From Candidatus Babeliales bacterium (GTDB lineage: Bacteria; Babelota; Babeliae; Babelales; JANWKD01), in the NCBI GenBank assembly GCA_963722255.1, contig CAVRJO010000001.1, forward strand, positions 704,001 to 768,000: a stretch of 64,000 nt of DNA, read 5' to 3'. The position numbers and the translations under genes were made by a program. Below are positions 1-64,000 of the stretch, one piece after another. The notes below the pieces were generated by a model. That model was not told the DNA's origin. It saw only the letters and a list, made by a program, of their open reading frames with translations, and did not search any database. How positions within the stretch are numbered: the stretch's first letter is position 1; each line of letters starts with the position of its first letter.

Positions 1-954
1 TTATAAAAGTATCAAAAGCTGTTAAGCCAATTAATATCCCTGCATCTTTAATTTTAATATCCGAAAAAGATGATGAATCATGTGCCTTAAAACAACGAAC
101 CGCACCTTTAAAATCAGATGCTAAAAAATTTGTAGATCCAAATGGAATAACTGTTTTTAAAGGAAATAATGAATCAGAACCTGATTTAAGCGATGAAATA
201 ACCTTACATTGTGCTTTTGTTGTATTAAATCTTTTATAGGTCTTAAGATTACCATCGTTATCATAAACAATGGTAACGCCACCGGGAGCCCGAGCAACAA
301 TCGCTAAAGCATTATTGGTAATTTTAACGGTTACAGATTTTTTTTTATTAACACAAAGTGTCTGAACCTCACCATCATCCTTACCTATAACTAACTTATT
401 GTTTCTAAAAAATGAAAGCGCAGTAATACAACTTTTTGTAGACTCAAAAAAAATTTTATCTAAAGCTCTGTTATCTATTGTATCCCATAAGATAATGCTC
501 TTGCTGAGCCCAATGGCAAGAACCGAACCCTTTGGCGATAAATCGAAGCAGCTAATAGTTTCATCAACCTCGCCCTTTATAAGTCTATTTTCATCTCCAT
601 TATAATTATAAAAATAAAAACTATTCGGTTTTCTTTGATTACACCAAGCAATAATAGGTCCTGCTGCACAAATTTTGGTTGGTTGATGCGATAATGTAAT
701 ATCATCTTGCCATTGGGAAAATCCCATTCTATCCCTTAAATATGGCACTATCGGCGGATCATTTCGTTTTAAAGCTATTAAATGTATCTACAATTGCTTC
801 AAAAGATTTTTGTAGCGTATCAAAATCAATTTTTACAATAAGTTCATCAACATCTTTTGAAAGATTCTCATATATACTTTTGATAGTGACCTTATTTTCC
901 ATGCTTTGTGCTGTATGAAGAAAATAAAAATAATAAAAATAATAAAATAACCAT
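1..954 (-). pseudogene. Secreted WD40/beta-propeller-like protein, frameshifted, running off the window start
   Basis: Manual translation: MVILLFLLFLF, shift, LHTAQS-MENKVTIK..., shift near 770-790, then an open frame to base 1 with WD-like strands (ISCFDLSPKGSVLAIGLSKSIILWD; ITALSFFRNNKLVIGKDDGEV). Confidence 0.6.
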
Positions 955-1177
955 CAATACATCCTTTACACGGCGTTATTTACACTCCGTTAAAAAATAA
1001 AATTTTTGAAATCTAAGGAGTGTAAAATTAAAATATTTTCGGAAAAGAAAATATTATTTGAAAAAAATAGATGATCAACAATTCCATGATAAATATCATG
1101 AAAGTGATTAGTTATATTTTTGGCTTATGCAACATTTATTTCGTTAATTTTTTTTGCATTATTAGATCTTGCATAAG

Positions 1178-1294
1178 CTAAATCTTAGAGAATCTTTTTT
1201 GATGAGTAGATTGTTTTGATTGATATTTCATTGCATCCAAGGCGATAACAAAATTTGTAACGCTTATTATTATGAACATTGTTGATTTATTCAT
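1178..1294 (-). pseudogene. Short remnant of a signal-peptide protein gene
   Basis: MNKSTMFIIISVTNFVIALDA-MKYQ..., stops after 38 aa. Confidence 0.35.
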
Positions 1295-1900
1295 TATGCG
1301 TCCTTTAAAAAAAGATGAATAAAACTATTTTTTGAATCACAACTATAGCACAATTTTTTTTGCATTCCAATTTTATTATTTTTAAAACAAAAAAAACTTT
1401 ATATCAAAAAGTTTTTAATGAAATTGACCCAAGAATAATTGTTTTTAATGCTTTAATCAACTCAAAATAAAATTATCTATAAAGAAGGAAATTCTTCGGT
1501 ATAAATTTTTATTTATAAAGATATTGGACAGCAAATCATAGCTTACATGCCCAATATCACTCTATCTTTCTTATGATAATTATACATTTTTCATCTTCAA
1601 AAGTTGCACGCCCAGGCCTAGATTTAGAACATATTGGATTCTGGGGAACTAAATTTTTTAATGTCACGTTTTTTAATTTCATTTTTTAACTTTGCAATAT
1701 TCACTGCAATAAAACTAGAGAGAGAATACCTTGCTGTTGTTTCTCTATAGACAACCATTAATAGCTGATGGCGTACTGCTCTCAAGCGCTTCACGTAATG
1801 TTGCAAGTTTATCCAAATGTTCAATGAAAAGATCCGGATCAGTAATTTTGAAAGGCCTTGCAATTTCCCTAAATCCTTTTTTATCATTTTGTATTTCTCT

Positions 1901-2461
1901 CTAAAATTTTTCTTTTTCTTCTTGAGAATAATGCCTCATCTTCTGAAAAATTTTACAACGTTCGATTTGTAAAATCATTCTGTCTTCATCATCAAGATTG
2001 TTCAGAATCATAATTTTATGTTCAAACTTTTCAATTTGCTGTAAAAAATTTCTATCTTGACCAAAAGCTTCTTGAATAAGAAGATCCATTGCGGATGCTA
2101 CCACTGAATTTGCTGGAGATAGATCATTATACCTATTTCTCTGCTTGCGAGATTCATGTAGGGGAGGCATTGCAGTCCTAAAAAAGTTAAAACCTTCTTC
2201 TAAAGACCATTCCTTTTTCACGTTTTCATCATCACAATCCTGAAAAATAAATTTATCATCAACAACTTTTAAGTCACGGTTTAAGTAAGCATCTAAAAAT
2301 GAAACTTGAGTTTTTAATTGACTTAAATATTCTTCTTTTTTAAGGCTTACAAGTTGTTGTTCAAGTTCATTGATACTCATTTCTTGAACTGGTTTATCCT
2401 TCTTTTCCATTGCCTGCAATCCAGCTATCATTGAAGCAAAAGCAAATGAGCATGTTAACAA
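1901..2461 (-). CDS. Secreted hypothetical protein
   Basis: 186 aa ORF; hydrophobic N-terminus ending LQA-MEK; directly downstream of mlaD. Confidence 0.7.
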   Translation of the reverse strand: MLTCSFAFASMIAGLQAMEKKDKPVQEMSINELEQQLVSLKKEEYLSQLKTQVSFLDAYLNRDLKVVDDKFIFQDCDDENVKKEWSLEEGFNFFRTAMPPLHESRKQRNRYNDLSPANSVVASAMDLLIQEAFGQDRNFLQQIEKFEHKIMILNNLDDEDRMILQIERCKIFQKMRHYSQEEKEKF

Positions 2462-2488
2462 TTTTTTTATTTTGATAATTCCTTATTT

Positions 2489-4144
2489 TTATCCACCACC
2501 GGTTGCGCCAAAAATGCCAAGCTTATCAGCAAAGAATTTCAAGTCATCATCACTAAAGCGTACACCTATACCAAAGAATCCATTTGCATTTTCCCTACTT
2601 ACAAAATCATCAGCACCAAAGGCCATATAAATATTACGCATAATGAATACTCTGTTGATCCATTTAAGATGTGGATTACTATCATTCATACGATCACGAC
2701 CACGCACATCAAATAACTCAAGAGTTGTGACCCAGCGGAACTTATCGGTACCAAATGGTATTTCAATGTCTACGCCAATACCAACGGTATTTTCAAAAAG
2801 ACCCATTCTAAAGGCAACATCTTTAAATATTTTTCCTATTTGGACACCGTATTTATATTGATCCAAGTTACGTTCAATCGTTTCGATTCTACCGATCAAC
2901 TCAGGCAATAAGATAACTCGATCCGCTTGAAAGAAATCCTGAGCAAGGAATTGATGGTTATCTTCATCGTACCAATTTTTTATCAATTCACGACGACGAA
3001 TTGTTCCTTTTTGCGATCCAACAAGTTGGAAAATATAAAAATGATCATCATTTGGGTGAATTCTTACATCGAGATATCCTTTTGCATCTTGGAATACAAC
3101 ACGTTCTGCAGGTCGATACATATATTCACCATGTGAATCGAGTACAATGCTTAAATTATCAACTTTGGTAAAGTAGTTTTTTAGACCACCAACTGCTGAT
3201 TTTAGATCAAAGTAAGCCTCATCTTCATTAATTAATTTACCAATGAGACCTTTACCTTCGTCAATTTTTTCAGCTATAGAATTAATATTTTTAAAACCGG
3301 TAGTTGCCTCTTGAGCAGCATTTTCTAATGCATTTGTGGTGTGCTCAAGCTGATAGGTAATTGAACCAAAATCACGATCAAATACATCTGACATTCGTTC
3401 TACACTGTTTTTAAAGGAAGGCAAAAAATCTGATTCTAACTTATTTGAAAGTCTCGAAAGATCGTTGCCTAAAGTAGGAATGGTATTTTTCATTTCTTGG
3501 GCAATATCACGAAGATCGGCTAAAATTGCATTGACGTTACTTTCATTATAAGAAAGAGTTCGGTCTAACATTTCGGAGAAATGTGCAATCCGCTCGGCTG
3601 CCATATTAAAGTGTTGCATCGTTTCACGGAACTCATCCTTACCACGCTCTCCACCAAGTGTTTCTCTCAAGGAACTGGTTACATCTTCAACGTTCACTGC
3701 AATTGATTGCACTTTATAAAGAATTTCATCTACCGAAACTGGTGGACGACCTGGTTTACCAAGTGCCTGTCCTGGACACAAATCCGGAAGGTAAGGGTCG
3801 CCAGGGATTAACTCAAGATATTTTGTTCCAAGAAGACCTTCTTGTCGGACAATAGCATACGCATCAGAGTGTAGAATAAACTTTTTTTGAATCATGAGAT
3901 TAGCTTTTGCTTGAAATTCATGATCTTCAATAAGTTCAATAGAGTCTACCCAACCAACTTTTACTCCGGCAATTTTAACGTCACTCTTTTTTTCTAAACC
4001 CGAAATATCATTAAAATAGACAACCTGCTTTTTATAGTTTCTTCTATCGAGCCTAAAAACTCCAAGCTGAGTTGTCATATAAAAAAATAACGCTAATGCG
4101 CCAACCACCAAAATACCAACGCGTGTTTCTGTTTTAATCTGCAA
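2489..4144 (-). CDS. mlaD: MCE/MlaD family lipid transport protein
   Basis: N-terminal TM, MCE motif FNDISGLEKKSDVKIAGVKVGWV...GLLGTKYLELIPG, helical region, GKGLIGKLINED. Confidence 0.9.
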   Translation of the reverse strand: MQIKTETRVGILVVGALALFFYMTTQLGVFRLDRRNYKKQVVYFNDISGLEKKSDVKIAGVKVGWVDSIELIEDHEFQAKANLMIQKKFILHSDAYAIVRQEGLLGTKYLELIPGDPYLPDLCPGQALGKPGRPPVSVDEILYKVQSIAVNVEDVTSSLRETLGGERGKDEFRETMQHFNMAAERIAHFSEMLDRTLSYNESNVNAILADLRDIAQEMKNTIPTLGNDLSRLSNKLESDFLPSFKNSVERMSDVFDRDFGSITYQLEHTTNALENAAQEATTGFKNINSIAEKIDEGKGLIGKLINEDEAYFDLKSAVGGLKNYFTKVDNLSIVLDSHGEYMYRPAERVVFQDAKGYLDVRIHPNDDHFYIFQLVGSQKGTIRRRELIKNWYDEDNHQFLAQDFFQADRVILLPELIGRIETIERNLDQYKYGVQIGKIFKDVAFRMGLFENTVGIGVDIEIPFGTDKFRWVTTLELFDVRGRDRMNDSNPHLKWINRVFIMRNIYMAFGADDFVSRENANGFFGIGVRFSDDDLKFFADKLGIFGATGGG

Positions 4145-4163
4145 AGTAAATTCCTTTTTCAGA

Positions 4164-5228
4164 TCAAAGCCAATATAATTTTTTTACTAAAAACTTCGCA
4201 GGTTCTTGAACTTCAATAAGCGCAAAAACCTTTTGAGTAATTTTTCCAACCGTACCATAAGAAAGTACACTAAACATTGTTGCACGAAATTTTGTAGATA
4301 ACAACATCGTTAAATCAGTAGATACTGCTTTTAATTCTTTTGAATAAAGCTTCTCTAAACTTGTTTCCCACACGGTTTTTAAATCTCCCGAAACAGATTT
4401 TAAATTGCTCAATAACTGTTCAATATTTTTTTGCTCTTGTTCATTAATCTCAGCTCGTTTCAATGCAAATATAGCTCTTATGGAATCGGACAACAACCAA
4501 GCATTCATCTCAGGTTGTTCTGACCATACCGTAAATATATCAGTTAAATACACAGGCCTTTGCTCCTTTTTTTCAATGCTCGGAGGCTCATAAAAAACTC
4601 TGTCTTTAAAGATGTTCTGAAATTCCTCAATAGTCAGCAACTCCGTCACATCATGTACCTTATACTGCCTTTGTTTTAAAAACTTTTCAAATGCTTCAGA
4701 TAAATCTTTATTATTGAGAAATTTTTTGGCTGATGCAAAAAATGCACTAACAGCTTTTTTCATATCACCTTGGGCAGCACCTTCATGTAAAAATTTTTTT
4801 GTAGTAAAGTCAAATATTTTATTAATATCAAGCTTCCCATTTTCACTCATTATGCAAAATTTTACACTACCATCAATACCTTCGATTTCCTCATCCAGCT
4901 TATATTCTTGCCAAAGATTTAAGTGAGAAAGATTTTTTTTCAAAAATAAGAGATTTGGATCTTGTTTCTCTTTTTTTTCATCGGGCTTTTCAGTAGTTTT
5001 TTGTTGATCTTCTTTTTCAAGATTAACAGCAAGTTGATTCATAGCAAGCTGAATTCCGCCAAGAGCAATTTGTTTTGCTTGTTCTCGTTCAATCATAGTT
5101 TTTGCAAAATAAAGATGTGTGCGTCCTTTATTAAAAAGTTGCGTAACCATTATAACCATAATACTTAAAATAATAAGAGTAAGTACGAGTATGTAACCCT
5201 GTGATGCATTATTATGTTGTTGTTTCAT
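4164..5228 (-). CDS. gspK: Type II secretion minor pseudopilin GspK-like
   Basis: QGYILVLTLIILSIMV prepilin-like N-terminus lacking E5; SENGKLDIN motif; operon position. Confidence 0.8.
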   Translation of the reverse strand: MKQQHNNASQGYILVLTLIILSIMVIMVTQLFNKGRTHLYFAKTMIEREQAKQIALGGIQLAMNQLAVNLEKEDQQKTTEKPDEKKEKQDPNLLFLKKNLSHLNLWQEYKLDEEIEGIDGSVKFCIMSENGKLDINKIFDFTTKKFLHEGAAQGDMKKAVSAFFASAKKFLNNKDLSEAFEKFLKQRQYKVHDVTELLTIEEFQNIFKDRVFYEPPSIEKKEQRPVYLTDIFTVWSEQPEMNAWLLSDSIRAIFALKRAEINEQEQKNIEQLLSNLKSVSGDLKTVWETSLEKLYSKELKAVSTDLTMLLSTKFRATMFSVLSYGTVGKITQKVFALIEVQEPAKFLVKKLYWL

Positions 5229-5232
5229 ACAT

Positions 5233-6204
5233 TCATCCTAAACCTGGTACTACTGGTTTTATTTTTTCACCTTCTTTATGCGCCTGTTCTTTTTGATCGG
5301 AACCTTGCGGTGGTTTTTTTTCAGGCGGCTTCACTCCTAGTTTTTTCTGTTTCTTTGCCATTGTTTGTGCAACAAAAGTTGTTATCTGAAAATTAAAAAC
5401 AAATGATTCTTCACGTTGCTTGTTATCCCAAAATTCGCAGGTACATTGTATAAATTCAGGAATTTTTGGTTGCTCTTGCTGCTCTTCTTTTTTTGTCTCC
5501 ACATCCCAATTTTTAACCGTTTTATATTCTGGTTTTGGTTTTTCCTGTTCTTTGTTTTTAGTTTCTTTTGACGCTTCTTGCTTTTCTTCTTTTTTGACAG
5601 GATAGGTATACTCACATTTTATTGATTTAACACCGCTTGCAAGTTCAAAACCTCGTATCGGTTTTGCTGCTTTAGGATCATATGCCTTAAAATCCAGCTC
5701 TTGCGATTCTTGTCGTACTAAACTCAATGATTTGGGATTTTCTTCATCAGGAATTAATCTATACACAACACGCACAATGCGCGATTTTGGTTTAACATTT
5801 ACTGCTTTTTCATAAACTTTTATTGGATTGTTGGTGATAAAGGTAAGCAGCTGCAAAGCATCTTCAGCACCATTTTCAGCATAAAAAATCTTTTCAGTTG
5901 GCTTACGCTTTTTCTGTTCATCTTCTTTTTTTTGTTCAGGCTGTTTTGTGGTTTCTTTGCTTTCAGCAGGTTTTTTTGGTGTTGGAGTCTGTGTCAAATC
6001 AGTTTCATCAGGAATAAAAATGCCGGCAAAATCTTTTTCAAACTGATTCTCTACAAGAGCAGCGCGAAGATCGATTGTTATAAAATTATCTGCAATCGAT
6101 ACCACACGATTAGTAACAAAAAAAGCATTATAAAGCGCAGTACCGATTAATGAAGAAAGAAAAAGGCCAATAGAAAGCTCTATAAGAGTAAAACCTTTTT
6201 TCAT
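5233..6204 (-). CDS. gspJ: Prepilin-type pseudopilin GspJ-like
   Basis: KKGFTLIELSIGL methylation motif; RVVYRL; operon position. Confidence 0.75.
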   Translation of the reverse strand: MKKGFTLIELSIGLFLSSLIGTALYNAFFVTNRVVSIADNFITIDLRAALVENQFEKDFAGIFIPDETDLTQTPTPKKPAESKETTKQPEQKKEDEQKKRKPTEKIFYAENGAEDALQLLTFITNNPIKVYEKAVNVKPKSRIVRVVYRLIPDEENPKSLSLVRQESQELDFKAYDPKAAKPIRGFELASGVKSIKCEYTYPVKKEEKQEASKETKNKEQEKPKPEYKTVKNWDVETKKEEQQEQPKIPEFIQCTCEFWDNKQREESFVFNFQITTFVAQTMAKKQKKLGVKPPEKKPPQGSDQKEQAHKEGEKIKPVVPGLG

Positions 6205-6632
6205 TTTTTTTCATTCTCCTTTTTTTCAGGAGCTTTGTATAAAAATGTAATCATTGTCTCGCTCTTTTTTTTTCGTCCTTCTTGCCATTGTGCTTCAGCT
6301 TTTTCAATAAAACAAGATTCGAATTTTTTAAGGGCAGATTTTTCATTAATTTTTTGCAAGACATACGATAGCTTAAATTCCTTTTCTTGCGCTGCCGGTT
6401 GAGCTTGTTTTTCCTCTTTTTGTTCTGCACGATCTAATGCTGCAACTATTAATCTATTTCTTAATGAGAAAATATGTCTGAGTCGCGCAGAATAATCTAC
6501 CACAGAATTGAATGTAATATTTTGTAATGATAAAATTGCCGTCAAAAGCATGCCGAGCATGACAATTGCGATCATAACTTCCATAAAACTGAAACCGGGC
6601 GACGAACTGTTAAGGTTTTTGAAATGTATCAT
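6201..6632 (-). CDS. gspI: Prepilin-type pseudopilin GspI-like
   Basis: PGFSFMEVMIAIVML motif; operon position. Confidence 0.75.
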   Translation of the reverse strand: MIHFKNLNSSSPGFSFMEVMIAIVMLGMLLTAILSLQNITFNSVVDYSARLRHIFSLRNRLIVAALDRAEQKEEKQAQPAAQEKEFKLSYVLQKINEKSALKKFESCFIEKAEAQWQEGRKKKSETMITFLYKAPEKKENEKK

Positions 6633-7158
6633 ATTCTTTTAGTTGTACGGTGAACGGATTGAGAACTAATCCTAATCTAATTGGTTGTGTTTGGCTAGTA
6701 TCCTCAACATTAATAATGACATTCTGAGAAAGCCCTTCAGGCATTATATAAAACCACATGGATGAAGTTTTGCGCTCAGGCTGATTAAGCTCATCATTAC
6801 CATCAATAAAGAAATTTTTAATCTCTATTTGTTCTGGCCATTCATAAGAGTTTGCACGATATGTTTGGGTAATTGGTTTATACATAACCTCGCCTGCAGA
6901 TGCTCCCGGCTCTTCACTTTCAAGAGAGACAACTCTTTTTTCAACATCAAAAAAAACGCGAATAATTTTTTGTGAAGCAAGAGCATCTTGCCAACCAAGC
7001 GCCATCAAGGTATTAAGCTCCGAAATGAATGCTTTACGTTTATGGCCGGGAACACGCTGTTGCAAATTTGGAATAACAATGGTTGCCACTATGCCAAGAA
7101 GCAAAATGACAACCATAATTTCCAGTAAACTAAATCCTTGTTTAGCTCTTCCAAACAC
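6610..7158 (-). CDS. gspH: Prepilin-type pseudopilin GspH-like
   Basis: QGFSLLEIMVVILLLGIVATIVIP; FYIMPEG. Confidence 0.8.
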   Translation of the reverse strand: MFGRAKQGFSLLEIMVVILLLGIVATIVIPNLQQRVPGHKRKAFISELNTLMALGWQDALASQKIIRVFFDVEKRVVSLESEEPGASAGEVMYKPITQTYRANSYEWPEQIEIKNFFIDGNDELNQPERKTSSMWFYIMPEGLSQNVIINVEDTSQTQPIRLGLVLNPFTVQLKEYDTFQKP

Positions 7159-7594
7159 TAATGTAATCCTCTTCAGTTGCTACATCAGGGCCTTTGTCAC
7201 CAAATGAATATAATTCATATGGATGTTCAGCACCAGGCGTTATCTTATATTGGAACTCATTGCCCCAAGGATCTTCCGGAAGGCCTTTTTCAAGATACGG
7301 CAATGACCATTTTTTTCCAGCAGCGCCAGATGGCTTTTCTACCAAGTCTTTAAGTTCTTTAGGATATGAACCAATTTCAGCATGATAATTATTAACAGCT
7401 TGTGAAATAGCATTCAAGCTTGCTCGAGCAGAATTTTCTTTTCCTTTTACGAGCCATCTGTAGGTAGCGGGACCAACGGTTGCTAATAAAATCCCCATAA
7501 TCAAAATCACTACGGAAATTTCAATGAGACTGAACCCTTGAACAAGATCAGCTCTTTTTTTGCGCATTGAGAGTAACATAAAATATCCTTTCAT
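7142..7594 (-). CDS. gspG: Major pseudopilin GspG
   Basis: GFSLIE motif; YPKELKDLVEKP...W..PYL...DPWGNEFQY...YELYSFG. Confidence 0.92.
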   Translation of the reverse strand: MKGYFMLLSMRKKRADLVQGFSLIEISVVILIMGILLATVGPATYRWLVKGKENSARASLNAISQAVNNYHAEIGSYPKELKDLVEKPSGAAGKKWSLPYLEKGLPEDPWGNEFQYKITPGAEHPYELYSFGDKGPDVATEEDYISVWKS

Positions 7595-7599
7595 TTTAG

Positions 7600-8811
7600 T
7601 TAGCCTAATTTTGTCATTTGCATCATTGGCTGAACAATTGACAATACAACAAATCCAACAACAACAGCCATCACCAACAACATTATTGGTTCAAGCTTTG
7701 AAGCAAGCGCATCAGAAAAATCTGATAAATCTGCTTCATAATTTTTTGCAACGGTTAAAAGCATAAAATCAAGCTGCCCGCTTTCTTCACCGGTTTTGAG
7801 CAAATAGATTGCAATAGGCGGGAAAATACCGGTCTGACGCAAGTATTCAGCAATTTTACCTTGTTTAATAATATTATCTCGAGCCTTACTTAATGCATCT
7901 TTTAGAATACGATTGTCAATAATTTTTACCACAATATCAAGCGATTCAGAAAGATTAACTCCGCTTTCTAAAAGCATACCTAATGTTCTACTGAATTGTA
8001 CTACAGCTCCCATGCGAGTAAAAAAGCTTACAACAGGAATTTTTAATTTTATTTTATCAACCGTGCGTGCACCACTGGGTGTTTTGCTCCAATAATCGAT
8101 ACAAAATAACGGTACAATAATAAAAATAATAATAGCTATATAATAGGTACGAATAAAGTCTGAAAGCGTTATTAGAAATTGCGTTGTTGCTGGCAACTTG
8201 GTTCCTTGTGCTGTAAATGTTTGCGTTAACGTTGGAATTACGAACGTCAAAAGCGCAACAACGATAAGAGCAACGACTCCCAACTGAATCAAAGGATATG
8301 AAAGTGCACCCTTAACCTTTTTTGTTAATTCGGCACGTCGTTCCATATATTCAACCAAACGCTCTAAAATCATCTCAAGTTTACCACTTGCCTCACCAGC
8401 GCGTACAAGCTGAACATAAATCGTATCAAAGACTTTGGGATATTTACTTAATCCATCAGCAAAAGATTTACCTTCCTTAATGCCATCTTTTATAGCAATT
8501 ACAATTGATTTTAATCGACCTTCAAACTGTTCGATTAAAAGTTCTAGAGCTTGCAAAAGAGGAACACCGGATTTAAGTAGAACTGCAAGTTGCTTGGTAA
8601 ATAATATCTTATCTTTTAAGGTTATTCCTTTTTGAAACAGTTTTTTGTACCAAGCCTGAGCTCCCGATTGATCTTTAGCCAACTGAACATTAATCGGATA
8701 CATGCCTTGTTTGGTTATTTGCTGCAATGCTGCTTCTTGAGATTGAGCATCTAATGTTCCACTAACTTTTTTACCATCTTTTGCATATGCTTGGTAAGAA
8801 TATAAAGCCAT
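7600..8811 (-). CDS. gspF: Type II secretion inner-membrane platform protein GspF/PilC
   Basis: FTKQLAVLLKSGVPLLQAL; RAGEASGKL; ALSYP; TGEESGQL; LEP. Confidence 0.95.
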   Translation of the reverse strand: MALYSYQAYAKDGKKVSGTLDAQSQEAALQQITKQGMYPINVQLAKDQSGAQAWYKKLFQKGITLKDKILFTKQLAVLLKSGVPLLQALELLIEQFEGRLKSIVIAIKDGIKEGKSFADGLSKYPKVFDTIYVQLVRAGEASGKLEMILERLVEYMERRAELTKKVKGALSYPLIQLGVVALIVVALLTFVIPTLTQTFTAQGTKLPATTQFLITLSDFIRTYYIAIIIFIIVPLFCIDYWSKTPSGARTVDKIKLKIPVVSFFTRMGAVVQFSRTLGMLLESGVNLSESLDIVVKIIDNRILKDALSKARDNIIKQGKIAEYLRQTGIFPPIAIYLLKTGEESGQLDFMLLTVAKNYEADLSDFSDALASKLEPIMLLVMAVVVGFVVLSIVQPMMQMTKLG

Positions 8812-8937
8812 TGTTAACCTTTTTTTACCCTATAGCTTACTCTGGTTAGAAAATTTGTATTAATTTTTTTTTTCGTGCTAAGATACGTTTTTGTACCTCT
8901 TACATTTCTTTTACTTATTAGTTTATAAGGAGTTGCT

Positions 8938-9921
8938 ATGAAAAGTACATCAATTTTATTTTTTATCGCCTTTGTATTAGTTATTTCATCTTCAATCGAT
9001 GCAAAACATTCTGCGCTAGAATACAATGATGATTTTCTAACAACATGTTGCAAACCACTTAACTTTACTCAACCACGTACTGTACATTATTTTTTACAAA
9101 ATGTCTTCAGCAATAAACGATATGCCCAAGAATATTTGCCTTACAATATGGGCACGCATTGTATACAATTTTTAGAAGATGGCAAAAAGTTACAAAAAAG
9201 TGCTGCCTATATGGAAGCATCTCTCAGACTATTTTATAATAAAATGAAAGAATGTCCTTTTGTCTGCCCATTTGGTTTATCAGAGTTTCTTGATAAGGCT
9301 ACACTCTGTATCAAACACGGCACTTCAGCATTTAATCATGAAGATTTTTACAACGATATAGAAAAAAATGCTATGGATATTTTTGTTCCCACTTTTGTTT
9401 CAGACTTTTCATTCTTTAAAAGCAACCCTGAACAATTTTTAAAAAATTTAGCACATTCTGTGACGCTTATGGTAAAAAACACTTTTAATGTTCACGATCA
9501 TGTTGCTCAAGAGCATCTTAAACAGATGTTTGTTCGAACGGTCGAACTTGGGCTTATGAAGCTCATATGGACACCTAATGATCAGATTGGGGCTTGGCAT
9601 TCATTTAAAAAGTTGGCAACACAATGCGTCAATTTATTAGAAATGGATCTTATTTCTCCTGACGAACTTGATGATCTCTTTAAATCATTATTAGAGAGCT
9701 TCTGTAGGTTCCTTGATTTAGCCGGATCGGAACTTTCTTTAACGGTCATTGATACCATTAAAGAAGATGTTCTTTCAAATGAGTTGCTCATATTTGAATT
9801 TGAAGAACAAGAACAGATGCTTGAAACCAAGCGCGAACGTCTTCTTGATGTTTTGATGGAAACTGAAGCTAAAATCGAAGCGCGTATGCGTGGTATTATT
9901 ACGGATATTGTAGTTTGTTAA
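8938..9921 (+). CDS. Exported hypothetical protein
   Basis: 327 aa ORF with AGGAG RBS and signal peptide; divergent from gspF. Confidence 0.8.
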   Translation: MKSTSILFFIAFVLVISSSIDAKHSALEYNDDFLTTCCKPLNFTQPRTVHYFLQNVFSNKRYAQEYLPYNMGTHCIQFLEDGKKLQKSAAYMEASLRLFYNKMKECPFVCPFGLSEFLDKATLCIKHGTSAFNHEDFYNDIEKNAMDIFVPTFVSDFSFFKSNPEQFLKNLAHSVTLMVKNTFNVHDHVAQEHLKQMFVRTVELGLMKLIWTPNDQIGAWHSFKKLATQCVNLLEMDLISPDELDDLFKSLLESFCRFLDLAGSELSLTVIDTIKEDVLSNELLIFEFEEQEQMLETKRERLLDVLMETEAKIEARMRGIITDIVVC

Positions 9922-9952
9922 CACATATATTTATTCAAAAAAGGGAATTGTT

Positions 9953-10459
9953 ATGATAAAAAAGAATAGTATGCTAGCTTACGCATTCTTAATAACCTCT
10001 TTAGCAGCATCGTTACATGGTGAAAATAAAAAAGATAAATACGAAGAATGGTGCCAAAATCTTGATCTTAATGAAGAACAAGCTCAAAAACTCTCATCAT
10101 ATCTCGATGAATTCAAAAGTTTAGCCACCAAAGAAAAACTGCAATCATATCGCAATGCAGTCAAAGAGAATAAAACAGCGGAAGAAAAATTTCTTGAAGA
10201 CACTGAAGCACAAATATTTTGGCTAAAAACACAACAATTGATTGAAGATCGCGTTTTGTGTAAAGCATTAGTTCAGATGCTTTTATTAACAGGACTTGAT
10301 ATCAGCTATCTTATTCATAATAAAGATTTAGAGAAGCTTGGTTCAGAAGAGAATCCAATTAAGGAAATTGACATTGAAGAAACAACTCGTTTTTTTGAAC
10401 AAGTTGAAAGAACAGTTAATGCATGTAAGTCATGTAATAAATTTCATAAGAAAAAATAA
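9953..10459 (+). CDS. Exported hypothetical protein with C-terminal CxxCxxxH-like tail
   Basis: Signal peptide; ends ACKSCNKFHKKK. Confidence 0.7.
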   Translation: MIKKNSMLAYAFLITSLAASLHGENKKDKYEEWCQNLDLNEEQAQKLSSYLDEFKSLATKEKLQSYRNAVKENKTAEEKFLEDTEAQIFWLKTQQLIEDRVLCKALVQMLLLTGLDISYLIHNKDLEKLGSEENPIKEIDIEETTRFFEQVERTVNACKSCNKFHKKK

Positions 10460-10508
10460 AATTTCTTAGGTATTTTGTTTGTTCAAAATACCTAAAACCA
10501 AAATTTTT

Positions 10509-10735
10509 TATTAGCAGTATTTTGCATGCCCAAAATAGTGCAGACAAAAGGGCACAAACAGTTCCTTTTGATCCCTTTCCCATGCGTATATGCACCACAC
10601 ATCATTTCGGCTTTGCAGCCTCATGATTTCGGGTGCACGACGCATTACCGGAATATATTTTATAAGTCTGATTTTTTACTAAGACATGTATGTTTTTCAA
10701 CACAAAAAACAATTATTAATCGCAAAGTTGTCATT
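10509..10735 (-). repeat. About 225-bp structured repeat, copy 1
   Basis: Reverse complement aligns with 30014-30236; contains several hairpins. Confidence 0.85.
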
Positions 10736-10757
10736 AAAGAGCAATATACCAATGAAT

Positions 10758-10810
10758 GTCATTGCGAGAGCCTACTTCGCTTTGCGAAGTATGGTTCGTG
10801 GCAACCCAGT
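10758..10810. repeat. Lone arm of GTCAT palindromic element with internal hairpin
   Basis: gtcattgcgagagcc-tacttcgc-ttt-gcgaagta-tggttcgtggcaacccagt. Confidence 0.8.
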
Positions 10811-10833
10811 AATAAAATTATTCTTTCTTATTT

Positions 10834-11244
10834 TTAGCTCGCGCTCACTAAAACATCAGCCTCAGAATGAGCCTTCTCTTTTCTATAATCTTGCCATGCT
10901 TGCCAAGCTTCATGTCCCAAATAAATACTACAGCACAATGAATAAAACGTTCCAAGAGCAATTGTACCTTTTCCAGGATAATACCCAGCAGCTACACCAC
11001 AAGCAAGTGCACTAACAAATGGAACAACTTCTGCAAGCACAGGATGAGTATCTCTAGATTCTCTCATTGCATCCCCTAAAATATCATATACATGATTCGC
11101 TGTGAGTTGCATAACTATAAACGCCCAAACTCTATCATTCTGAACAAATGACGCAACATCATTGGCTGAAAAACATGAAGATGCAGAAGGTGAAATTAGT
11201 AATAATGCAGATACAACGAAAACAAAACTTTTTACAAAGTTCAT
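10834..11244 (-). CDS. Membrane hypothetical protein
   Basis: GGAGG RBS before MNFVK; signal peptide plus hydrophobic helices. Confidence 0.7.
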   Translation of the reverse strand: MNFVKSFVFVVSALLLISPSASSCFSANDVASFVQNDRVWAFIVMQLTANHVYDILGDAMRESRDTHPVLAEVVPFVSALACGVAAGYYPGKGTIALGTFYSLCCSIYLGHEAWQAWQDYRKEKAHSEADVLVSAS

Positions 11245-11383
11245 AAAACCTCCAAATAAAACTATAGCATAATCTAATACCATTCTTTATTATAGTATCA
11301 TACTAATAAAAAAATAACAAAAGTTGTTAAAATTATTCTATTTGAATTTATTTACAGTAACTAATTAAAAAAGGGATAAAATC

Positions 11384-11806
11384 ATGAAGAAAGTTATACT
11401 ATTCTCACTTGTAGCACTTGCAAATCTCCAAGCACATCATCCTGTAATCAATTATGCACTCATTAATGAATGGTGTACGTCTATCCAATCGCTCAATCAA
11501 GGTTCTTTAAAAATCATGCAAACCTATTTACAAGACTTAGAAACATTTGCAACCTGTTGTGTAGAAAATCCAGAATGCTTTGAAACATCTGAAGGTAAAG
11601 CACTGCAGCAAAAGATCAATGAAGATGTCTCAGCTATCATGCATAATCAAGATCTTATTCCGGTCTTTGAGCATTTGACTATGCTTATAAAAGAAGAAGT
11701 TGGTCAAGAAAAATTTACACTACTTAACCAACGAAAAAAAGAGTATGAACTTCTTGCTCAGGTTGTTAAAGGATGTTTAGAATGCATTGAACGTAAACTT
11801 GCTTAA
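11384..11806 (+). CDS. Exported hypothetical protein
   Basis: Signal peptide; C-terminal CxxC (GCLECIERK). Confidence 0.75.
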   Translation: MKKVILFSLVALANLQAHHPVINYALINEWCTSIQSLNQGSLKIMQTYLQDLETFATCCVENPECFETSEGKALQQKINEDVSAIMHNQDLIPVFEHLTMLIKEEVGQEKFTLLNQRKKEYELLAQVVKGCLECIERKLA

Positions 11807-11980
11807 GCTATTTTATTTTTCAGAATACTTCATTAAAATAAAAACAATAAAATCCCTCTTGTTGTTATCTACACAAACAAAGAAGGATTTTTTCATATGA
11901 AGCATTTAAATTACGAAGAAAATATACCGTCAAAATATGTCATATCTAAAGAACTTTTACAAGAATTTCATAATTTTATT

Positions 11981-12249
11981 CAGGGCAACCGCACTATAAA
12001 GATTGAATTAATAATAGAAAAATCCATTTGAAACGGCAGCTAAATTCACGCTTGTCATTGCGAGCGAACGCGCGGCAACCCAGTTATAAAGACTTCTCAT
12101 TTTAACGACTGGGTCACCACGTCGCAATGCTCCTCGTGATGACATTGGTGTTTATTATTGATTGTACTTTGATAAATCAAAGTTAATTTTTCCAAACACC
12201 TTTATTAATAAAAGTAGCTAAAATCCTGGATTCATAGTGCGGTTGCCTG
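11981..12249. mobile_element. MITE-like element with ISAs1-like terminal inverted repeats, containing a paired palindrome
   Basis: Left cagggcaaccgcactataaa (11981-12000), right ttcatagtgcggttgc-ctg (12231-12249); left 110 bp repeated at 29845. Confidence 0.65.
12054..12143. repeat. Paired GTCAT palindromic element (REPIN-like)
   Basis: gtcattgcgagcgaacgcgcggcaacccagt, AT spacer, actgggtcaccacgtcgcaatgctcctcgtgatgac. Confidence 0.85.
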
Positions 12250-12255
12250 CTACTG

Positions 12256-12606
12256 TTGCCGGAGGAATCGCAGGACACGCAATTATTTGTTACTCTTATT
12301 AATAATTTACAGCATCAAATTCCGCAGTCAAGAAATCATTACCTTCGCACAGACAAGGGCTTTGTTTCTAAAAAAAATAAAGAAGAAGCTATTAAACGAA
12401 ACTTTACACCTGTTATGCTAATAAAAAAGCCAAAAAATAAGCCCCGAATCACGAAAGATAAAGATCCAATATGGTGGGTTGCAGAAAGAACATTTTCTTG
12501 GATGAATCAATTCAGACGCGTTTTCATTCGTTATGATAAGCTATCTAAAAACTTTCTTGGACTAGTTCAATTTGACTGTCTAGTCATCATTTTCAGAAAA
12601 ATTTAG
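12256..12606 (+). pseudogene. IS5-family transposase C-terminal remnant
   Basis: DKGF; W-V-AERTFSWMNQFRRVFIRYDK is the IS5 signature; N-terminal part missing. Confidence 0.8.
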
Positions 12607-12800
12607 TTTTCATACAGGATCTTATTTAAATCATATCACGGATCAAATTTCTAATAATAATTTTTTTATTATTAGAAATTTTTCAACCTCTGCATACTTC
12701 AATAAAAACATGCTCCCATTCATAGAATCTACTTCAAAATAATTTTCAGAATAGGCAATATATTATTATTTTAAAACCATTTTAAATAAAGAAAGCAATC

Positions 12801-12828
12801 TTGATATCTTCACTTATTTTGTTATTAT
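12801..12828 (+). promoter_or_regulatory. Sigma70-like promoter shared with paralog at 27856
   Basis: ttgata-16-tattat, 84 nt upstream of the ATG in both paralogs (27772). Confidence 0.45.
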
Positions 12829-14178
12829 TAGATTATTAAAAAATAATAAGAACAATTTCTTTCAATTATAAAATACAGGAACTCATGAAAAAACATTTCA
12901 TACACTTCGCTCTTATTCTCATGATCTGCAGTTCATTACCAATTATTGCCATGGAGATGAGTTTTCAAGATCAAAAAGAAACGATAGAAACATATATGAC
13001 TGAAGGTGCTAATCTTGATCAATATAATCATAGTGGCAATACGCCTTTGGTCTTAGCAGCTCAAAACAATGATTGTAACCTGGTTCACCAGCTTGTTGCA
13101 TTCGGTGCAAGCGTCAACACGCAAGCATTAAATGGTTCAACGCCCCTTTCGGAAGCCGTTCGTTGTCGAAATTTTAATGTTGTTAATTTCTTATTAGATC
13201 ATGGGGCTCAAAGCGATATTCAAGATGAAAAAGGAGATACGGCTCTTTCTCTTGCACTTGATTATGGATTTGCAGAACTTGCACAGCTTATGGTTTCTAG
13301 CGAAAACCAGAGCAAGCCTAAAAGAACAGTAAAAACAGGAGACAAACAAAATCAGGACGATAAGAAACTACCACAAAAAAATAGAACAACTTCCAAAAAA
13401 CAAAAGAAGAAATTTTCTCATTTTACAGCACAACTCAGAGCAGGCGTTGATTCCGTAAAATTATTGATGACTAATCATAAAAAAAATACTTCACAACAAC
13501 AAAAAGCTTTACATGATTTTTTTAATAAAAAAATGAGTTCTTATGATAAACAATCATGTATAGAAGAACATTCTCAATTAGTTTCAGCTCTTTATTCAAA
13601 TAATATGCAAAAAATAGAAGCACTTTTAGAGGGTCAATCATTTGATATAAATCAACAAGATACTATTATGGGATTAACACCCTTAGCAGAGGCTTGCTTT
13701 ATCGGTAATTATAGGGCAGTTAAAAAATTCATAAATACCAGGGAAGCTCTCATAGAATTGCCTGATAATAAAGGATTAACTCCAATAATGCGTTCAATTT
13801 CACAAAAGCATGACAGAATTGTTCGATTTTTAATAAAAAAAGGAGCCAATATAAATGCTCAAGATCATGATGGCGAAACAAACTTAATTAAAGCAATATG
13901 TTTTGGAACTCCCCAAACTGTTGATTTATTAATTGATATGGGCGCAGATATAAACATATGTGATAACAATGGATCTGGTCCACTTTTCTTTGCAGTTACT
14001 AATACAAATCCTTTACTTGTTGAGAAGTTAATTAATAGAGGTGCATATATTGACGGACACTCATCTGATACAGTGCCGCTCTTAGAAGCCCTAAGAAAAG
14101 TTAATGCTTCTATTGCTCAATTTTTAATTGAACATGGTGCAAATTGCAAAGCTCGTGGACGGGATGGCATTACTGCTA

Positions 14179-14798
14179 ATAAATTTCACCCGCAGCAAGC
14201 AGCGGGGTATTGAATTTTTTTAAGGATTTCTATCTACATGAAGAACATCTGACCCAGATCTCTTGGCGTACGAGTAGGGTCTTTTTTGTGCAACATCATG
14301 TAATCCCTTCCCTGGTTTTTTACGTATTCTGCCACTCGTTTTTCGCTTCCATGCTTACTTACCGTGTTTACGAAATATCCATCAGACCAAAATTCTCCAC
14401 CCCATAGCTGCCTCTTTACTTCGGGAACTCGTTTGAAAATTTCCCGCGCCGTTATACTTTTTATTTTTCTAATGATATTCGTAGGACTATACGTCGGTAC
14501 GGACTGCACAAGAAAATGAACGTGATCCCCATCTGTTCCTATTTCTAGAAACTCTATCTGATAACGTTTTTCTATCTCAAGACACACCAACCTCAATACT
14601 TTGTCTACTTCCTCTGTAAAAACCGCTCGCCTATATTTTGCTGGACAAACTATATGATACATCAGAACCGATACATTATGACTTTTGTGTATAAACCTAC
14701 TTAATTTACTCATTCTCCCAATTTATCAGGACTTTTTATTTATTCCATTTTTTTTATCTGACTACGCGGCAAGCCGCGGGGAATTGTACCCGTAGAGA
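14179..14798 (-). mobile_element. IS200/IS605-family IS (tnpA only), copy 1
   Basis: Near-identical to 57023-57641; subterminal hairpins cgcggcaagccgcg and ccgcagcaagcagcgg; no target duplication; ends uncertain by 1-2 nt. Confidence 0.92.
14234..14713 (-). CDS. tnpA: IS200 Y1 (HUH) transposase
   Basis: YHIVCPAKYRR, DHVHFLV, FWSDGYF, YVKNQ. Confidence 0.97.
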   Translation of the reverse strand: MSKLSRFIHKSHNVSVLMYHIVCPAKYRRAVFTEEVDKVLRLVCLEIEKRYQIEFLEIGTDGDHVHFLVQSVPTYSPTNIIRKIKSITAREIFKRVPEVKRQLWGGEFWSDGYFVNTVSKHGSEKRVAEYVKNQGRDYMMLHKKDPTRTPRDLGQMFFM

Positions 14799-16310
14799 TT
14801 AAAAAAGCAAAAAGAGACTTGAGGCTTGAACGTCTTGTGCCATTAATGAAAGAACAGATTTCCTCACAGCCTCAAGAATATAAAGAACAAATCGAAGAAA
14901 ATTATAATGTTGTTGATGCCCAAATGGAAAATGAAGTTAATTTTAATGAAGAAAATAGTTCTTCAGAAGAAGTGGTTGAACGAAGAAGAGATCAAGGAAA
15001 GGCTGATGAGCTATCACTGCATAAAAAAACAAAAAAGGATATTAATTTTAATCAAAACAATACATGTCAAGAGTTTTTTGATAAAAACGAAGAAGAAACA
15101 GTGCAACCCGAGCTTGCCGTAATTCTATTACAGGCTATTAAAAAAGATAATCTTACCGCCATTCAAGATTCTATTGTAAAAATGACCACTATCAATCAAC
15201 CAATAAATCAAGAAGGCCGTACTTTACTTGCTCATGCAATCGGCACTCACAAAACTAAAATGGCTCAATGGCTAATCGAAGCAGGCGCGGATATTGATAA
15301 ACATGACAAATATGGAATGACGCCCTTACTTAGGGCCATAATGGCGGAAGAATCTATAATTGCTCAAGAATTAATTATTCGTGGGGCTGATATTAATAAA
15401 AGTAATGAAGATGGAATTACGCCATTGCTATTTGCACTGCAAAACGCACAATATCCAATTGCTCGCTTATTAATTATTAATGGGGCTGATATTAATAAAA
15501 GTGATAAGGATGGAACAACACCATTACAATTTGCCTCGTCTTGCTGCTCTCCCGGCAATGTTGAAATCATTCAATTATTGCTTAAAGAAGGCGTTGATAT
15601 TGAAAAAAGTAATATACATGGAACAACAGCATTACTCTATGCTCTTCGGGGAGGTCTTCCTTTGAGTCCCAAAGTTGCTCGCCTATTAATAATTGAAGGC
15701 GCTGATATTCATAAATGTGACAATAGAGGAATAACGCCTCTAATGTGGGCTATTAGGAGAAAACAACCTGAGCTTCTTCAAGAATTAATTACTAAAGGGG
15801 CTAATATTAACAAAAGCAATAAGCATGGAACCCCATTAATAATAGCTATAAAACACGTTTGGGGACTTGAAGATATTAAATTGTTTATTAAAGCCGGCGC
15901 AAATGTCAATGATCGTGACGATGAAGGGAATTCAGCTTTACATTATGCTTTCAGGAGGGATATTCTAGAAGGCTTGCCTTTTATAAGTCAATTGAACGAG
16001 TATATCCCTATCATAAATTTATTAATTGAACATGGTGCAGATGTAAACGTGCCATATGAAAAAAATAGCAACATAACGTTATTGCAATACATTGCTGAAC
16101 GTAGTCAATTTTCTGAAGTTCTTAAATGCATTCTCTCTCGCAATCCAACTCTTGATGAAGAGAGCAAAATCCAAGTTCTTAAATGGGCCACTACAAGCAG
16201 AAATCAAGATGCAATTAATATATTAAAAGAAGAAAAAAAGAAACAATGCATAATCAGCTAAGCAATGGTTATTACTGTTTTAGTTTCAGTAAAATGAAAA
16301 ACATACATAT

Positions 16311-17195
16311 TCATGATTTATCGGGCTTATAATCTGCTAAAGTGCGATATGGAATAATCAACTCTTTGCGTAACCATCCAAAATCAAGCGGATCAACACT
16401 AAAGACAGTAGGCAGAAGCCTTTCATCCGGTATTTTAGTAAGTTCAACATCAGTCCTTAAATACGGCAAAACTTTTGTTACGAGATCTAAGCGAGAAATC
16501 AAAACTGATTTTTCTTTTGATTCTGTACCTTGTTTGTTAAATATATTTACAAGGAAAGAAGCCATGCAATAACAAAATGGCATCGCTTCTTTTTGTCCGT
16601 CTTTAGCAATCCTCAAAATCGGTTGGGGAATATCAACTTCTTCTTCAGAAAGCTTGTGATCTTTTTTAATGAACTTTTTTAAATCTTCAGGTGGATTTAA
16701 AGAGTTTCCGCGTTGGCGACCAAAAAAAGTTTTAATATCTTTTTGTGAAAGCAAGAGCCCGCCAGCTGCACAAAGCCCTAATCCCACTAATGATTCTTTA
16801 AAATTATGCTGATATAAGTTTTTTGCAAACTCAGATAATCCACCGGCCAATAATCCTCCAGCGGATAATGCACGAATATGATCAACAATACTACGATTTC
16901 TATCACGTGTTTGTGAAGCTATCAATGAAGCACTAAAAAAAGGAATTCCTAATTTTAATGCACTATTATCCTTAAGAAAAAGATCTAAACCCTTTAATAA
17001 ACAAAGAGAAGAGGCAAAATTTTCGGCAAAATTATTTTTGGGACCTACTAAACAAGAAGCACCAAAGCCAATTGCTAAACTACCTAATCCATACCCTAGC
17101 GCACGAATTGGCATGGACTGCGTATGCAATTTAAACTGCATAGCATCAACAGATCCAGAATAGAGAAAGAGTAAACACAATAACTTTTTTACCAT
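16311..17195 (-). CDS. Secreted/membrane hypothetical protein, paralog of neighbour
   Basis: Signal VDA-MQF; shares ASLIASQTRDRNRSIVDHIRAL with 17777 ORF. Confidence 0.8.
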   Translation of the reverse strand: MVKKLLCLLFLYSGSVDAMQFKLHTQSMPIRALGYGLGSLAIGFGASCLVGPKNNFAENFASSLCLLKGLDLFLKDNSALKLGIPFFSASLIASQTRDRNRSIVDHIRALSAGGLLAGGLSEFAKNLYQHNFKESLVGLGLCAAGGLLLSQKDIKTFFGRQRGNSLNPPEDLKKFIKKDHKLSEEEVDIPQPILRIAKDGQKEAMPFCYCMASFLVNIFNKQGTESKEKSVLISRLDLVTKVLPYLRTDVELTKIPDERLLPTVFSVDPLDFGWLRKELIIPYRTLADYKPDKS

Positions 17196-17298
17196 GCGCT
17201 TTCCTTACATTAATTTTATATGAGCAAATCTTCAAAGTTTTAAGATACCAAAACTCGCTGAATTTATCTAAAAAAATTTTAAATTTTGCTAATTTTTT

Positions 17299-18205
17299 TC
17301 ATATGCTTCTTTCATATTCTTCTAATGATACGTAACGACGCGCTAATTCAGAAGAAAGCCCAACCGTATCATTGGAGTCAACACTGAAAACATTGTAAAC
17401 TGATGCATCATTGGATATTTTGTTTGGTTCAATTTCAGTTCGCAAGTAGGGCAAAACTGTGGTAACAAATTCTAATTCGGGGATCTCAACCTCAAGTGGC
17501 GTTTGATTATTACACTCTGGACGATAGGATGCAAACATACGCTTAACAAAAGGAAGAGCTTGCATTCTTCCTCGTTCAGCATACTGTAACGTCAATCGAT
17601 GTATTTGGCACATTTTTGGGTTGCTTTTTGTTAACTCTTTAATCTTCTTTATAACTTCCTGAGGAGGTTTTAGAGAATGGCCTTTTTGAAGCCCGAAAAA
17701 AGTTTTAAGATCCTTCTGAGAAAGCAAAAGAGCTCCGCTTACAAATAATGCACATGATAAAGCTCCTCCTTTTTTATCAGAATAAAGAAAATTTTTTTAG
17801 TAATCCCGCAAGGCCACCCGTAACCAATGCTCCGGCGCATAAGGCGCGTATATGATCAAGAACAGAACGATTTCTATCTCGTGTTTGAGCTGCTATCAAT
17901 GAAGCCCCCAAAATTGGCAAGGTAATCTTTCTCATCATCAATTGCACAACCGGGACATCATTAAAGAAATTTTTTAAACTTAACAAAAAGCATCCTGAAC
18001 ATGCAGCGTTCATAATACAATTATTATCAGGAGCGCCTAATAGACTAGCAAGCCCAACTCCGGAAAAAAAAGTTCCAACACCATATCGACCACTACGCAA
18101 TAAAACAGATAGAGAATTTTGCTCATGCGATGCAAAATCCATAGCACTGTTCATACAAACAGCCTGCAAAAGAGAGACAAAAATTATAATTTTTTTTTGC
18201 ATCAT
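17299..18205 (-). pseudogene. Paralog of 16311 gene split by a frameshift near 17790
   Basis: 17777-18205 matches the N-half and 17299-17727 the C-half (LLSQKD.KTFFG; VLPYLRT; VFSVD) of the 16311 protein; A-run at the junction. Confidence 0.75.
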
Positions 18206-18338
18206 TATTTTCCCTTACTACAATGAATTATTCTATAGTGTAGAATAGTTCGTATCATGCAGAACAAACAAGATTTTTCTTTACTTTTTGGTATAATAGG
18301 ATTTGGAATATTTTTTTGAATAAAAAATTAGGACCCTC

Positions 18339-20939
<2,601 letters not shown>

Positions 20940-20967
20940 TCATCTTTAAAGAAAAAAATATTAGATT

Positions 20968-21057
20968 GTCATTGCGAGCGCAGCGAAGCAACCCAGTAAT
21001 AAAAATGAAAAGTCTTCATAACTGGGTCACCACGTCGCAAATGCTCCTCGTGATGAC
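20968..21057. repeat. Paired GTCAT palindromic element (REPIN-like)
   Basis: gtcattgcgagcgcagcgaagcaacccagt ... actgggtcaccacgtcgcaaatgctcctcgtgatgac; right arm nearly identical to 12108-12143. Confidence 0.85.
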
Positions 21058-21217
21058 GATTCTATGATCGCACAGCGTATTTACTTTAAATTAAATAAAG
21101 GATTAAAATATATATTAAATTTTTCTTCGTATCAACTTTAGTTATTAATGAAATCAATAAGAAAGAAAAATTTTACATAAGAATGACGATTTTATTCCAA
21201 ATCATACTTCAATCTCG

Positions 21218-21654
21218 AGAATCGTCATCCTGAGGAGCGTAACGTAGTGAAGTGACGTAGGGATCCAGATCAATAAAAATATAATCATTTAAAAATATGA
21301 AAAAATCAATTATATATATAATGGCAAGTTGCCGAAACGGAACGCTTTACTGCGGCATAACTTCAAATTTACAACAGCGAGTATTCCAACATAAAAATAA
21401 CCTTATTGATGGCTTCACAAAAAAGTACGGATGTAAGATACTTGTATATTATGAACAATATGGCGATATAGTCTCCGCCATAATTCGAGAAAAACAAATA
21501 AAACATTATAAACGAACAAAAAAATTATTACTTATTGAGTCTATGAACCCGAATTGGGATGATTTATATGAAAAGATTTGTAGTTAATTACATAATGAAA
21601 ATTATTGTATAAGCTGGATCCCTACGTCACTTCGTTCCTCAGGATGACGATTCT
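21218..21654. mobile_element. GIY-YIG nuclease cassette bounded by long inverted repeats
   Basis: Left agaatcgtcatcctgagga(gcgtaacgtagt)gaagtgacgtagggatccag (21218-21268); right ctggatccctacgtcacttcgttcctcaggatgacgattct (21614-21654). Confidence 0.75.
21297..21587 (+). CDS. Stand-alone GIY-YIG nuclease (UPF0213-like)
   Basis: IYIMAS..NGTLYCGITSNLQQRVFQHK; FTKKY; AIIREKQIK; NPNWDDL. Confidence 0.93.
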   Translation: MKKSIIYIMASCRNGTLYCGITSNLQQRVFQHKNNLIDGFTKKYGCKILVYYEQYGDIVSAIIREKQIKHYKRTKKLLLIESMNPNWDDLYEKICS

Positions 21655-21703
21655 ATAGTCGCATGGCATATTTACTTTAAATTAAATTAAATAAAGGATT
21701 AAA

Positions 21704-22141
21704 ATGTATATTAAATTTTTCTTCGCACTAATTTTATTTATCAATTCTATCTTTGGTATGCAACAACCAGAAGATTCTTCGATGACCAAAATTAATAGCT
21801 GGCAAGATATGGAGCAGTTTGCTGGTAAGGTAATTGCCTTTCAAAGTAATTCACATCATATTTGCTATGGAGGCTATAAAATTGAAAACGATAGCTCAAT
21901 TTTGTTTGGTTGGGTTTCCGAAATACCACAATCGTGGGCGATGCCATGTCATATAGGTCTTGCCTCAGTTAAGCAACAGGGATATGGTCTAGCTAAAATA
22001 CTAAAACAAGATGCCCTAGGATGTACATGCGCTCTCATTGATTTTTATCTTTCAGAAGGATTGTGGGTTCGGCGTATAACTCAAGAAGAATTTGAAAAAA
22101 TAAACAATGCGGTAAAAAATAAACAAGCTAGATTAAATTAG
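21704..22141 (+). CDS. Secreted hypothetical protein
   Basis: Signal IFG-MQQ; AAGGA RBS. Confidence 0.7.
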   Translation: MYIKFFFALILFINSIFGMQQPEDSSMTKINSWQDMEQFAGKVIAFQSNSHHICYGGYKIENDSSILFGWVSEIPQSWAMPCHIGLASVKQQGYGLAKILKQDALGCTCALIDFYLSEGLWVRRITQEEFEKINNAVKNKQARLN

Positions 22142-22149
22142 CGATATTT

Positions 22150-23768
22150 ATGAAAAAAATTATCGGCCACATTCTCTCCGGTTCACTCTCTGAAGGATTT
22201 GTAATGCGCATTAATGCCGATGCGCATCTTGAAGATATAAAAACGGGAAAGTTTGTTTCAATTATTGGTAACAACTATGCTTTTTTTTCTTTAGTTACTG
22301 ATATAAGCCTTGCCGTCACTGATCCTGATATCTTGCTTTTTCCTCCTTCAGCACAAGAGCCTTTGCTCACATCATTATTACAAAGCAAAGATATATATGC
22401 CACAGTACAGTTAAAGCCAATGCTTATGGTTAATAATAACAAACAGATTATGCCCGTTAAAACGATTCCTCCCCATTTTTCGCCGGTATATGAAGCAACA
22501 AAAGCCGATGTTTCATTAATTTTTGGCGATGAAGATGATATGAGCAAACGCTATTTCAATATTGGTTCTCCACTTGACATGAAAACGCCGATATGCCTTG
22601 ATCTTGAGCGATTAACTGAACGTAGTAATGGTATTTTTGGTAAAACCGGTACGGGAAAAACTTTTTTAACACGACTTGTTCTTGCCGGACTTATTAAAAA
22701 TAAAAAAGCTGTAACACTTATTTTTGATATGCATAGTGAATATGGCCTGCAAGCGCGAACAGAAAATAAATCAGAATCATTTGTAAAAGGACTTAAGACA
22801 TTGTTTCCTTCATCAGTAGCAATTTTTTCAATTGATCCTGATTCAACACGAAGACGCGGTGGCTAGCCCTGATGTAGAACTTATTCTACCTTATCAGGCA
22901 ATCAATGTTGAAGATATTATGTCATTACAAGATGAACTTAATTTACATTCAACAGCCCTTGAAGCCGCCTATTTGATTGTGCTCGCTATAAACAAGATTG
23001 GCTACAAGTTCTCTTATCGCAAGGCGAACGATTGAAAGATTTTGCACAAGAATTAGGAGCACATCCTGAATCCATTGCCGCACTTTATAGAAAATTAAAA
23101 CGTATTGAACGATTTCCATTTTTTAGACCAATGAATGCACCGGGAGCTTATAAATCAGATTCTGCAATTGATCAGATGATGGAGTATATTGATAAAGGAA
23201 TCAATGTTATTGTTGAATTTGGTAACTATACCTCAACATTTTGTTATCTGTTGATTGCAAATATTATTACACGACGAATTCACGCAGAATATATTGCAAA
23301 AACTGAAAAATTTTTAGGCAGCACAACGCGCTGAAGATGAACCAAAAAAACTAATGATCATGCATTGAAGAAGCACATAAATTTTTAAATCCAGTTCAGC
23401 AGCTCGCCAAACGATTTTTGGTATTATTGCACGCGAAATGAGGAAATATTATGTTTCACTTTTACTCGTTGATCAACGGCCATCTGGCATCGATCAAGAA
23501 ATTCTTTCGCAAATTGGTACCAAAATTGTAGCTCAACTTAATGATGAACAAGATATTCAGGCAGTGCTGACTGGCAGTAATAATGCAAACCATTTACGCA
23601 CTGTCATTGGCTCACTTGATAGCAAAAAACAAGCATTATTGTTTGGGCATGCCATTGACTATGCCTATTGTGATACAAACACGAGAGTATGATGAAGATT
23701 TTTATCGCGCCATGAGCAATAATCTTACCGCAGTTCAAATAGACCAGGTGATCAATGAACTTTTTTAA
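22150..23768 (+). CDS. HerA/DUF87 ATPase with HAS-barrel, frameshifted into five pieces
   Basis: GIFGKTGTGKT Walker A, IFDMHSEYG, IEEAHKFL, MRKYYVSLLLVDQRPSGID. Confidence 0.85.
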
Positions 23769-23784
23769 AATATAAAATTCATTC

Positions 23785-24978
23785 TTACTCTGAACCTGAA
23801 CTACTTGAGCTATCTTCTTCTTTTTTTAGCAACTCGAAGCATTCAACTAATTGCCTACTATATTTCCCAATCTCCTCCTTTATTACAATACCATGCGGTG
23901 TTTTTTGAAATCTTTTCGATTCTAGGATATTAATACGATCCAAAAGACCTTGTATTCTTTCTAATAAAATCTTTTCCTTATAGCATTCAAAGGATTTAAA
24001 ATAATGCGAAATTGCTTTTAAGCATAAGTCTTCTGATTTTTCAAGCTCAACAACATTCCCTTGTATTTCAGTGTCTTCTTTGTGCACTAAATATTTTTCA
24101 CATTCAGGGAGAGATCTTCTTTTTTCCAATTTTGGTTTAATAATTTTTCCAAAAGTTCTACTTCGGCGAGGTCTCGGCTTTGCCGCTACTTCTTTCTCTT
24201 CAGGTATTTCTTGAATTTCAGAATGCGTAGTTCGAGATGATCTGATTAGTGCATAAGCTTCTCTTGTGAGAGCATAAGCCTTTTTTGCTTCTTCCAACCC
24301 TAATCTATAATTCGGTGAATCATAGATTGCTTCCTGAACCTCTCCAATAAACCGACCTACTTCTTCAGCAAACTTTAAAGACTCTTCATTACTTTTATCA
24401 ATTTTGTGAGCTTCCTCAAAATCATTCTTTGCACTTCTTGCTATACGTAAAATGCGCTTTAATGTTTCTTCATTTTTTTCATTTTTATTATTTTCATAAT
24501 TTTTTTCAGCTTTAATCTTAAGGCTCATTGCTTGTTCAAAATATGCCATTGATCCTCTATCCTGAATTCTTATTCTTAACTCTTCTTTTGTTGCCGGATC
24601 AAGACAATCTCCACTTTGACTTTCATAGGTTGTATAGCTTACATATTTTTCATACAGCATCCTTAAAAGATCAAATTGTATCAATTGATCTTTATAATCA
24701 GAATGGTTTGTTTTAAATTCAAGAGTTAAAAATTGTAAATATTTTTGTGAACGCCTTATTGTTGAAGCTTGCTGTCGAAGTTCCATATTAGTATACGAAA
24801 ATGAAGAAACATTCTTTGAATCTGTGGCTAAATAATATTTTGAACGCTTTTCTTTTTTTTTATTCTTTTTTTGAGTAAATTCTTTTGATTCTTTGTTTTC
24901 ATCGATTTCTTCCATTGCAAAAAATAGACTACTATGCATGCTACAAAAAAGTATCAGAAAAAACATGATGCTATACAT
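23785..24978 (-). CDS. Secreted helical hypothetical protein
   Basis: Signal FFA-MEE; basic clusters; Ser-rich tail. Confidence 0.75.
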   Translation of the reverse strand: MYSIMFFLILFCSMHSSLFFAMEEIDENKESKEFTQKKNKKKEKRSKYYLATDSKNVSSFSYTNMELRQQASTIRRSQKYLQFLTLEFKTNHSDYKDQLIQFDLLRMLYEKYVSYTTYESQSGDCLDPATKEELRIRIQDRGSMAYFEQAMSLKIKAEKNYENNKNEKNEETLKRILRIARSAKNDFEEAHKIDKSNEESLKFAEEVGRFIGEVQEAIYDSPNYRLGLEEAKKAYALTREAYALIRSSRTTHSEIQEIPEEKEVAAKPRPRRSRTFGKIIKPKLEKRRSLPECEKYLVHKEDTEIQGNVVELEKSEDLCLKAISHYFKSFECYKEKILLERIQGLLDRINILESKRFQKTPHGIVIKEEIGKYSRQLVECFELLKKEEDSSSSSGSE

Positions 24979-25152
24979 ATATTCTCCTCAATCTTACAAA
25001 GGACAAACAATAATGTGATAATCGTAGCTATTTTTTTACACAAAACTAAATAGAATACTCATAATGGTATAAAATAATTTGCTATTCTATTGTAAATAAA
25101 AACAAAAAATTTATACTTACTACTAGTTACTTTACATAATACAGGATACACT

Positions 25153-25716
25153 ATGCTTTCTCTATCAAAAAAAATGTTATCAGCTTGTGCGTTATTCGTT
25201 TGTGCAATACTACTTATGCTTTCACAAAACTGTTCTTCTATGGAAATTCTTAAAACCGGCGCGCAACAAATCTTTAACCGTGAAACAGTTAAGATTACCG
25301 GCGCCGGAATTGCTTCCGTTTTGGGATACAATTTAATCACTGCTTTAACTACTAGACACATAATAAAATCCAAAGAATACTCAGAGGATCTTCATTTTAA
25401 TGATAGCACCCTCGATAAGCTCCTATTCGTAAATAACATACTACAAGCACTATCAATCGGGAGCTTCACAGCTTTGGCAGCACGTCTTGGCCCAAAAACA
25501 TGGCCTCAATTGAATCTTTGCCAATTAGCACTACCGTCAGTTGCACTTGGTTTAGGAATTGGCATTACAAGATACTCTGTTAATTATTATAATGAAGAAA
25601 ATGGTCAAGATGATGAGAGTTCTTTTGCCCAGACATTAATCACAGCAAAATCATGCATGAATGCCATCGAAATTGTTTTTCCTCTTTCAATTTTATGTTA
25701 TCGTTATATGCAATAA
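25153..25716 (+). CDS. Membrane protein family member 1
   Basis: Signal CSS-MEI; AARLGPKTWPQLNL motif. Confidence 0.8.
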   Translation: MLSLSKKMLSACALFVCAILLMLSQNCSSMEILKTGAQQIFNRETVKITGAGIASVLGYNLITALTTRHIIKSKEYSEDLHFNDSTLDKLLFVNNILQALSIGSFTALAARLGPKTWPQLNLCQLALPSVALGLGIGITRYSVNYYNEENGQDDESSFAQTLITAKSCMNAIEIVFPLSILCYRYMQ

Positions 25717-25736
25717 TATCAACTATAAGGAACTTT

Positions 25737-26306
25737 ATGAATTCAAAAAAACTATTTACACTCGTTACTCTTTTTACGCTAGTCACCTTTACACACAATA
25801 ATTTTTCAATGAACAGCACATTTTCAGCAGAATCTTGGAAAATAGCCGGGGAACGGCTCATGACACTTGAATCAGCAAAAATCCTCGGTGGAGTTATAAT
25901 AGGAGCGGCGCTCTTTGATTATGCACACAGTCTCTTGTGCTCTAAAATAGCTCCTAAACTTTATAGAATAGAAAAAAATGATACTTTGCAGTCAAAACTT
26001 TCTAAACCATTAACTGAAAATTTTAAACAGAAGCTTCAATCATGCTTAAACCTTGGATATGTTACGCTATTTTTTGGACACATTTTTGCAACTTCTCCGC
26101 TCAATCTTTCAGATCTTAAAAAACCGGCTATGGTACTCGTAGGCGGCATTACCCTTGCATCATTTTTGACGGGAGCTGCAAATTTCGCTGATCCAGCTAG
26201 TGGCCTTGGATTTGAAAATATAGTGAAACAGGCCATAATAACTAAAGAAGCTTGCATGGCAGCAACCATAGCCGTACTTCCCTTTGTCTTCAGTTATTGT
26301 CGCTGA
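25737..26306 (+). CDS. Membrane protein family member 2
   Basis: AAGGA RBS; signal NFS-MNS; CSKIAP, LNLSDLKKPA. Confidence 0.75.
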   Translation: MNSKKLFTLVTLFTLVTFTHNNFSMNSTFSAESWKIAGERLMTLESAKILGGVIIGAALFDYAHSLLCSKIAPKLYRIEKNDTLQSKLSKPLTENFKQKLQSCLNLGYVTLFFGHIFATSPLNLSDLKKPAMVLVGGITLASFLTGAANFADPASGLGFENIVKQAIITKEACMAATIAVLPFVFSYCR

Positions 26307-26339
26307 TTAAGTTTAAACCAACGAAGGTATGGACATTTT

Positions 26340-26950
26340 ATGCTTACAACAAAAAAATATATATTTCTCTTTATTATGTTCTTGGGAACTACAGCAGTAT
26401 CGCAACCATGTTCTGCAATGGAAACATTAAAATCAGTTGCTTGCGATATGTTTAGTGCGCCGACTGCTAAAATGTTTGGCTCCATGGTTCTAAGCACTGC
26501 ATTATATGAAGTTGCTCATAATCTAACGTGCGCACAAATAAGTCCACACTACTATCACAATTCACAGTTTCTAAGTCCAGTACGTATGCCATTTCATCAC
26601 ACAATGCACTACTCTTGCTTCCTATACTTTCTATCACAGCTGCAGCACGTATTGGCTCATGGCCCAAATTAGAAATTGCAGATTTAGTAAAACCTGCTTT
26701 ATACACTTTTGGGGCTATAACCTTACTATCTTCCTTTGCCGGTATAAGTAGATATAAAAATTATAATTTTGAAAAAGAAAAAAATGAGGCTTGCAATCGT
26801 GATAGACAATTAATGGAATTATGGGGCGAAGCGGTATTTAAAAAATTTGACACTATTATTGATGCAAGAAGAACTGCTCGCGATTTTTATTGGTTAGCCG
26901 GAGTCATTTTGCCCATTTCATGTGCTGTTATGCGTTATAAAAAAAGTTGA
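26340..26950 (+). pseudogene. Membrane protein family member 3, frameshifted near 26560-26600
   Basis: N-half (CSA-MET, CAQISPHYY) and C-half (AARIGSWPKLEIADLVKPA) in different frames. Confidence 0.7.
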
Positions 26951-26987
26951 ATATTATCAAAATAATTAACAATCAAAAGGATTTTTT

Positions 26988-27653
26988 ATGAAAACATTCT
27001 TAGTAAGAACTTTATTTCTTTGCACCGTATTATGCACTGCAGCATCAGATATTTTTTCAATGGAAACAAAACAGCTGCCCCAACCAATAATTGAAGATAC
27101 AAGAAACACCGACAGCAGAGAAAAAGAGAAGGTTGATGATAATGGCCCATTGCCAAAAGAGCTCCACATTACTCCTTCACCATTCTCATTGCTTAACTTT
27201 GCAAAAAAGAATTGGTTACCAATTGTTGGGCTCACAACACTTTCTGCATATTGTGTTTATGACAGGCAAGCATTACCGGAAGTTATTTCATGGAGCAAAA
27301 ATCTTTGGCAAACACTACCCAGGATATTCAAGGGTTTTGTTGGTCTTGGTGTTGCATACAAAACATATAACTACTTCTTCAACAAGCCAGCGCTTTACAA
27401 TAATTCAAACCACAATAAGTGCATTACATGGGAAGTCTTTGAACCATATATGGAAATGTTGGCTAAATCTCTAGAAGTGTATCAACTAAAGAAAAAAGAT
27501 CCCAAAGCTGCTATTGAACTTGCAATTGAACATCAATTGCAACAAGAACAAGAACTCATGAAATACATGCCCGACATTGGATTTGCAGGCCAAGATGGAT
27601 TTGGTTCACCATTTCCTAAATCTACAAATACTCAAACACCAGAAACTGATTAA
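26988..27653 (+). CDS. Secreted/membrane hypothetical protein
   Basis: Signal IFS-MET; two hydrophobic segments. Confidence 0.75.
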   Translation: MKTFLVRTLFLCTVLCTAASDIFSMETKQLPQPIIEDTRNTDSREKEKVDDNGPLPKELHITPSPFSLLNFAKKNWLPIVGLTTLSAYCVYDRQALPEVISWSKNLWQTLPRIFKGFVGLGVAYKTYNYFFNKPALYNNSNHNKCITWEVFEPYMEMLAKSLEVYQLKKKDPKAAIELAIEHQLQQEQELMKYMPDIGFAGQDGFGSPFPKSTNTQTPETD

Positions 27654-27855
27654 ATTTGTTTCATATTTTTATAAGAGAATAAAAGATTTTAATGACTTAA
27701 TTTTCTTTTTTCATAAGTCCAAATAGACAAGATATTATTTTTTCAAACTGCCTCAAACAAAACAAATCTGCTTGATATCTTCACTTGTTTTGTTATTATT
27801 AGATTATTAAAAAATAATAAAAACAATTTTTTTCAATTATAAAATACAGGAGCCC

Positions 27856-29808
27856 ATGAAAAAGCGTCTCATACCTTTAGCCATTGTTTTCACTATCTGC
27901 GGTTCATTACCTCTATTTGCAATGGAGCTGAGCGTTCAGAGTCAAAAAGAAAAGATAGAAACATATATGACTGAAGGCGCCAATCTTGATAACTATGATC
28001 ATAATGGCAATACACCTTTGTTCTTTGCAGCTCAACATAATGACATCAACCTTGTTCATAAACTTGTTGCGTCTGGTGCAGGCGTTAACACGCAAGCACT
28101 AAATGGTTCAACGCCTCTTTCGGAAGCAGTTCGTCACCGAAATATTAATATTGTTAGCTTTTTATTAGATCATGGAGCTCAAAGTGGCATCCAAGATGAA
28201 AAAGGTGATACAGCACTCTCGCTTGCGCTTGATAATGGTTTTATCGATATTGCACAGCGCATAGTATCAGGAGAGAATAAGAGCAAGGCTAAAAAAAATA
28301 GGACAGTAAAAAATGAAGCGGAAAAAAATCAAGGTGAAAAAGAACATAAAAAAAGTAAAAAAGAGCAAATTAAGAATGCTACACATTTAGTTGTGTATGA
28401 AATAAAAGCCGGTTTTGATTTTAAACATATACAAGAACATCGCAACGTTAGTGAACATGTGCAGAGAAGAGCATTGGATGTGTTTAAAAAAGAATATCAA
28501 AGCACCATAAATGTAGAAAGAAGAGCTCAGATTGATAATGCATGGCCGCTATTGAAGGCTGCGATGCTTAATAATGATAGTAAGGCAGTAAAATGCTTAG
28601 TAAATGATCCAACTATCGATATTAATATGCAAGATATTTTCAGCTGTACACCTTTAGTCTTAGCTGCAAGCAAAGGTAATTTGAAGATTGTAAAAGCATT
28701 AGTAAATCATAAAAAGATAGTGATTGACGTGCCCAATGTGGTTGGTAGGACTCCATTAATGGAAGCCGTTTTTTATGAGCATTTTGAAGTTGCAAAACTT
28801 CTAATAAAAAAAGGCGCAAATATTAATGCTCATGACGCTTTAGGGTTTACACCTTTAAGAATTGCTATTTCCAAAAAAAATCATGCAATGGTTGATTTAC
28901 TGCTCAGTTTTTATAGCGAACTAGATATTAACATGAAAAGCATAAATGGTTATTCTGCACTCTATCATGCTGCAAGAGATGGTCAGTTTGATTTAGTTGA
29001 GAAGTTGGTGCAGTATGGCGCCATAATTGAAGATGAATCTGAAGAAACAAGCCCTTTGAATTGTATAGAAATATCTCAAAAAATAGAAAAATATTTACGG
29101 AAAGTTGTTAGAAAAAGAGCACATGAAATAGCGGGAGAGCACTATGAGCAAATTCAGGAAAAAAACCAAAGCATGGAAACTCATCTTGTTATTGATAGGA
29201 TAACAAATGATCGTTATGACATTCAAAATATAACTGCAAAAGACATATCAAAAATAATCGAAGGTTTTTTTGGCCTTGGTATTGTTGCATGCAAAATATT
29301 ATCTAATGAAGCATCTAAACATAATAATTCAGAAAACAGTTTCGCTTTACAAATGCAACAAATAATGGAAAAAAATCCAAAAGCTTATGCATTTTTCATG
29401 GAAAATCCAAATGGTGCAGCGTGTTTTGTACAGTGGATGTACTATCAAACGATATTAGACCTAATACGTAATAAAAACAACAAAAAAGAAGGTGCCAAAG
29501 GCTTTGTTGACCGTTGTATTGTTGCATGTAAAACATCATTTAACGCACCATTTCAACGTAGTAATTCAGAAAACAATTCCGCTTTACAAATGAAACAAAT
29601 GATGGAAAAACATCCCGTAGCTACTGCATTATACATGAAGCCGATATACCATAAAATGATATTAGATCTAATACGTAATATGAATGACAAAAAAGAAGAA
29701 ATGTCAAAGATAATCAAAGGCTTTGTTGGCCTTGGTATTGTTGCATGTAAAGTATCATTTAATGAAGCATCTCAACGTAATAATTCAGAAAACAATTTCG
29801 CTTTATAA
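27856..29808 (+). CDS. Secreted ankyrin-repeat protein with C-terminal tandem repeats
   Basis: GNTPLFFAA, GSTPLSEAV, GRTPLMEAV; N-terminus paralogous to 12885. Confidence 0.92.
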   Translation: MKKRLIPLAIVFTICGSLPLFAMELSVQSQKEKIETYMTEGANLDNYDHNGNTPLFFAAQHNDINLVHKLVASGAGVNTQALNGSTPLSEAVRHRNINIVSFLLDHGAQSGIQDEKGDTALSLALDNGFIDIAQRIVSGENKSKAKKNRTVKNEAEKNQGEKEHKKSKKEQIKNATHLVVYEIKAGFDFKHIQEHRNVSEHVQRRALDVFKKEYQSTINVERRAQIDNAWPLLKAAMLNNDSKAVKCLVNDPTIDINMQDIFSCTPLVLAASKGNLKIVKALVNHKKIVIDVPNVVGRTPLMEAVFYEHFEVAKLLIKKGANINAHDALGFTPLRIAISKKNHAMVDLLLSFYSELDINMKSINGYSALYHAARDGQFDLVEKLVQYGAIIEDESEETSPLNCIEISQKIEKYLRKVVRKRAHEIAGEHYEQIQEKNQSMETHLVIDRITNDRYDIQNITAKDISKIIEGFFGLGIVACKILSNEASKHNNSENSFALQMQQIMEKNPKAYAFFMENPNGAACFVQWMYYQTILDLIRNKNNKKEGAKGFVDRCIVACKTSFNAPFQRSNSENNSALQMKQMMEKHPVATALYMKPIYHKMILDLIRNMNDKKEEMSKIIKGFVGLGIVACKVSFNEASQRNNSENNFAL

Positions 29809-29844
29809 ATTCGACAAATGATTGAAAAAAATCCAGAAGCGGCT
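29247..29844 (+). repeat. Three degenerate intragenic tandem units (about 200-250 bp)
   Basis: GF.GLGIVACK...NNSENxFALQMxQxMEKxP repeated; third unit carries CAA>TAA. Confidence 0.8.
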
Positions 29845-30020
29845 CAGGGCAACCGCACTATAAAGATTGAATTAATAAGAGAAAAATACGTTTGGAACGG
29901 CAGTTAAATTCACTCGTCTCATTGCGAGCAAATGCGCGGCAACCCAGTTATAAAAATAAAAAATTCATTAATAAAATGACCTATTTATCCACTGGGTTGC
30001 TTCGCAAGCTCGCAATGACA
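29845..30020. mobile_element. Second (left-end) copy of ISAs1-like MITE with paired palindrome at 29918-30019
   Basis: cagggcaaccgcactataaagattgaattaataa matches 11981 onward; right TIR not found. Confidence 0.7.
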
Positions 30021-30236
30021 ACCTTGCGATTAATAATCGTTTTTTTTGTTGCAAGAAAACATGTCTTAATGAAAAAAATAGCTTATAAAATATTTCCGAT
30101 AGCACGTCGTGCACCCGAAATCATGAGGCTTAAAGCCTCAATGATGTGTGGTGCATATACGCACGGAAAAGGGACAAAAGGAACTGTTTGTGCCCTTTTG
30201 TCTGCAGTATTTTGGGCACGCAAAATACTGCTAATA
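30014..30236 (+). repeat. About 225-bp structured repeat, copy 2
   Basis: Inverted copy of 10509-10735; perfect stem gcagtattttg/caaaatactgc. Confidence 0.85.
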
Positions 30237-30343
30237 GGAAAAATGCCCTTTGGTATTAAAGGTATTCGGCATGCAATATCTTTATAACTACAAATAAAAC
30301 ATCACTTTGAATTAAGATCTTTTGAACATACAAAAGACCTTAA

Positions 30344-31762
30344 TTATAAACTTTGTATAATCTCTAATTCATTAAAATAGAATTTAGTATCACCAATCTG
30401 CTGATAATGATCAGGTCCTTTACCAAGCAACGCAATAATAGTTCCGGATTTTGAACGTGCATAGGCCTTTTTTATTGCCTCTTCACGATCAAGCACAATT
30501 TCATAGCTATCAATATCATCTGATGCTACACCACAAAGCATATCAGCAATAATTGATCTTGGATCTTCTGAGCGAGGATTATCAGAAGTAAAAAAAACAA
30601 AATCAGCTTTATTTGTTGCCAAAGCAGCCATTAAAGGCCGTTTTGTTTTATCACGGTCTCCACCTGCGCCACACACAACAATAAGATGATTCGTTAGATT
30701 CCGCAACGTTGACAATACCGATTGAAATGAAGAAGGGTTGTGCGCGTAATCAATATAACATACCGCTCCATTGGGTAAGCAATAACGCTCTAAGCGCCCG
30801 GGCACTCGTTCAAAGGTTGCAATACCTTCACAAATTGTTGTTGCAGAAATACCAAGTTTATGCGCTAAAGCAAAAACACCGACCGCATTATAACAATTAA
30901 ATTCTCCAACAAGCCTCATTGAAAGAGTAGTGCTTAAACCATCATATTCAAGCATACATGAAGTTCCATGAGATGAACTGCTTAAAGGAATAAAAGCATA
31001 ATCAGCTTCTACGACTTTTCCAAATGAACAATGGTTTGATTGCCCATGCAATAATCCTATACACCACTCATTATCACTATTAATAATTACCGGCGCATCT
31101 TTTTTGGTTTGTGCTACAAGAGATGCTTTTGCCTGAAAATAGTCATTAAGATTTGCATAAAATTCAGCATGCTCTTGATCAAAATTAGTGATTATAAAGC
31201 CGTCAAATTCAATACCATGTAAACGATAAAGGGTATGGGCCTGTGCTGCAGCTTCCAAAATAACATACTCAACACCAACTTGCACACATTCACGCAAAAA
31301 AACATGAATATAATCAGGATGCTGCGTTGTTAAAGTAGTTGAAAATTGTTGTCCCAAAATTTTATTATACACCGTACTGAGGAGAGCTGTTTTATAACCG
31401 GCATGTGCTAAAATATGTTCAAGTAAAAAAGCGGAACTTGTTTTGCCTTTTGTGCCTGTTATACCCAAAATTTTAAGCTTACGTGCCGGATATCCACACA
31501 CTTGCGCGCTTAAAAGGGCCAAAGCCTTACGTGCATTATCAACACGCACAAGATCTATATTTTTTTCTTGCAAACTCTGCTCTAAAGTTGGATCCAATAG
31601 TACCTGATTTTCAACTACAATAGTTGTTGCGCCTCGCTCAAGCGCTAAGGGAATATAGGAAATTCCATCAAGCTTCATACCACGAACTGCAACAAATGTT
31701 GACCCTTGACCAACAAAATCGGTATGGCTTGTAACAGGGAAAATTTTTGGTAATTGTATCAT
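30344..31762 (-). CDS. murE: UDP-MurNAc-tripeptide synthetase
   Basis: GITGTKGKTS, PGRLE, DYAHNP, GAGGDRDKTKR, SDNPRSEDP, GKG. Confidence 0.95.
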   Translation of the reverse strand: MIQLPKIFPVTSHTDFVGQGSTFVAVRGMKLDGISYIPLALERGATTIVVENQVLLDPTLEQSLQEKNIDLVRVDNARKALALLSAQVCGYPARKLKILGITGTKGKTSSAFLLEHILAHAGYKTALLSTVYNKILGQQFSTTLTTQHPDYIHVFLRECVQVGVEYVILEAAAQAHTLYRLHGIEFDGFIITNFDQEHAEFYANLNDYFQAKASLVAQTKKDAPVIINSDNEWCIGLLHGQSNHCSFGKVVEADYAFIPLSSSSHGTSCMLEYDGLSTTLSMRLVGEFNCYNAVGVFALAHKLGISATTICEGIATFERVPGRLERYCLPNGAVCYIDYAHNPSSFQSVLSTLRNLTNHLIVVCGAGGDRDKTKRPLMAALATNKADFVFFTSDNPRSEDPRSIIADMLCGVASDDIDSYEIVLDREEAIKKAYARSKSGTIIALLGKGPDHYQQIGDTKFYFNELEIIQSL

Positions 31763-31780
31763 AATGAAAAAATCTTTATA

Positions 31781-31882
31781 ACTGGATTGTACAGTCTTCG
31801 CTTATCCACGCCTTCCGGCTTGGCAAGCTTCGACGCACAGGCCACGACCATGCTTCGCTTTGCAAAGCAAGCTCGCAATGAC
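31781..31882. repeat. GTCAT element arm with nested palindromic insertions
   Basis: actggattg-[about 50 bp insert]-gccacgaccatgcttcgctttgcaaagcaagctcgcaatgac; aligns with reverse complement of 10758-10810. Confidence 0.75.
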
Positions 31883-31885
31883 AAT

Positions 31886-33235
31886 TTATTTTGTATGCTT
31901 TTCATATTCACGCAAACCAATTTTAATGAATGGTAGCAACATTAAAATTCCAAACAAATTTACCACCAGCAAGACAGCATTAATCAAATCGGTCATATTC
32001 CAAATAAGATCAACTTTTGCAAGTGCACCAAGAAAGGTTGCCAAACAATAGATAATGTTAATTGCCATAATCCATTTGCCTTGCGTTAAAAATAGCCAAC
32101 AACTACGTGCAATATAGGCATACGAAACTAAGACACCAAGACCAAAACTAATTGAAAGAAAGGTAACAATCCAACCCCCGAAAGTGCCAAAAACAGTTTC
32201 ATACGCTGAAATCGTAAGATCAAGACTGGTTTGCCCGTTATTCCAAACACCACTTACAATAATCATAAGAGCAACTGAAAAACAAACTAAATTTGCGCTA
32301 ATAAATGAACCAAGCATCGACATAATACCATCTTTTGTTGGCTCAGTAGTTGCAGATCCTCCAAAAAGAACTGCGGCAGTTCCAAGACCCGCCTCAGAAG
32401 CATTCAAAGTACGCGCAATACCAAAACGTATCGCTTGTTGTATGCTATAACCAACAGCACCGCCAAAAATTGCTTGTGGAGTTAACGCAGATTTAAGGAT
32501 CAAAATTAATGCCTGAATAAGCCCAGAAGAATGATATCCTAAAACAATAAACGCTGAAAGAAAAAAGACCCCAACTTTAAGCGGCACAATTTTATCAGAA
32601 ACGGCAATAATTCTTTTTGCACCACCAAGCATCACGTACAACATGAACACAAGAAGAATAAGAGCAACAATCAAACTTTCAACACCAAAAATTCGAGAAC
32701 ACCCAATACGAATAGTATTTGCCTGCATTGCATTACCGGTCGTTAGAGCTAAGAACAGACAAAATAATGCATAAAGATAGGGTAAAAAAGTACGGCCAGG
32801 AATTTGGCTAAGATAGACCATAGGGCCACCAACTACACTATGTCCCCAATGTTTAACACCAAATGCAGTACTTAAAAAAACTTCACAAAATCTGATTGCC
32901 ATACCTAATAATCCAAAAACAAAAATCCAAAGCGCAGCACCGGGACCACCAGAAAAAATGGCTGTTGCCATACCCCCAAGACTGCCATTACCCAAACTAG
33001 TACTCAGGGCATTAAGAAATGCTTGAAAAGGAGTCATATCTCCTTTTTTTCCAGCCTTAACCCCATCTGGAAATAACAACAACTTCCAAGCTGTTATAAA
33101 ATAACGAAATTGAATAAACCCAAGAGAAGCTGTAATTATACATGCAATACCAACAAAAAAAATAATGAGAGGCCATCCCCATAAGAAATTATTTATCAAT
33201 AAAATCCAATCATTTATCATTTCATTAATCTGCAT
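31886..33235 (-). CDS. Alanine/glycine:cation symporter (AGCS family)
   Basis: TPFQAF, GGPGAALW, GGPMVY, MQAN, EAGLGT. Confidence 0.93.
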   Translation of the reverse strand: MQINEMINDWILLINNFLWGWPLIIFFVGIACIITASLGFIQFRYFITAWKLLLFPDGVKAGKKGDMTPFQAFLNALSTSLGNGSLGGMATAIFSGGPGAALWIFVFGLLGMAIRFCEVFLSTAFGVKHWGHSVVGGPMVYLSQIPGRTFLPYLYALFCLFLALTTGNAMQANTIRIGCSRIFGVESLIVALILLVFMLYVMLGGAKRIIAVSDKIVPLKVGVFFLSAFIVLGYHSSGLIQALILILKSALTPQAIFGGAVGYSIQQAIRFGIARTLNASEAGLGTAAVLFGGSATTEPTKDGIMSMLGSFISANLVCFSVALMIIVSGVWNNGQTSLDLTISAYETVFGTFGGWIVTFLSISFGLGVLVSYAYIARSCWLFLTQGKWIMAINIIYCLATFLGALAKVDLIWNMTDLINAVLLVVNLFGILMLLPFIKIGLREYEKHTK

Positions 33236-33286
33236 GAATAGTTTCCTTTCAAAAAACTAATACAAAAACTGTGTAATTTGATTCAA

Positions 33287-34153
33287 TTATTTAGAGTATG
33301 CCCCGAGTCTTATAAGCTCTTTTTCAAGGTGCTTAAAATTTAAATCTTTACAATAGATACAGTGAAGATTTGGTATATTTAGACTCTGTAGAACCTTAAT
33401 ATTGTTAATTTCACTGTCAATATAAATAATTAGTTCTCCGGGAGTAATCTTGAAATGCTTCAATGCATAATGAAACAATTCAGGGTCAGGTTTTGCCAAA
33501 TGTGCATCTCCTGAGATGAGGCGATCATCAAAATAAGAAACGACCTCTCGAATCTTACTATGATGCAGCGCACATGCAAAAGACTCTGCATTCCAATTGG
33601 TTAACAGAACTACTTTATTAACTCTTCTACCGAAATTATCCCTACTAGCACAACACTTTTTCAATATCGATTTTGCCTTTTTTTGAACTACCATAGTCCG
33701 AGCATATCGTTCAGGGCTAAAAACAAAATCTGCTATTGCTTGAGAAACTTTTGTATTTTTACCCTGACTTTTTGACAAATCTTTTAATCCATTAAGAACA
33801 AAATTCTTAATTTCGTGGGCAGATTTAGTATTAGTTAACCAATCATTAATTATTTGGGGAAGGATGCTGCCATCGCGAATAATAATTGGACAGCCTGGCC
33901 GATGAGGCATTAACTGATCAAGGGCTTTAAAATAATCTTCCTTTACCGTTATCGGGTTATACCAGCCAATGAAATTAGTTGGGCCAACCTCCCATAATCT
34001 TTTTTTTGGATCTTGGACCATTAAAATATCTTCACTCTCCCAAATTATTGTAATAGGAAGACATTTATGCAACACTAGAAACATCGTAACAAAAAGAACG
34101 CGAATACAAATTCCACTTTTAAACATTTTTGAATTCCTTACTCTAGAAATCAC
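33287..34153 (-). CDS. HAD-like protein with degenerate catalytic motifs
   Basis: LLTNW, FDDRLISGDAHLAKPDPELF, IYIDS; motif I reads IIWESEDIL. Confidence 0.7.
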   Translation of the reverse strand: MISRVRNSKMFKSGICIRVLFVTMFLVLHKCLPITIIWESEDILMVQDPKKRLWEVGPTNFIGWYNPITVKEDYFKALDQLMPHRPGCPIIIRDGSILPQIINDWLTNTKSAHEIKNFVLNGLKDLSKSQGKNTKVSQAIADFVFSPERYARTMVVQKKAKSILKKCCASRDNFGRRVNKVVLLTNWNAESFACALHHSKIREVVSYFDDRLISGDAHLAKPDPELFHYALKHFKITPGELIIYIDSEINNIKVLQSLNIPNLHCIYCKDLNFKHLEKELIRLGAYSK

Positions 34154-34200
34154 TAAACCTAAAAAGACAGTATACCAAAAAAGACGAAAAGAAAAAACTT

Positions 34201-34629
34201 ATGAAACTTTTAGCATTAGACCTGGGCGATAAATGGGTTGGAACAGCTCTTTCTGATGCCTTAGGAATGTTGGCTAGACCTTATAAAACAGTAACGCTCG
34301 ATGAATTATTTGAATTTTTAAGAAATCTTTTTACCAAAGAAAAGATTGAAACAATAATCATTGGATACCCAATCACTATGAAAGCAACGGAAAGCCATCA
34401 AACAGAAACTATTGTGCTTATGAAAAATCGACTAGAACATGAGTTTCCTGATCATACATGGCTTTTATGGGACGAGCGCTTAAGTAGCAAACGAGCGCAA
34501 ACATTAAAAAAAGCAAAAACCAAAGAAGAGAAAGTAAAATCTCATTCTATCGCTGCTGCTTTTATACTAGAATCCTATCTTACCTATCTGCATATGCAAA
34601 AGAGCTCTTTAAACACGGAAAGTGATTAA
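34201..34629 (+). CDS. ruvX: YqgF/RuvX resolvase-like nuclease
   Basis: LALDLGDKWVGTALSD; WDERLSS; AAAFILESYL. Confidence 0.93.
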   Translation: MKLLALDLGDKWVGTALSDALGMLARPYKTVTLDELFEFLRNLFTKEKIETIIIGYPITMKATESHQTETIVLMKNRLEHEFPDHTWLLWDERLSSKRAQTLKKAKTKEEKVKSHSIAAAFILESYLTYLHMQKSSLNTESD

Positions 34630-34884
34630 AAAAAATGAAATAAAAAGAGCGCCTCTATTAATTTTTTTTTAATTTTTTTTAAAAAAACAATTGCAAAATA
34701 AGCTAATTTTAGTAACAATAAATGTTTTGAGCTTTTTCTTGACATCATTTTCATTCATTGCTTAGATTATAAAAAAGGAAGTAAAAATTATTTTTTGACG
34801 GGCTTAGTATCAGTTTTTTTTAGGAATATTCTTTTGCTTATGGCACCCATAGCCCAACAAAATTTTTTTGTGGAAGGAGGGGTC

Positions 34885-35064
34885 ATGAAGTGTAAAAAAT
34901 GTTCTGGGCTTATGGTACTACAGTCATTTTTTGATCATTTTTTAAATTTTGATGGATGGAAATGCCTCAACTGTGGAAAAGTGATTGCAAAAAAGGAAAA
35001 AACTATTGAATATGATGCATTTAGTATTTTTTATCAACAACAAAAATGTAAAAACAAAAATTAA
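34885..35064 (+). CDS. Small zinc-ribbon protein (59 aa)
   Basis: GGAGG RBS; MKCKKCSGLM...WKCLNCG. Confidence 0.8.
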   Translation: MKCKKCSGLMVLQSFFDHFLNFDGWKCLNCGKVIAKKEKTIEYDAFSIFYQQQKCKNKN

Positions 35065-35069
35065 GTATA

Positions 35070-35753
35070 ATGATCATTTTCCTCGTCCTTCAAGCACACA
35101 GCACTCTTTATGAAGTTGGTCTTTTTTCAAGCACACACTGCATAGCTCAACACAGTGAAGATAAAAAATATTCAAGCCGCAATCTAATTCCCAATATACA
35201 TTCTTTATTAGATCAAACTAATTTACACCTTAACGATATAGCCGCTTTAGGCGTTAATCAAGGACCCGCTCCTTTCACAAGCCTGCGTATTGCATTAACT
35301 ATTGCCAACGGATTAAATTTTGCCACGGGAATCCCACTCATCGGACATAACAGCCTAGAAGCATTACTTTTGGAGTTCAAAAATGGGCAGTGGCCAATTA
35401 CCATAGCTCTTCTCAATGCATTTAATAATGATCTTTATTATGGATTGTATACAAAAAATGGTTTGGAGATAGGGTGCCAAAACAACGATCTGCTCATTGC
35501 TTTACTAAAAGATCGTTTTTCTAAAGAAGCTGATGAAACTCAAATCCGATTTTTGGGAAATGGTGCAGCATTGCATAGAAATAAAATTTTAGCAGTTTTT
35601 AAAAATGCATATATCCCCGATCCACTCCCTCAAGAATGCTCTCTTCAACAGCTTGCTTGTATGACAAAGGATTCTTATGAACTTAAAAAAGGCTTACAAG
35701 AAATTCTCTTACCAAACTACTTAAAAGATATTCCCTATACCTCTCAAATCTAG
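35070..35753 (+). CDS. tsaB: tRNA t6A biosynthesis protein TsaB
   Basis: VNQGPAPFTSLRIALTIANGL; FLGNGA. Confidence 0.9.
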   Translation: MIIFLVLQAHSTLYEVGLFSSTHCIAQHSEDKKYSSRNLIPNIHSLLDQTNLHLNDIAALGVNQGPAPFTSLRIALTIANGLNFATGIPLIGHNSLEALLLEFKNGQWPITIALLNAFNNDLYYGLYTKNGLEIGCQNNDLLIALLKDRFSKEADETQIRFLGNGAALHRNKILAVFKNAYIPDPLPQECSLQQLACMTKDSYELKKGLQEILLPNYLKDIPYTSQI

Positions 35754-35776
35754 TTGCATTTTTTGATGCAGCTATT

Positions 35777-36109
35777 TTACCTATTATAAAGTCCACCATA
35801 TAAATCTGAGGTACCATACATATGTGAATATCCTGCTATACGCGCTTCTTCTGCTTTTTGTGCTATGCGTTCTTGAGCAGCTTTAATTTCTTCCTCAGTT
35901 AATTGCCGTTGCGCTAATTGCTCTTGAGGCCTCTGCTCTTGAGAAAGCTGAGGGGCATTGGGAACGGGCTTAACAACCACAATTCGTGGCCGAGTAACTC
36001 TTAAGGCACGTGTATAAATAGGAAATGCTTCTCTACTTCCTAGTATATCAGCATGAACTTTATAACTCATAAACAATGTTATTATTCCTACAATTATCCA
36101 TTTTTTCAT
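35777..36109 (-). CDS. Exported hypothetical protein
   Basis: Signal peptide VHA-DIL. Confidence 0.65.
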   Translation of the reverse strand: MKKWIIVGIITLFMSYKVHADILGSREAFPIYTRALRVTRPRIVVVKPVPNAPQLSQEQRPQEQLAQRQLTEEEIKAAQERIAQKAEEARIAGYSHMYGTSDLYGGLYNR

Positions 36110-36265
36110 AGTAACCCTTTACAGAGACTAAACCTATTTTTCATATTCTTTCCCCTTAAATAAGTATACCATATAGAAAATATAATATTCAATAATATTT
36201 ATATTGATTTCTAGTTGAAAATATTGCTATACTCATAATAAACGAATTATCTAAAGGAGAAAATC

Positions 36266-36529
36266 ATGACAAAGATTAAAAAAAACCATATTGAGCAGGG
36301 TAAAGAGCTGCATAAAAATCAGATAATTGATGAAAAAAATGATAAACACAAGCAACAACAAGAATGGTCAAATCTTATGGATTCTACCCATAAAAAACTT
36401 TCTGAAGGCGCATTAAACATTTCTCTAACAAATCGCATACGAAGTAATAGAGGAACAAAAGAAGCCTCTAGTAAGGGACATCATAAAGAAGGGCATGCAA
36501 TTCATAAAGGGCCTCATAAAAAAAAATAA
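36266..36529 (+). CDS. Small basic hypothetical protein
   Basis: AAGGAG RBS; 87 aa, K/H-rich. Confidence 0.65.
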   Translation: MTKIKKNHIEQGKELHKNQIIDEKNDKHKQQQEWSNLMDSTHKKLSEGALNISLTNRIRSNRGTKEASSKGHHKEGHAIHKGPHKKK

Positions 36530-36681
36530 GTTAGCATTTTAATGAAAAAATTATTTTATAAAGTCCCCTAGAAATGCATAAACATTGCTCTTTTATAAGC
36601 AAAAGTTCTCATTAGGGGATTGCCTTTTTCACGCAATGGAATCTGGAAGAAAAAATAAGGCTTCTGAGCCATTTATACATT

Positions 36682-38644
36682 TCATTCAATAATTGATTGC
36701 ATATATTTTCTTCTATGACCCTTTTTAAAAATGGACCTAAGTGGTTTTTGTTTTTTCTTAATCTTCAAAGATTTACTGCTCCGTATAATTGCCCTAACTT
36801 CTTTTTTAAACTCCTTTTCATAGGCTTCTGCATTAGCAATTCTATTAAAAGCCCACCATCTAGGATTAAATATTTCTGGACGGTCCCAGTGATAAGCATC
36901 ATATTTAAATTCCCAGGCGGTATTGTTTAGTTGAAATCGTATTAGTATAGTCATTTCTATTTCATCTTGTGTTCTAATGATAACATTGCGCAAAATGATA
37001 CGTTCGTCATCGTCTGGCAACTCTTTTTCGATAGGCTTCTGATTCGGGTCACTCTCAACAGCCCTAGAAGATTTTAAGATCAAAGAGATATCATTTGGAC
37101 CTTCTAAAGAGTCAAAATAAAATATTTTTATAGTTGTTCGTTCTGTTAGATTACAAAATGAATCACGCAGTGCCATCAATACACCGCCTGAACCGTTCAA
37201 AGCATCGCCTTCAACAATCATTTTACTGAAATAATGGTTAGCATTGCCATGTATCATTGAAATAATATTGGGATAAAGATATTGATTCTCCTTTAACGTA
37301 TCAATATCGATTTCTTTGCCAAAAAGAGTTTGTTTTTCTTTACCAAAAAATTTTTCATTTGCCGTTACAATATCTGAAAATGTTGGCAAGTTTTTCCATT
37401 TTTTTTGTGCCAATTCTCTTAAGTTAAAACTTGGAGGCAAGTGAGATGATCGTAATATAAGTGGAACCTTAATTATTTGAGGATAAACGAGCAAATTCAA
37501 TTCATAATCAAATTTTGGTTCATCTTGAAGCTTTTTGGGGAACACCAAAATAGGTTTATTTTCAAGTTCTGCTACATGCGCTTTTATAGTACCAAGCACC
37601 ATAACAGAATCACTAGGAGTGAGTGATTGAATTTCAATCCCCCCAGCCCCCAGGCAAAATAATCTGAGGAATACTAGCTTGAGCATGAATATCTTGTGGC
37701 GTTTTATTGTATTCTCCAACTATGCTCAATAAATGTTGCAAACTATGTTGTGCATCATTTCCTAGATTTTGAGTAATATCAAACAATTTAGCAAAAAAGA
37801 ACTTATTCGTTATAAAAAATTTAGTCTGAGTAGCACCATACGTAGGAATATCGCCAACCGAGTTAACGATAGTTATAAAATTAAGTGGCTGTAAAGCTTT
37901 ATCATTGTTTATATCTTTTTTAAATTTTATGTCCTCTAAATTACCTCCCGCATAACATGAAGAGATTATTAAAACACCTACTTGTATAAAGTCGTTAAAG
38001 AAAGTAAGCAGTTCCTGCATTTCAAGCGGCGTTAAACTTGCTATAAGCGTATCCGGCTTTAAATCACCGTGACCTGCAAGATAAATGTCCCAAATTGGCG
38101 CTTGCCAAGCCTCTTTACGATGAATAGCAAGAGAGCGTTCAGCTTTGCTTTGTACTGGAAAAGTTGCAAATATTTTTTTAAGATCAAGAACAATTCCTTT
38201 TACATTTTTCTTGGATTCAGATTTTTCTTTCAGCTTATGCCCTACTTTTGGTTTTAACGACTCAAGCAGCATCGTATAATCATCTTCTTCTTGAGTTGGT
38301 AAGATATCTAATTTTCCAAGAGCAGCAACATTGAATATTTCTGCTGTAAAAAGATTTTTTTGGCTCTTGGGAAGTAGAAGATATAACTGATCTTCATCAG
38401 CAAAATATTTTGTATCTACCGGCACATAAAGATCCCATTCTTCTTTCGATAAAGAAGCACCTTTAAGAGTTTGGTTTTCAAGATGCTTAGAATCATTCCA
38501 ATTGTGTCTTCTATATACATAATTATAAAAAATAGGCTTACTTACTAAAATCGGAGCTGTACGTTCTGCTATACCTATATACAAGTCTTGAGTATCAGAC
38601 CCCAAGCTATGCTTAGACGGCGTTTCATGTCCATTTTTTTCCAT
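36682..38644 (-). pseudogene. Large hypothetical protein with clan-CD-like His/Cys motifs, frameshifted at a G-run
   Basis: ORFs 37634-38644 and 36682-37719 join as PQIILPG-AGGIEI; YLAGHG and IISSCYAGG. Confidence 0.6.
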
Positions 38645-38807
38645 AATAAATGTAACATGTTTGTAGCGTAAAAAATAGTACTTACCAAAAATCCGAATAG
38701 TATTGCAAAATACACATTTGACATTAATCTGAGATATTTTTTATATGCATTCCTACTAAACTATTGTATACTTTTGCAAAAATTATCATAAAAAGAGGAT
38801 ATATCTC

Positions 38808-39632
38808 ATGATAAGAAAAGCCATTTTTTTTGTACTAGCTACATCGCCCTTAATGCATAAAAATCTTTATTGCATGGAAGAACAAAAAAAATCAAACGAT
38901 CAATTAAAGTTGACTCATTATTTTGCTAATGCAGATACAACAGCGCGAAACAACTATTCTTGCATCCAGTCTTTTATAGAAACTATACTTCGCGGATCAA
39001 CTTTTATCACAGTAGATTCGAAAAAAAATGTCATAATTTTTAAAAATATATATGATAAAAATTCTCATTATCAATGCACTCTTAATGAGATAATGACCAT
39101 ACTTAATTGCACTGAATGTCAAGAATGGCCAGATATAGTAGTTGGTGGCACACCAACAGCTGAATCAATAAAAGCACTTCAAAAATTCGTCAGACTCCCT
39201 CAATTCAAGCAACAAATAATTTTTCAATATCGGCGTTGGAAATATTTCCTTCATGATCCTTTAAATGGGATATTTGAAAAAGAAGATTTTATTAAATATG
39301 TAAATGATAAGCAAAACAAAGATTCATTACCATGGCTTGATGGATTTGATGTGAAGCAGATGCATAATGAAGAGTACCTGGATTACTATTGGGTTAAACT
39401 CAAAAATAGAAATGAAAATCGAAAAAAGTTATTTGAAATGATAGATATTCTAATGCGAAAATATACAAATAAGGAATCTATAGAAATAGATGAAGCCATT
39501 CTTGAATTACACAACAGACCTCTCTGTATCAAGTTTGTACCACTTATTCAACATTATACTGCATTCAAGAAACAATTTTGTCCCAAAGAAATAATCCACA
39601 TCCACGAAAATCCTCGGTGTATCATTTCTTGA
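38808..39632 (+). CDS. Secreted protein with C-terminal CaaX
   Basis: Signal LYC-MEE; ends NPRCIIS. Confidence 0.8.
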   Translation: MIRKAIFFVLATSPLMHKNLYCMEEQKKSNDQLKLTHYFANADTTARNNYSCIQSFIETILRGSTFITVDSKKNVIIFKNIYDKNSHYQCTLNEIMTILNCTECQEWPDIVVGGTPTAESIKALQKFVRLPQFKQQIIFQYRRWKYFLHDPLNGIFEKEDFIKYVNDKQNKDSLPWLDGFDVKQMHNEEYLDYYWVKLKNRNENRKKLFEMIDILMRKYTNKESIEIDEAILELHNRPLCIKFVPLIQHYTAFKKQFCPKEIIHIHENPRCIIS

Positions 39633-39777
39633 GTAAACGATACCAGTATCAATGAAGGCCTATTTTGATTCTTTTAGTTTTTTCTTATGTATAATTCAAT
39701 CTATTTGTAACTGTTTTCAGTTTGACATTTATATAAAGCTATACGATTATTATACAATAGTATAAATAACCCAAAAC

Positions 39778-42156
39778 ATGCATACTACTCACTCACGGTA
39801 TTTAATGAATAACCATAAAAAACTGCTCGTATTGTTATGCTTTTTGCGTATGATAAGCTTCGCATCCTGCATGAACGATAATGCAATTGCTGAGTTTACA
39901 TCTATTAAAACCGAAGAAGGAAATCAAATACAATGCAACAATACTATTGTTGCTCAATCAAAAACGCTTCAATGGTTAATAAGCCATCAAGAAGAATCTA
40001 CTGAAGAAAAAGAGCCTATTCCTATTCCCATTTCAGAAAGTTCATTCAACTTCATAACACAACTAATTGAGCATGTTGCTCACATTGAACAAGAAAATAA
40101 AGCAACACAACTTGCACCATTATTTTTTGAACAAAATGTAACAGTAACTAAAACATTTTTAAATGCGATACGTTATTTGCACATCCCCATTATTGCAGAA
40201 GCATTAGAAATAGCAGGCTATAGATTTTCCGATGAAGCCACGGATGAGCAACTTTTTGCTCAAGTACTTGAATGCTCCTTAGAAGAAAAGGTAAAGGGTA
40301 CAAAAAGAAAACGACAAAGTCCTGAAGAAGATGCTCCTGGCTTTGAACTTATTTCCTTAGATGAAGAATCTATTTTTTTCCCCCTACGTTTAATAAAAAA
40401 AGCAAAAACATTAAAAGATCTTCATGAAGATAATCATATAAATGAAAGTTCAAACACCTCAGTCCCTTGCAATTTTAAAGCTAAAACATTGGTTCTACTC
40501 AAAAAATTTTTAAAAACGTCTTTACGAGATCGCTGCCAACAAGAAAGAGAAGAGCTTTTCAAAGATCTAAGCATGTACGAACTCATTGACCTTCTCAAAG
40601 CAACCCATTATTTTTTGTGTTCTGAAGAAGAAATAAAGAGTGTCAAACAACAAGTCCTAGAATCTTTACTAGAAAAATTAAAACAAGGGCATTTAGATTT
40701 GCCAAAACTGGACATTAATGACCAAATTAAAAGTGAATTAGCTGGACAAATACTAGGAAATATCGCTCCTTCTGTTCAAAATATAACTCCTTTTCCAAAA
40801 CCTCCCACAGGTTATCATATAATACAACCTGAAGCACAAATCGCATTACTTACCAATAAATTCGTTATTTTTAAATATACTCTAACAAATGTGCTTGCAT
40901 TGGTTGATTTGATAACTGGTCAGCATCTATGGCTTGAAATCCCTAATTATACAAATTTTAAAGAAACCTCTTTCCCCTTTTCTTATGTAAATATTAAAGA
41001 AACGCTTTTTTCCTTATCACCTTCTAAAAAAATAGTAACCAGCCTAACTGAACCCCACAAGGAAAATTGTGTTCTTATAATAAGAGACACAAAATCTGGC
41101 AAAATCATACACCAGCAGGTTGTTAAAGAAGGATATGTCAGACTAATACATTATTCATCAGATGAAAAATCACTTATTCTATATTGTTCACCAAAAATAA
41201 CCAAAATCAATTTGCAAGATTTTACTATAGAAAAAGAGACAAATGCACCGCTTACAACTAGATCATCACATGATATACGATTTTCACCGGATAATAACAC
41301 AGTAGCTATAATGAATGATGATATACACCAAAAATGGACCTATTTTGTGCGCAACTTACGAGATAAAAAAGGAGTTTCGGGGGAAAAAAAAGAAACGAAT
41401 AGTTTAATTACTCCTTCAAAAGATCTTACCATTGGATATTTTATAACTACCGATAGGACCAATTTAAGCGTTAATCAAATAGATTTTAAAACAAAAAAAA
41501 CAACCGAAATCTTAAAGTTAGCATCAAACTTAGATCGTTCTTACACTTTTCTTAAGCTAGCAGTTTCTGATGACAAAAAACATCTTGCCATTGTTGGAGA
41601 AAATAAATACTTTCCCGACACCACGAGCCCCTTGCACACTTACTATATAATTGATCTCTACAATCTTGTTACTCAATCACTTGAAAAACAGCTTCGCCTA
41701 AACAAAGCTCAGATAAAAGACCTAGGATATTTTGATATTCAAAAAGTATATTTTAAAGGTGATAGTTTATTATACTTAGAAGCACGTCGGTCGCTAAGAA
41801 AATATTATGGACCAAACGAACAACCAACTTCAGAAATACCTATATTTATTGTGGTTGACACCATTACGGAAAAATTCAAAAATTATCGAGTAACAGAAAC
41901 AGATCGCAATTCTCTCTTGTATGGTAAAGTTAATAATGAAACACAATGCATCCACACAGCATTAGCTATTCCATTAATTCCTCAATATTTGCCTAAGCTC
42001 TCATTACAACAGCTTTTACTTATACGCGCTTTGCAAAGAGGCATTGATAGACCTCTTACAGATCAAGAACATGAACTCCTTGAGAAACTACCTAAAAAAT
42101 TACAATCTTTTTCAAGTCTTCTCTGCTCAAGTTTCTCCATTTTATATACTCCTTAG
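39778..42156 (+). CDS. Secreted tandem Skp1/BTB-like plus beta-propeller protein
   Basis: Two Skp1-like units followed by FSLSPS, HYSSDEK, RFSPDN, AVSDDK blades. Confidence 0.75.
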   Translation: MHTTHSRYLMNNHKKLLVLLCFLRMISFASCMNDNAIAEFTSIKTEEGNQIQCNNTIVAQSKTLQWLISHQEESTEEKEPIPIPISESSFNFITQLIEHVAHIEQENKATQLAPLFFEQNVTVTKTFLNAIRYLHIPIIAEALEIAGYRFSDEATDEQLFAQVLECSLEEKVKGTKRKRQSPEEDAPGFELISLDEESIFFPLRLIKKAKTLKDLHEDNHINESSNTSVPCNFKAKTLVLLKKFLKTSLRDRCQQEREELFKDLSMYELIDLLKATHYFLCSEEEIKSVKQQVLESLLEKLKQGHLDLPKLDINDQIKSELAGQILGNIAPSVQNITPFPKPPTGYHIIQPEAQIALLTNKFVIFKYTLTNVLALVDLITGQHLWLEIPNYTNFKETSFPFSYVNIKETLFSLSPSKKIVTSLTEPHKENCVLIIRDTKSGKIIHQQVVKEGYVRLIHYSSDEKSLILYCSPKITKINLQDFTIEKETNAPLTTRSSHDIRFSPDNNTVAIMNDDIHQKWTYFVRNLRDKKGVSGEKKETNSLITPSKDLTIGYFITTDRTNLSVNQIDFKTKKTTEILKLASNLDRSYTFLKLAVSDDKKHLAIVGENKYFPDTTSPLHTYYIIDLYNLVTQSLEKQLRLNKAQIKDLGYFDIQKVYFKGDSLLYLEARRSLRKYYGPNEQPTSEIPIFIVVDTITEKFKNYRVTETDRNSLLYGKVNNETQCIHTALAIPLIPQYLPKLSLQQLLLIRALQRGIDRPLTDQEHELLEKLPKKLQSFSSLLCSSFSILYTP

Positions 42157-42312
42157 CTCTTCTTCCTTGAGCATCTCGTATACTATTTGGCAAGGTGCAC
42201 AGGTGGCTCCATAACACTCTTGTGCTTTTTTTTGCGCTATTATTAGAGGAGTTTTGCCTTCATTATTTTTTAAAGTAAGATCGCTACCACCATTTGCTAA
42301 GTAGCATACCTT
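42142..42312 (-). pseudogene. Ankyrin gene 3' remnant
   Basis: Manual translation YLANGGSDLTLKNNEGKTPLIIAQKKAQ...; no start codon. Confidence 0.6.
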
Positions 42313-42442
42313 TTAAAATAGATAAAAATATGTATAAATAGGATTTCACTACTATAAAACTTGTCAGCTTCATTGTCAAAAAATTCTCTTACATTTCCCA
42401 TTCAACAGAATTTTATTGCGCCTCACGCAAAAATATTTCATA

Positions 42443-42470
42443 TTGACAATTTTTTATAAAAAATTATACT
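42443..42470 (+). promoter_or_regulatory. Sigma70-like promoter
   Basis: ttgaca-16-tatact upstream of 42509. Confidence 0.55.
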
Positions 42471-42508
42471 TATTACCATAAGTAAAAAATACTAAAAAAT
42501 GAGCTATT

Positions 42509-44944
42509 ATGAGTAAAAAACTCCTAAAAATTCTTGTCTTATTACTGTTTTTAATAAACAACCCTAGTTTTGCAATGAAAAGAGCGAATAGGCCAATTTT
42601 TTCATTAAAAAGTTCTTTATTAGGCTCTAGCATAACTTTTTCTCACTTTTTACCAACATTAAATACCTCAAAAATGATTTATTCACAAAGCACAAGAGCT
42701 CACTTTGCTGAAAGATTTTATTCAAAACTAACAGCTGCTACGCCAGTATTTCAAAAATATCGACAATCTTATGACCAAAATGAATTTATAGGGCCTTTGG
42801 TTGCAGGCATTGCTATGGGTACCATCGCAAGCTCTGCAGTAAATAATTACAAGCATGTTTATGCCGATGAGGATATTAGCAAAGAACAACAAAATATCGA
42901 AAAAGAAATTATTGATGCCAGCAGCTTATTTGAATCATTAGAATGCTTGAAAAATAAGATAAACGAAAATCCATCACTTATTAACAAATACCAAGAAGCT
43001 GCCTTGAAACAATTTGATGTAATTACCTCAAATCCTCATTGGGCACCCTTATTAAAAATCTTATTTGAAGATGAAGCCTTAGCACAAAATCTCTGTAAAC
43101 GAATGAGTAGCAATGATTCTGCAGGAAAACAACTATTATTTTTAATCACAGAAAAATATTCTAGTACATTTACCAATACTGCTGCGCAGTATATGACACT
43201 AAATATTCAAGATCTGAATTTTAGTTCGTTTCATTCTATAAGCCTTATTGAAGAATTACTTGCTTCAAATTTTGAAAATCGAATCAAAATAACTTCAAGC
43301 ATATTTTCATACTGTAATAACATAGAAGATATTTTTAATAATAATGGTTTTTGGTTCTTGCTTGCAACTACAAAACATTCAGAATTACCGGAGCATTACG
43401 CAACATTAGTCGCAGAACAATTTAGTTCTTTAAAGCACCAACAATCTGAAGAATTTTATTTAAACCTTGATTCCTTTTTATCAAGTCAAAAGCCTTTGCC
43501 CTCAAAACTTAGCATTAAATTAGCGATGCAAAATTTACCTCTGGCATGCAATTTACTTATGTTTTCTAGGGTACTTTACAATGCTATTAATCAAAGCATA
43601 ACCACTATCGATAATCCTGAGACTTCTAAAAAACAAAAAATATCTGAAGCTTTGGTAGCGTATAGCTCAAGTATTGAAAATTCTAAATATGGCCCCTTTC
43701 TTTTGAATAGCATACTGAAAAAGAATGATGCTTTAAGTAAAAAATGGCACAAAGAGATTGAGCAAAGAATTAATACTGCTTCACCTTCAGCAATTATTTT
43801 ATTAACTGAACATCGTCCTTGTAATCCCAAAATAAAAAAATCACTTCAATCTTCAGAAAACAGTGGATCATTGGAAGATGAAATTAAGCATAGTATAAAA
43901 TCACATGCCTACCAAACTACATGTCCTCAGGATTGTACTCCTTTAAAAGCAAAATATAATAATCCTACCCATATTCATGTAACGCAGCTATCTAAAAAAT
44001 TAGTTCAACACTATCGTAAATTACTCAAGAGCGAAAACAGTTTATCTTGCATCGTTTATGATCAACAAAATTTCTTTGAACTTTGTAAGTCCTCTAATCA
44101 GCATTTAGAAAATATGATTAGTCAAGTTATTAAAAAAGAAAAAGAATTAAACAATAATGATTATTATACTTTTATTCATGGTCAAAAAAGTGAATATCTC
44201 CTTCATGAACAATTGCATACTTTTTTACAGCAATTAGCTCATAATGAAAAATCTTCAGGAGAACATATAGCATTACATGTTAAACCAGGGATTAAAAATT
44301 CAAATGACTTAAAAGAACAAAAAAAATTAAGAAAGCACTTATTACAACATGGAATAGATACTAGAGAAGATGAACGTAAATTATTATTTGTTAATTGGGC
44401 TTATTTTAGCAATATAACAAGATTAGGAGCATCTTCTGCTTATTACATAAAGCAAAATTGTAATATAGGCAATGTACGGATAACAACTGAGGATGTCTTT
44501 AAAATAAATCATATTGAATGTCTTTATCCAAAATATAAAGATACGTTCGAAGAGCTCCAAAAAGAATTTAAAAGTTTAACCAATTTTGGAACATGTATTT
44601 TAGTTGCAATTCCAAAAAAAACAGTTAATAAACATATTTATTCTTCTCAGGGCTATGGTTTTAAACAAGCTGTCGCTATTAAAAACATAGGCGAAACTGA
44701 TGACATGAGCACAATCATGGAAACCTTACTTAATGAACCTGAAAAAATCGATGATATTGACCAAATGGAATTTTGTATCCCTATGACCTATGACAAAAAG
44801 GGCGCACTTAACCCAGAAAGTGGTATTAAGATCTTTGCTTTCACTGCAGCTGATCAAGAAGAATTAGATGCCTATTATGCTCGCCAAAAAGCTTTATTTG
44901 AAGAAATAAAGAAGGATATTGAAAAGCTTCAAGCTATTTCTTAA
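42509..44944 (+). CDS. Large secreted hypothetical protein
   Basis: 811 aa; signal SFA-MKR; C-terminal globular domain with YTFIHGQ. Confidence 0.8.
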   Translation: MSKKLLKILVLLLFLINNPSFAMKRANRPIFSLKSSLLGSSITFSHFLPTLNTSKMIYSQSTRAHFAERFYSKLTAATPVFQKYRQSYDQNEFIGPLVAGIAMGTIASSAVNNYKHVYADEDISKEQQNIEKEIIDASSLFESLECLKNKINENPSLINKYQEAALKQFDVITSNPHWAPLLKILFEDEALAQNLCKRMSSNDSAGKQLLFLITEKYSSTFTNTAAQYMTLNIQDLNFSSFHSISLIEELLASNFENRIKITSSIFSYCNNIEDIFNNNGFWFLLATTKHSELPEHYATLVAEQFSSLKHQQSEEFYLNLDSFLSSQKPLPSKLSIKLAMQNLPLACNLLMFSRVLYNAINQSITTIDNPETSKKQKISEALVAYSSSIENSKYGPFLLNSILKKNDALSKKWHKEIEQRINTASPSAIILLTEHRPCNPKIKKSLQSSENSGSLEDEIKHSIKSHAYQTTCPQDCTPLKAKYNNPTHIHVTQLSKKLVQHYRKLLKSENSLSCIVYDQQNFFELCKSSNQHLENMISQVIKKEKELNNNDYYTFIHGQKSEYLLHEQLHTFLQQLAHNEKSSGEHIALHVKPGIKNSNDLKEQKKLRKHLLQHGIDTREDERKLLFVNWAYFSNITRLGASSAYYIKQNCNIGNVRITTEDVFKINHIECLYPKYKDTFEELQKEFKSLTNFGTCILVAIPKKTVNKHIYSSQGYGFKQAVAIKNIGETDDMSTIMETLLNEPEKIDDIDQMEFCIPMTYDKKGALNPESGIKIFAFTAADQEELDAYYARQKALFEEIKKDIEKLQAIS

Positions 44945-45063
44945 ACAGCCATTCAAATAGTTCAATAAAGCATAAATTGGATTTGGCAATTTCTCAATTT
45001 GATGTTAAACTAGTGGTTAATTGTTGTTATATTTTAATCTCTTAACCCACTCGCGAGCACTGA

Positions 45064-46882
45064 ATGTCCAAAGAAGTCATAAAAAGTAGTCAATTTGCCC
45101 ATGTCCATAAGGACTGGAACGACGAATCCTTAGAACTCAATCAAGAACAATCACAAGAGCTCAATGCCTTGTATGCAGGGATTGTTGACAGATTTAAACC
45201 CGGTAAAATTGTTGTTGGTAAAGTTATTGCCATTGATTCAAATGGCGTATTAGTTGATATCGGTTACAAATCATATGGTCTTATTCCATTTTATGAATTT
45301 TCAGACCATGAACTTAAAAAAGCTAACCGTAGGTTCAGAAATAGAAGTCATTCTTGATGAACTTGAAAATGTCGCCGGAAATCTCAGCCTTTCTTATGAA
45401 AAAGCTAAGGCATTACGAGCTTGGGATCATATTACAAAGCTCTTTGAAGAAAACAAGCCTGTTGATGGTATTGTTACTCATAAAGTACGTGGTGGACTCA
45501 GCGTTGACATCGGTATTCCCGCATTCTTACCCGGCTCGCAAGTTGATGTTCAACGAGTTACCGACTTTGATCAATATGTAGGTCAAACTATAACGGCATA
45601 CATCATAAAAATTAACCAAAAACGTGGCAACGTTATCATTTCTCGTCGTAAATTCTTAAATGACCAGCGTCAAGAATCTCGCAAGAAGGTACTTGAAGGC
45701 TTAAAAGAAAACTCCGTCATCCAAGGTGTCGTAAAAAATATTACCAACTATGGTGTATTTATTGATATTGGTGGCGTTGATGGACTTCTTCATATTACCG
45801 ATATGACCTGGGGCCGTATTACTCACCCAAGTGAGCTTCTTAAGATTGGTGATAAGGTAACCGTTAAAGTGCTTTCCTTTGATAAGGACAATGAGAAGAT
45901 CTCTCTTGGCATGAAACAACTTACCGATAACCCATGGGCAACCGTAAGCGATGATGTTAAAGTAGGCGCTCAAGTTAAGGGCAAAATTTCAAGCATCACC
46001 GATTATGGCCTCTTTGTAGAAATTCAAAAGGGTGTAGAAGGACTTGTGCATATTTCTGAAGTTTCTTGGACCGATAGAATTCATGACCTTCATAAGCATT
46101 TTAAAGTTGGTGATTACATCGACGTTCTTATTGTTTCTCTTGATAAAGAAAATCGTAGAATGTCACTCAGTATAAAGCAACTTCAAAAAAATCCATGGCA
46201 AGCAATCGGCGAACAGTTCAAAGTTGGTCAAAAAATAAAAGGCCAAATTAGCAACATTACCGATTTTGGTATTTTTGTACAATTATTACCTGGTATTGAT
46301 GGACTCGTTCATATTTCTGATCTTTCATGGACAGAGCATATAACACACCCAGCCGATATTTACAAAAAAGGACAAGAAGTTGAGGCTGTTGTTCTGAGCG
46401 TCGATGAAGCAAATAAGCGCATTGCACTTGGCATCAAACAAATTCAACCCAATCCATGGGAACTGATTGAACAAGAGTATCCGGTTGGTAAAATTATTGA
46501 GGGCGAAGTTTCTAAGATTACTAATTTTGGAGCCTTCATAAAACTTCCTATCGGTATTGAAGGACTTGTTCATATTTCTGAATTGGCTAAAAATAATGTT
46601 GATAATGTAAATGATATTCTTAAAGTTGGCCAAAAGTACCAATTCCGTGTCATTAAGGTAAGCAAAGAAGAGCACAAGCTTGGATTGAGCCTTAAATTAA
46701 CTGATGAAGAAGAAGTAAAGGAAAAGAAAGCAGTTAAAAAAGAAGCTCCTTTCCAAGAAAAACCGGCTCGTAAAGAAAAAAGACCTGAACAACAACAGCA
46801 ACCGGCAAGTAAGCAAAAATCAATGCTTCAAATTGAACTTGAAAAACATGCTGCTCGCCAAGGTAGTGAATCAGACGAATAA
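45064..46882 (+). CDS. rpsA: 30S ribosomal protein S1 (one extra A at 45316-45321 in this sequence)
   Basis: Repeated S1 domains (AFLPGSQ, DGLLHITDMTW, EGLVHISEVSW); the two ORFs join at ELKK-LTVG. Confidence 0.96.
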
Positions 46883-46902
46883 GTATTCACCAGGAGTTAT
46901 CT

Positions 46903-47313
46903 ATGATTGAAAAGACATTTGCAATTATTAAACCACATGCTGTTGCTTCAAAGCATACGGGTGATATTATTTCGTTGATCGAAAAAAATGGTTTTGAAAT
47001 AGTTGGCTTAGAAAAAATACAGCTCAGCAAAAAACAGGCTGAACATTTTTATGCTATTCATAATGAAAAGCCTTTTTTTGGAGCATTAGTGGATAATATT
47101 ATATCAGGACCTGTTCTTGTGATGGTATTACAAAAAGATAACGCTATCAAAGCATGGCGTGATTTTATGGGAGCAACTGATCCTTTAAAAGCAGAATCCG
47201 GAACATTGCGTAAAATCTTTGGTCAATCTATCGATTTTAATGCAACACATGGTTCTGACTCTTCTGAAAATGCACTTTTAGAAATTAGGCAGTTTTTTCC
47301 TAATTTAGCTTAA
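46903..47313 (+). CDS. ndk: Nucleoside diphosphate kinase
   Basis: EKTFAIIKP; SGP; MGATDP; NATHGSDS. Confidence 0.96.
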   Translation: MIEKTFAIIKPHAVASKHTGDIISLIEKNGFEIVGLEKIQLSKKQAEHFYAIHNEKPFFGALVDNIISGPVLVMVLQKDNAIKAWRDFMGATDPLKAESGTLRKIFGQSIDFNATHGSDSSENALLEIRQFFPNLA

Positions 47314-47322
47314 AAATAGAAG

Positions 47323-47359
47323 ATGGAGAACGATAGTATATCGTTCTCCATGCCTTTTT
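47323..47359 (+). terminator. Intrinsic terminator-like hairpin between the ndk genes
   Basis: 13-bp stem atggagaacgata/tatcgttctccat followed by gccttttt. Confidence 0.7.
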
Positions 47360-47408
47360 CAAAAAAACAAATTTTTTCCTTCATTGTCTCATTATTAAAA
47401 GGAGTTTC

Positions 47409-47921
47409 ATGAAAAGAGTTATTGCAATAATGCTAGCAGTCTTTATCATTTTATTGTCAGTTATTGGCGTTAAAAATCTAGTCAATCTTAAAAATGAAAA
47501 CATTTCTCACCAAGGCATTGAACGGACCTTTGCTTTTATTAAGCCTGATGCTGTTGCTGCGCATAACAGTGGCAAAATTATTGATCTTATTGAGCAGAAT
47601 GGATTTGATATTATTCGTATGCAAAAAATTCAATTGAATAAAAATCAAGCTGAACAATTTTATGCAGTTCATAAAGAACGTCCATTTTTTAAAGAGTTAA
47701 TTACCTATATGACCTCCGGGCCAGCAATTGCTCTTGTTTTACAAAAGGAAAACGCTGTTCAAGCATGGCGCAACCTTATGGGAAGCACCAATCCTGCAAC
47801 GGCAGCTGAAGGAACTATACGAAAATTATATGGCACTGATATAACGCATAATGCTACACACGGTTCTGATTCAAAAGAAAATGCATTACAAGAAATGAGG
47901 CAATTCTTTAATGATCTTTAG
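47409..47921 (+). CDS. ndk: Second nucleoside diphosphate kinase with N-terminal signal/TM anchor
   Basis: MKRVIAIMLAVFIILLSVIGV then ERTFAFIKPDAV...NATHGSDS. Confidence 0.93.
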   Translation: MKRVIAIMLAVFIILLSVIGVKNLVNLKNENISHQGIERTFAFIKPDAVAAHNSGKIIDLIEQNGFDIIRMQKIQLNKNQAEQFYAVHKERPFFKELITYMTSGPAIALVLQKENAVQAWRNLMGSTNPATAAEGTIRKLYGTDITHNATHGSDSKENALQEMRQFFNDL

Positions 47922-48708
47922 AAAGATTGGCATTTTTGATTCTGGAATTGGGGGACTTTCTTTAGTAAAAGAGTTGATTTCAATTCCTGGATTAGAATTT
48001 ATTTATTATGCTGATACTGCGCATGTTCCTTATGGCAATCGCACACAAGAAGATATTCAAAAACTAAGTTACGCTGCAGTTCAGTTTTTATTACAACACC
48101 AAGTTGATGCCATTATTATTGCATGTCATACTGCAGCAACTAATGCACTTGCCTTTTTAAAAGCTCAATTCCCAACCATACATTTTATTGATGTTGTCGA
48201 ACTTATTGTAGATCAAACGGTTCTACATTCTCCAAAAAAAATCGGTATTTTAGGAACACATGCAACTGTTGCAAGCGGTATACATAAAAACTTCTTGGTC
48301 CAAGCCTTACCAGATTGCGAAATTATTGCACAAGAATGTCCACTTCTTGCTTCAGCTATAGAAAATGATTGGAATAATAGCCATTATCTGCTTGAACTTA
48401 TCAAACACTATGGCACTCCACTAATTAATGCACGCATTGATACCTTAGTTCTTGCTTGCACTCATTATTCATTAATTCAGCCGATTATTGCGCAGACATT
48501 TGGTTCATCAGTTAAACTTATTTCAGCTGAACAAAATCTACAAACAAAACTGGAGCCTTTTATAGACTCCAGCATTACAAAGTCGTCTGCCCTACAATGG
48601 TATTCAAGCGGTAATTATAGAGATTTTATTGTAAAGGTAGAAATGCTTCTTCGCCCTTACTGCATTGAGATACAACCTCAGCCTGGGTTGGATCAACATA
48701 TGTCTTGA
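47911..48708 (+). CDS. murI: Glutamate racemase
   Basis: IGIFDSGIGG; PYG; ACHTA; LACTHY. Confidence 0.95.
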   Translation: MIFRKIGIFDSGIGGLSLVKELISIPGLEFIYYADTAHVPYGNRTQEDIQKLSYAAVQFLLQHQVDAIIIACHTAATNALAFLKAQFPTIHFIDVVELIVDQTVLHSPKKIGILGTHATVASGIHKNFLVQALPDCEIIAQECPLLASAIENDWNNSHYLLELIKHYGTPLINARIDTLVLACTHYSLIQPIIAQTFGSSVKLISAEQNLQTKLEPFIDSSITKSSALQWYSSGNYRDFIVKVEMLLRPYCIEIQPQPGLDQHMS

Positions 48709-48780
48709 TCATTTCTATCATTTCTGAAGGATCGGAATAAGCTCCTCAAGCTTTCAAAGACCACACAAAGAGGAATGCTG

Positions 48781-48949
48781 GGAAATGTCATCCAGAGGAT
48801 CTTCACGAAAGTGAAGTCCGTGGGATCCAGTTATAAAATTAAAGTCAAAACATCTAATTATTTTATATAAAAATCGTCATATAAACAAAATTTTTAATGA
48901 ATTTTAATTTATCTACTGGATTCCACGCTTCGCTCTGAATGACAATTCC
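48781..48949. repeat. Paired GTCAT palindromic element (gtcatcc subtype), gene-less
   Basis: ggaaatgtcatccagagg...cgtgggatccagt, 83-bp AT spacer, actggattccacg...ctctgaatgacaattcc. Confidence 0.8.
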
Positions 48950-49084
48950 GTTTATATTATTCTTTAGCAGTTCTGCAATATTTGTATCATATAATACATA
49001 TACAATTAACGATTTATCGTATCGAATTCCTGTCTAAGTAAAAGAATTTAACGTCAATTATTTTTTTCATACGTATAAATCATA

Positions 49085-49780
49085 TTAAACTTTTATCTCT
49101 TGTAACTCTTTGTGCATCCATTGAGAACCAACTTCAATTTCTTGATAGCCTTTTTTTTCATAAAACTGTTCTTTGCCTTTTTCGGCATAAAAGAATATTT
49201 TTGAGCAGTTAGATAGACGCATTTCTTTCTCTAAATCTTCAAGCAATAAGCCAGCATACCCACGATTTCTAAACTTTTTTTTAGTTTTTAGTAAATCAAT
49301 TCTGCATTCACAGCCTTGACCATGAGCACCTTCAAATACTCTAAATTTTAATAATGCAACTTCTTTTAAATCATTAAGATCAGCGTCAGCAACTTCATTC
49401 TTTTTATCATCACTCTGTAACTGTAGCTTTTTTATTCCTGAAAAGTTATATTCTATGGGTCCAAGAACAATAGCCTCTATCCGTTTTTTTGAAACACGAG
49501 ACATAATTCTATGTACATCAGTAGCAAGAGTTATTTTAGCGTCAGATTTTAATTCTTTATATCTAAAACTATCATTAATAGTCGTGGGTTTTTCTTTATC
49601 CAAAAACTCTTCATACGAAGCATATGATTTTTTTTCTATATATTGATTAGCTAAATAACTTAAGCCAAACAATGAAAATGCATGTCGTAATCCTAAGGAC
49701 CTAAAGGATTGCATAGCATATAATGATGAACTACCAAAAAAAATGAGAATCATTACTACTTTTTGAACACAATGTTTCAT
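49085..49780 (-). CDS. Secreted GNAT acetyltransferase
   Basis: FRNRGYAGLLL; FYEKKGY; signal LYA-MQS. Confidence 0.85.
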   Translation of the reverse strand: MKHCVQKVVMILIFFGSSSLYAMQSFRSLGLRHAFSLFGLSYLANQYIEKKSYASYEEFLDKEKPTTINDSFRYKELKSDAKITLATDVHRIMSRVSKKRIEAIVLGPIEYNFSGIKKLQLQSDDKKNEVADADLNDLKEVALLKFRVFEGAHGQGCECRIDLLKTKKKFRNRGYAGLLLEDLEKEMRLSNCSKIFFYAEKGKEQFYEKKGYQEIEVGSQWMHKELQEIKV

Positions 49781-49808
49781 ACAACTTCCTTTTACTTAAA
49801 TAAAATAG

Positions 49809-50507
49809 TTATTTAAGCCTCTTAAGTTTTTTTTCCATAAAACCGGTATCTGGATCAACTTCTTTAAATCCTCGATCTTTATAAAACTTTTCTTTTCCAA
49901 TTATTGCATTCAATGTTATAGCTTCACAACCACCACGGCGTGCATCATCTTCTACAGAACGCAGCAATAAAGATCCAAACCCTTTACCACGCTGCTTACG
50001 TTTTGTTTTTATAAAGGCAACATCGCATTCACATGCTTGCCCAGGCAATTCCTGCACCTGATATTTTACAAAAGATAATGAAGAATTAGAATCCATTTGT
50101 GCTTCATAATTTTGTTGGTCATCGTCTTGTGATAATGATTTTACTCCTTCATAGAGCACTGGAATATGTTCCACAGTAACAATATCTTCTCCTGTTAAAG
50201 CCGGTTCAAAATATTTTTTTGTTACCTTTACATCAGTTTTAAGAACTAATGTTGTGTTATTATCATTGCCTTGAAATTCATAACGCTGAAACGCTGAGCC
50301 ATCATTATTTGGTTTCATCTCTTTATGCAAAAACTCATTATATGAACCATATCTCTTATTATCTTCCAAATACTGTTGTGCCATATAGCCAATCCCCAAA
50401 AACGAGGCAACATACGGTAATTTCGATTTTTTCATGGTTTGCATAGTATATAAAGAAAAGTTACCAAAAAATAAGAATAGCACTGCTATTTTTGAACTAT
50501 TATTCAT
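49809..50507 (-). CDS. Secreted GNAT acetyltransferase (tandem paralog)
   Basis: QRGKGFGSLLL; FYKDRGF; signal LYT-MQT. Confidence 0.87.
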   Translation of the reverse strand: MNNSSKIAVLFLFFGNFSLYTMQTMKKSKLPYVASFLGIGYMAQQYLEDNKRYGSYNEFLHKEMKPNNDGSAFQRYEFQGNDNNTTLVLKTDVKVTKKYFEPALTGEDIVTVEHIPVLYEGVKSLSQDDDQQNYEAQMDSNSSLSFVKYQVQELPGQACECDVAFIKTKRKQRGKGFGSLLLRSVEDDARRGGCEAITLNAIIGKEKFYKDRGFKEVDPDTGFMEKKLKRLK

Positions 50508-50580
50508 AAAAACACCCTAAAATTCAATGAATTTTTACTATTACACTATTTATTGTAATGCAAATTGAAAAAAAATCAAG

Positions 50581-50602
50581 AAAAAAGCCCCTTGCGGGGC
50601 TT
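50581..50602 (-). terminator. Intrinsic terminator of the fasciclin gene
   Basis: aagcccc-ttgc-ggggctt with a T-tract on the minus strand. Confidence 0.7.
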
Positions 50603-50659
50603 AAATTAAATTTTCTTTAAGGAAAAAAAGGCTACAGAATCACCTCTGTTGTAATGGTA

Positions 50660-51211
50660 TTACATTATAACGGCATTAATAGCATGCACAACACCATTAG
50701 TACCGATTATATCCATACCTATAGCAGAAGCTGAATCATTTATTTTGATTTTACCATTTTTAACACCAATACCAAGCTTTCTGCCCGCAAAGGGTAGTAC
50801 ATATTCCATATGCATTAACTCAGTTGCTAATACACGGCCCGGGATTATATGTAAGTTTAAAACATTTCTAAGCCTCTGTACGCCCTTATCAGTTGCTATA
50901 TCATTAAAAATAGCATCATAGGTTTCAGCACCTAACATTTCATCGCTTTTTAAAAAACGAAATGCTTCATCCGTTGGAGCAAAAATAGTAATTTCTTTAG
51001 CGGCTTCTATAGGCGCAGCATATCCTGCCTTTTTTATATTTTCATAAAAGATTGGAAAAGCTCTCTTTATGATTTCAATAACATTAAGATCTGTTTTGTA
51101 TTGTAGATTCCCTTGATGTGCCGGATTACGTGACGTACCTTGGCTACCTATGCCATTAAATGGGATCAAAAATAGGCTATAGAACATGACTAATTTAATA
51201 ATCTTTATCAT
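50660..51211 (-). CDS. Fasciclin (FAS1) domain protein
   Basis: TIFAPTDEAF; LHIIPG; NGVVHAINAVI. Confidence 0.92.
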   Translation of the reverse strand: MIKIIKLVMFYSLFLIPFNGIGSQGTSRNPAHQGNLQYKTDLNVIEIIKRAFPIFYENIKKAGYAAPIEAAKEITIFAPTDEAFRFLKSDEMLGAETYDAIFNDIATDKGVQRLRNVLNLHIIPGRVLATELMHMEYVLPFAGRKLGIGVKNGKIKINDSASAIGMDIIGTNGVVHAINAVIM

Positions 51212-51306
51212 TATAACTCTCCTTTGCTAATCTTACAGTATAATAAGCTTAGCATAAATTTAATCTGTAAATCAATATTTGTAATTTTTTATAAATAAGC
51301 GGCTTT

Positions 51307-51768
51307 ATGAACAATTTTTTTGATTTTTTAAAAATTACACTTTTTGTACTCATTCTTTTATCAATTGCATTGAAGAAAACTATTGCAATGGAAGATGATG
51401 CACTGCCAACAGAAGGCGATGCACTCTATCAAGAAGCTATTAACAAGTTAATACAAGAACTTAAAGGAGAGACGCTTCCTTGCACAGATAATTCTGAATA
51501 TAGTATCGATACAAATCTATGCACAAATCAAAACCAGCATGAAGCACAAAAATGTGCACCGACAAAATTCAGTAAACTACAATGCGATATTTGCTATAAA
51601 AATTACAAAACCGAACAGTTATTAGAGCTCCATCGCAACGTAAGACACCTTAAGTTATTTTATGTGTGTGCAAACTGTAAAGAATCATTTAACCATATAG
51701 CATTATTGGAAGCTCATCAGGCTCAAAACATATGTGACCAAAAAACTATTCTTGCTGAAATGAATTAA
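51307..51768 (+). CDS. Secreted C2H2 zinc-finger protein
   Basis: CDIC...HRNVRH and CANC...HQAQNIC; signal TIA-MED. Confidence 0.8.
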   Translation: MNNFFDFLKITLFVLILLSIALKKTIAMEDDALPTEGDALYQEAINKLIQELKGETLPCTDNSEYSIDTNLCTNQNQHEAQKCAPTKFSKLQCDICYKNYKTEQLLELHRNVRHLKLFYVCANCKESFNHIALLEAHQAQNICDQKTILAEMN

Positions 51769-54733
51769 GGTTTGTATAAGTTCTTATTTTAATTTTAATA
51801 TTTTTTTCAACTAACCATGATGCCATAAAAAAATATTTTTGAAATATCAACACTAAAATTCAAAAAATCCCTGTAATGCGCTAAAAAAAGTGATGATTCC
51901 CGTTTATTAATAAAAAAAATCTCACTCAAGTAATTTTTCATCGTCATACTGTTCTCTTAAAAACTATGAAAGAATTTAGGAAAAAAGACTTTCTAGTGCA
52001 GAGGTATGATTAAGCATTTTTTTACATAAACATTCATTTACTCTCTAAGAAGGTTATTTCATGAATAAAAGCATTCATATATTTTTTTTGGCATTCATTG
52101 TTACAATACACGGCTCAATAACATTAAGCATGGAAAGATGGAATGGCGAAACATATAATGGAAAGCCGCTCATCACGGTTAACTGGGGAGAAAAAAAAGA
52201 TCAATCCAATAAACCGCATCATGACTCTCATGATCATGCTATGAAACAAGCGCATGATAGCGCTATAAAAGAACACTTACATAAAGGAATAGGACCAAAA
52301 TCTTCATCTTCAAAAGAATACGATTATTCTACTGATGATAACGATGATGGTAACGATTACGACGACGATGATGATTATGACGATTATTATGAAGAACATT
52401 TAGCATATGAGGCAAGAAGACAAAGGGAAATTGAAGCAACGGAAAAATATTATGAAGAAAATAATATACCATACCTAGAAAATTCAGATGGAACAAAGAC
52501 TTATTTTCCCCCACTCCTCAACACCTATGGTAATGATGGTTCTATGCATACTACAGTTCAATCTAATGAATCACAAAAACCCGTCCAACAAAAAATTGAA
52601 AGCACTGCTTTTTCACCATCTCTTACCAATATTTATAGTACCCATTTACAAGGTAATCAAACTGCAACAACCAATACCTCTTCATCAGATTCAATAGATA
52701 ATTCATCATCGCAACAAATAGAGATTGATGAAAGCGAATTTGAAAGCTACAGTTCGCCTGCGGCAACAAACATACCAAAATCAATTTCAAACAGTCCAAA
52801 AGTATCTAACCCTACAAGACAAATAAACAGAAAATCATTGCCCGCACGATCAAGAAAAAATAATGATACTCCAGAATCATCTTTTGGACTTGATAATAAT
52901 CCTTGGCCAGATCATCTTCTTGAGGAGCAAAGAGCTCAAAGAAAAGCCGCTCGAGATGAAAAAAAACGCTCACGTAGAATGATAGACTTACTTGTAAACG
53001 ATCAATCAATTCCTTCTCATGTAAGGGATGCGTTACATGATATTGTTAAGGCAGATGGTTATTGGGGATGGATTACACCTGACGAAATGCAAAGACGAAT
53101 TCAGCCTATTCGCCAAGATTATAAAAATATTTTGCATCATTTGCGAATACAAGAAAACCTAACTGCTGAACAAATAGAGCAACGAAGAGCATTAGAAGAT
53201 GAACTATTTACCCAAGAAGAGCGAACATTAGTCTATGAAGGTGCATTGAAACAGATTGATAGAAAACGGCAACGTGATATTGATGAAAATATAAATATTT
53301 TGCATATTTTTACTAGTAAATTGCAACAATTAAACAATAAATATGATGCCAGAAAATCAGAATATAAAAGAAATGCATTAGATGCTCTTAGTGAAGGTTA
53401 CAAAAAAGAATATCAAGATAAACAAAGGCAAAAAGAAGAGGAACTCAAAAAATTTCAAGACGAGGCTCTTCAACGACAAAATCAATTGGAGCATCAAAGG
53501 CATGTTCAAAAAATAAACAAAGCTCGCAAAGAAATTGACAGAATATTTAGAGAACAAAAACCAAAACCTTTAGAGGAGCATCCTTCAAATTCATCTGATG
53601 CATTTTTAACCTTTGCAGACATAGAGATCATTATTGAACCTGAACAACGTGATCCTACAATAAATTTAGATGGAATTGATCTTTCTTCAGTTGATTTTGT
53701 TGTCACAACACAAAGCAACGAATTCCTAAAACAGATCGGCATTGATCCTAATGAGTTTAATAATTTTAAAGGAAATGCTAAGCAAAATAAACTTCATAAA
53801 AAACTTTCTAAAGCTATCAAAAATGCTTCTGATCTTGGTATCGAAGTTGCTCCTCATGTTCGCGAAATGCAGCAAGAACTTTTCAAAGCAGCCTATGATT
53901 TAAACACACAAAGTTATACAGAAATTGCACAGGATTTATTAGAATTATGCAACCCATGTACATTAGGATTAGCACTTGGCAAAGAAGTTGCTGATACAGT
54001 TTTATATCCTCTAGAATATATCAAAAGGCGCCTCAATGAAATGCCGGGCATTGCAAAATCACATTTGCCACTCATTGAAAGATATGAAAGGATGCAGGCT
54101 GCAGCAAAAGACATTGCCCAAACAACACAAGAATTAAATGCACAAAATTCCTTTGCATCACAAGCGAAAAATATTGAAAAAAATAATAAACAATTATCAA
54201 TACAAGAACGCCAGCAAATGCTTGCTCAAAACACCATTGATTTCTTTGTAGATTTTTTATTGATAGCGGGAGCAGGCAAAACTTTTGAAGTATCCGGACT
54301 CAATAAAGCGCACAACAATTATAGAATGCGGAATTATTATAGAAAAAAATATCCTTATTATGATATAACCATTGAAGCATTTGACAATCCTAGACCTTCT
54401 CCTGTAAGCCCTACTACTCTTATTGAAGGTGCTGCTGATGGCCAATTACCTGCTGTTGTAGAAAATGCTGTTAATCAAGTGATTAAAGCAATCGAACAAA
54501 AATCAATGCCAATAAGAAGCTCTGAGCCTATTGTTGTTCATCCTGAAGCTCCCACACATACACTGCCAGAAGCTGCTGTTACTGAAAAAGGTTTAGCAGA
54601 AGTATTAGCGGATGTTGGAGAGAAAGAAGCAAGCAATAATATTATTCATTACATGGAGCCTGAAAGTAGAACATTAAAAGTAGTCGATAATGAAGTTTTG
54701 CGTAATACTCGTTCAGGAAGTGCATTAAAACCT

Positions 54734-56183
54734 TGTCAACGCAACGTGAAAAGTTCCGGTATTTAGCAAAGTAAAAAGTTCCTAACATTAAAGCGCCTCC
54801 ACGGCCGGCGCGACCGGCTTCAACCTACTCTCACTAGGGGGCAACCCGCCTGCCCAACGTTGGCTATTTTTTGAAGGCTTTCTTGGTATACAGTCAGATA
54901 TTTTTTTCTCCTGAATTTGGGGGGTTGGTCGTTGGTAGATTTCGCTAAAAGAAAGTTCTGTTTTTCGAATCCACAGTTTTATGGTTCCATTTAAATGTAC
55001 TTTAACAACAATGGTATTTTTTGGAAAAATGATTGTTTTTTGCTGATCGCTTAATTGAAAAATCTGTTTTTGGTAGGTAATAGTAAAATCATTCGTAAGA
55101 ATACGAGTCTCTTGTGTGCTAAATATATCGTTTAAATCAAATGATTGAGCACTAGCATGGGCATCGCCTTCTTGGGCAGCAGGAACTTGAAATGCAGCAT
55201 TATGCTTTGCAATATAATTGCTTGTTCGCAGATAATTATTTGCTTGATCTATTGATGATATCCCAGCAAGTCTCATTTCCTTAATAAGGCGATCTTGAAG
55301 GGTTTGATTGCAACGTTCAACGCGGCCCTTTGCCTGAGGACTATTGGCATGTATAACATCAATTCCCAAATCTTTACAAGCGCGCTCCCATTGGGTCTTT
55401 TTAATATTTTCTTGATTACTCAAATTAACATGGAAAACAGAACCGTGGTCAGTATAAAAAGTTTGAGGAATCCCATATTTTTCAACGTAATTTTTAGTTG
55501 CGGTCATTAAAGCATGCATCGATTCAGAAGGGGCAAACTCAAGCCAAAGGATTTGGCCAGTAGCATCGTCAATAAAAACAAGTAAGGTACATACCCCAGC
55601 ACGCCCTTCAAACCAGTCATGTGGAGAGCCATCAAGCTGAATCATTATGCCAAACATACGCCTTCTTTCTCGTCGCTTGCGATGCTTGCTGCGCTGTTTT
55701 TTAGGTTGCCATATTCCTGCCTTAATCATGACCTTTCTAACAGCTTCTCGACTTATCTTTATTCCATGCAACTCTTTAAGTTTTTCAGCCGCAAAGGTTG
55801 GCCCAAAGCCTTGCCAATCGCTTTCTAACAATGAGATTAACAATCGTTCTTCTCCTTGATCCCATCTATTTGGGCTTTCTTTTCCCCTATTGCCATGTAC
55901 AAGGCCAAAGTCGTCAGATTCACAATATCTTCCATATTTTTCTCTGACCCACCGCTCTGTAAATCTCAGACGGGCTGCAGCCTCTGCCTGTGTCATTTTT
56001 CCTTCTTTAACCTGAACAAACACTTTTGCCTGTTCTCGTTCTTTGCGATTCATGGTAATATATTCCATATAAGTTCCGTTGCATTTTTAGAGTTTTTCTT
56101 TTTGTTTACAAGATTAAGTTTACCCTAAAAACCGGAACTTTTTACTTTGCGCTATAATAGGAACTTATCACTTTGCGCTAACA
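54734..56183 (-). mobile_element. IS1202-family (ISNCY) insertion sequence, 1450 bp, 17-bp target duplication
   Basis: TGT...ACA ends with repeated aaagttcc boxes; gaagtgcattaaaacct at 54717-54733 and 56184-56200. Confidence 0.93.
54788..56068 (-). CDS. DDE transposase, IS1202/ISNCY
   Basis: IQLDGSPHDWFEGR; FIDDATG; YTDHGSVF; SPQAKGRVERCNQTLQDRL. Confidence 0.95.
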   Translation of the reverse strand: MEYITMNRKEREQAKVFVQVKEGKMTQAEAAARLRFTERWVREKYGRYCESDDFGLVHGNRGKESPNRWDQGEERLLISLLESDWQGFGPTFAAEKLKELHGIKISREAVRKVMIKAGIWQPKKQRSKHRKRRERRRMFGIMIQLDGSPHDWFEGRAGVCTLLVFIDDATGQILWLEFAPSESMHALMTATKNYVEKYGIPQTFYTDHGSVFHVNLSNQENIKKTQWERACKDLGIDVIHANSPQAKGRVERCNQTLQDRLIKEMRLAGISSIDQANNYLRTSNYIAKHNAAFQVPAAQEGDAHASAQSFDLNDIFSTQETRILTNDFTITYQKQIFQLSDQQKTIIFPKNTIVVKVHLNGTIKLWIRKTELSFSEIYQRPTPQIQEKKISDCIPRKPSKNSQRWAGGLPPSESRLKPVAPAVEAL

Positions 56184-56438
56184 GAAGTGCATTAAAACCT
56201 GATGCACATCATGCTTTTTCTGATATAATAGATCACTATGTTGAACACGCTGAAAAATTTAATTTATTCGATACTGAAAGAATAAAAAAAACTTTATATC
56301 AAATAGAAGGATCATTGAATGGCGTTGATGGGGTTTTTGAATGGATAGTTCATCCAGATCCATCAAAGGGTGTGACACATCGATTGTTTATTAAAAACGG
56401 AAAAATAACAGGAAAACCAAATATTTGGCCAACGAAAA

Positions 56439-56972
56439 ATGATTAAATTAACTTTTTTTGAAAAATATAATATTCCCATCTCATGGGGCACTATTATTGT
56501 GGGTAGAAAATTAAAACTTGTAAACAATGCATTCATTGAAGATTTTGCAACGAAATGCTTAATTCAAAACGATAAACTTAATAATCCTAACATTATTGAA
56601 TTAGCATATGGTATCAAGGATGATTATCTAATTAATCAGTTATTAGAAAAAATTGTTCATGATCTAAAAATATCTTTAGAAGAAAATGATGAAATTTGGA
56701 ATATAGAAAAAAGAAAATGGCGATTCATGGTATCACATGAAATACTTAATAAAAATTATTCCAATAAAAAAATTTTAGAAGCGATCGAAAGTGTTTATTG
56801 GGATTTCGATCATCCTAAAGAAATGAATGAATTTTTAATTTTTATGTCTCATGATCCTATTGAGGGATATGATTTTCAAAAGCATTCTGCCGAAGAAAAT
56901 TTTGCCTTCATGGTACAACGTTTTAAAAAGTTTCTTCTACAAGAGCAACAAGTATTATCTACACATAATTAA
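56439..56972 (+). CDS. Putative immunity protein (DUF2247-like)
   Basis: Start overlaps toxin stop by 8 nt; ISW...G, KWRF, IESVYWDFDHPKEM. Confidence 0.7.
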   Translation: MIKLTFFEKYNIPISWGTIIVGRKLKLVNNAFIEDFATKCLIQNDKLNNPNIIELAYGIKDDYLINQLLEKIVHDLKISLEENDEIWNIEKRKWRFMVSHEILNKNYSNKKILEAIESVYWDFDHPKEMNEFLIFMSHDPIEGYDFQKHSAEENFAFMVQRFKKFLLQEQQVLSTHN

Positions 56973-57022
56973 AATATAAAGAAACCATCTACAATGAGCA
57001 AATTAAAAAAGTGGTTACCACA

Positions 57023-57641
57023 ATAAATTTCACCCGCAGCAAGCAGCGGGGTATTGAATTTTTTTAAGGATTTCTATCTACATGAAGAACATCTGACCCA
57101 GATCTCTTGGCGTACGAGTAGGGTCTTTTTTGTGCAACATCATGTAATCCCTTCCCTGGTTTTTTACGTATTCTGCCACTCGTTTTTCGCTTCCATGCTT
57201 ACTTACCGTGTTTACGAAATATCCATCAGACCAAAATTCTCCACCCCATAGCTGCCTCTTTACTTCGGGAACTCGTTTGAAAATTTCCCGCGCCGTTATA
57301 CTTTTTATTTTTCTAATGATATTCGTAGGACTATACGTCGGTACGGACTGCACAAGAAAATGAACGTGATCCCCATCTGTTCCTATTTCTAGAAACTCTA
57401 TCTGATAACGTTTTTCTATCTCAAGACACACCAACCTCAATACTTTGTCTACTTCCTCTGTAAAAACCGCTCGCCTATATTTTGCTGGACAAACTATATG
57501 ATACATCAGAACCGATACATTGTGACTTTTGTGTATAAACCTACTTAATTTACTCATTCTCCCAATTTATCAGGACTTTTTATTTATTCCATTTTTTTAT
57601 CTGACTACGCGGCAAGCCGCGGGGAATTGCACCCGTAGAGA
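57023..57641 (-). mobile_element. IS200/IS605-family IS, copy 2
   Basis: Near-identical to copy 1 (two substitutions and one T-run indel seen). Confidence 0.92.
57078..57557 (-). CDS. tnpA: IS200 Y1 transposase
   Basis: Protein identical to 14234-14713. Confidence 0.97.
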   Translation of the reverse strand: MSKLSRFIHKSHNVSVLMYHIVCPAKYRRAVFTEEVDKVLRLVCLEIEKRYQIEFLEIGTDGDHVHFLVQSVPTYSPTNIIRKIKSITAREIFKRVPEVKRQLWGGEFWSDGYFVNTVSKHGSEKRVAEYVKNQGRDYMMLHKKDPTRTPRDLGQMFFM

Positions 57642-59384
57642 TTAAAGATAGAGCAGATAGTAGAAGATATTCTTCTTAATGATCCAAATATCACTACCTT
57701 TTTGCGAGAACAACGTATTATTCTGTATGATGAAATTATTTTTAATAATATCAACAATAAAACAGAACTCAACTCGAGACTCATTACATTTCTTGATGGT
57801 CTAAACGCTGATGTCTTTATTCCAATCTATCGTAATAATACACTTATATCTTTTATAATTATTGAGCGTAATGCTCGTCAAAACCTTTTATTTAGTGACA
57901 TTGAATGCGATGAGATGATTCTTTATGCTGCTAGCTTAGAAAATGTGATTAATATTTTTCAAAATCACAGCCTTGCAACTGTCGCTGAACGTGAAAAAAA
58001 ATTACAAGAAGAGCTTTTCTTAAAACATCAAGAAATCAATCAATTTAAAGAAGCCTTAGAAACGTTTCATCAATCAGAAAAACAGCACAAAATTGGAATT
58101 TTTTCCTATACCTCATATAATCAATTTGTCTACATAAATCAAGACATAAAAGACATTATAACCATCGACCTTAATGCCTATAAAGGACATCGATTAACCA
58201 AAGAATTTCAAGAAATTGCAAGCGAAGTTCTTCGCTATAAAACAACTAAAACAAAACAGACCTGGGATGAACGAGGAGCAAAAATTATTGTCCGAGCTGT
58301 TCCCTTTCTTGAAAAAAACAATGTCTTGCTAATAGTCTATTATCCACATGTATTTGATTTTATTAAACAAGTGCAAGCATGCTTAGGCAAACCAACAGAG
58401 CTTGATTATTTACTTTATTTAGAAACAACACAAGCGGGACAGCTTATACATAAACTCATGCCAAGTGCCAGTCCAAGTTTAATAAACTTTAAAATACAGC
58501 TGCTTAAACTTGCTTTAAGTAAACGCGCATTGCTCATTGATGTTCCTGATGATGATCTTGAGACGATGGTGCATATTTTACATAAAATCAGCATGCGAGA
58601 TTCCTTAAAATCTTTAAAACTCACCTCAGAGTCCGATATGTATATGGTTGCTAAAAGTTTATTTGGTGTTAACACATTGTATGAATCAACCAATGAAATT
58701 AATCGAGAAAAACCTTTACTTGAAACATTGCATAATAATGGAACACTTTTTATACAAAATATTCATATAGCGAGTTTAGAAATCCAAGAAATGTTAGCTG
58801 AGTATATAAAATATGGTTATTACCGTATCTATAAAAGTGATCAACGGGTCGCAAGCTCTGTACGAATTCTTTGTTCAAGCCACCAAAATTTAGCACAACT
58901 TGTTCAAGAAAATAAGTTTTCAAAAGCATTATTTCACGAATTAAATCAAGCCCATTTAACTATGCCTTCTCTTGCTGAATTAACTTCTGAAGAATATCGC
59001 ACTCTTATTGAATCATTTTCTGAACAGACCTTAGCAACATCCTGCATTAAAGACCTTCTTAAGTTTACCGATTCTGAAATTAATAATCTCAATGCCGATA
59101 AACCGCTGAGCTTAAAGGAGTTGCGATCTAAAATAGAACTTATGCTCAAGAAAAAATCTGAACATAAAGATTTACCACTAAAAAATATGCACTTTGATAC
59201 AACGCTTACCTTTGAAGAGCCTGAATTTATGCATGCGGCACAACTTGGCAAAAAAGCACTCAAGGATCCCAAATTATTGGGAATGCTCCTAAAAAGATTC
59301 AAATCTCAAACAAAAGTTGCAGAGTTTTTGGGCGTTGATCGATCGGCTGTTTATAAACGGCTCAAACGTTTTGACCTTTTATAA
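57642..59384 (+). pseudogene. 5'-truncated regulator with degenerate sigma54-activator-like domain and C-terminal HTH
   Basis: NGTLFIQNI, VRILCSSHQNL, SQTKVAEFLGVDRSAVYKR; frame is open right up to the IS end. Confidence 0.75.
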
Positions 59385-59398
59385 AAGCATAATACCAA

Positions 59399-60199
59399 CT
59401 ATTCAAAATAAGTTGCAAAGAGATCTGCATGTTTTTTTACAAACTCTATGCGCTTTTCTATGATATCCCAATCTAATGCTTGCCAAAAAACATCTAAATA
59501 AGGGACTCTTTTGATACCAAAATCGATCATATACGCATGCTCATACACATCCAATACAACTAGGGGAATTACTAACATAGGGACCATTTGATTATGTGTA
59601 TCAAGAACAAAATTATACACTCTGCCATCATCAAGAGCATACCCGGTAATTGCCCAACCTCGTGCCGATTGTGCTGCTGCAAAAAGGTCAGCTTTATATG
59701 CTTCAAGCGAACCAAAGTTTTCTTTTATAAGTTGCGCAGTATTTTCACCAATAGTTGTTGATTTGGGAGTCAAATTCTGAAAATAAAGTCTATGCAAAAT
59801 ATCGCCATTCATTGCAAATGTTTCTGCTAATTTTAACCCACGATAGGGAGAATTAGTTACATTGTTTGCTTTTGATCGATCTGCACTTGCTAACTGCTGA
59901 GCAATTTCATTCCGTTTTGTCACATAGCCTCGATAGAGTTGCTCATGTTCTTCAATCTGCTTAGTGCTTAGTCCCTTAAGTTTGCCGCTCAGATCAAATG
60001 AAAGGGGTTTATGCTCAAAAAATGGCAATGCATCTGAGCTATTTGGAACACTGTCTTGCGAAACTACTTTATGCGTATTAGCTTCGATTTTTACCACAGA
60101 TACCGGTTCTCTTTTTTGTATAAAGAAATGCTGATAAATTCTAAAAAACCCATAGATAGCTATAAGTATAAAAAGCGCACTATATATATTTTTGTTCAT
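59399..60199 (-). CDS. Fe/Mn superoxide dismutase with N-terminal membrane anchor
   Basis: EEH..LY.GYV; LHRLYFQNL; RGWA; LDVYEHAYMIDFG. Confidence 0.9.
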   Translation of the reverse strand: MNKNIYSALFILIAIYGFFRIYQHFFIQKREPVSVVKIEANTHKVVSQDSVPNSSDALPFFEHKPLSFDLSGKLKGLSTKQIEEHEQLYRGYVTKRNEIAQQLASADRSKANNVTNSPYRGLKLAETFAMNGDILHRLYFQNLTPKSTTIGENTAQLIKENFGSLEAYKADLFAAAQSARGWAITGYALDDGRVYNFVLDTHNQMVPMLVIPLVVLDVYEHAYMIDFGIKRVPYLDVFWQALDWDIIEKRIEFVKKHADLFATYFE

Positions 60200-60480
60200 T
60201 GAAAAGTTCCTTTTTTTATGAATAGTATTAACCAAAAATGAGTAGATCAATTCTTAAGAGAGCACCAATTAAAAAAGAAAGTGCAATAATTATACCGGTA
60301 ATAACAACCAGTTTTTTATTCATCATTGATTAATCCTTTAGGCATGAAAACTTACTAAACCGTACCATACATCATAACTCTTGAGCTAGAGTTTGTAATC
60401 TCGAATTTTTGTAAATAGTTATTTCTCTGCTATAATTGTTGCAGATATTAAATTATTTATTGAAAACACAGATGAGCCTT

Positions 60481-61038
60481 GTGAAGAAATATATCATTGC
60501 CCTATTATTTATAACTATTTATATACCTGCATGTTTTTCAATGGAATCATTGAAAGCATCATTAAAAATTGCTGCCTTGCCTGTCCTTGCTTCAATGACA
60601 CCACACATAGTCGGAACATTTTTGCAAAATTCAGCTACACAATCAACAGCTTCTCTATCTTCAATTTTATTTCACTCACTCAAAATGAACATAATCCCAG
60701 CTTTTGTGTCGGGGCTTCTCGTTGCAGGAGCATCTCGCATTGGAACTTGGCCACAACTCAACTTTACTGATATATCTAACCCTTTAAAAAAAATGTTAGG
60801 CACTACAATATTCATTTCTGCATTAATTGGAATTGCTCAATATAATCAAGAATACAATGAAAAAGAGTTTCAAAAAGCACTGAGCATAGAACATAAACTA
60901 TATCATTTATCTGAAAAGCAAAAATGCGCACTCTTAGGAACTTTAGCATCACTTTGTTTACAATCACAAATTATTGTCCCCTTAGGTAGCGCGGCACTAT
61001 CGCTTTATATACTTGGCACACGATATTCTATGTGCTAA
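60481..61038 (+). CDS. Membrane protein family member 4
   Basis: Signal CFS-MES; ASRIGTWPQLNF motif shared with the 25-27 kb array. Confidence 0.75.
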   Translation: MKKYIIALLFITIYIPACFSMESLKASLKIAALPVLASMTPHIVGTFLQNSATQSTASLSSILFHSLKMNIIPAFVSGLLVAGASRIGTWPQLNFTDISNPLKKMLGTTIFISALIGIAQYNQEYNEKEFQKALSIEHKLYHLSEKQKCALLGTLASLCLQSQIIVPLGSAALSLYILGTRYSMC

Positions 61039-61166
61039 ATCTTTTGTCCACATAGCAAGAATGCTTACGATTTTCAGAATTCTTATAAATTTATATGTTC
61101 AATGATTGTAAAAAAACCAACTTCCTTGTAAAATTTAAATTAAATTCAAGATTTTCAAGGAGTTTT

Positions 61167-62339
61167 ATGAAAAGATCTCGTTATTTGGATGAAATTACTA
61201 CTCAATTTCGCGTACATTCAGTGTGCGCTATTCTGGGGCCTCGTCAGGTTGGTAAAACAACACTCGCAAAGATGTTTGTTGCAGAATTTTTTCCCGAAGA
61301 AGCTTATTTCTTTGATCTTGAAAATCCTTTGGATTTAGCTCGATTAGAAAATCCGATGCTAACCTTTGAAAATATAACAAAAAAAATTATTGTTATTGAT
61401 GAAATTCAAAGGCGACCTGAACTTTTTCCTATTTTACGAGTTCTTGTTGATAGAGAAGATAAAAAATATAAATTCTTAATTCTAGGAAGCGCCTCAAGAG
61501 AACTCATTCAACAATCATCTGAAACATTAGCCGGACGAATTGGCTATATTGAACTCCCTCCATTTTCATTATTTGAAACAAAAAACAGCAAACAATTGTG
61601 GTCACGAGGAGGATTTCCTCGATCATACTTAGCTGAGACTGAAACTGATAGTTATATCTGGCGACAAAGTTACATAACAACATTTTTGGAACGCGATATT
61701 CCAACATTCGGTTTTAATGTTCCAGCATTACAAATGAGACGTTTTTGGTTAATGCTTGCTCACTATCATGGCCAAATTTTTAATGCAAATGAACTTGCGC
61801 GATCACTTGCCATTTCAGATCATATAGTCCGCAAATATCTTGATATATTAGCCGGTACTTTTATGGTACGCATAGTTCCTGCTTGGTTTGAAAATTTACA
61901 AAAAAGACAGGTAAAATCTCCAAAAATCTATTTTCGAGACAGCGGCATTTTAAATGCTCTCTTGGGCATCACCGATGAAATGCAGTTACAAGCATATCCA
62001 AAATTAGGTGCATTCTGGGAAGGGTTCGCATTAGAAGAGATAATCAGAATTTTTGAAGCTGCTCCCGGAGAAGCATATTTCTGGTCAACGCAAAGTGATG
62101 CAGAGCTTGATTTATTGATACTTAAAAATGGCAAGCGTTTGGGCTTTGAATTTAAATATATGGATGCACCTAAAATAACCAAATCTATGCGGATTGCGCT
62201 TGAAGATCTTTCTCTTGATCATCTTATTGTTATGTATCCCGGAACTGAGATTTTTCCTATGGATAAAAAGATAACAGCCTTTGGATTAGAAACCATTGCA
62301 AACAATAGTTTTCTTAAAAATATAGATACTTTATCCTAA
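61167..62339 (+). CDS. AAA_14 ATPase with DUF4143 / PD-(D/E)xK-like C-terminus
   Basis: GPRQVGKT, IDEIQ, LGSAS, LAGR, RGGFP, KSPKIYFRDSG, ELDLL, FEFK. Confidence 0.92.
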   Translation: MKRSRYLDEITTQFRVHSVCAILGPRQVGKTTLAKMFVAEFFPEEAYFFDLENPLDLARLENPMLTFENITKKIIVIDEIQRRPELFPILRVLVDREDKKYKFLILGSASRELIQQSSETLAGRIGYIELPPFSLFETKNSKQLWSRGGFPRSYLAETETDSYIWRQSYITTFLERDIPTFGFNVPALQMRRFWLMLAHYHGQIFNANELARSLAISDHIVRKYLDILAGTFMVRIVPAWFENLQKRQVKSPKIYFRDSGILNALLGITDEMQLQAYPKLGAFWEGFALEEIIRIFEAAPGEAYFWSTQSDAELDLLILKNGKRLGFEFKYMDAPKITKSMRIALEDLSLDHLIVMYPGTEIFPMDKKITAFGLETIANNSFLKNIDTLS

Positions 62340-62351
62340 TTTTGTAAAATC

Positions 62352-62414
62352 TACCATTTGGTGGTAGAATATTTACCACCAAATGGTAGAAATTCTACCA
62401 CAAAATGGTATAAT
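62352..62414. promoter_or_regulatory. Three TACCA-N5-TGGTA palindromes at 22-bp period overlapping a TATAAT box
   Basis: Units start at 62352, 62374 and 62396; tataat at 62409-62414. Confidence 0.75.
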
Positions 62415-62458
62415 CTTAAATAAAAGATATAAATTTAATTAAATTAGAGGGAAAAAGT

Positions 62459-63697
62459 ATGTTTTTTACAAGAAATATAACCAAAAAATTAGAAAAGGCC
62501 GTTTCTCGTAGTCCGGTTGTTTTACTTACCGGGGCCCGGCAAACAGGGAAAACAACTCTCGTAAAACACCTTGGCACAATAAAAAACTATTCCTATGTTA
62601 CTTTTGATGATCTACGTTTTTTAGCTGCTGCAAAAAATGACCCAATTGGGTTCATACAAGGAGTTGAAAAACCTGTTATCCTTGATGAAGTTCAACGCGT
62701 ACCTGAAATTTTTTTAGCAATTAAGCACGATGTAGACGAAAGCCGCATCCCCGGTCGTTTTATTTTAACCGGATCTGCCAACCCCTTACTTATTCCTCGA
62801 TTAGGTGACTCTCTAGCCGGACGTATTGAAATTCTTGAACTACTTCCTCTTTCGCAAGGTGAACTTTTGGGAATACAAGAGAAGTTCCTTGATTGCGCAT
62901 TTAATAAAAATTGTTCATTTGCAGTAAGCCAAAAAGAGTTCTCGAAAGCAGAATTATATCAAACAATTATTCGAGGTGGTTACCCTCTTGTACAAAATTA
63001 TGATGATGAAGGTCGCGAAGAATGGTTTAACTCATACATCACAATGATCTTACAAAGAGACGTACAAGATCTTGCTGCTATATCAGCCATATCAGAGATG
63101 CCACATCTCTTACGGTTACTTGCGAGTCGAGTTGGCAATTTACTCAATGTCGCTGAACTTGGCAGAACAACTGGCATTGCATCAACAACGCTTCACCGAT
63201 ATATGACTCTTTTGGAAACTGTATTTTTGGTTGTTTTTCAACCGGCGTGGCATTCAAACTTAGGAAAAAGGCTTACAAAATCACCCAAAACATATTTAGT
63301 CGATACCGGACTTCTTTCATTTCTTTTAGATATACGAATTGAAAAAGCATTATCAGACTACCGTTTTATTGGAAGCGTTCTTGAAAATTTTGTGTTTAAT
63401 GAACTACAAAAACAAGCAACATGGAATAGCACACGAATAAAATTATATCATTATAGAACTATCACCGGTATAGAAGTTGGTATTGTTTTAGAAAATCAAG
63501 CAGGCAACATTGTCGGCATAGAAGTTAAAAATAGCGAAACGGTAAATTCGCAAGATTTTAAAGGATTGTCCTTCTTAAAAGAAGAATCGGGAGAATCATT
63601 TATCAAAGGAATTCTTCTTTATAATGGCTCTCAAATTATTCCTTTTGGAAAAGATCTTTATGCTGTACCAATACATGCACTGTGGACATCGCAATAA
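62459..63697 (+). CDS. AAA_14 ATPase with DUF4143 domain
   Basis: GARQTGKT, LDEVQ, LTGSA, SLAGR, GGYP, KSPKTYLVDTG, IEVK. Confidence 0.92.
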   Translation: MFFTRNITKKLEKAVSRSPVVLLTGARQTGKTTLVKHLGTIKNYSYVTFDDLRFLAAAKNDPIGFIQGVEKPVILDEVQRVPEIFLAIKHDVDESRIPGRFILTGSANPLLIPRLGDSLAGRIEILELLPLSQGELLGIQEKFLDCAFNKNCSFAVSQKEFSKAELYQTIIRGGYPLVQNYDDEGREEWFNSYITMILQRDVQDLAAISAISEMPHLLRLLASRVGNLLNVAELGRTTGIASTTLHRYMTLLETVFLVVFQPAWHSNLGKRLTKSPKTYLVDTGLLSFLLDIRIEKALSDYRFIGSVLENFVFNELQKQATWNSTRIKLYHYRTITGIEVGIVLENQAGNIVGIEVKNSETVNSQDFKGLSFLKEESGESFIKGILLYNGSQIIPFGKDLYAVPIHALWTSQ

Positions 63698-63715
63698 AAA
63701 AATTAATCCTACATT

Positions 63716-64000
63716 TTACTTAGAATACGGTGATATTGCAGTTTGACAGGCTTTAAGCAATGCATGATATATCTTTTTAAGCTGTAGATCTTGCTGATAT
63801 TTTTCATTGCCATATTCACGGGCAAGAATTATAGGATCAGTGAAACTAAGCCAAACCTTGCCTTCATTATCTTGAGTTGCCATAACTCTCAATGGTAGGT
63901 CCAATGCCATTTCAGGTGTTTGTTGCATTAAAGCAGTCCCTTGTGCAGGGTTGCCCAAAACGAGCACCTGCGTTGGTAGTAATTTTTGATTAACCTTTGC
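63716..64000 (-). CDS. DUF302 family protein (partial)
   Basis: VLVLGNPAQGTALMQ..P..ALDLPLRV; frame open to the window end. Confidence 0.85.
   Translation of the reverse strand, partial: AKVNQKLLPTQVLVLGNPAQGTALMQQTPEMALDLPLRVMATQDNEGKVWLSFTDPIILAREYGNEKYQQDLQLKKIYHALLKACQTAISPYSK

Follow-up and report, generated by a model that had tools for sequence, protein, structure and literature searches.

Signal peptides of the Sec pathway that are cut by signal peptidase I open with a basic n-region, continue with a hydrophobic core and have small residues at positions -3 and -1. The first residue of the mature protein (+1) is usually a small or polar one such as Ala and holds no class information. 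In lipoproteins, the residues right after the cleavage site fix the compartment, as seen in the lipoprotein +2 rule and in the Bacteroidetes lipoprotein export signal, with acidic residues involved and with the sorting signal placed after the lipidated Cys (Lgt, signal peptidase II). A further use of the new N-terminus has been described in Plasmodium, where, as outlined in the available portion of PMC10653839, a hydrophobic ER/Sec-type signal is removed and a short new acidic or amide N-terminus marks host-bound proteins. This eukaryotic PEXEL motif, RxLxE/Q/D, is cut by plasmepsin V, has no Met and is served by a known translocon, PTEX. The Dependentiae, a phylum with a wide distribution, live as obligate parasites of protists. 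According to the available portions of two publications (PMC6561590; PMC4378268), signal peptides occur on 44% of coding sequences and on most ankyrin proteins in Dependentiae genomes, the ankyrin proteins that bear them are expected in the host cytoplasm, and the type II secretion system (T2SS) is the sole secretion system detected in the published genomes.

In the Babeliales (Dependentiae) assembly analysed here, from an amoeba-parasite-type bacterium, many predicted signal peptides are followed directly by Met. These signal peptides (median length 22 residues) resemble the Sec/signal peptidase I type in all the features named above, and differ from it in that the +1 Met is confined to one functional class, making up about one quarter to one third of signal-like N-termini. 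As in lipoprotein sorting, the distinctive residues come after the cleavage site and acidic residues are prominent, but here +1 is Met and there is no lipobox; as in PEXEL processing, a hydrophobic signal is followed by a short acidic or amide N-terminus, but here in a bacterium and at what is predicted to be an ordinary signal peptidase I site. No report of a Met mark at effector signal-peptide cleavage sites was found in the literature.

The methionine mark and its cleavage site

Cleavage sites were predicted with a (-3,-1)-rule heuristic of our own, which required a hydrophobic core free of charges, about 8-20 residues long and close to the N-terminus; cleavage itself is thus a prediction. 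Genome-wide, 158 of 1649 ORFs combine a textbook Sec signal peptide with an adjoining [A/S/G/C/T]↓Met-[E/D/Q/N] (the arrow marking the predicted site), against about 10 expected from the internal frequency of [AGSCT]-M-[EDQN] (373 in 366,852 positions). The latter pattern behind an uncharged hydrophobic N-terminal stretch is found in 158-161 ORFs, and about 160-210 ORFs (10-13% of all) have a textbook signal peptide with the predicted site directly in front of Met. When every residue X in [AGSCT]-X-[EDQN] is counted at this place, Met occurs 161 times and the runner-up, Leu, 43 times, with a Met background frequency of 1.9%. The mark is confirmed as real, far above chance and extending well beyond the window, the 64,000-nucleotide stretch of DNA in which an earlier note had pointed it out. 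That note listed 21 window ORFs with a signal-like N-terminus ending in a small residue and Met; all 21 five-residue strings were recovered, although two of these ORFs (AQS-ME and LDA-MK) look like fragments, and its count of 19 with E/D/Q/N after the Met was reproduced, the other two having K.

Most composition counts refer to a set of 213 tagged ORFs, and the tally of -1 before filtering to 259 ORFs. The residue after the Met is usually Glu, Asn, Gln or Asp (E 47%), Lys accounting for 7% (Met-Lys in 14/213), and a hydrophobic +2 (L/I/F/Y/W) is rare (11/213). The Glu codons at this position (GAA 79, GAG 22) match genome usage (22598 and 5941), which points to selection at the protein level. 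Before any filter on -1, this position is A71 S45 G42 C27 T25, a small residue in 210 of 259 ORFs, in agreement with the earlier placing of the predicted cleavage immediately N-terminal to the Met. In the aligned profile -3 is mostly L/S/I/A/T/V, and K or R precedes the hydrophobic core in 93% of the 213 ORFs. Judged by these residues, the stretch ahead of the Met fits a signal peptidase I site.

Other types of signal were considered and rejected. A lipoprotein signal peptide (signal peptidase II) does not agree with Met at +1, and Cys at -1 (27/213) lacks lipobox context. Of the 213 tagged ORFs, a single one has a Tat-like RRx##. In type IV prepilin-like signals the order of elements is different, the hydrophobic stretch of the tagged ORFs preceding the site; the prepilin-like G↓F/M-T-L-I-E is found in only four ORFs genome-wide, of which the window's T2SS cluster accounts for three. 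A PEXEL-type RxLxE/Q/D was set aside since Arg is absent at -3 and elsewhere in the aligned profile, bearing in mind that the strict tagged set by definition admits no charge in the c-region; -3 in the wider set is L/S/I/A.

Proteins that carry the mark

Of 33 ankyrin ORFs, 29 have a signal-like N-terminus, and in 23 of these a small residue is followed by Met. The other carriers are WD40 (4), DnaJ (2), GNAT (2), zinc-finger and orphan proteins. Among envelope or enzyme proteins, Met was found in 0 of 22 (Fisher p = 9e-10), the Met-less examples including Amidase_3, TolB-like PD40, SBP_bac_3 and peptidases M15, S9 and M48. The contrast that had been anticipated between eukaryote-like and housekeeping envelope proteins is borne out, and the five exported proteins of the window that had been named as lacking Met do lack it (contrast rows in Table 1). 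Sec substrates of this genome fall into two kinds, told apart by the +1 Met, and the carriers are presumed to be host-directed effectors. The T2SS/pseudopilin cluster of the window has conserved synteny in relatives. The PDB similarity of the GNAT ORF is to generic GNAT proteins only.

Table 1. Tagged ORFs, Met-less exported proteins and T2SS genes in the window (SP, predicted signal peptide)
Feature	Position	Strand	N-terminal site	Met codon	Remark
ORF, 186 aa	1901..2461	-	SP 17 aa, GLQA↓MEKKD	2408-2410	no Pfam match
Ankyrin-repeat ORF, 442 aa	12885..14213	+	SP 22 aa, LPIIA↓MEMSF	12951-12953	
ORF, 294 aa	16311..17195	-	SP 18 aa, GSVDA↓MQFKL	17139-17141	
ORF, 142 aa	17777..18205	-	SP 21 aa, CMNSA↓MDFAS	18140-18142	
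ORF, 145 aa	21704..22141	+	SP 18 aa, NSIFG↓MQQPE	21758-21760	
ORF, 397 aa	23785..24978	-	SP 21 aa, SLFFA↓MEEID	24913-24915	no Pfam match
ORF, 187 aa	25153..25716	+	SP 29 aa, QNCSS↓MEILK	25240-25242	
ORF, 217 aa	25653..26306	+	HNNFS↓MNSTF at residue 53	25809-25811	SP probably begins at inner Met (MNSKKLF...)
ORF, 110 aa	26340..26672	+	SP 26 aa, QPCSA↓METLK	26418-26420	
ORF, 221 aa	26988..27653	+	SP 24 aa, SDIFS↓METKQ	27060-27062	
Ankyrin-repeat ORF, 650 aa	27856..29808	+	SP 22 aa, LPLFA↓MELSV	27922-27924	
ORF, 274 aa	38808..39632	+	SP 22 aa, KNLYC↓MEEQK	38874-38876	
ORF, 792 aa	39778..42156	+	SP 31 aa, SFASC↓MNDNA	39871-39873	
ORF, 811 aa	42509..44944	+	SP 22 aa, NPSFA↓MKRAN	42575-42577	Lys at +2
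ORF, 231 aa	49085..49780	-	SP 22 aa, SSLYA↓MQSFR	49712-49714	
GNAT acetyltransferase ORF, 232 aa	49809..50507	-	SP 21 aa, FSLYT↓MQTMK	50442-50444	
C2H2 zinc-finger ORF, 153 aa	51307..51768	+	SP 27 aa, KKTIA↓MEDDA	51388-51390	
ORF, 901 aa	52061..54766	+	SP 23 aa, SITLS↓MERWN	52130-52132	
ORF, 200 aa	60436..61038	+	SP 35 aa, PACFS↓MESLK	60541-60543	SP counted from first TTG
Fragment ORF, 64 aa	759..953	-	HTAQS↓MENKV	900-902	without ATG/GTG/TTG start
Short ORF, 38 aa	1178..1294	-	IALDA↓MKYQS	1229-1231	fragment-like
Contrast: three exported ORFs without Met	8938..11806	+	SIDA↓KH (8938), SLHG↓EN (9953), NLQA↓HH (11384)		adjoining T2SS genes
Contrast: exported protein 35777 without Met			VHA↓DI		
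Contrast: fasciclin-domain exported protein without Met	50660..51211	-	GIGS↓QG		
T2SS/pseudopilin genes	4164..8811	-	prepilin-type G↓F(T/S)LIE, 5233-7594		GspF 7600-8811

Distribution among relatives and origin of the mark

Eleven genomes, seven tag-rich and four tag-poor, were put through the same longest-ORF pipeline. The tag is found on 12-23% of hydrophobic N-termini in the seven, which belong to four families, and on 3-4% in the other four; the mark is therefore lineage-specific. In G040 and G041, from related parasitic lineages, ankyrin-like ORFs start with A, T, S or Q and have no Met, and G019 and G007 are also tag-poor. The preferred +2 residue varies by lineage, being E here, D in G070 and V in G048. 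In homolog pairs the Met is conserved in 38%, compared with about 30% for its neighbours, in alignments that are poor across signal peptides.

Since the tag residue is by definition always encoded by ATG, the Met might be an alternative start, either giving a second, cytoplasmic isoform that lacks the signal peptide or being the place where an ORF called too long really begins. This is very improbable. An SD-like motif lies ahead of 117 of the 213 outer starts (55%) but of only 2 of the 213 inner ATGs (0.9%), a share that is also below the baseline of 8% at 5506 internal Met codons. No -10-like pattern is seen upstream, A at -11 reaching just 22%, the upstream peptide has all signal-peptide features, including small residues at -1 and -3, and the 3-4% in tag-poor relatives comes from genomes of the same order and of similar GC. 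The tag Met is an internal codon and not a start, which means that the mature protein would begin with unformylated Met.

An improbable alternative is that these Met residues are old initiators, now functionless, of genes which gained a signal peptide later by 5' extension or fusion. Most carriers are orphan or eukaryote-like proteins with rapid turnover, and even the syntenic region of a same-genus genome contains homologs of only a few; for the 901-residue ORF, no relative was found among the genome contigs searched. The tag state is mostly all-or-none inside paralog families, and tagged genes sit in islands (35 adjacent tagged pairs, 17.8 +/- 3.8 expected); these points speak for relic starts. 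Against this origin, reliable native starts have K at residue 2 in 24%, A in 12%, N in 12% and E in 7%, a profile unlike the Glu-rich and Lys-poor +2 of the tag. The c-region is fully optimised, with Ala, a residue of GC-rich codons in a genome of 34% GC, at -1 in 74 of 213 ORFs, and a neutral ATG would have decayed in the meantime. Moreover, Met is kept in homologs at 30-35% identity: a relative of the 12885..14213 ankyrin ORF in G063 (35% identity) retains LPIFA↓MEMS, and a homolog of the 16311..17195 ORF in G061 (30% identity) has SLQA↓MEGT. The conserved and syntenic 8938 gene carries Met in G061 (SLNT↓MQ) and G001 (TLTA↓MD) and lacks it in G063, G064 and this genome, which indicates gain or loss of Met inside established signal peptides. 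Paralogs likewise differ in Met with the signal peptide kept (SYT↓LE, SYT↓MD). Such changes fit a simple selectable point change that needs no dedicated bacterial machinery.

Dedicated enzymes among the signal peptidases, each with a P' specificity of its own, reportedly exist (PMC10269814). SipW of Bacillus subtilis, which serves TasA, provides a model. With two signal peptidase I genes in this genome, the signal peptidase I of the clade, its Sec machinery or a dedicated paralog might simply cleave best before Met, an explanation that is distinctly improbable. Housekeeping envelope proteins of the same cell have normal Met-less sites; the tag-rich G001 has one signal peptidase gene and the tag-poor G007 and G041 have two; and the signal peptidase tree shows lineage-specific duplications, with no paralog clade common to tag-rich genomes or tracking the tag. 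All three of these accounts, by internal initiation, by relic initiators and by a dedicated signal peptidase, are disfavoured.

Candidate roles of the exposed methionine

The mark may label effectors or protect them en route into the host, and it offers a way to decide between two ideas: a linear post-Sec sorting signal in a diderm, and adaptation of the cleavage site to eukaryotic N-terminal quality control. Either outcome would be new for bacteria. Under the first, Met-(E/D/N/Q) would be read in the periplasm by an outer-membrane export step (the T2SS or another route), the main rival to the leading reading, which we take seriously while considering it rather unlikely. Such a signal would act in the manner of the lipoprotein +2 rule and surface-export signal, or of the mature PEXEL N-terminus. 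It would separate about 200 effectors from periplasmic and envelope residents, with the same class specificity as observed, and such a number of unrelated folds would require a generic linear signal; lineage restriction and the lineage-specific +2 residue would suit a co-evolving bacterial receptor. However, T2SS substrates are not known to have a linear signal, GspF occurs in all 21 relatives, the tag-poor ones included, no machinery specific to tag-rich genomes was found among the relatives compared, and the signal peptidase duplications do not set these genomes apart. The choice of Met itself is also left without a reason by a sorting signal, for which the export specificity given by the mature N-terminus in Plasmodium, as described in the available part of PMC10653839, is a precedent.

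The leading reading, held tentatively, is that the Met provides a host-like N-terminus, a cap that would stabilise exported effectors inside the host. It would set the N-terminal identity of proteins that end in the host cytosol, where a signal-peptidase product would arrive without ever being acetylated co-translationally. With a non-hydrophobic residue behind it, the Met would resemble the start of an ordinary nascent host protein, would be left in place by host Met-aminopeptidase if residue 2 is larger than Val, and would match none of the degron classes; an acidic or amide +2 may also suit Sec export. In the available portions of the sources, Met does not make an Arg/N-degron when the next residue is non-hydrophobic (PMC11441550), and unacetylated small N-termini act as degrons in plants (PMC8831508). 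The rarity of Met-hydrophobic N-termini and the class specificity support the host-cap reading, as does the published expectation that signal-bearing ankyrin proteins enter the host cytoplasm. Several observations count against it. Val, the other residue that gives an unmodified N-terminus a long life, shows no enrichment at +1 (V 22, M 161), and a universal host-side benefit does not predict the Met-less G040 and G041 or the tag-poor G019 and G007. The GASTC recognins in the accessible text of PMC11441550 are human, the hosts here being protists. The Met is barely better conserved than its neighbours, and NDK, a uridine kinase-like protein and an ADP-ribosylglycohydrolase, which would need cytosolic cofactors, have signal-like N-termini but no Met. 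It is possible, if somewhat doubtful, that effector cleavage sites have been shaped by host N-degron pathways, about 200 Sec-exported proteins arriving with the only class of unmodified N-terminus that no known N-recognin reads.

A one-residue mark that divides Sec substrates offers a way to predict, from sequence only, the host-directed secretome of several Babeliales families. If the anti-degron reading is true, host-directed proteins of the Dependentiae could be recognised by sequence alone, and this would be a first case of anti-N-degron design on a proteome scale.

The earlier note had proposed a tag that either serves sorting or imitates a NatB substrate, acetylated and escaping N-degron decay. 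Its wider idea of degron escape is viable and now leads, while the part specific to NatB has been weakened. The tagged ORFs do resemble NatB substrates, 158 of 213 (74%) exposing a NatB-type dipeptide (Met, then Asp, Glu, Asn or Gln). NatB, however, is described in the available part of PMC13039445 as ribosome-associated, and the Met would be exposed only after export. The Met-Lys ORFs fall outside the NatB class, as does G048, where Met-Val is found on 4 of 6 Met-tagged ankyrin-like ORFs.

Methionine at the predicted cleavage site

All 21 five-residue strings from which the earlier note had proposed a methionine directly after the signal peptide (position +1, here the tag) are present in the window, each ending a signal-like N-terminus, with the following residue being E, D, Q or N in 19 cases and K in 2. 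Fragments account for two of the 21 (759-953, which has no start codon, and 1178-1294, of 38 aa), and in ORF 25653-26306 translation of the signal peptide probably starts from an inner Met ahead of the tag. The five exported proteins cited as a contrast (8938, 9953, 11384, 35777 and the fasciclin protein) indeed lack the methionine.

The source assembly comprises 1.62 Mb in two contigs with 34% GC, the window being C1:704001-768000, and ORFs were called as the longest of at least 70 aa with greedy overlap resolution, by which 1649 of 2494 were kept. Of 777 ORFs whose N-terminus contains a hydrophobic stretch, 141 (18%) have Met immediately ahead of the first charged residue, against a background Met frequency of 1.9%. 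A heuristic blind to position +1, combining a hydrophobic core with the -3,-1 rule, returned 651 signal-like ORFs, 191 of them with a rule-conforming site followed by Met; at the last candidate site Met was by far the most frequent +1 residue (170, versus 54 for Leu). Under a strict definition, which requires [AGSCT]-Met-[EDQN] and an uncharged stretch from core to Met, 158/1649 ORFs match, where approximately 10 would be expected from the internal frequency of this tripeptide; with the Met position opened to any residue, the counts were M 161, L 43, I 36, S 30 and A 26. A looser rule allowing a charged c-region matched 299/818, a count which takes in chance matches, yet also regains true cases missed by the strict rule.

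When 259 ORFs were aligned on the Met prior to any filter on position -1, a small residue preceded it in 210 (A 71, S 45, G 42, C 27, T 25), in line with predicted cleavage directly before the Met. Position -3 was occupied by L/S/I/A/T/V, position -2 by F/Y/L/N/Q and position +2 by E (105), N (33), Q (21) and K (18), while 93% of the strict set carried K or R in the n-region, with signal peptides of median length 22. As judged by this heuristic, the predicted context is that of a classical signal peptidase I site, and the tagged set showed neither a lipobox nor a Tat or prepilin motif. Cysteine occupies position -1 in 27 of 213 tagged ORFs of this genome, without a lipobox (e.g., NLYC-ME and SVFC-ME, hyphens marking predicted cleavage); Cys at this frequency is unusual for signal peptidase I sites.

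Proteins carrying the methionine

Pfam searches covered all testable ORFs of C1:1-400000 and the window, comprising 51 tagged and 120 untagged signal-like ORFs. The tagged set includes ankyrin (3), WD40/beta-propeller (4), DnaJ (2) and GNAT (2) proteins, a papain-like DUF1796 protein and, both probably false positives, a permease and a thioredoxin-reductase fusion; the other 36 had no Pfam match. The untagged set consists of membrane transporters and of enzymes that are secreted or belong to the envelope, such as Amidase_3, TolB-like PD40, SBP_bac_3, peptidases M15, S9 and M48, a phosphodiesterase, HAD and fasciclin, with predicted cleavage sites such as SQA-RG, ADA-HD, IQA-TI and VFA-QN. Five ORFs counted as untagged (three ankyrin, one Sel1, one zinc-finger) show a small residue followed by Met if a charged c-region is permitted. 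The secreted GNATs were considered as N-terminal acetyltransferases and rejected, their PDB similarity being generic to GNAT proteins (E 1e-4 to 5e-3).

Genome-wide, 23 of 33 ankyrin ORFs are tagged, 6 are signal-like and untagged (one of these reads FS-MNN by eye) and 4 have no signal; 5 of 9 ORFs with a WD40 match are tagged. The contrast between eukaryote-like and envelope proteins that the earlier note proposed as a check holds, the Met being found in 24/29 ankyrin proteins versus 0/22 envelope or enzyme proteins chosen by Pfam name (Fisher p = 9e-10, a value which overstates the contrast because paralogs are not independent). Paralog families are mostly all-or-none (beta-helix 0/8, ankyrin 4/4, a 739-aa family 3/3). 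Tagged genes are also clustered, with 35 adjacent tagged pairs versus 17.8 +/- 3.8 and a maximum of 33 in 2000 shuffles, and 152 of 172 lack any additional membrane-like segment. Over the last 15 residues, composition showed no difference that would indicate a shared C-terminal signal.

Distribution and evolution within the Babeliales

Samples of 87-300 kb from eleven other Babeliales genomes were surveyed with the identical pipeline, a survey covering families f1 to f4, f6, f8, f9 (with G048 as its one genome), f11 and f19. As listed in the table, genomes with high (tag-rich) and low (tag-poor) shares were observed.

Share of ORFs with a hydrophobic N-terminus that contain [small]-M-[EDQN] in Babeliales genomes
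Genome	Family	ORFs	Share
This genome (G000)	f1	26/173	15%
G061 (same genus)	f1	32/163	20%
G063	f1	28/171	16%
G064	f1	6/48	12%
G001	f2	26/138	19%
G070	f19	28/124	23%
G005	f3	13/93	14%
G019	f8	3/99	3%
G007	f4	2/75	3%
G040	f6	4/102	4%
G041	f11	3/83	4%
G048	f9	1/36	3%

The +2 residue differs by lineage, being E in this genome, D in G070 and D/E in G005. In the G048 sample (C1:100001-187835), all six ankyrin-like ORFs have a small residue followed by Met, so this genome is Met-positive and was missed by the E/D/Q/N statistic; four of the six have Met-Val, a lineage-specific variant of the mark. Among signal-bearing ankyrin-like ORFs the Met occurs in 0/8 in G040 and in 3/11 in G041, where Ala comes first in most. 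In a quick tree of the single gene GspF, f3 joins the tag-poor families (84% SH-aLRT), and monophyly of the Met-rich families is neither supported nor refuted.

The tag-poor genomes, similar in GC content, act as negative controls for longest-ORF calling. Together with them, two observations rule out the inner ATG as a true or second start. In tagged ORFs, 55% of the outer starts have an SD-like motif 4-18 nt upstream, compared with 0.9% of the inner ATGs, which is below the 8% seen before 5506 random internal Met codons. The bases preceding the inner ATG show no -10-like pattern, merely mirroring small-residue codons. The tag Met is not a start codon. A simple relic initiator is argued against by the differing residue-2 profiles, which are K 24%, A 12%, N 12% and E 7% in 188 reliable cytoplasmic starts versus E 47%, N 14%, Q 8% and K 7% after the tag Met. 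Glu codons at +2 occur in the genome ratio (GAA/GAG 79/22), which indicates that the constraint acts on the protein; a motif at the nucleotide level or a mobile cassette carrying signal peptides was likewise discarded, given this codon usage, the small-residue codons before the ATG and the diversity of the signal peptides.

Two signal peptidase I genes are present in this genome (C2:137977-138690 and C2:701973-702674), each with an ortholog in G061 according to the tree. A paralog dedicated to tagged proteins is unlikely, as copy number is independent of the tag (the tag-rich G001 has one gene, the tag-poor G007 and G041 two) and the duplications are lineage-specific in the tree. It is also unlikely that the general signal peptidase demands the Met, because envelope proteins are cut without it at their predicted sites.

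Besides a T2SS/pseudopilin cluster and ankyrin genes, the window contains transposases of the IS200 type and numerous orphan ORFs. Relatives of its GspF are all Babeliales/Dependentiae metagenome-assembled genomes, the closest being 76% identical, and the T2SS and housekeeping genes keep their synteny in G061, G063, G064 and G001. In these same genomes no homologs of most tagged window ORFs were found; a 901-aa ORF had no relatives in genome_contigs, and a homolog search with the first 120 residues of ankyrin ORF 27856-29808 retrieved only generic ankyrin proteins, uninformative on the N-terminus. Where homologs exist, the predicted Met can persist at low identity, with LPIFA-ME retained between the ankyrin ORFs 12885/27856 and G063 (35% identical) and SLQA-ME present in the G061 homolog of ORF 16311 (30%). 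It can also be gained or lost inside a conserved gene, judging from the predicted sites of the 8938 family, which reads SLNT-MQ in G061 and TLTA-MD in G001 and lacks the Met in this genome, G063 and G064; a WD40 paralog pair reads SYT-LE and SYT-MD. Over 240 homolog pairs, position-wise identity was 38% at the Met versus approximately 30% nearby, a weak signal blurred by repeat misalignment, and in 200-kb samples only 15 ORFs of relatives had a tagged best match. The partner had a small residue and Met no more than 3 residues from the aligned position in 76/173 pairs in tag-rich genomes and 0/56 in tag-poor ones, counts which are blurred by ankyrin-repeat misalignment and place G048 among the tag-poor genomes, wrongly for its ankyrin ORFs.

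Other features of the window were also observed. Next to the T2SS operon, at 8938-11806, are genes for three small exported proteins that belong to no known family and whose synteny is kept in relatives. For the first, of 327 aa, weak homologs exist even in tag-poor families, and its tag is restricted to some of the genomes. ORFs 14234-14713 and 57078-57557, both IS200-like Y1 transposases with an identical 159-aa translation and identical Pfam scores, lie within regions rich in tagged genes. The sole alanyl-tRNA synthetase locus of the assembly (18339-20939) consists of at least 4 ORFs in three different reading frames, the G001 ortholog being one 861-aa ORF; since the gene is essential and single-copy, this suggests uncorrected assembly indel errors rather than a pseudogene. 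Three ORFs at 22150-23692 (two in G061) correspond to a single 535-aa ORF in G001, reflecting either another frameshift or real decay.

Two possible readings: sorting signal or host-side N-terminus

Dependentiae genome papers describe, in passages of their text, abundant signal peptides, also on ankyrin proteins, and a T2SS (PMC6561590, PMC4378268, PMC4776705). Supplementary tables apart, the text of PMC6561590 contains neither 'methionine' nor 'cleavage site', that of PMC4378268 no 'methionine' and that of PMC4776705 no 'signal peptide', and full-text literature searches found no report of a +1 Met mark. The tag would constitute a residue-level mark just past the predicted cleavage site which appears to track the putative destination of the protein.

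Two readings both explain this class specificity. In one, held tentatively and as only slightly the less likely of the two, the Met would be part of a linear sorting signal for a post-Sec step and would act on export. Such a signal would be akin to that of lipoproteins, which have +2 sorting signals. A further parallel would be the N-terminus that Plasmodium PEXEL proteins expose when mature (PMC10653839). Sorting better explains why the mark is restricted to certain lineages and why its +2 residue differs between them, but it leaves the choice of Met unexplained.

In the other reading, which is held tentatively, the Met would set the N-terminal identity of proteins delivered to the host and cut at the predicted site, and might thereby affect their stability. 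Sections of a 2024 review of N-degron pathways list as degrons the unmodified N-termini R/K/H/L/F/Y/W/I, N/Q/D/E and G/A/S/T/C, with unmodified N-terminal Val being long-lived and N-terminal Met retained if residue 2 is larger than Val (PMC11441550). Two further papers report that small unacetylated N-termini act as degrons in plants (PMC8831508) and that NatB substrates become more stable when NatB is lost (PMC13039445). A signal-peptidase product would be unable to receive co-translational acetylation and, given these degron rules, Met followed by a non-hydrophobic residue would be the obvious safe N-terminus. The same combination would preserve an acidic early mature region, which Sec export tolerates. 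The choice of Met is predicted a priori by this host-side reading.

Follow-up and report, generated by a model that had tools for sequence, protein, structure and literature searches.

The Ssn nucleases (CDD cd10448), among them SsnA of Neisseria meningitidis, are single-domain GIY-YIG enzymes that are paired with repeats termed NTS or Ssn-related motifs (SRM), and that cut single-stranded DNA (ssDNA) a few bases 5' of hairpins headed by CGTCAT (Chenal et al., 2025; PMC11893778). According to the accessible text of that paper, an oligonucleotide in which CGTC starts at base 25 yields a 20-nt fragment with SsnA, which therefore cuts 4 nt 5' of the head; G26 and C49 of the NTS are needed for both cutting and binding, and all the substrates in the oligonucleotide table are perfect hairpins. 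Repeats flank 42% of the Ssn homologues on both sides, and the authors likened the NTS-ssnA-NTS arrangement to IS/REP systems, suggesting an IS-like, domesticated element (PMC11893778). The only in vivo function shown in the same text is that SsnA lowers the integration of NTS-bearing transforming DNA in Neisseria.

A second relevant family is the CGTC-tagged REP superfamily (CGTC-1 to -4, including dRS3, RPE-4 and RPE-6), whose members 'apparently lack a dedicated transposase' (Di Nocera et al., 2013; PMC3733652). In the text available, no transposase is flanked by CGTC repeats, no link to a nuclease is drawn, and the term GIY-YIG has 0 occurrences. CGTC-type REPs have been without a known mobilising enzyme since 2013, and in the accessible part of the 2025 paper mobility is only a hypothesis (PMC3733652, PMC11893778). 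Among the titles listed by literature searches, that of Chenal et al. (2025) is the only one on Ssn, and none indicates that mobility has been demonstrated.

Resemblance to the cassette described here extends to the REP/REPIN-RAYT and IS200/IS605 systems, in which the enzyme gene lies between its own hairpins, gene-less inverted pairs occur, the substrate is ssDNA, and the cut falls near a tetranucleotide tag. RAYTs are HUH tyrosine enzymes, which both cut and rejoin DNA, whereas a GIY-YIG enzyme only hydrolyses it.

The locus studied here lies in a window of 64,000 nt (C1:704001-768000) of a 1.62-Mb genome of 34% GC, where the first-pass annotation had put forward, as a new pairing and candidate mobile element, a GIY-YIG gene enclosed by inverted repeat arms. 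The pairing is not new: it is that of the Ssn/SRM system, already compared with IS/REP elements (Chenal et al., 2025; PMC11893778). Since the association of nuclease and repeat had been published, the finding as first stated is no discovery, and the mobile-element idea is in print as well. The cassette is a real element of this published system, and it had been correctly described. Beyond the accessible text of Chenal et al. (2025; PMC11893778), in which no empty sites, insertion scars or carriage by DDE miniature elements are given, the present analysis adds all of these together with a subgroup of bulged hairpins. The subgroup and the scars are useful, testable additions to the known pairing and, because the scars have a defined geometry, the mobility of Ssn elements becomes directly testable.

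The nuclease

The gene between the arms (Table 1) occurs once in the genome, and PF01541 is the sole Pfam domain of its 96-aa product. As a proxy for N. meningitidis SsnA we used the orthologue from Neisseria gonorrhoeae, whose orthology is based on DNA matching the three mutagenesis primers of the paper (Y6A, Y17A and E64A) and on a flanking NTS. The two proteins are identical at 46 of 90 residues (51%; E 2e-34), and through this proxy the 96-aa protein counts as an SsnA homologue at the threshold of Chenal et al. (2025), i.e. E < 1e-10 over > 75% of the length. The catalytic residues Y6, Y17 and E64 of SsnA correspond to Y7, Y18 and E65, positions that are invariant in 34 of 34 aligned homologues. 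The top fold matches of the structure model (pLDDT 96) are all GIY-YIG, and the best match among solved structures is a UPF0213 protein (24% identity). Homologous loci from three named genomes were looked up in Supplementary Data 4 of Chenal et al. (2025), and all three are scored there as ssnA-positive. In a FastTree phylogeny, an ingroup of 191 sequences included the Neisseria orthologue and no outgroup sequence, but with a support of 0.70; the ultrafast bootstrap in a smaller IQ-TREE run was 79. A search of NCBIfam with the 96-aa protein gave no match above the cut-off, and a search of a phage collection returned distant matches alone (< 39% identity).

In being a single-domain GIY-YIG protein of about 95 aa, in its catalytic residues and in its identity to the Neisseria orthologue, the protein is like the published Ssn enzymes as far as the accessible text describes them and, judged by sequence, it is a member of the Ssn family; unlike SsnA, it lacks the Trp of the R-x-W-K motif and has Lys at that position. 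By analogy with four other Ssn members, for which ssDNA- and strand-specific cutting 5' of the hairpin head has been shown (PMC11893778), it would be expected to cleave ssDNA site-specifically 5' of its cognate hairpin.

The arms

Table 1. Features of the cassette, its arms and its surroundings (window coordinates).
Feature	Position	Strand	Remarks
Left arm	21218-21268	+	51 nt; 6-nt outer extension, CGTCAT head (GTCAT at 21224), CCAG tail toward gene
Ssn-family GIY-YIG nuclease gene	21297-21587	+	96 aa; Pfam PF01541, E 1.7e-12
Right arm	21614-21654	-	41 nt; subtype as left arm; head 21648, outward
Gene-less inward pair	20968-21057	.	25-nt AT spacer; 28 nt past alaS stop
X (decayed duplicate of X')	21058-21149	+	Start codon lost; abuts head of arm 21022-21057
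Spacer from X to left arm	21150-21217	.	About 70 nt; truncated arm head on minus strand
X'	21649-21745	+	Upstream region and first codons of 145-aa gene; abuts right-arm head, no gap
145-aa gene	21704-22141		
Lone arm	10758-10809	+	
Miniature inverted-repeat element	11981-12249	+	CAGGGCAA-type ends; carries arm pair 12054-12143
Gene-less inward pair	12054-12143		Inside miniature element 11981-12249
DDE transposase fragment	12256-12606		Beside miniature element 11981-12249
Miniature-element left end, then arm pair	29845-30019	+	CAGGGCAA family; arm pair 29916-30019
Gene-less inward pair	29916-30019		Left head is a variant
Arm interrupted by second GC-rich repeat	31781-31882	-	
Gene-less inward pair	48787-48943	.	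85-nt AT spacer

The intact gene between inverted arms was confirmed as annotated. Inverted with respect to each other, the two arms differ only by a 10-nt loop insertion, and the ends given in the first-pass annotation include a 6-nt outer extension that is common to both. After the head, the left arm consists of a short stem, a GAG / CGNR internal loop and an upper hairpin. The same two-arm design had been noted at 12054, 20968, 29918 and 48781, and was recovered at all four places with the limits of Table 1. As to the lone arms, the one at 10758 stands, and the one at 31781 proved to be a minus-strand arm broken by a second GC-rich repeat. This second repeat, also palindromic, is nested in the loops of several arms (window 31800-31860; G000 C2:498250-498330 and C2:278930-279020).

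By a rule-based search, 57 arms grouped into 37 loci were counted genome-wide, compared with 0, 0, 3, 0 and 0 in five Markov shuffles, and the 19 adjacent pairs less than 130 nt apart are all inward-facing with heads out. These numbers bear out the dispersed family that had been described; as palindromes, single arms are only weak, and none of five strands folded better than its shuffles (z from -1.5 to +0.8). Structure is indicated by compensatory change in the 3-4-bp stem, in which positions 6 and 7 alternate among two and three kinds of base pair, and 56 of the 57 arms have GAG on the 5' side of the internal loop, but these counts are biased because the arm finder itself demanded both features. 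Both arms of the cassette have the YGTCAY head and the C after the stem. The published SRM pattern has 0 matches across the 1.6-Mb genome, and is therefore unfit for counting the present arms.

Like the hairpins of the Ssn/NTS system in the accessible text, the arms are directional (CGTCAT...CYAG), lie on both sides of the gene and have more copies genome-wide; unlike those, they have a 3-4-bp stem, a GAG/CGNR internal loop and loops as long as about 30 nt, and fall outside the SRM pattern. With the CGTC REP superfamily, as described in the part of the paper available, they share the CGTC/TGTC tag, the AT at the stem base and the CCA tail, and the members of that superfamily, like the arms, are mostly dimers, many of them heterodimers (PMC3733652). 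The arm repeat itself may well be an already described CGTC family.

The arm pairs are REPIN-like in layout and the genome has 11 IS200-type Y1_Tnp matches, as would be expected if the arms were REPs mobilised by an HUH (Y1) transposase and the GIY-YIG gene were incidental. However, all 11 Y1 genes are more than 2 kb from any arm (the nearest is at 2,169 nt), so that, unlike in RAYT systems, the Y1 genes of this genome are not flanked by arms; nor is any transposase flanked by CGTC repeats in the accessible text of Di Nocera et al. (2013; PMC3733652), and across taxa the arms track the GIY-YIG gene. Mobilisation by a Y1 enzyme is therefore very improbable, and the RAYT link was rejected, the model being largely refuted by the distance of the Y1 genes from the arms. 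Two IS200-type Y1 element copies in the window (14178-14803 and 57022-57646) are 100% identical over the 300 nt compared, and show no link to the arms.

Outside the arms, the 250 nt 5' of arm 10758-10809 recur in inverted form, with 86% identity, 5' of arm 29992-30019. The duplicated stretches (window 10504-10735 and 30014-30241; about 250 nt) have relatives 5' of at least five other arms, and may constitute a further miniature element or a non-coding element that is conserved.

Association of nuclease and arms

Genomes, metagenomes and viral contigs yielded 278 distinct homologous loci, 242 of which have 200 nt on both sides. Inward arms are present on both sides in 138 of these 242 loci and on at least one side in 193, and no arms were found by the rule in 49, some of which carry head variants outside it. 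Under a stricter arm rule, both arms were found at 32 of 77 loci and at 0 of 66 distal control windows. The gene is present (E <= 1e-18) in 44 of 201 related genomes, in 1-5 copies, as compared with 11 of the 13 genomes with at least 5 internal-loop arms, which are kin and not independent; of the other two arm-rich genomes, one has weaker fragments only and one has no match. The enrichment of inward arms at nuclease homologues that the first-pass annotation anticipated is thus present, and the nuclease-repeat link is real and general across the homologues.

The UPF0213 protein found as best solved-structure match, and the frequent position of arms just after genes, would also suit a common repair nuclease of the UPF0213/YhbQ type placed by chance between terminator-like repeats. 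We give hardly any credence to such a chance or regulatory arrangement, in view of the 51% identity to the SsnA orthologue, the patchy and multi-copy distribution, the arms on both sides at 138 of 242 loci, and the alaS-herA interval, which is not syntenic in relatives (see below).

Internal-loop arms were found at 64 of the 242 loci. The SRM is matched at 0 of these 64 as against 72 of 129 plain-hairpin loci, and the Trp of R-x-W-K is found in 0 of the 64 internal-loop proteins as against 102 of the 129 plain-hairpin proteins. On the tree of 191 proteins, arm type changes 7 times, compared with 53 times on average (minimum 46) when the labels are shuffled; because kin share labels, this clustering denotes a subgroup and not co-evolution. 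In IQ-TREE, the window protein groups exclusively with internal-loop proteins (bootstrap 76); FastTree disagrees, placing it with weak support among plain-hairpin proteins. From its arms and residues, the window nuclease is assigned to the subgroup with purine-rich internal-loop arms and without the conserved Trp. Cleavage of bulged arms would be an extrapolation, because the SRM pattern fails on them and they fold no better than shuffles. Ssn enzymes are under development as ssDNA tools, and the bulged-hairpin subgroup, whose loci (64 of the 242) all fall outside the published motif, is a pool of candidate new specificities for such tools.

A parallel nuclease-repeat pair was observed in related genomes at L093-L107, where distant small GIY-YIG proteins (about 30-36% identity) have their own inward-facing repeat, with a CGCTC/CGTTC-type head and a GAAGGAT/GAGGGAT-type tail.

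A putative insertion scar and the empty sites

The sequence that follows the right arm, X', has a decayed counterpart, X, on the other side of the cassette (Table 1). The two are 82% identical over 97 nt and are the only copies in the genome; each terminates precisely at the head of an arm, and the arms that they abut are of different subtypes. X may be read as a duplicated target, and the right arm of the pair 20968-21057 (21022-21057) as the putative target of the insertion, of which the spacer between X and the left arm would be the ragged end. Along the minus strand, X' is followed by arm-gene-arm and then by the 70-nt spacer, X and the resident arm, as expected had the cassette entered immediately 5' of an arm already in place.

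The alaS-herA interval has no nuclease gene in the three relatives examined (G001, G003 and G004). In G004, alaS and herA are adjacent; in G003, the 145-aa gene directly follows alaS, with no arms; and in G001 the interval contains a gene-less arm pair. A fourth relative, G002, has alaS and herA on different contigs and is outside this comparison. Because the empty sites belong to distant relatives (neighbour genes with 53-76% protein identity), no exact pre-insertion allele is seen. Comparison with one DNA sequencing run (share 0.08) showed no joint and added no information. The contrast of empty and filled sites looked for in relatives is thus found and, with its patchy, multi-copy distribution, its empty sites and its insertion scar, the cassette behaves as the mobile unit it had been supposed to be.

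It should be noted that alaS (18339-20939) and the HerA-like gene (22150-23768) are each broken into several overlapping ORFs in the window. In the relatives G002-G004 they are single frames, with a HerA of 542 aa and an AlaS of 869-885 aa (G001 included). The pattern points to indel errors left uncorrected in the assembly, and 'broken' genes in it are therefore to be read with care.

Putative scars at other loci

In several multi-copy genomes (G001, G004, G093 and others), the similarity between cassettes ends at the arm heads. A direct repeat spans the gene at 36 of 197 testable loci, as compared with 1 of 1200 mismatched controls; most of the 36 are BIME-like tandem repeats of arm plus linker. 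Eight duplications of unique sequence (24-96 nt), selected by eye, end 0-6 nt from a head (L001, L006, L010, L019, L078, L133, L239 and L240), three of them representing one site (sucD), and three further duplications end at least 7 nt from it (L022, L209 and L221). Unrelated taxa have duplications of this kind, ending at arm heads. In L001 and in the sucD cases, the duplicated target is succeeded by a GTC-type head, which is absent after the target copy in L078, L133 and L239. In the present genome, gene-less arm pairs gave no target-like direct repeats, only the cassette and one tRNA-tRNA match having scored among 36 loci. The duplication across the cassette of L209 is 38-40 nt long, and seems to resemble the 3'-terminal part of a 5S rRNA gene.

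The cassette lies directly before sucD in 30 of 80 genome loci (L002-L075), in Sphingomonadales and similar genomes. A truncated start of sucD is found just 5' of the left arm in four loci by a script rule and in two more by eye and, at the intact sucD, the junction point is in most cases followed 3 nt on by GTCATC. Because SsnA cuts 4 nt 5' of CGTC, the sucD junctions are no more than one or two bases from the predicted cut. It is possible that sucD has been struck repeatedly by the cassette, and its position in 30 of 80 loci also fits long vertical inheritance.

A possible mode of insertion

Because both heads point outward, two cuts are predicted at the outer edges of the cassette, one on each strand. 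By analogy with the characterised members, the Ssn enzyme would bind its own CGTC-tagged hairpin in ssDNA and cut a few bases 5' of the head. At the target, it would nick exposed ssDNA immediately 5' of an arm already in place, or of a look-alike, where the cut end of the cassette itself would be joined, and host repair would close the other end raggedly. A single precise junction, located at an arm head, would be expected, together with a target duplication of 25-100 nt, which here would comprise the start of the neighbour gene. The gene-less arm pairs may have spread partly by this nick route and, at roughly 4 in 10 loci, they would be passengers in miniature elements moved by DDE transposases.

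Ssn-driven mobility of the cassette appears plausible. A nuclease domain is not known to have any joining chemistry, a point that counts against nuclease-driven insertion. Taken as a whole, the account that we favour, and consider rather probable, is that of a selfish and occasionally mobile cassette of the NTS-ssnA-NTS type, which inserts by nicking and whose arm pairs are partly DDE passengers. In its strong form, Ssn cassettes would be a true mobile class driven by the 96-aa GIY-YIG nuclease without a transposase, the enzyme nicking both donor and target; joining would be left to host repair, with a one-sided duplication of 25-100 nt that could rebuild the interrupted start of a gene; and the bulged-hairpin subgroup would have its own specificity, with DDE miniature elements as a second vehicle. 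This strong form we put forward only tentatively, as something short of an even chance.

Carriage by DDE-type miniature elements

The supposition that no classical transposase is present could not be maintained, as the genome has 31 DDE_Tnp_1 matches in addition to the 11 Y1 matches, and many arm loci, including those at 12054 and 29918, are in DDE-type miniature elements. Many arm loci have a common flank of 60-100 nt that ends abruptly. In an automated search, outer inverted repeats were found at 12 of 37 arm loci (about 3 of which look spurious) as compared with 9 of 150 random sites and, by inspection, about 16 of the 37 loci fall in four end families. Because these 16 or so loci are inside DDE-ended miniature elements, much of the spread of the arms would be hitch-hiking.

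Target duplications accompany five miniature-element copies, and measure 9-10 bp in the CAGGGCAA family and 7 bp in a second family, the ends of which match a decayed 982-bp element of IS982 type, assigned by Pfam (C1:904496-905477). The arm pairs at 12054 and 29918 begin about 73 nt inside the miniature-element end; for the element at 29845-30019, a right end was not found. By their end sequences and duplication lengths, the miniature-element ends are presumably ISAs1-, IS5- and IS256-like. A search of the genome (93% complete) for PF13808, as the transposase parent of the CAGGGCAA element, and a search of 4 relatives for the CAGGGCAA-type end pattern were both negative, and the family label is therefore tentative.

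In a minority of the homologous loci of relatives, whole cassettes lie between IS-type ends without a transposase. The clear cases are L165 and the G191 copies L129/L149/L150 (86-90% identity), and L127, L155, L164 and L189 are candidates by eye; no frequency of such shells is claimed, because arm variants dominated the results when outer IS ends were searched for automatically around homologous cassettes. In their terminal inverted repeats, their target duplications of 7-10 bp and their lack of a transposase, the arm-bearing elements are like MITEs and mobile insertion cassettes; unlike in the usual MITEs, the cargo is an Ssn arm pair (in the present genome) or a whole Ssn cassette (in relatives).

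Carriage of this kind raises the question of whether the nuclease moves anything at all. It could be an ssDNA restriction or processing enzyme tolerated by the host, the cassette and arms being moved by DDE elements or by recombination between repeats, and the duplications arising when Ssn nicks in pre-existing repeats are repaired. Such an enzyme would agree with the sole function shown in vivo, the reduced integration of NTS-bearing transforming DNA, in the accessible text of Chenal et al. (2025; PMC11893778). The DDE-type shells at about 16 of 37 arm loci, five of them with target duplications of 7-10 bp, the IS982-type parent with matching ends and the whole cassettes between transposase-less IS-type ends (L165 and L129/L149/L150) speak for the same reading, whereas the window cassette itself has no outer IS ends: neither outer terminal inverted repeats, nor a short target duplication, nor a transposase gene was found around 21218-21654. 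In addition, an outer inverted repeat is present at only 13 of 129 two-armed loci, and is mostly not an IS end; multi-copy cassettes in several genomes share nothing past the arms; and duplications ending at heads are found in unrelated taxa. On this evidence we consider it unlikely, if by no means negligible, that the nuclease is such a bystander, and we retain the occasionally mobile, nick-inserted cassette as the preferred reading.

Finally, the window contains paralogous ankyrin-repeat genes with predicted signal peptides (12885-16261 and 27740-28850), which would agree with an intracellular lifestyle.
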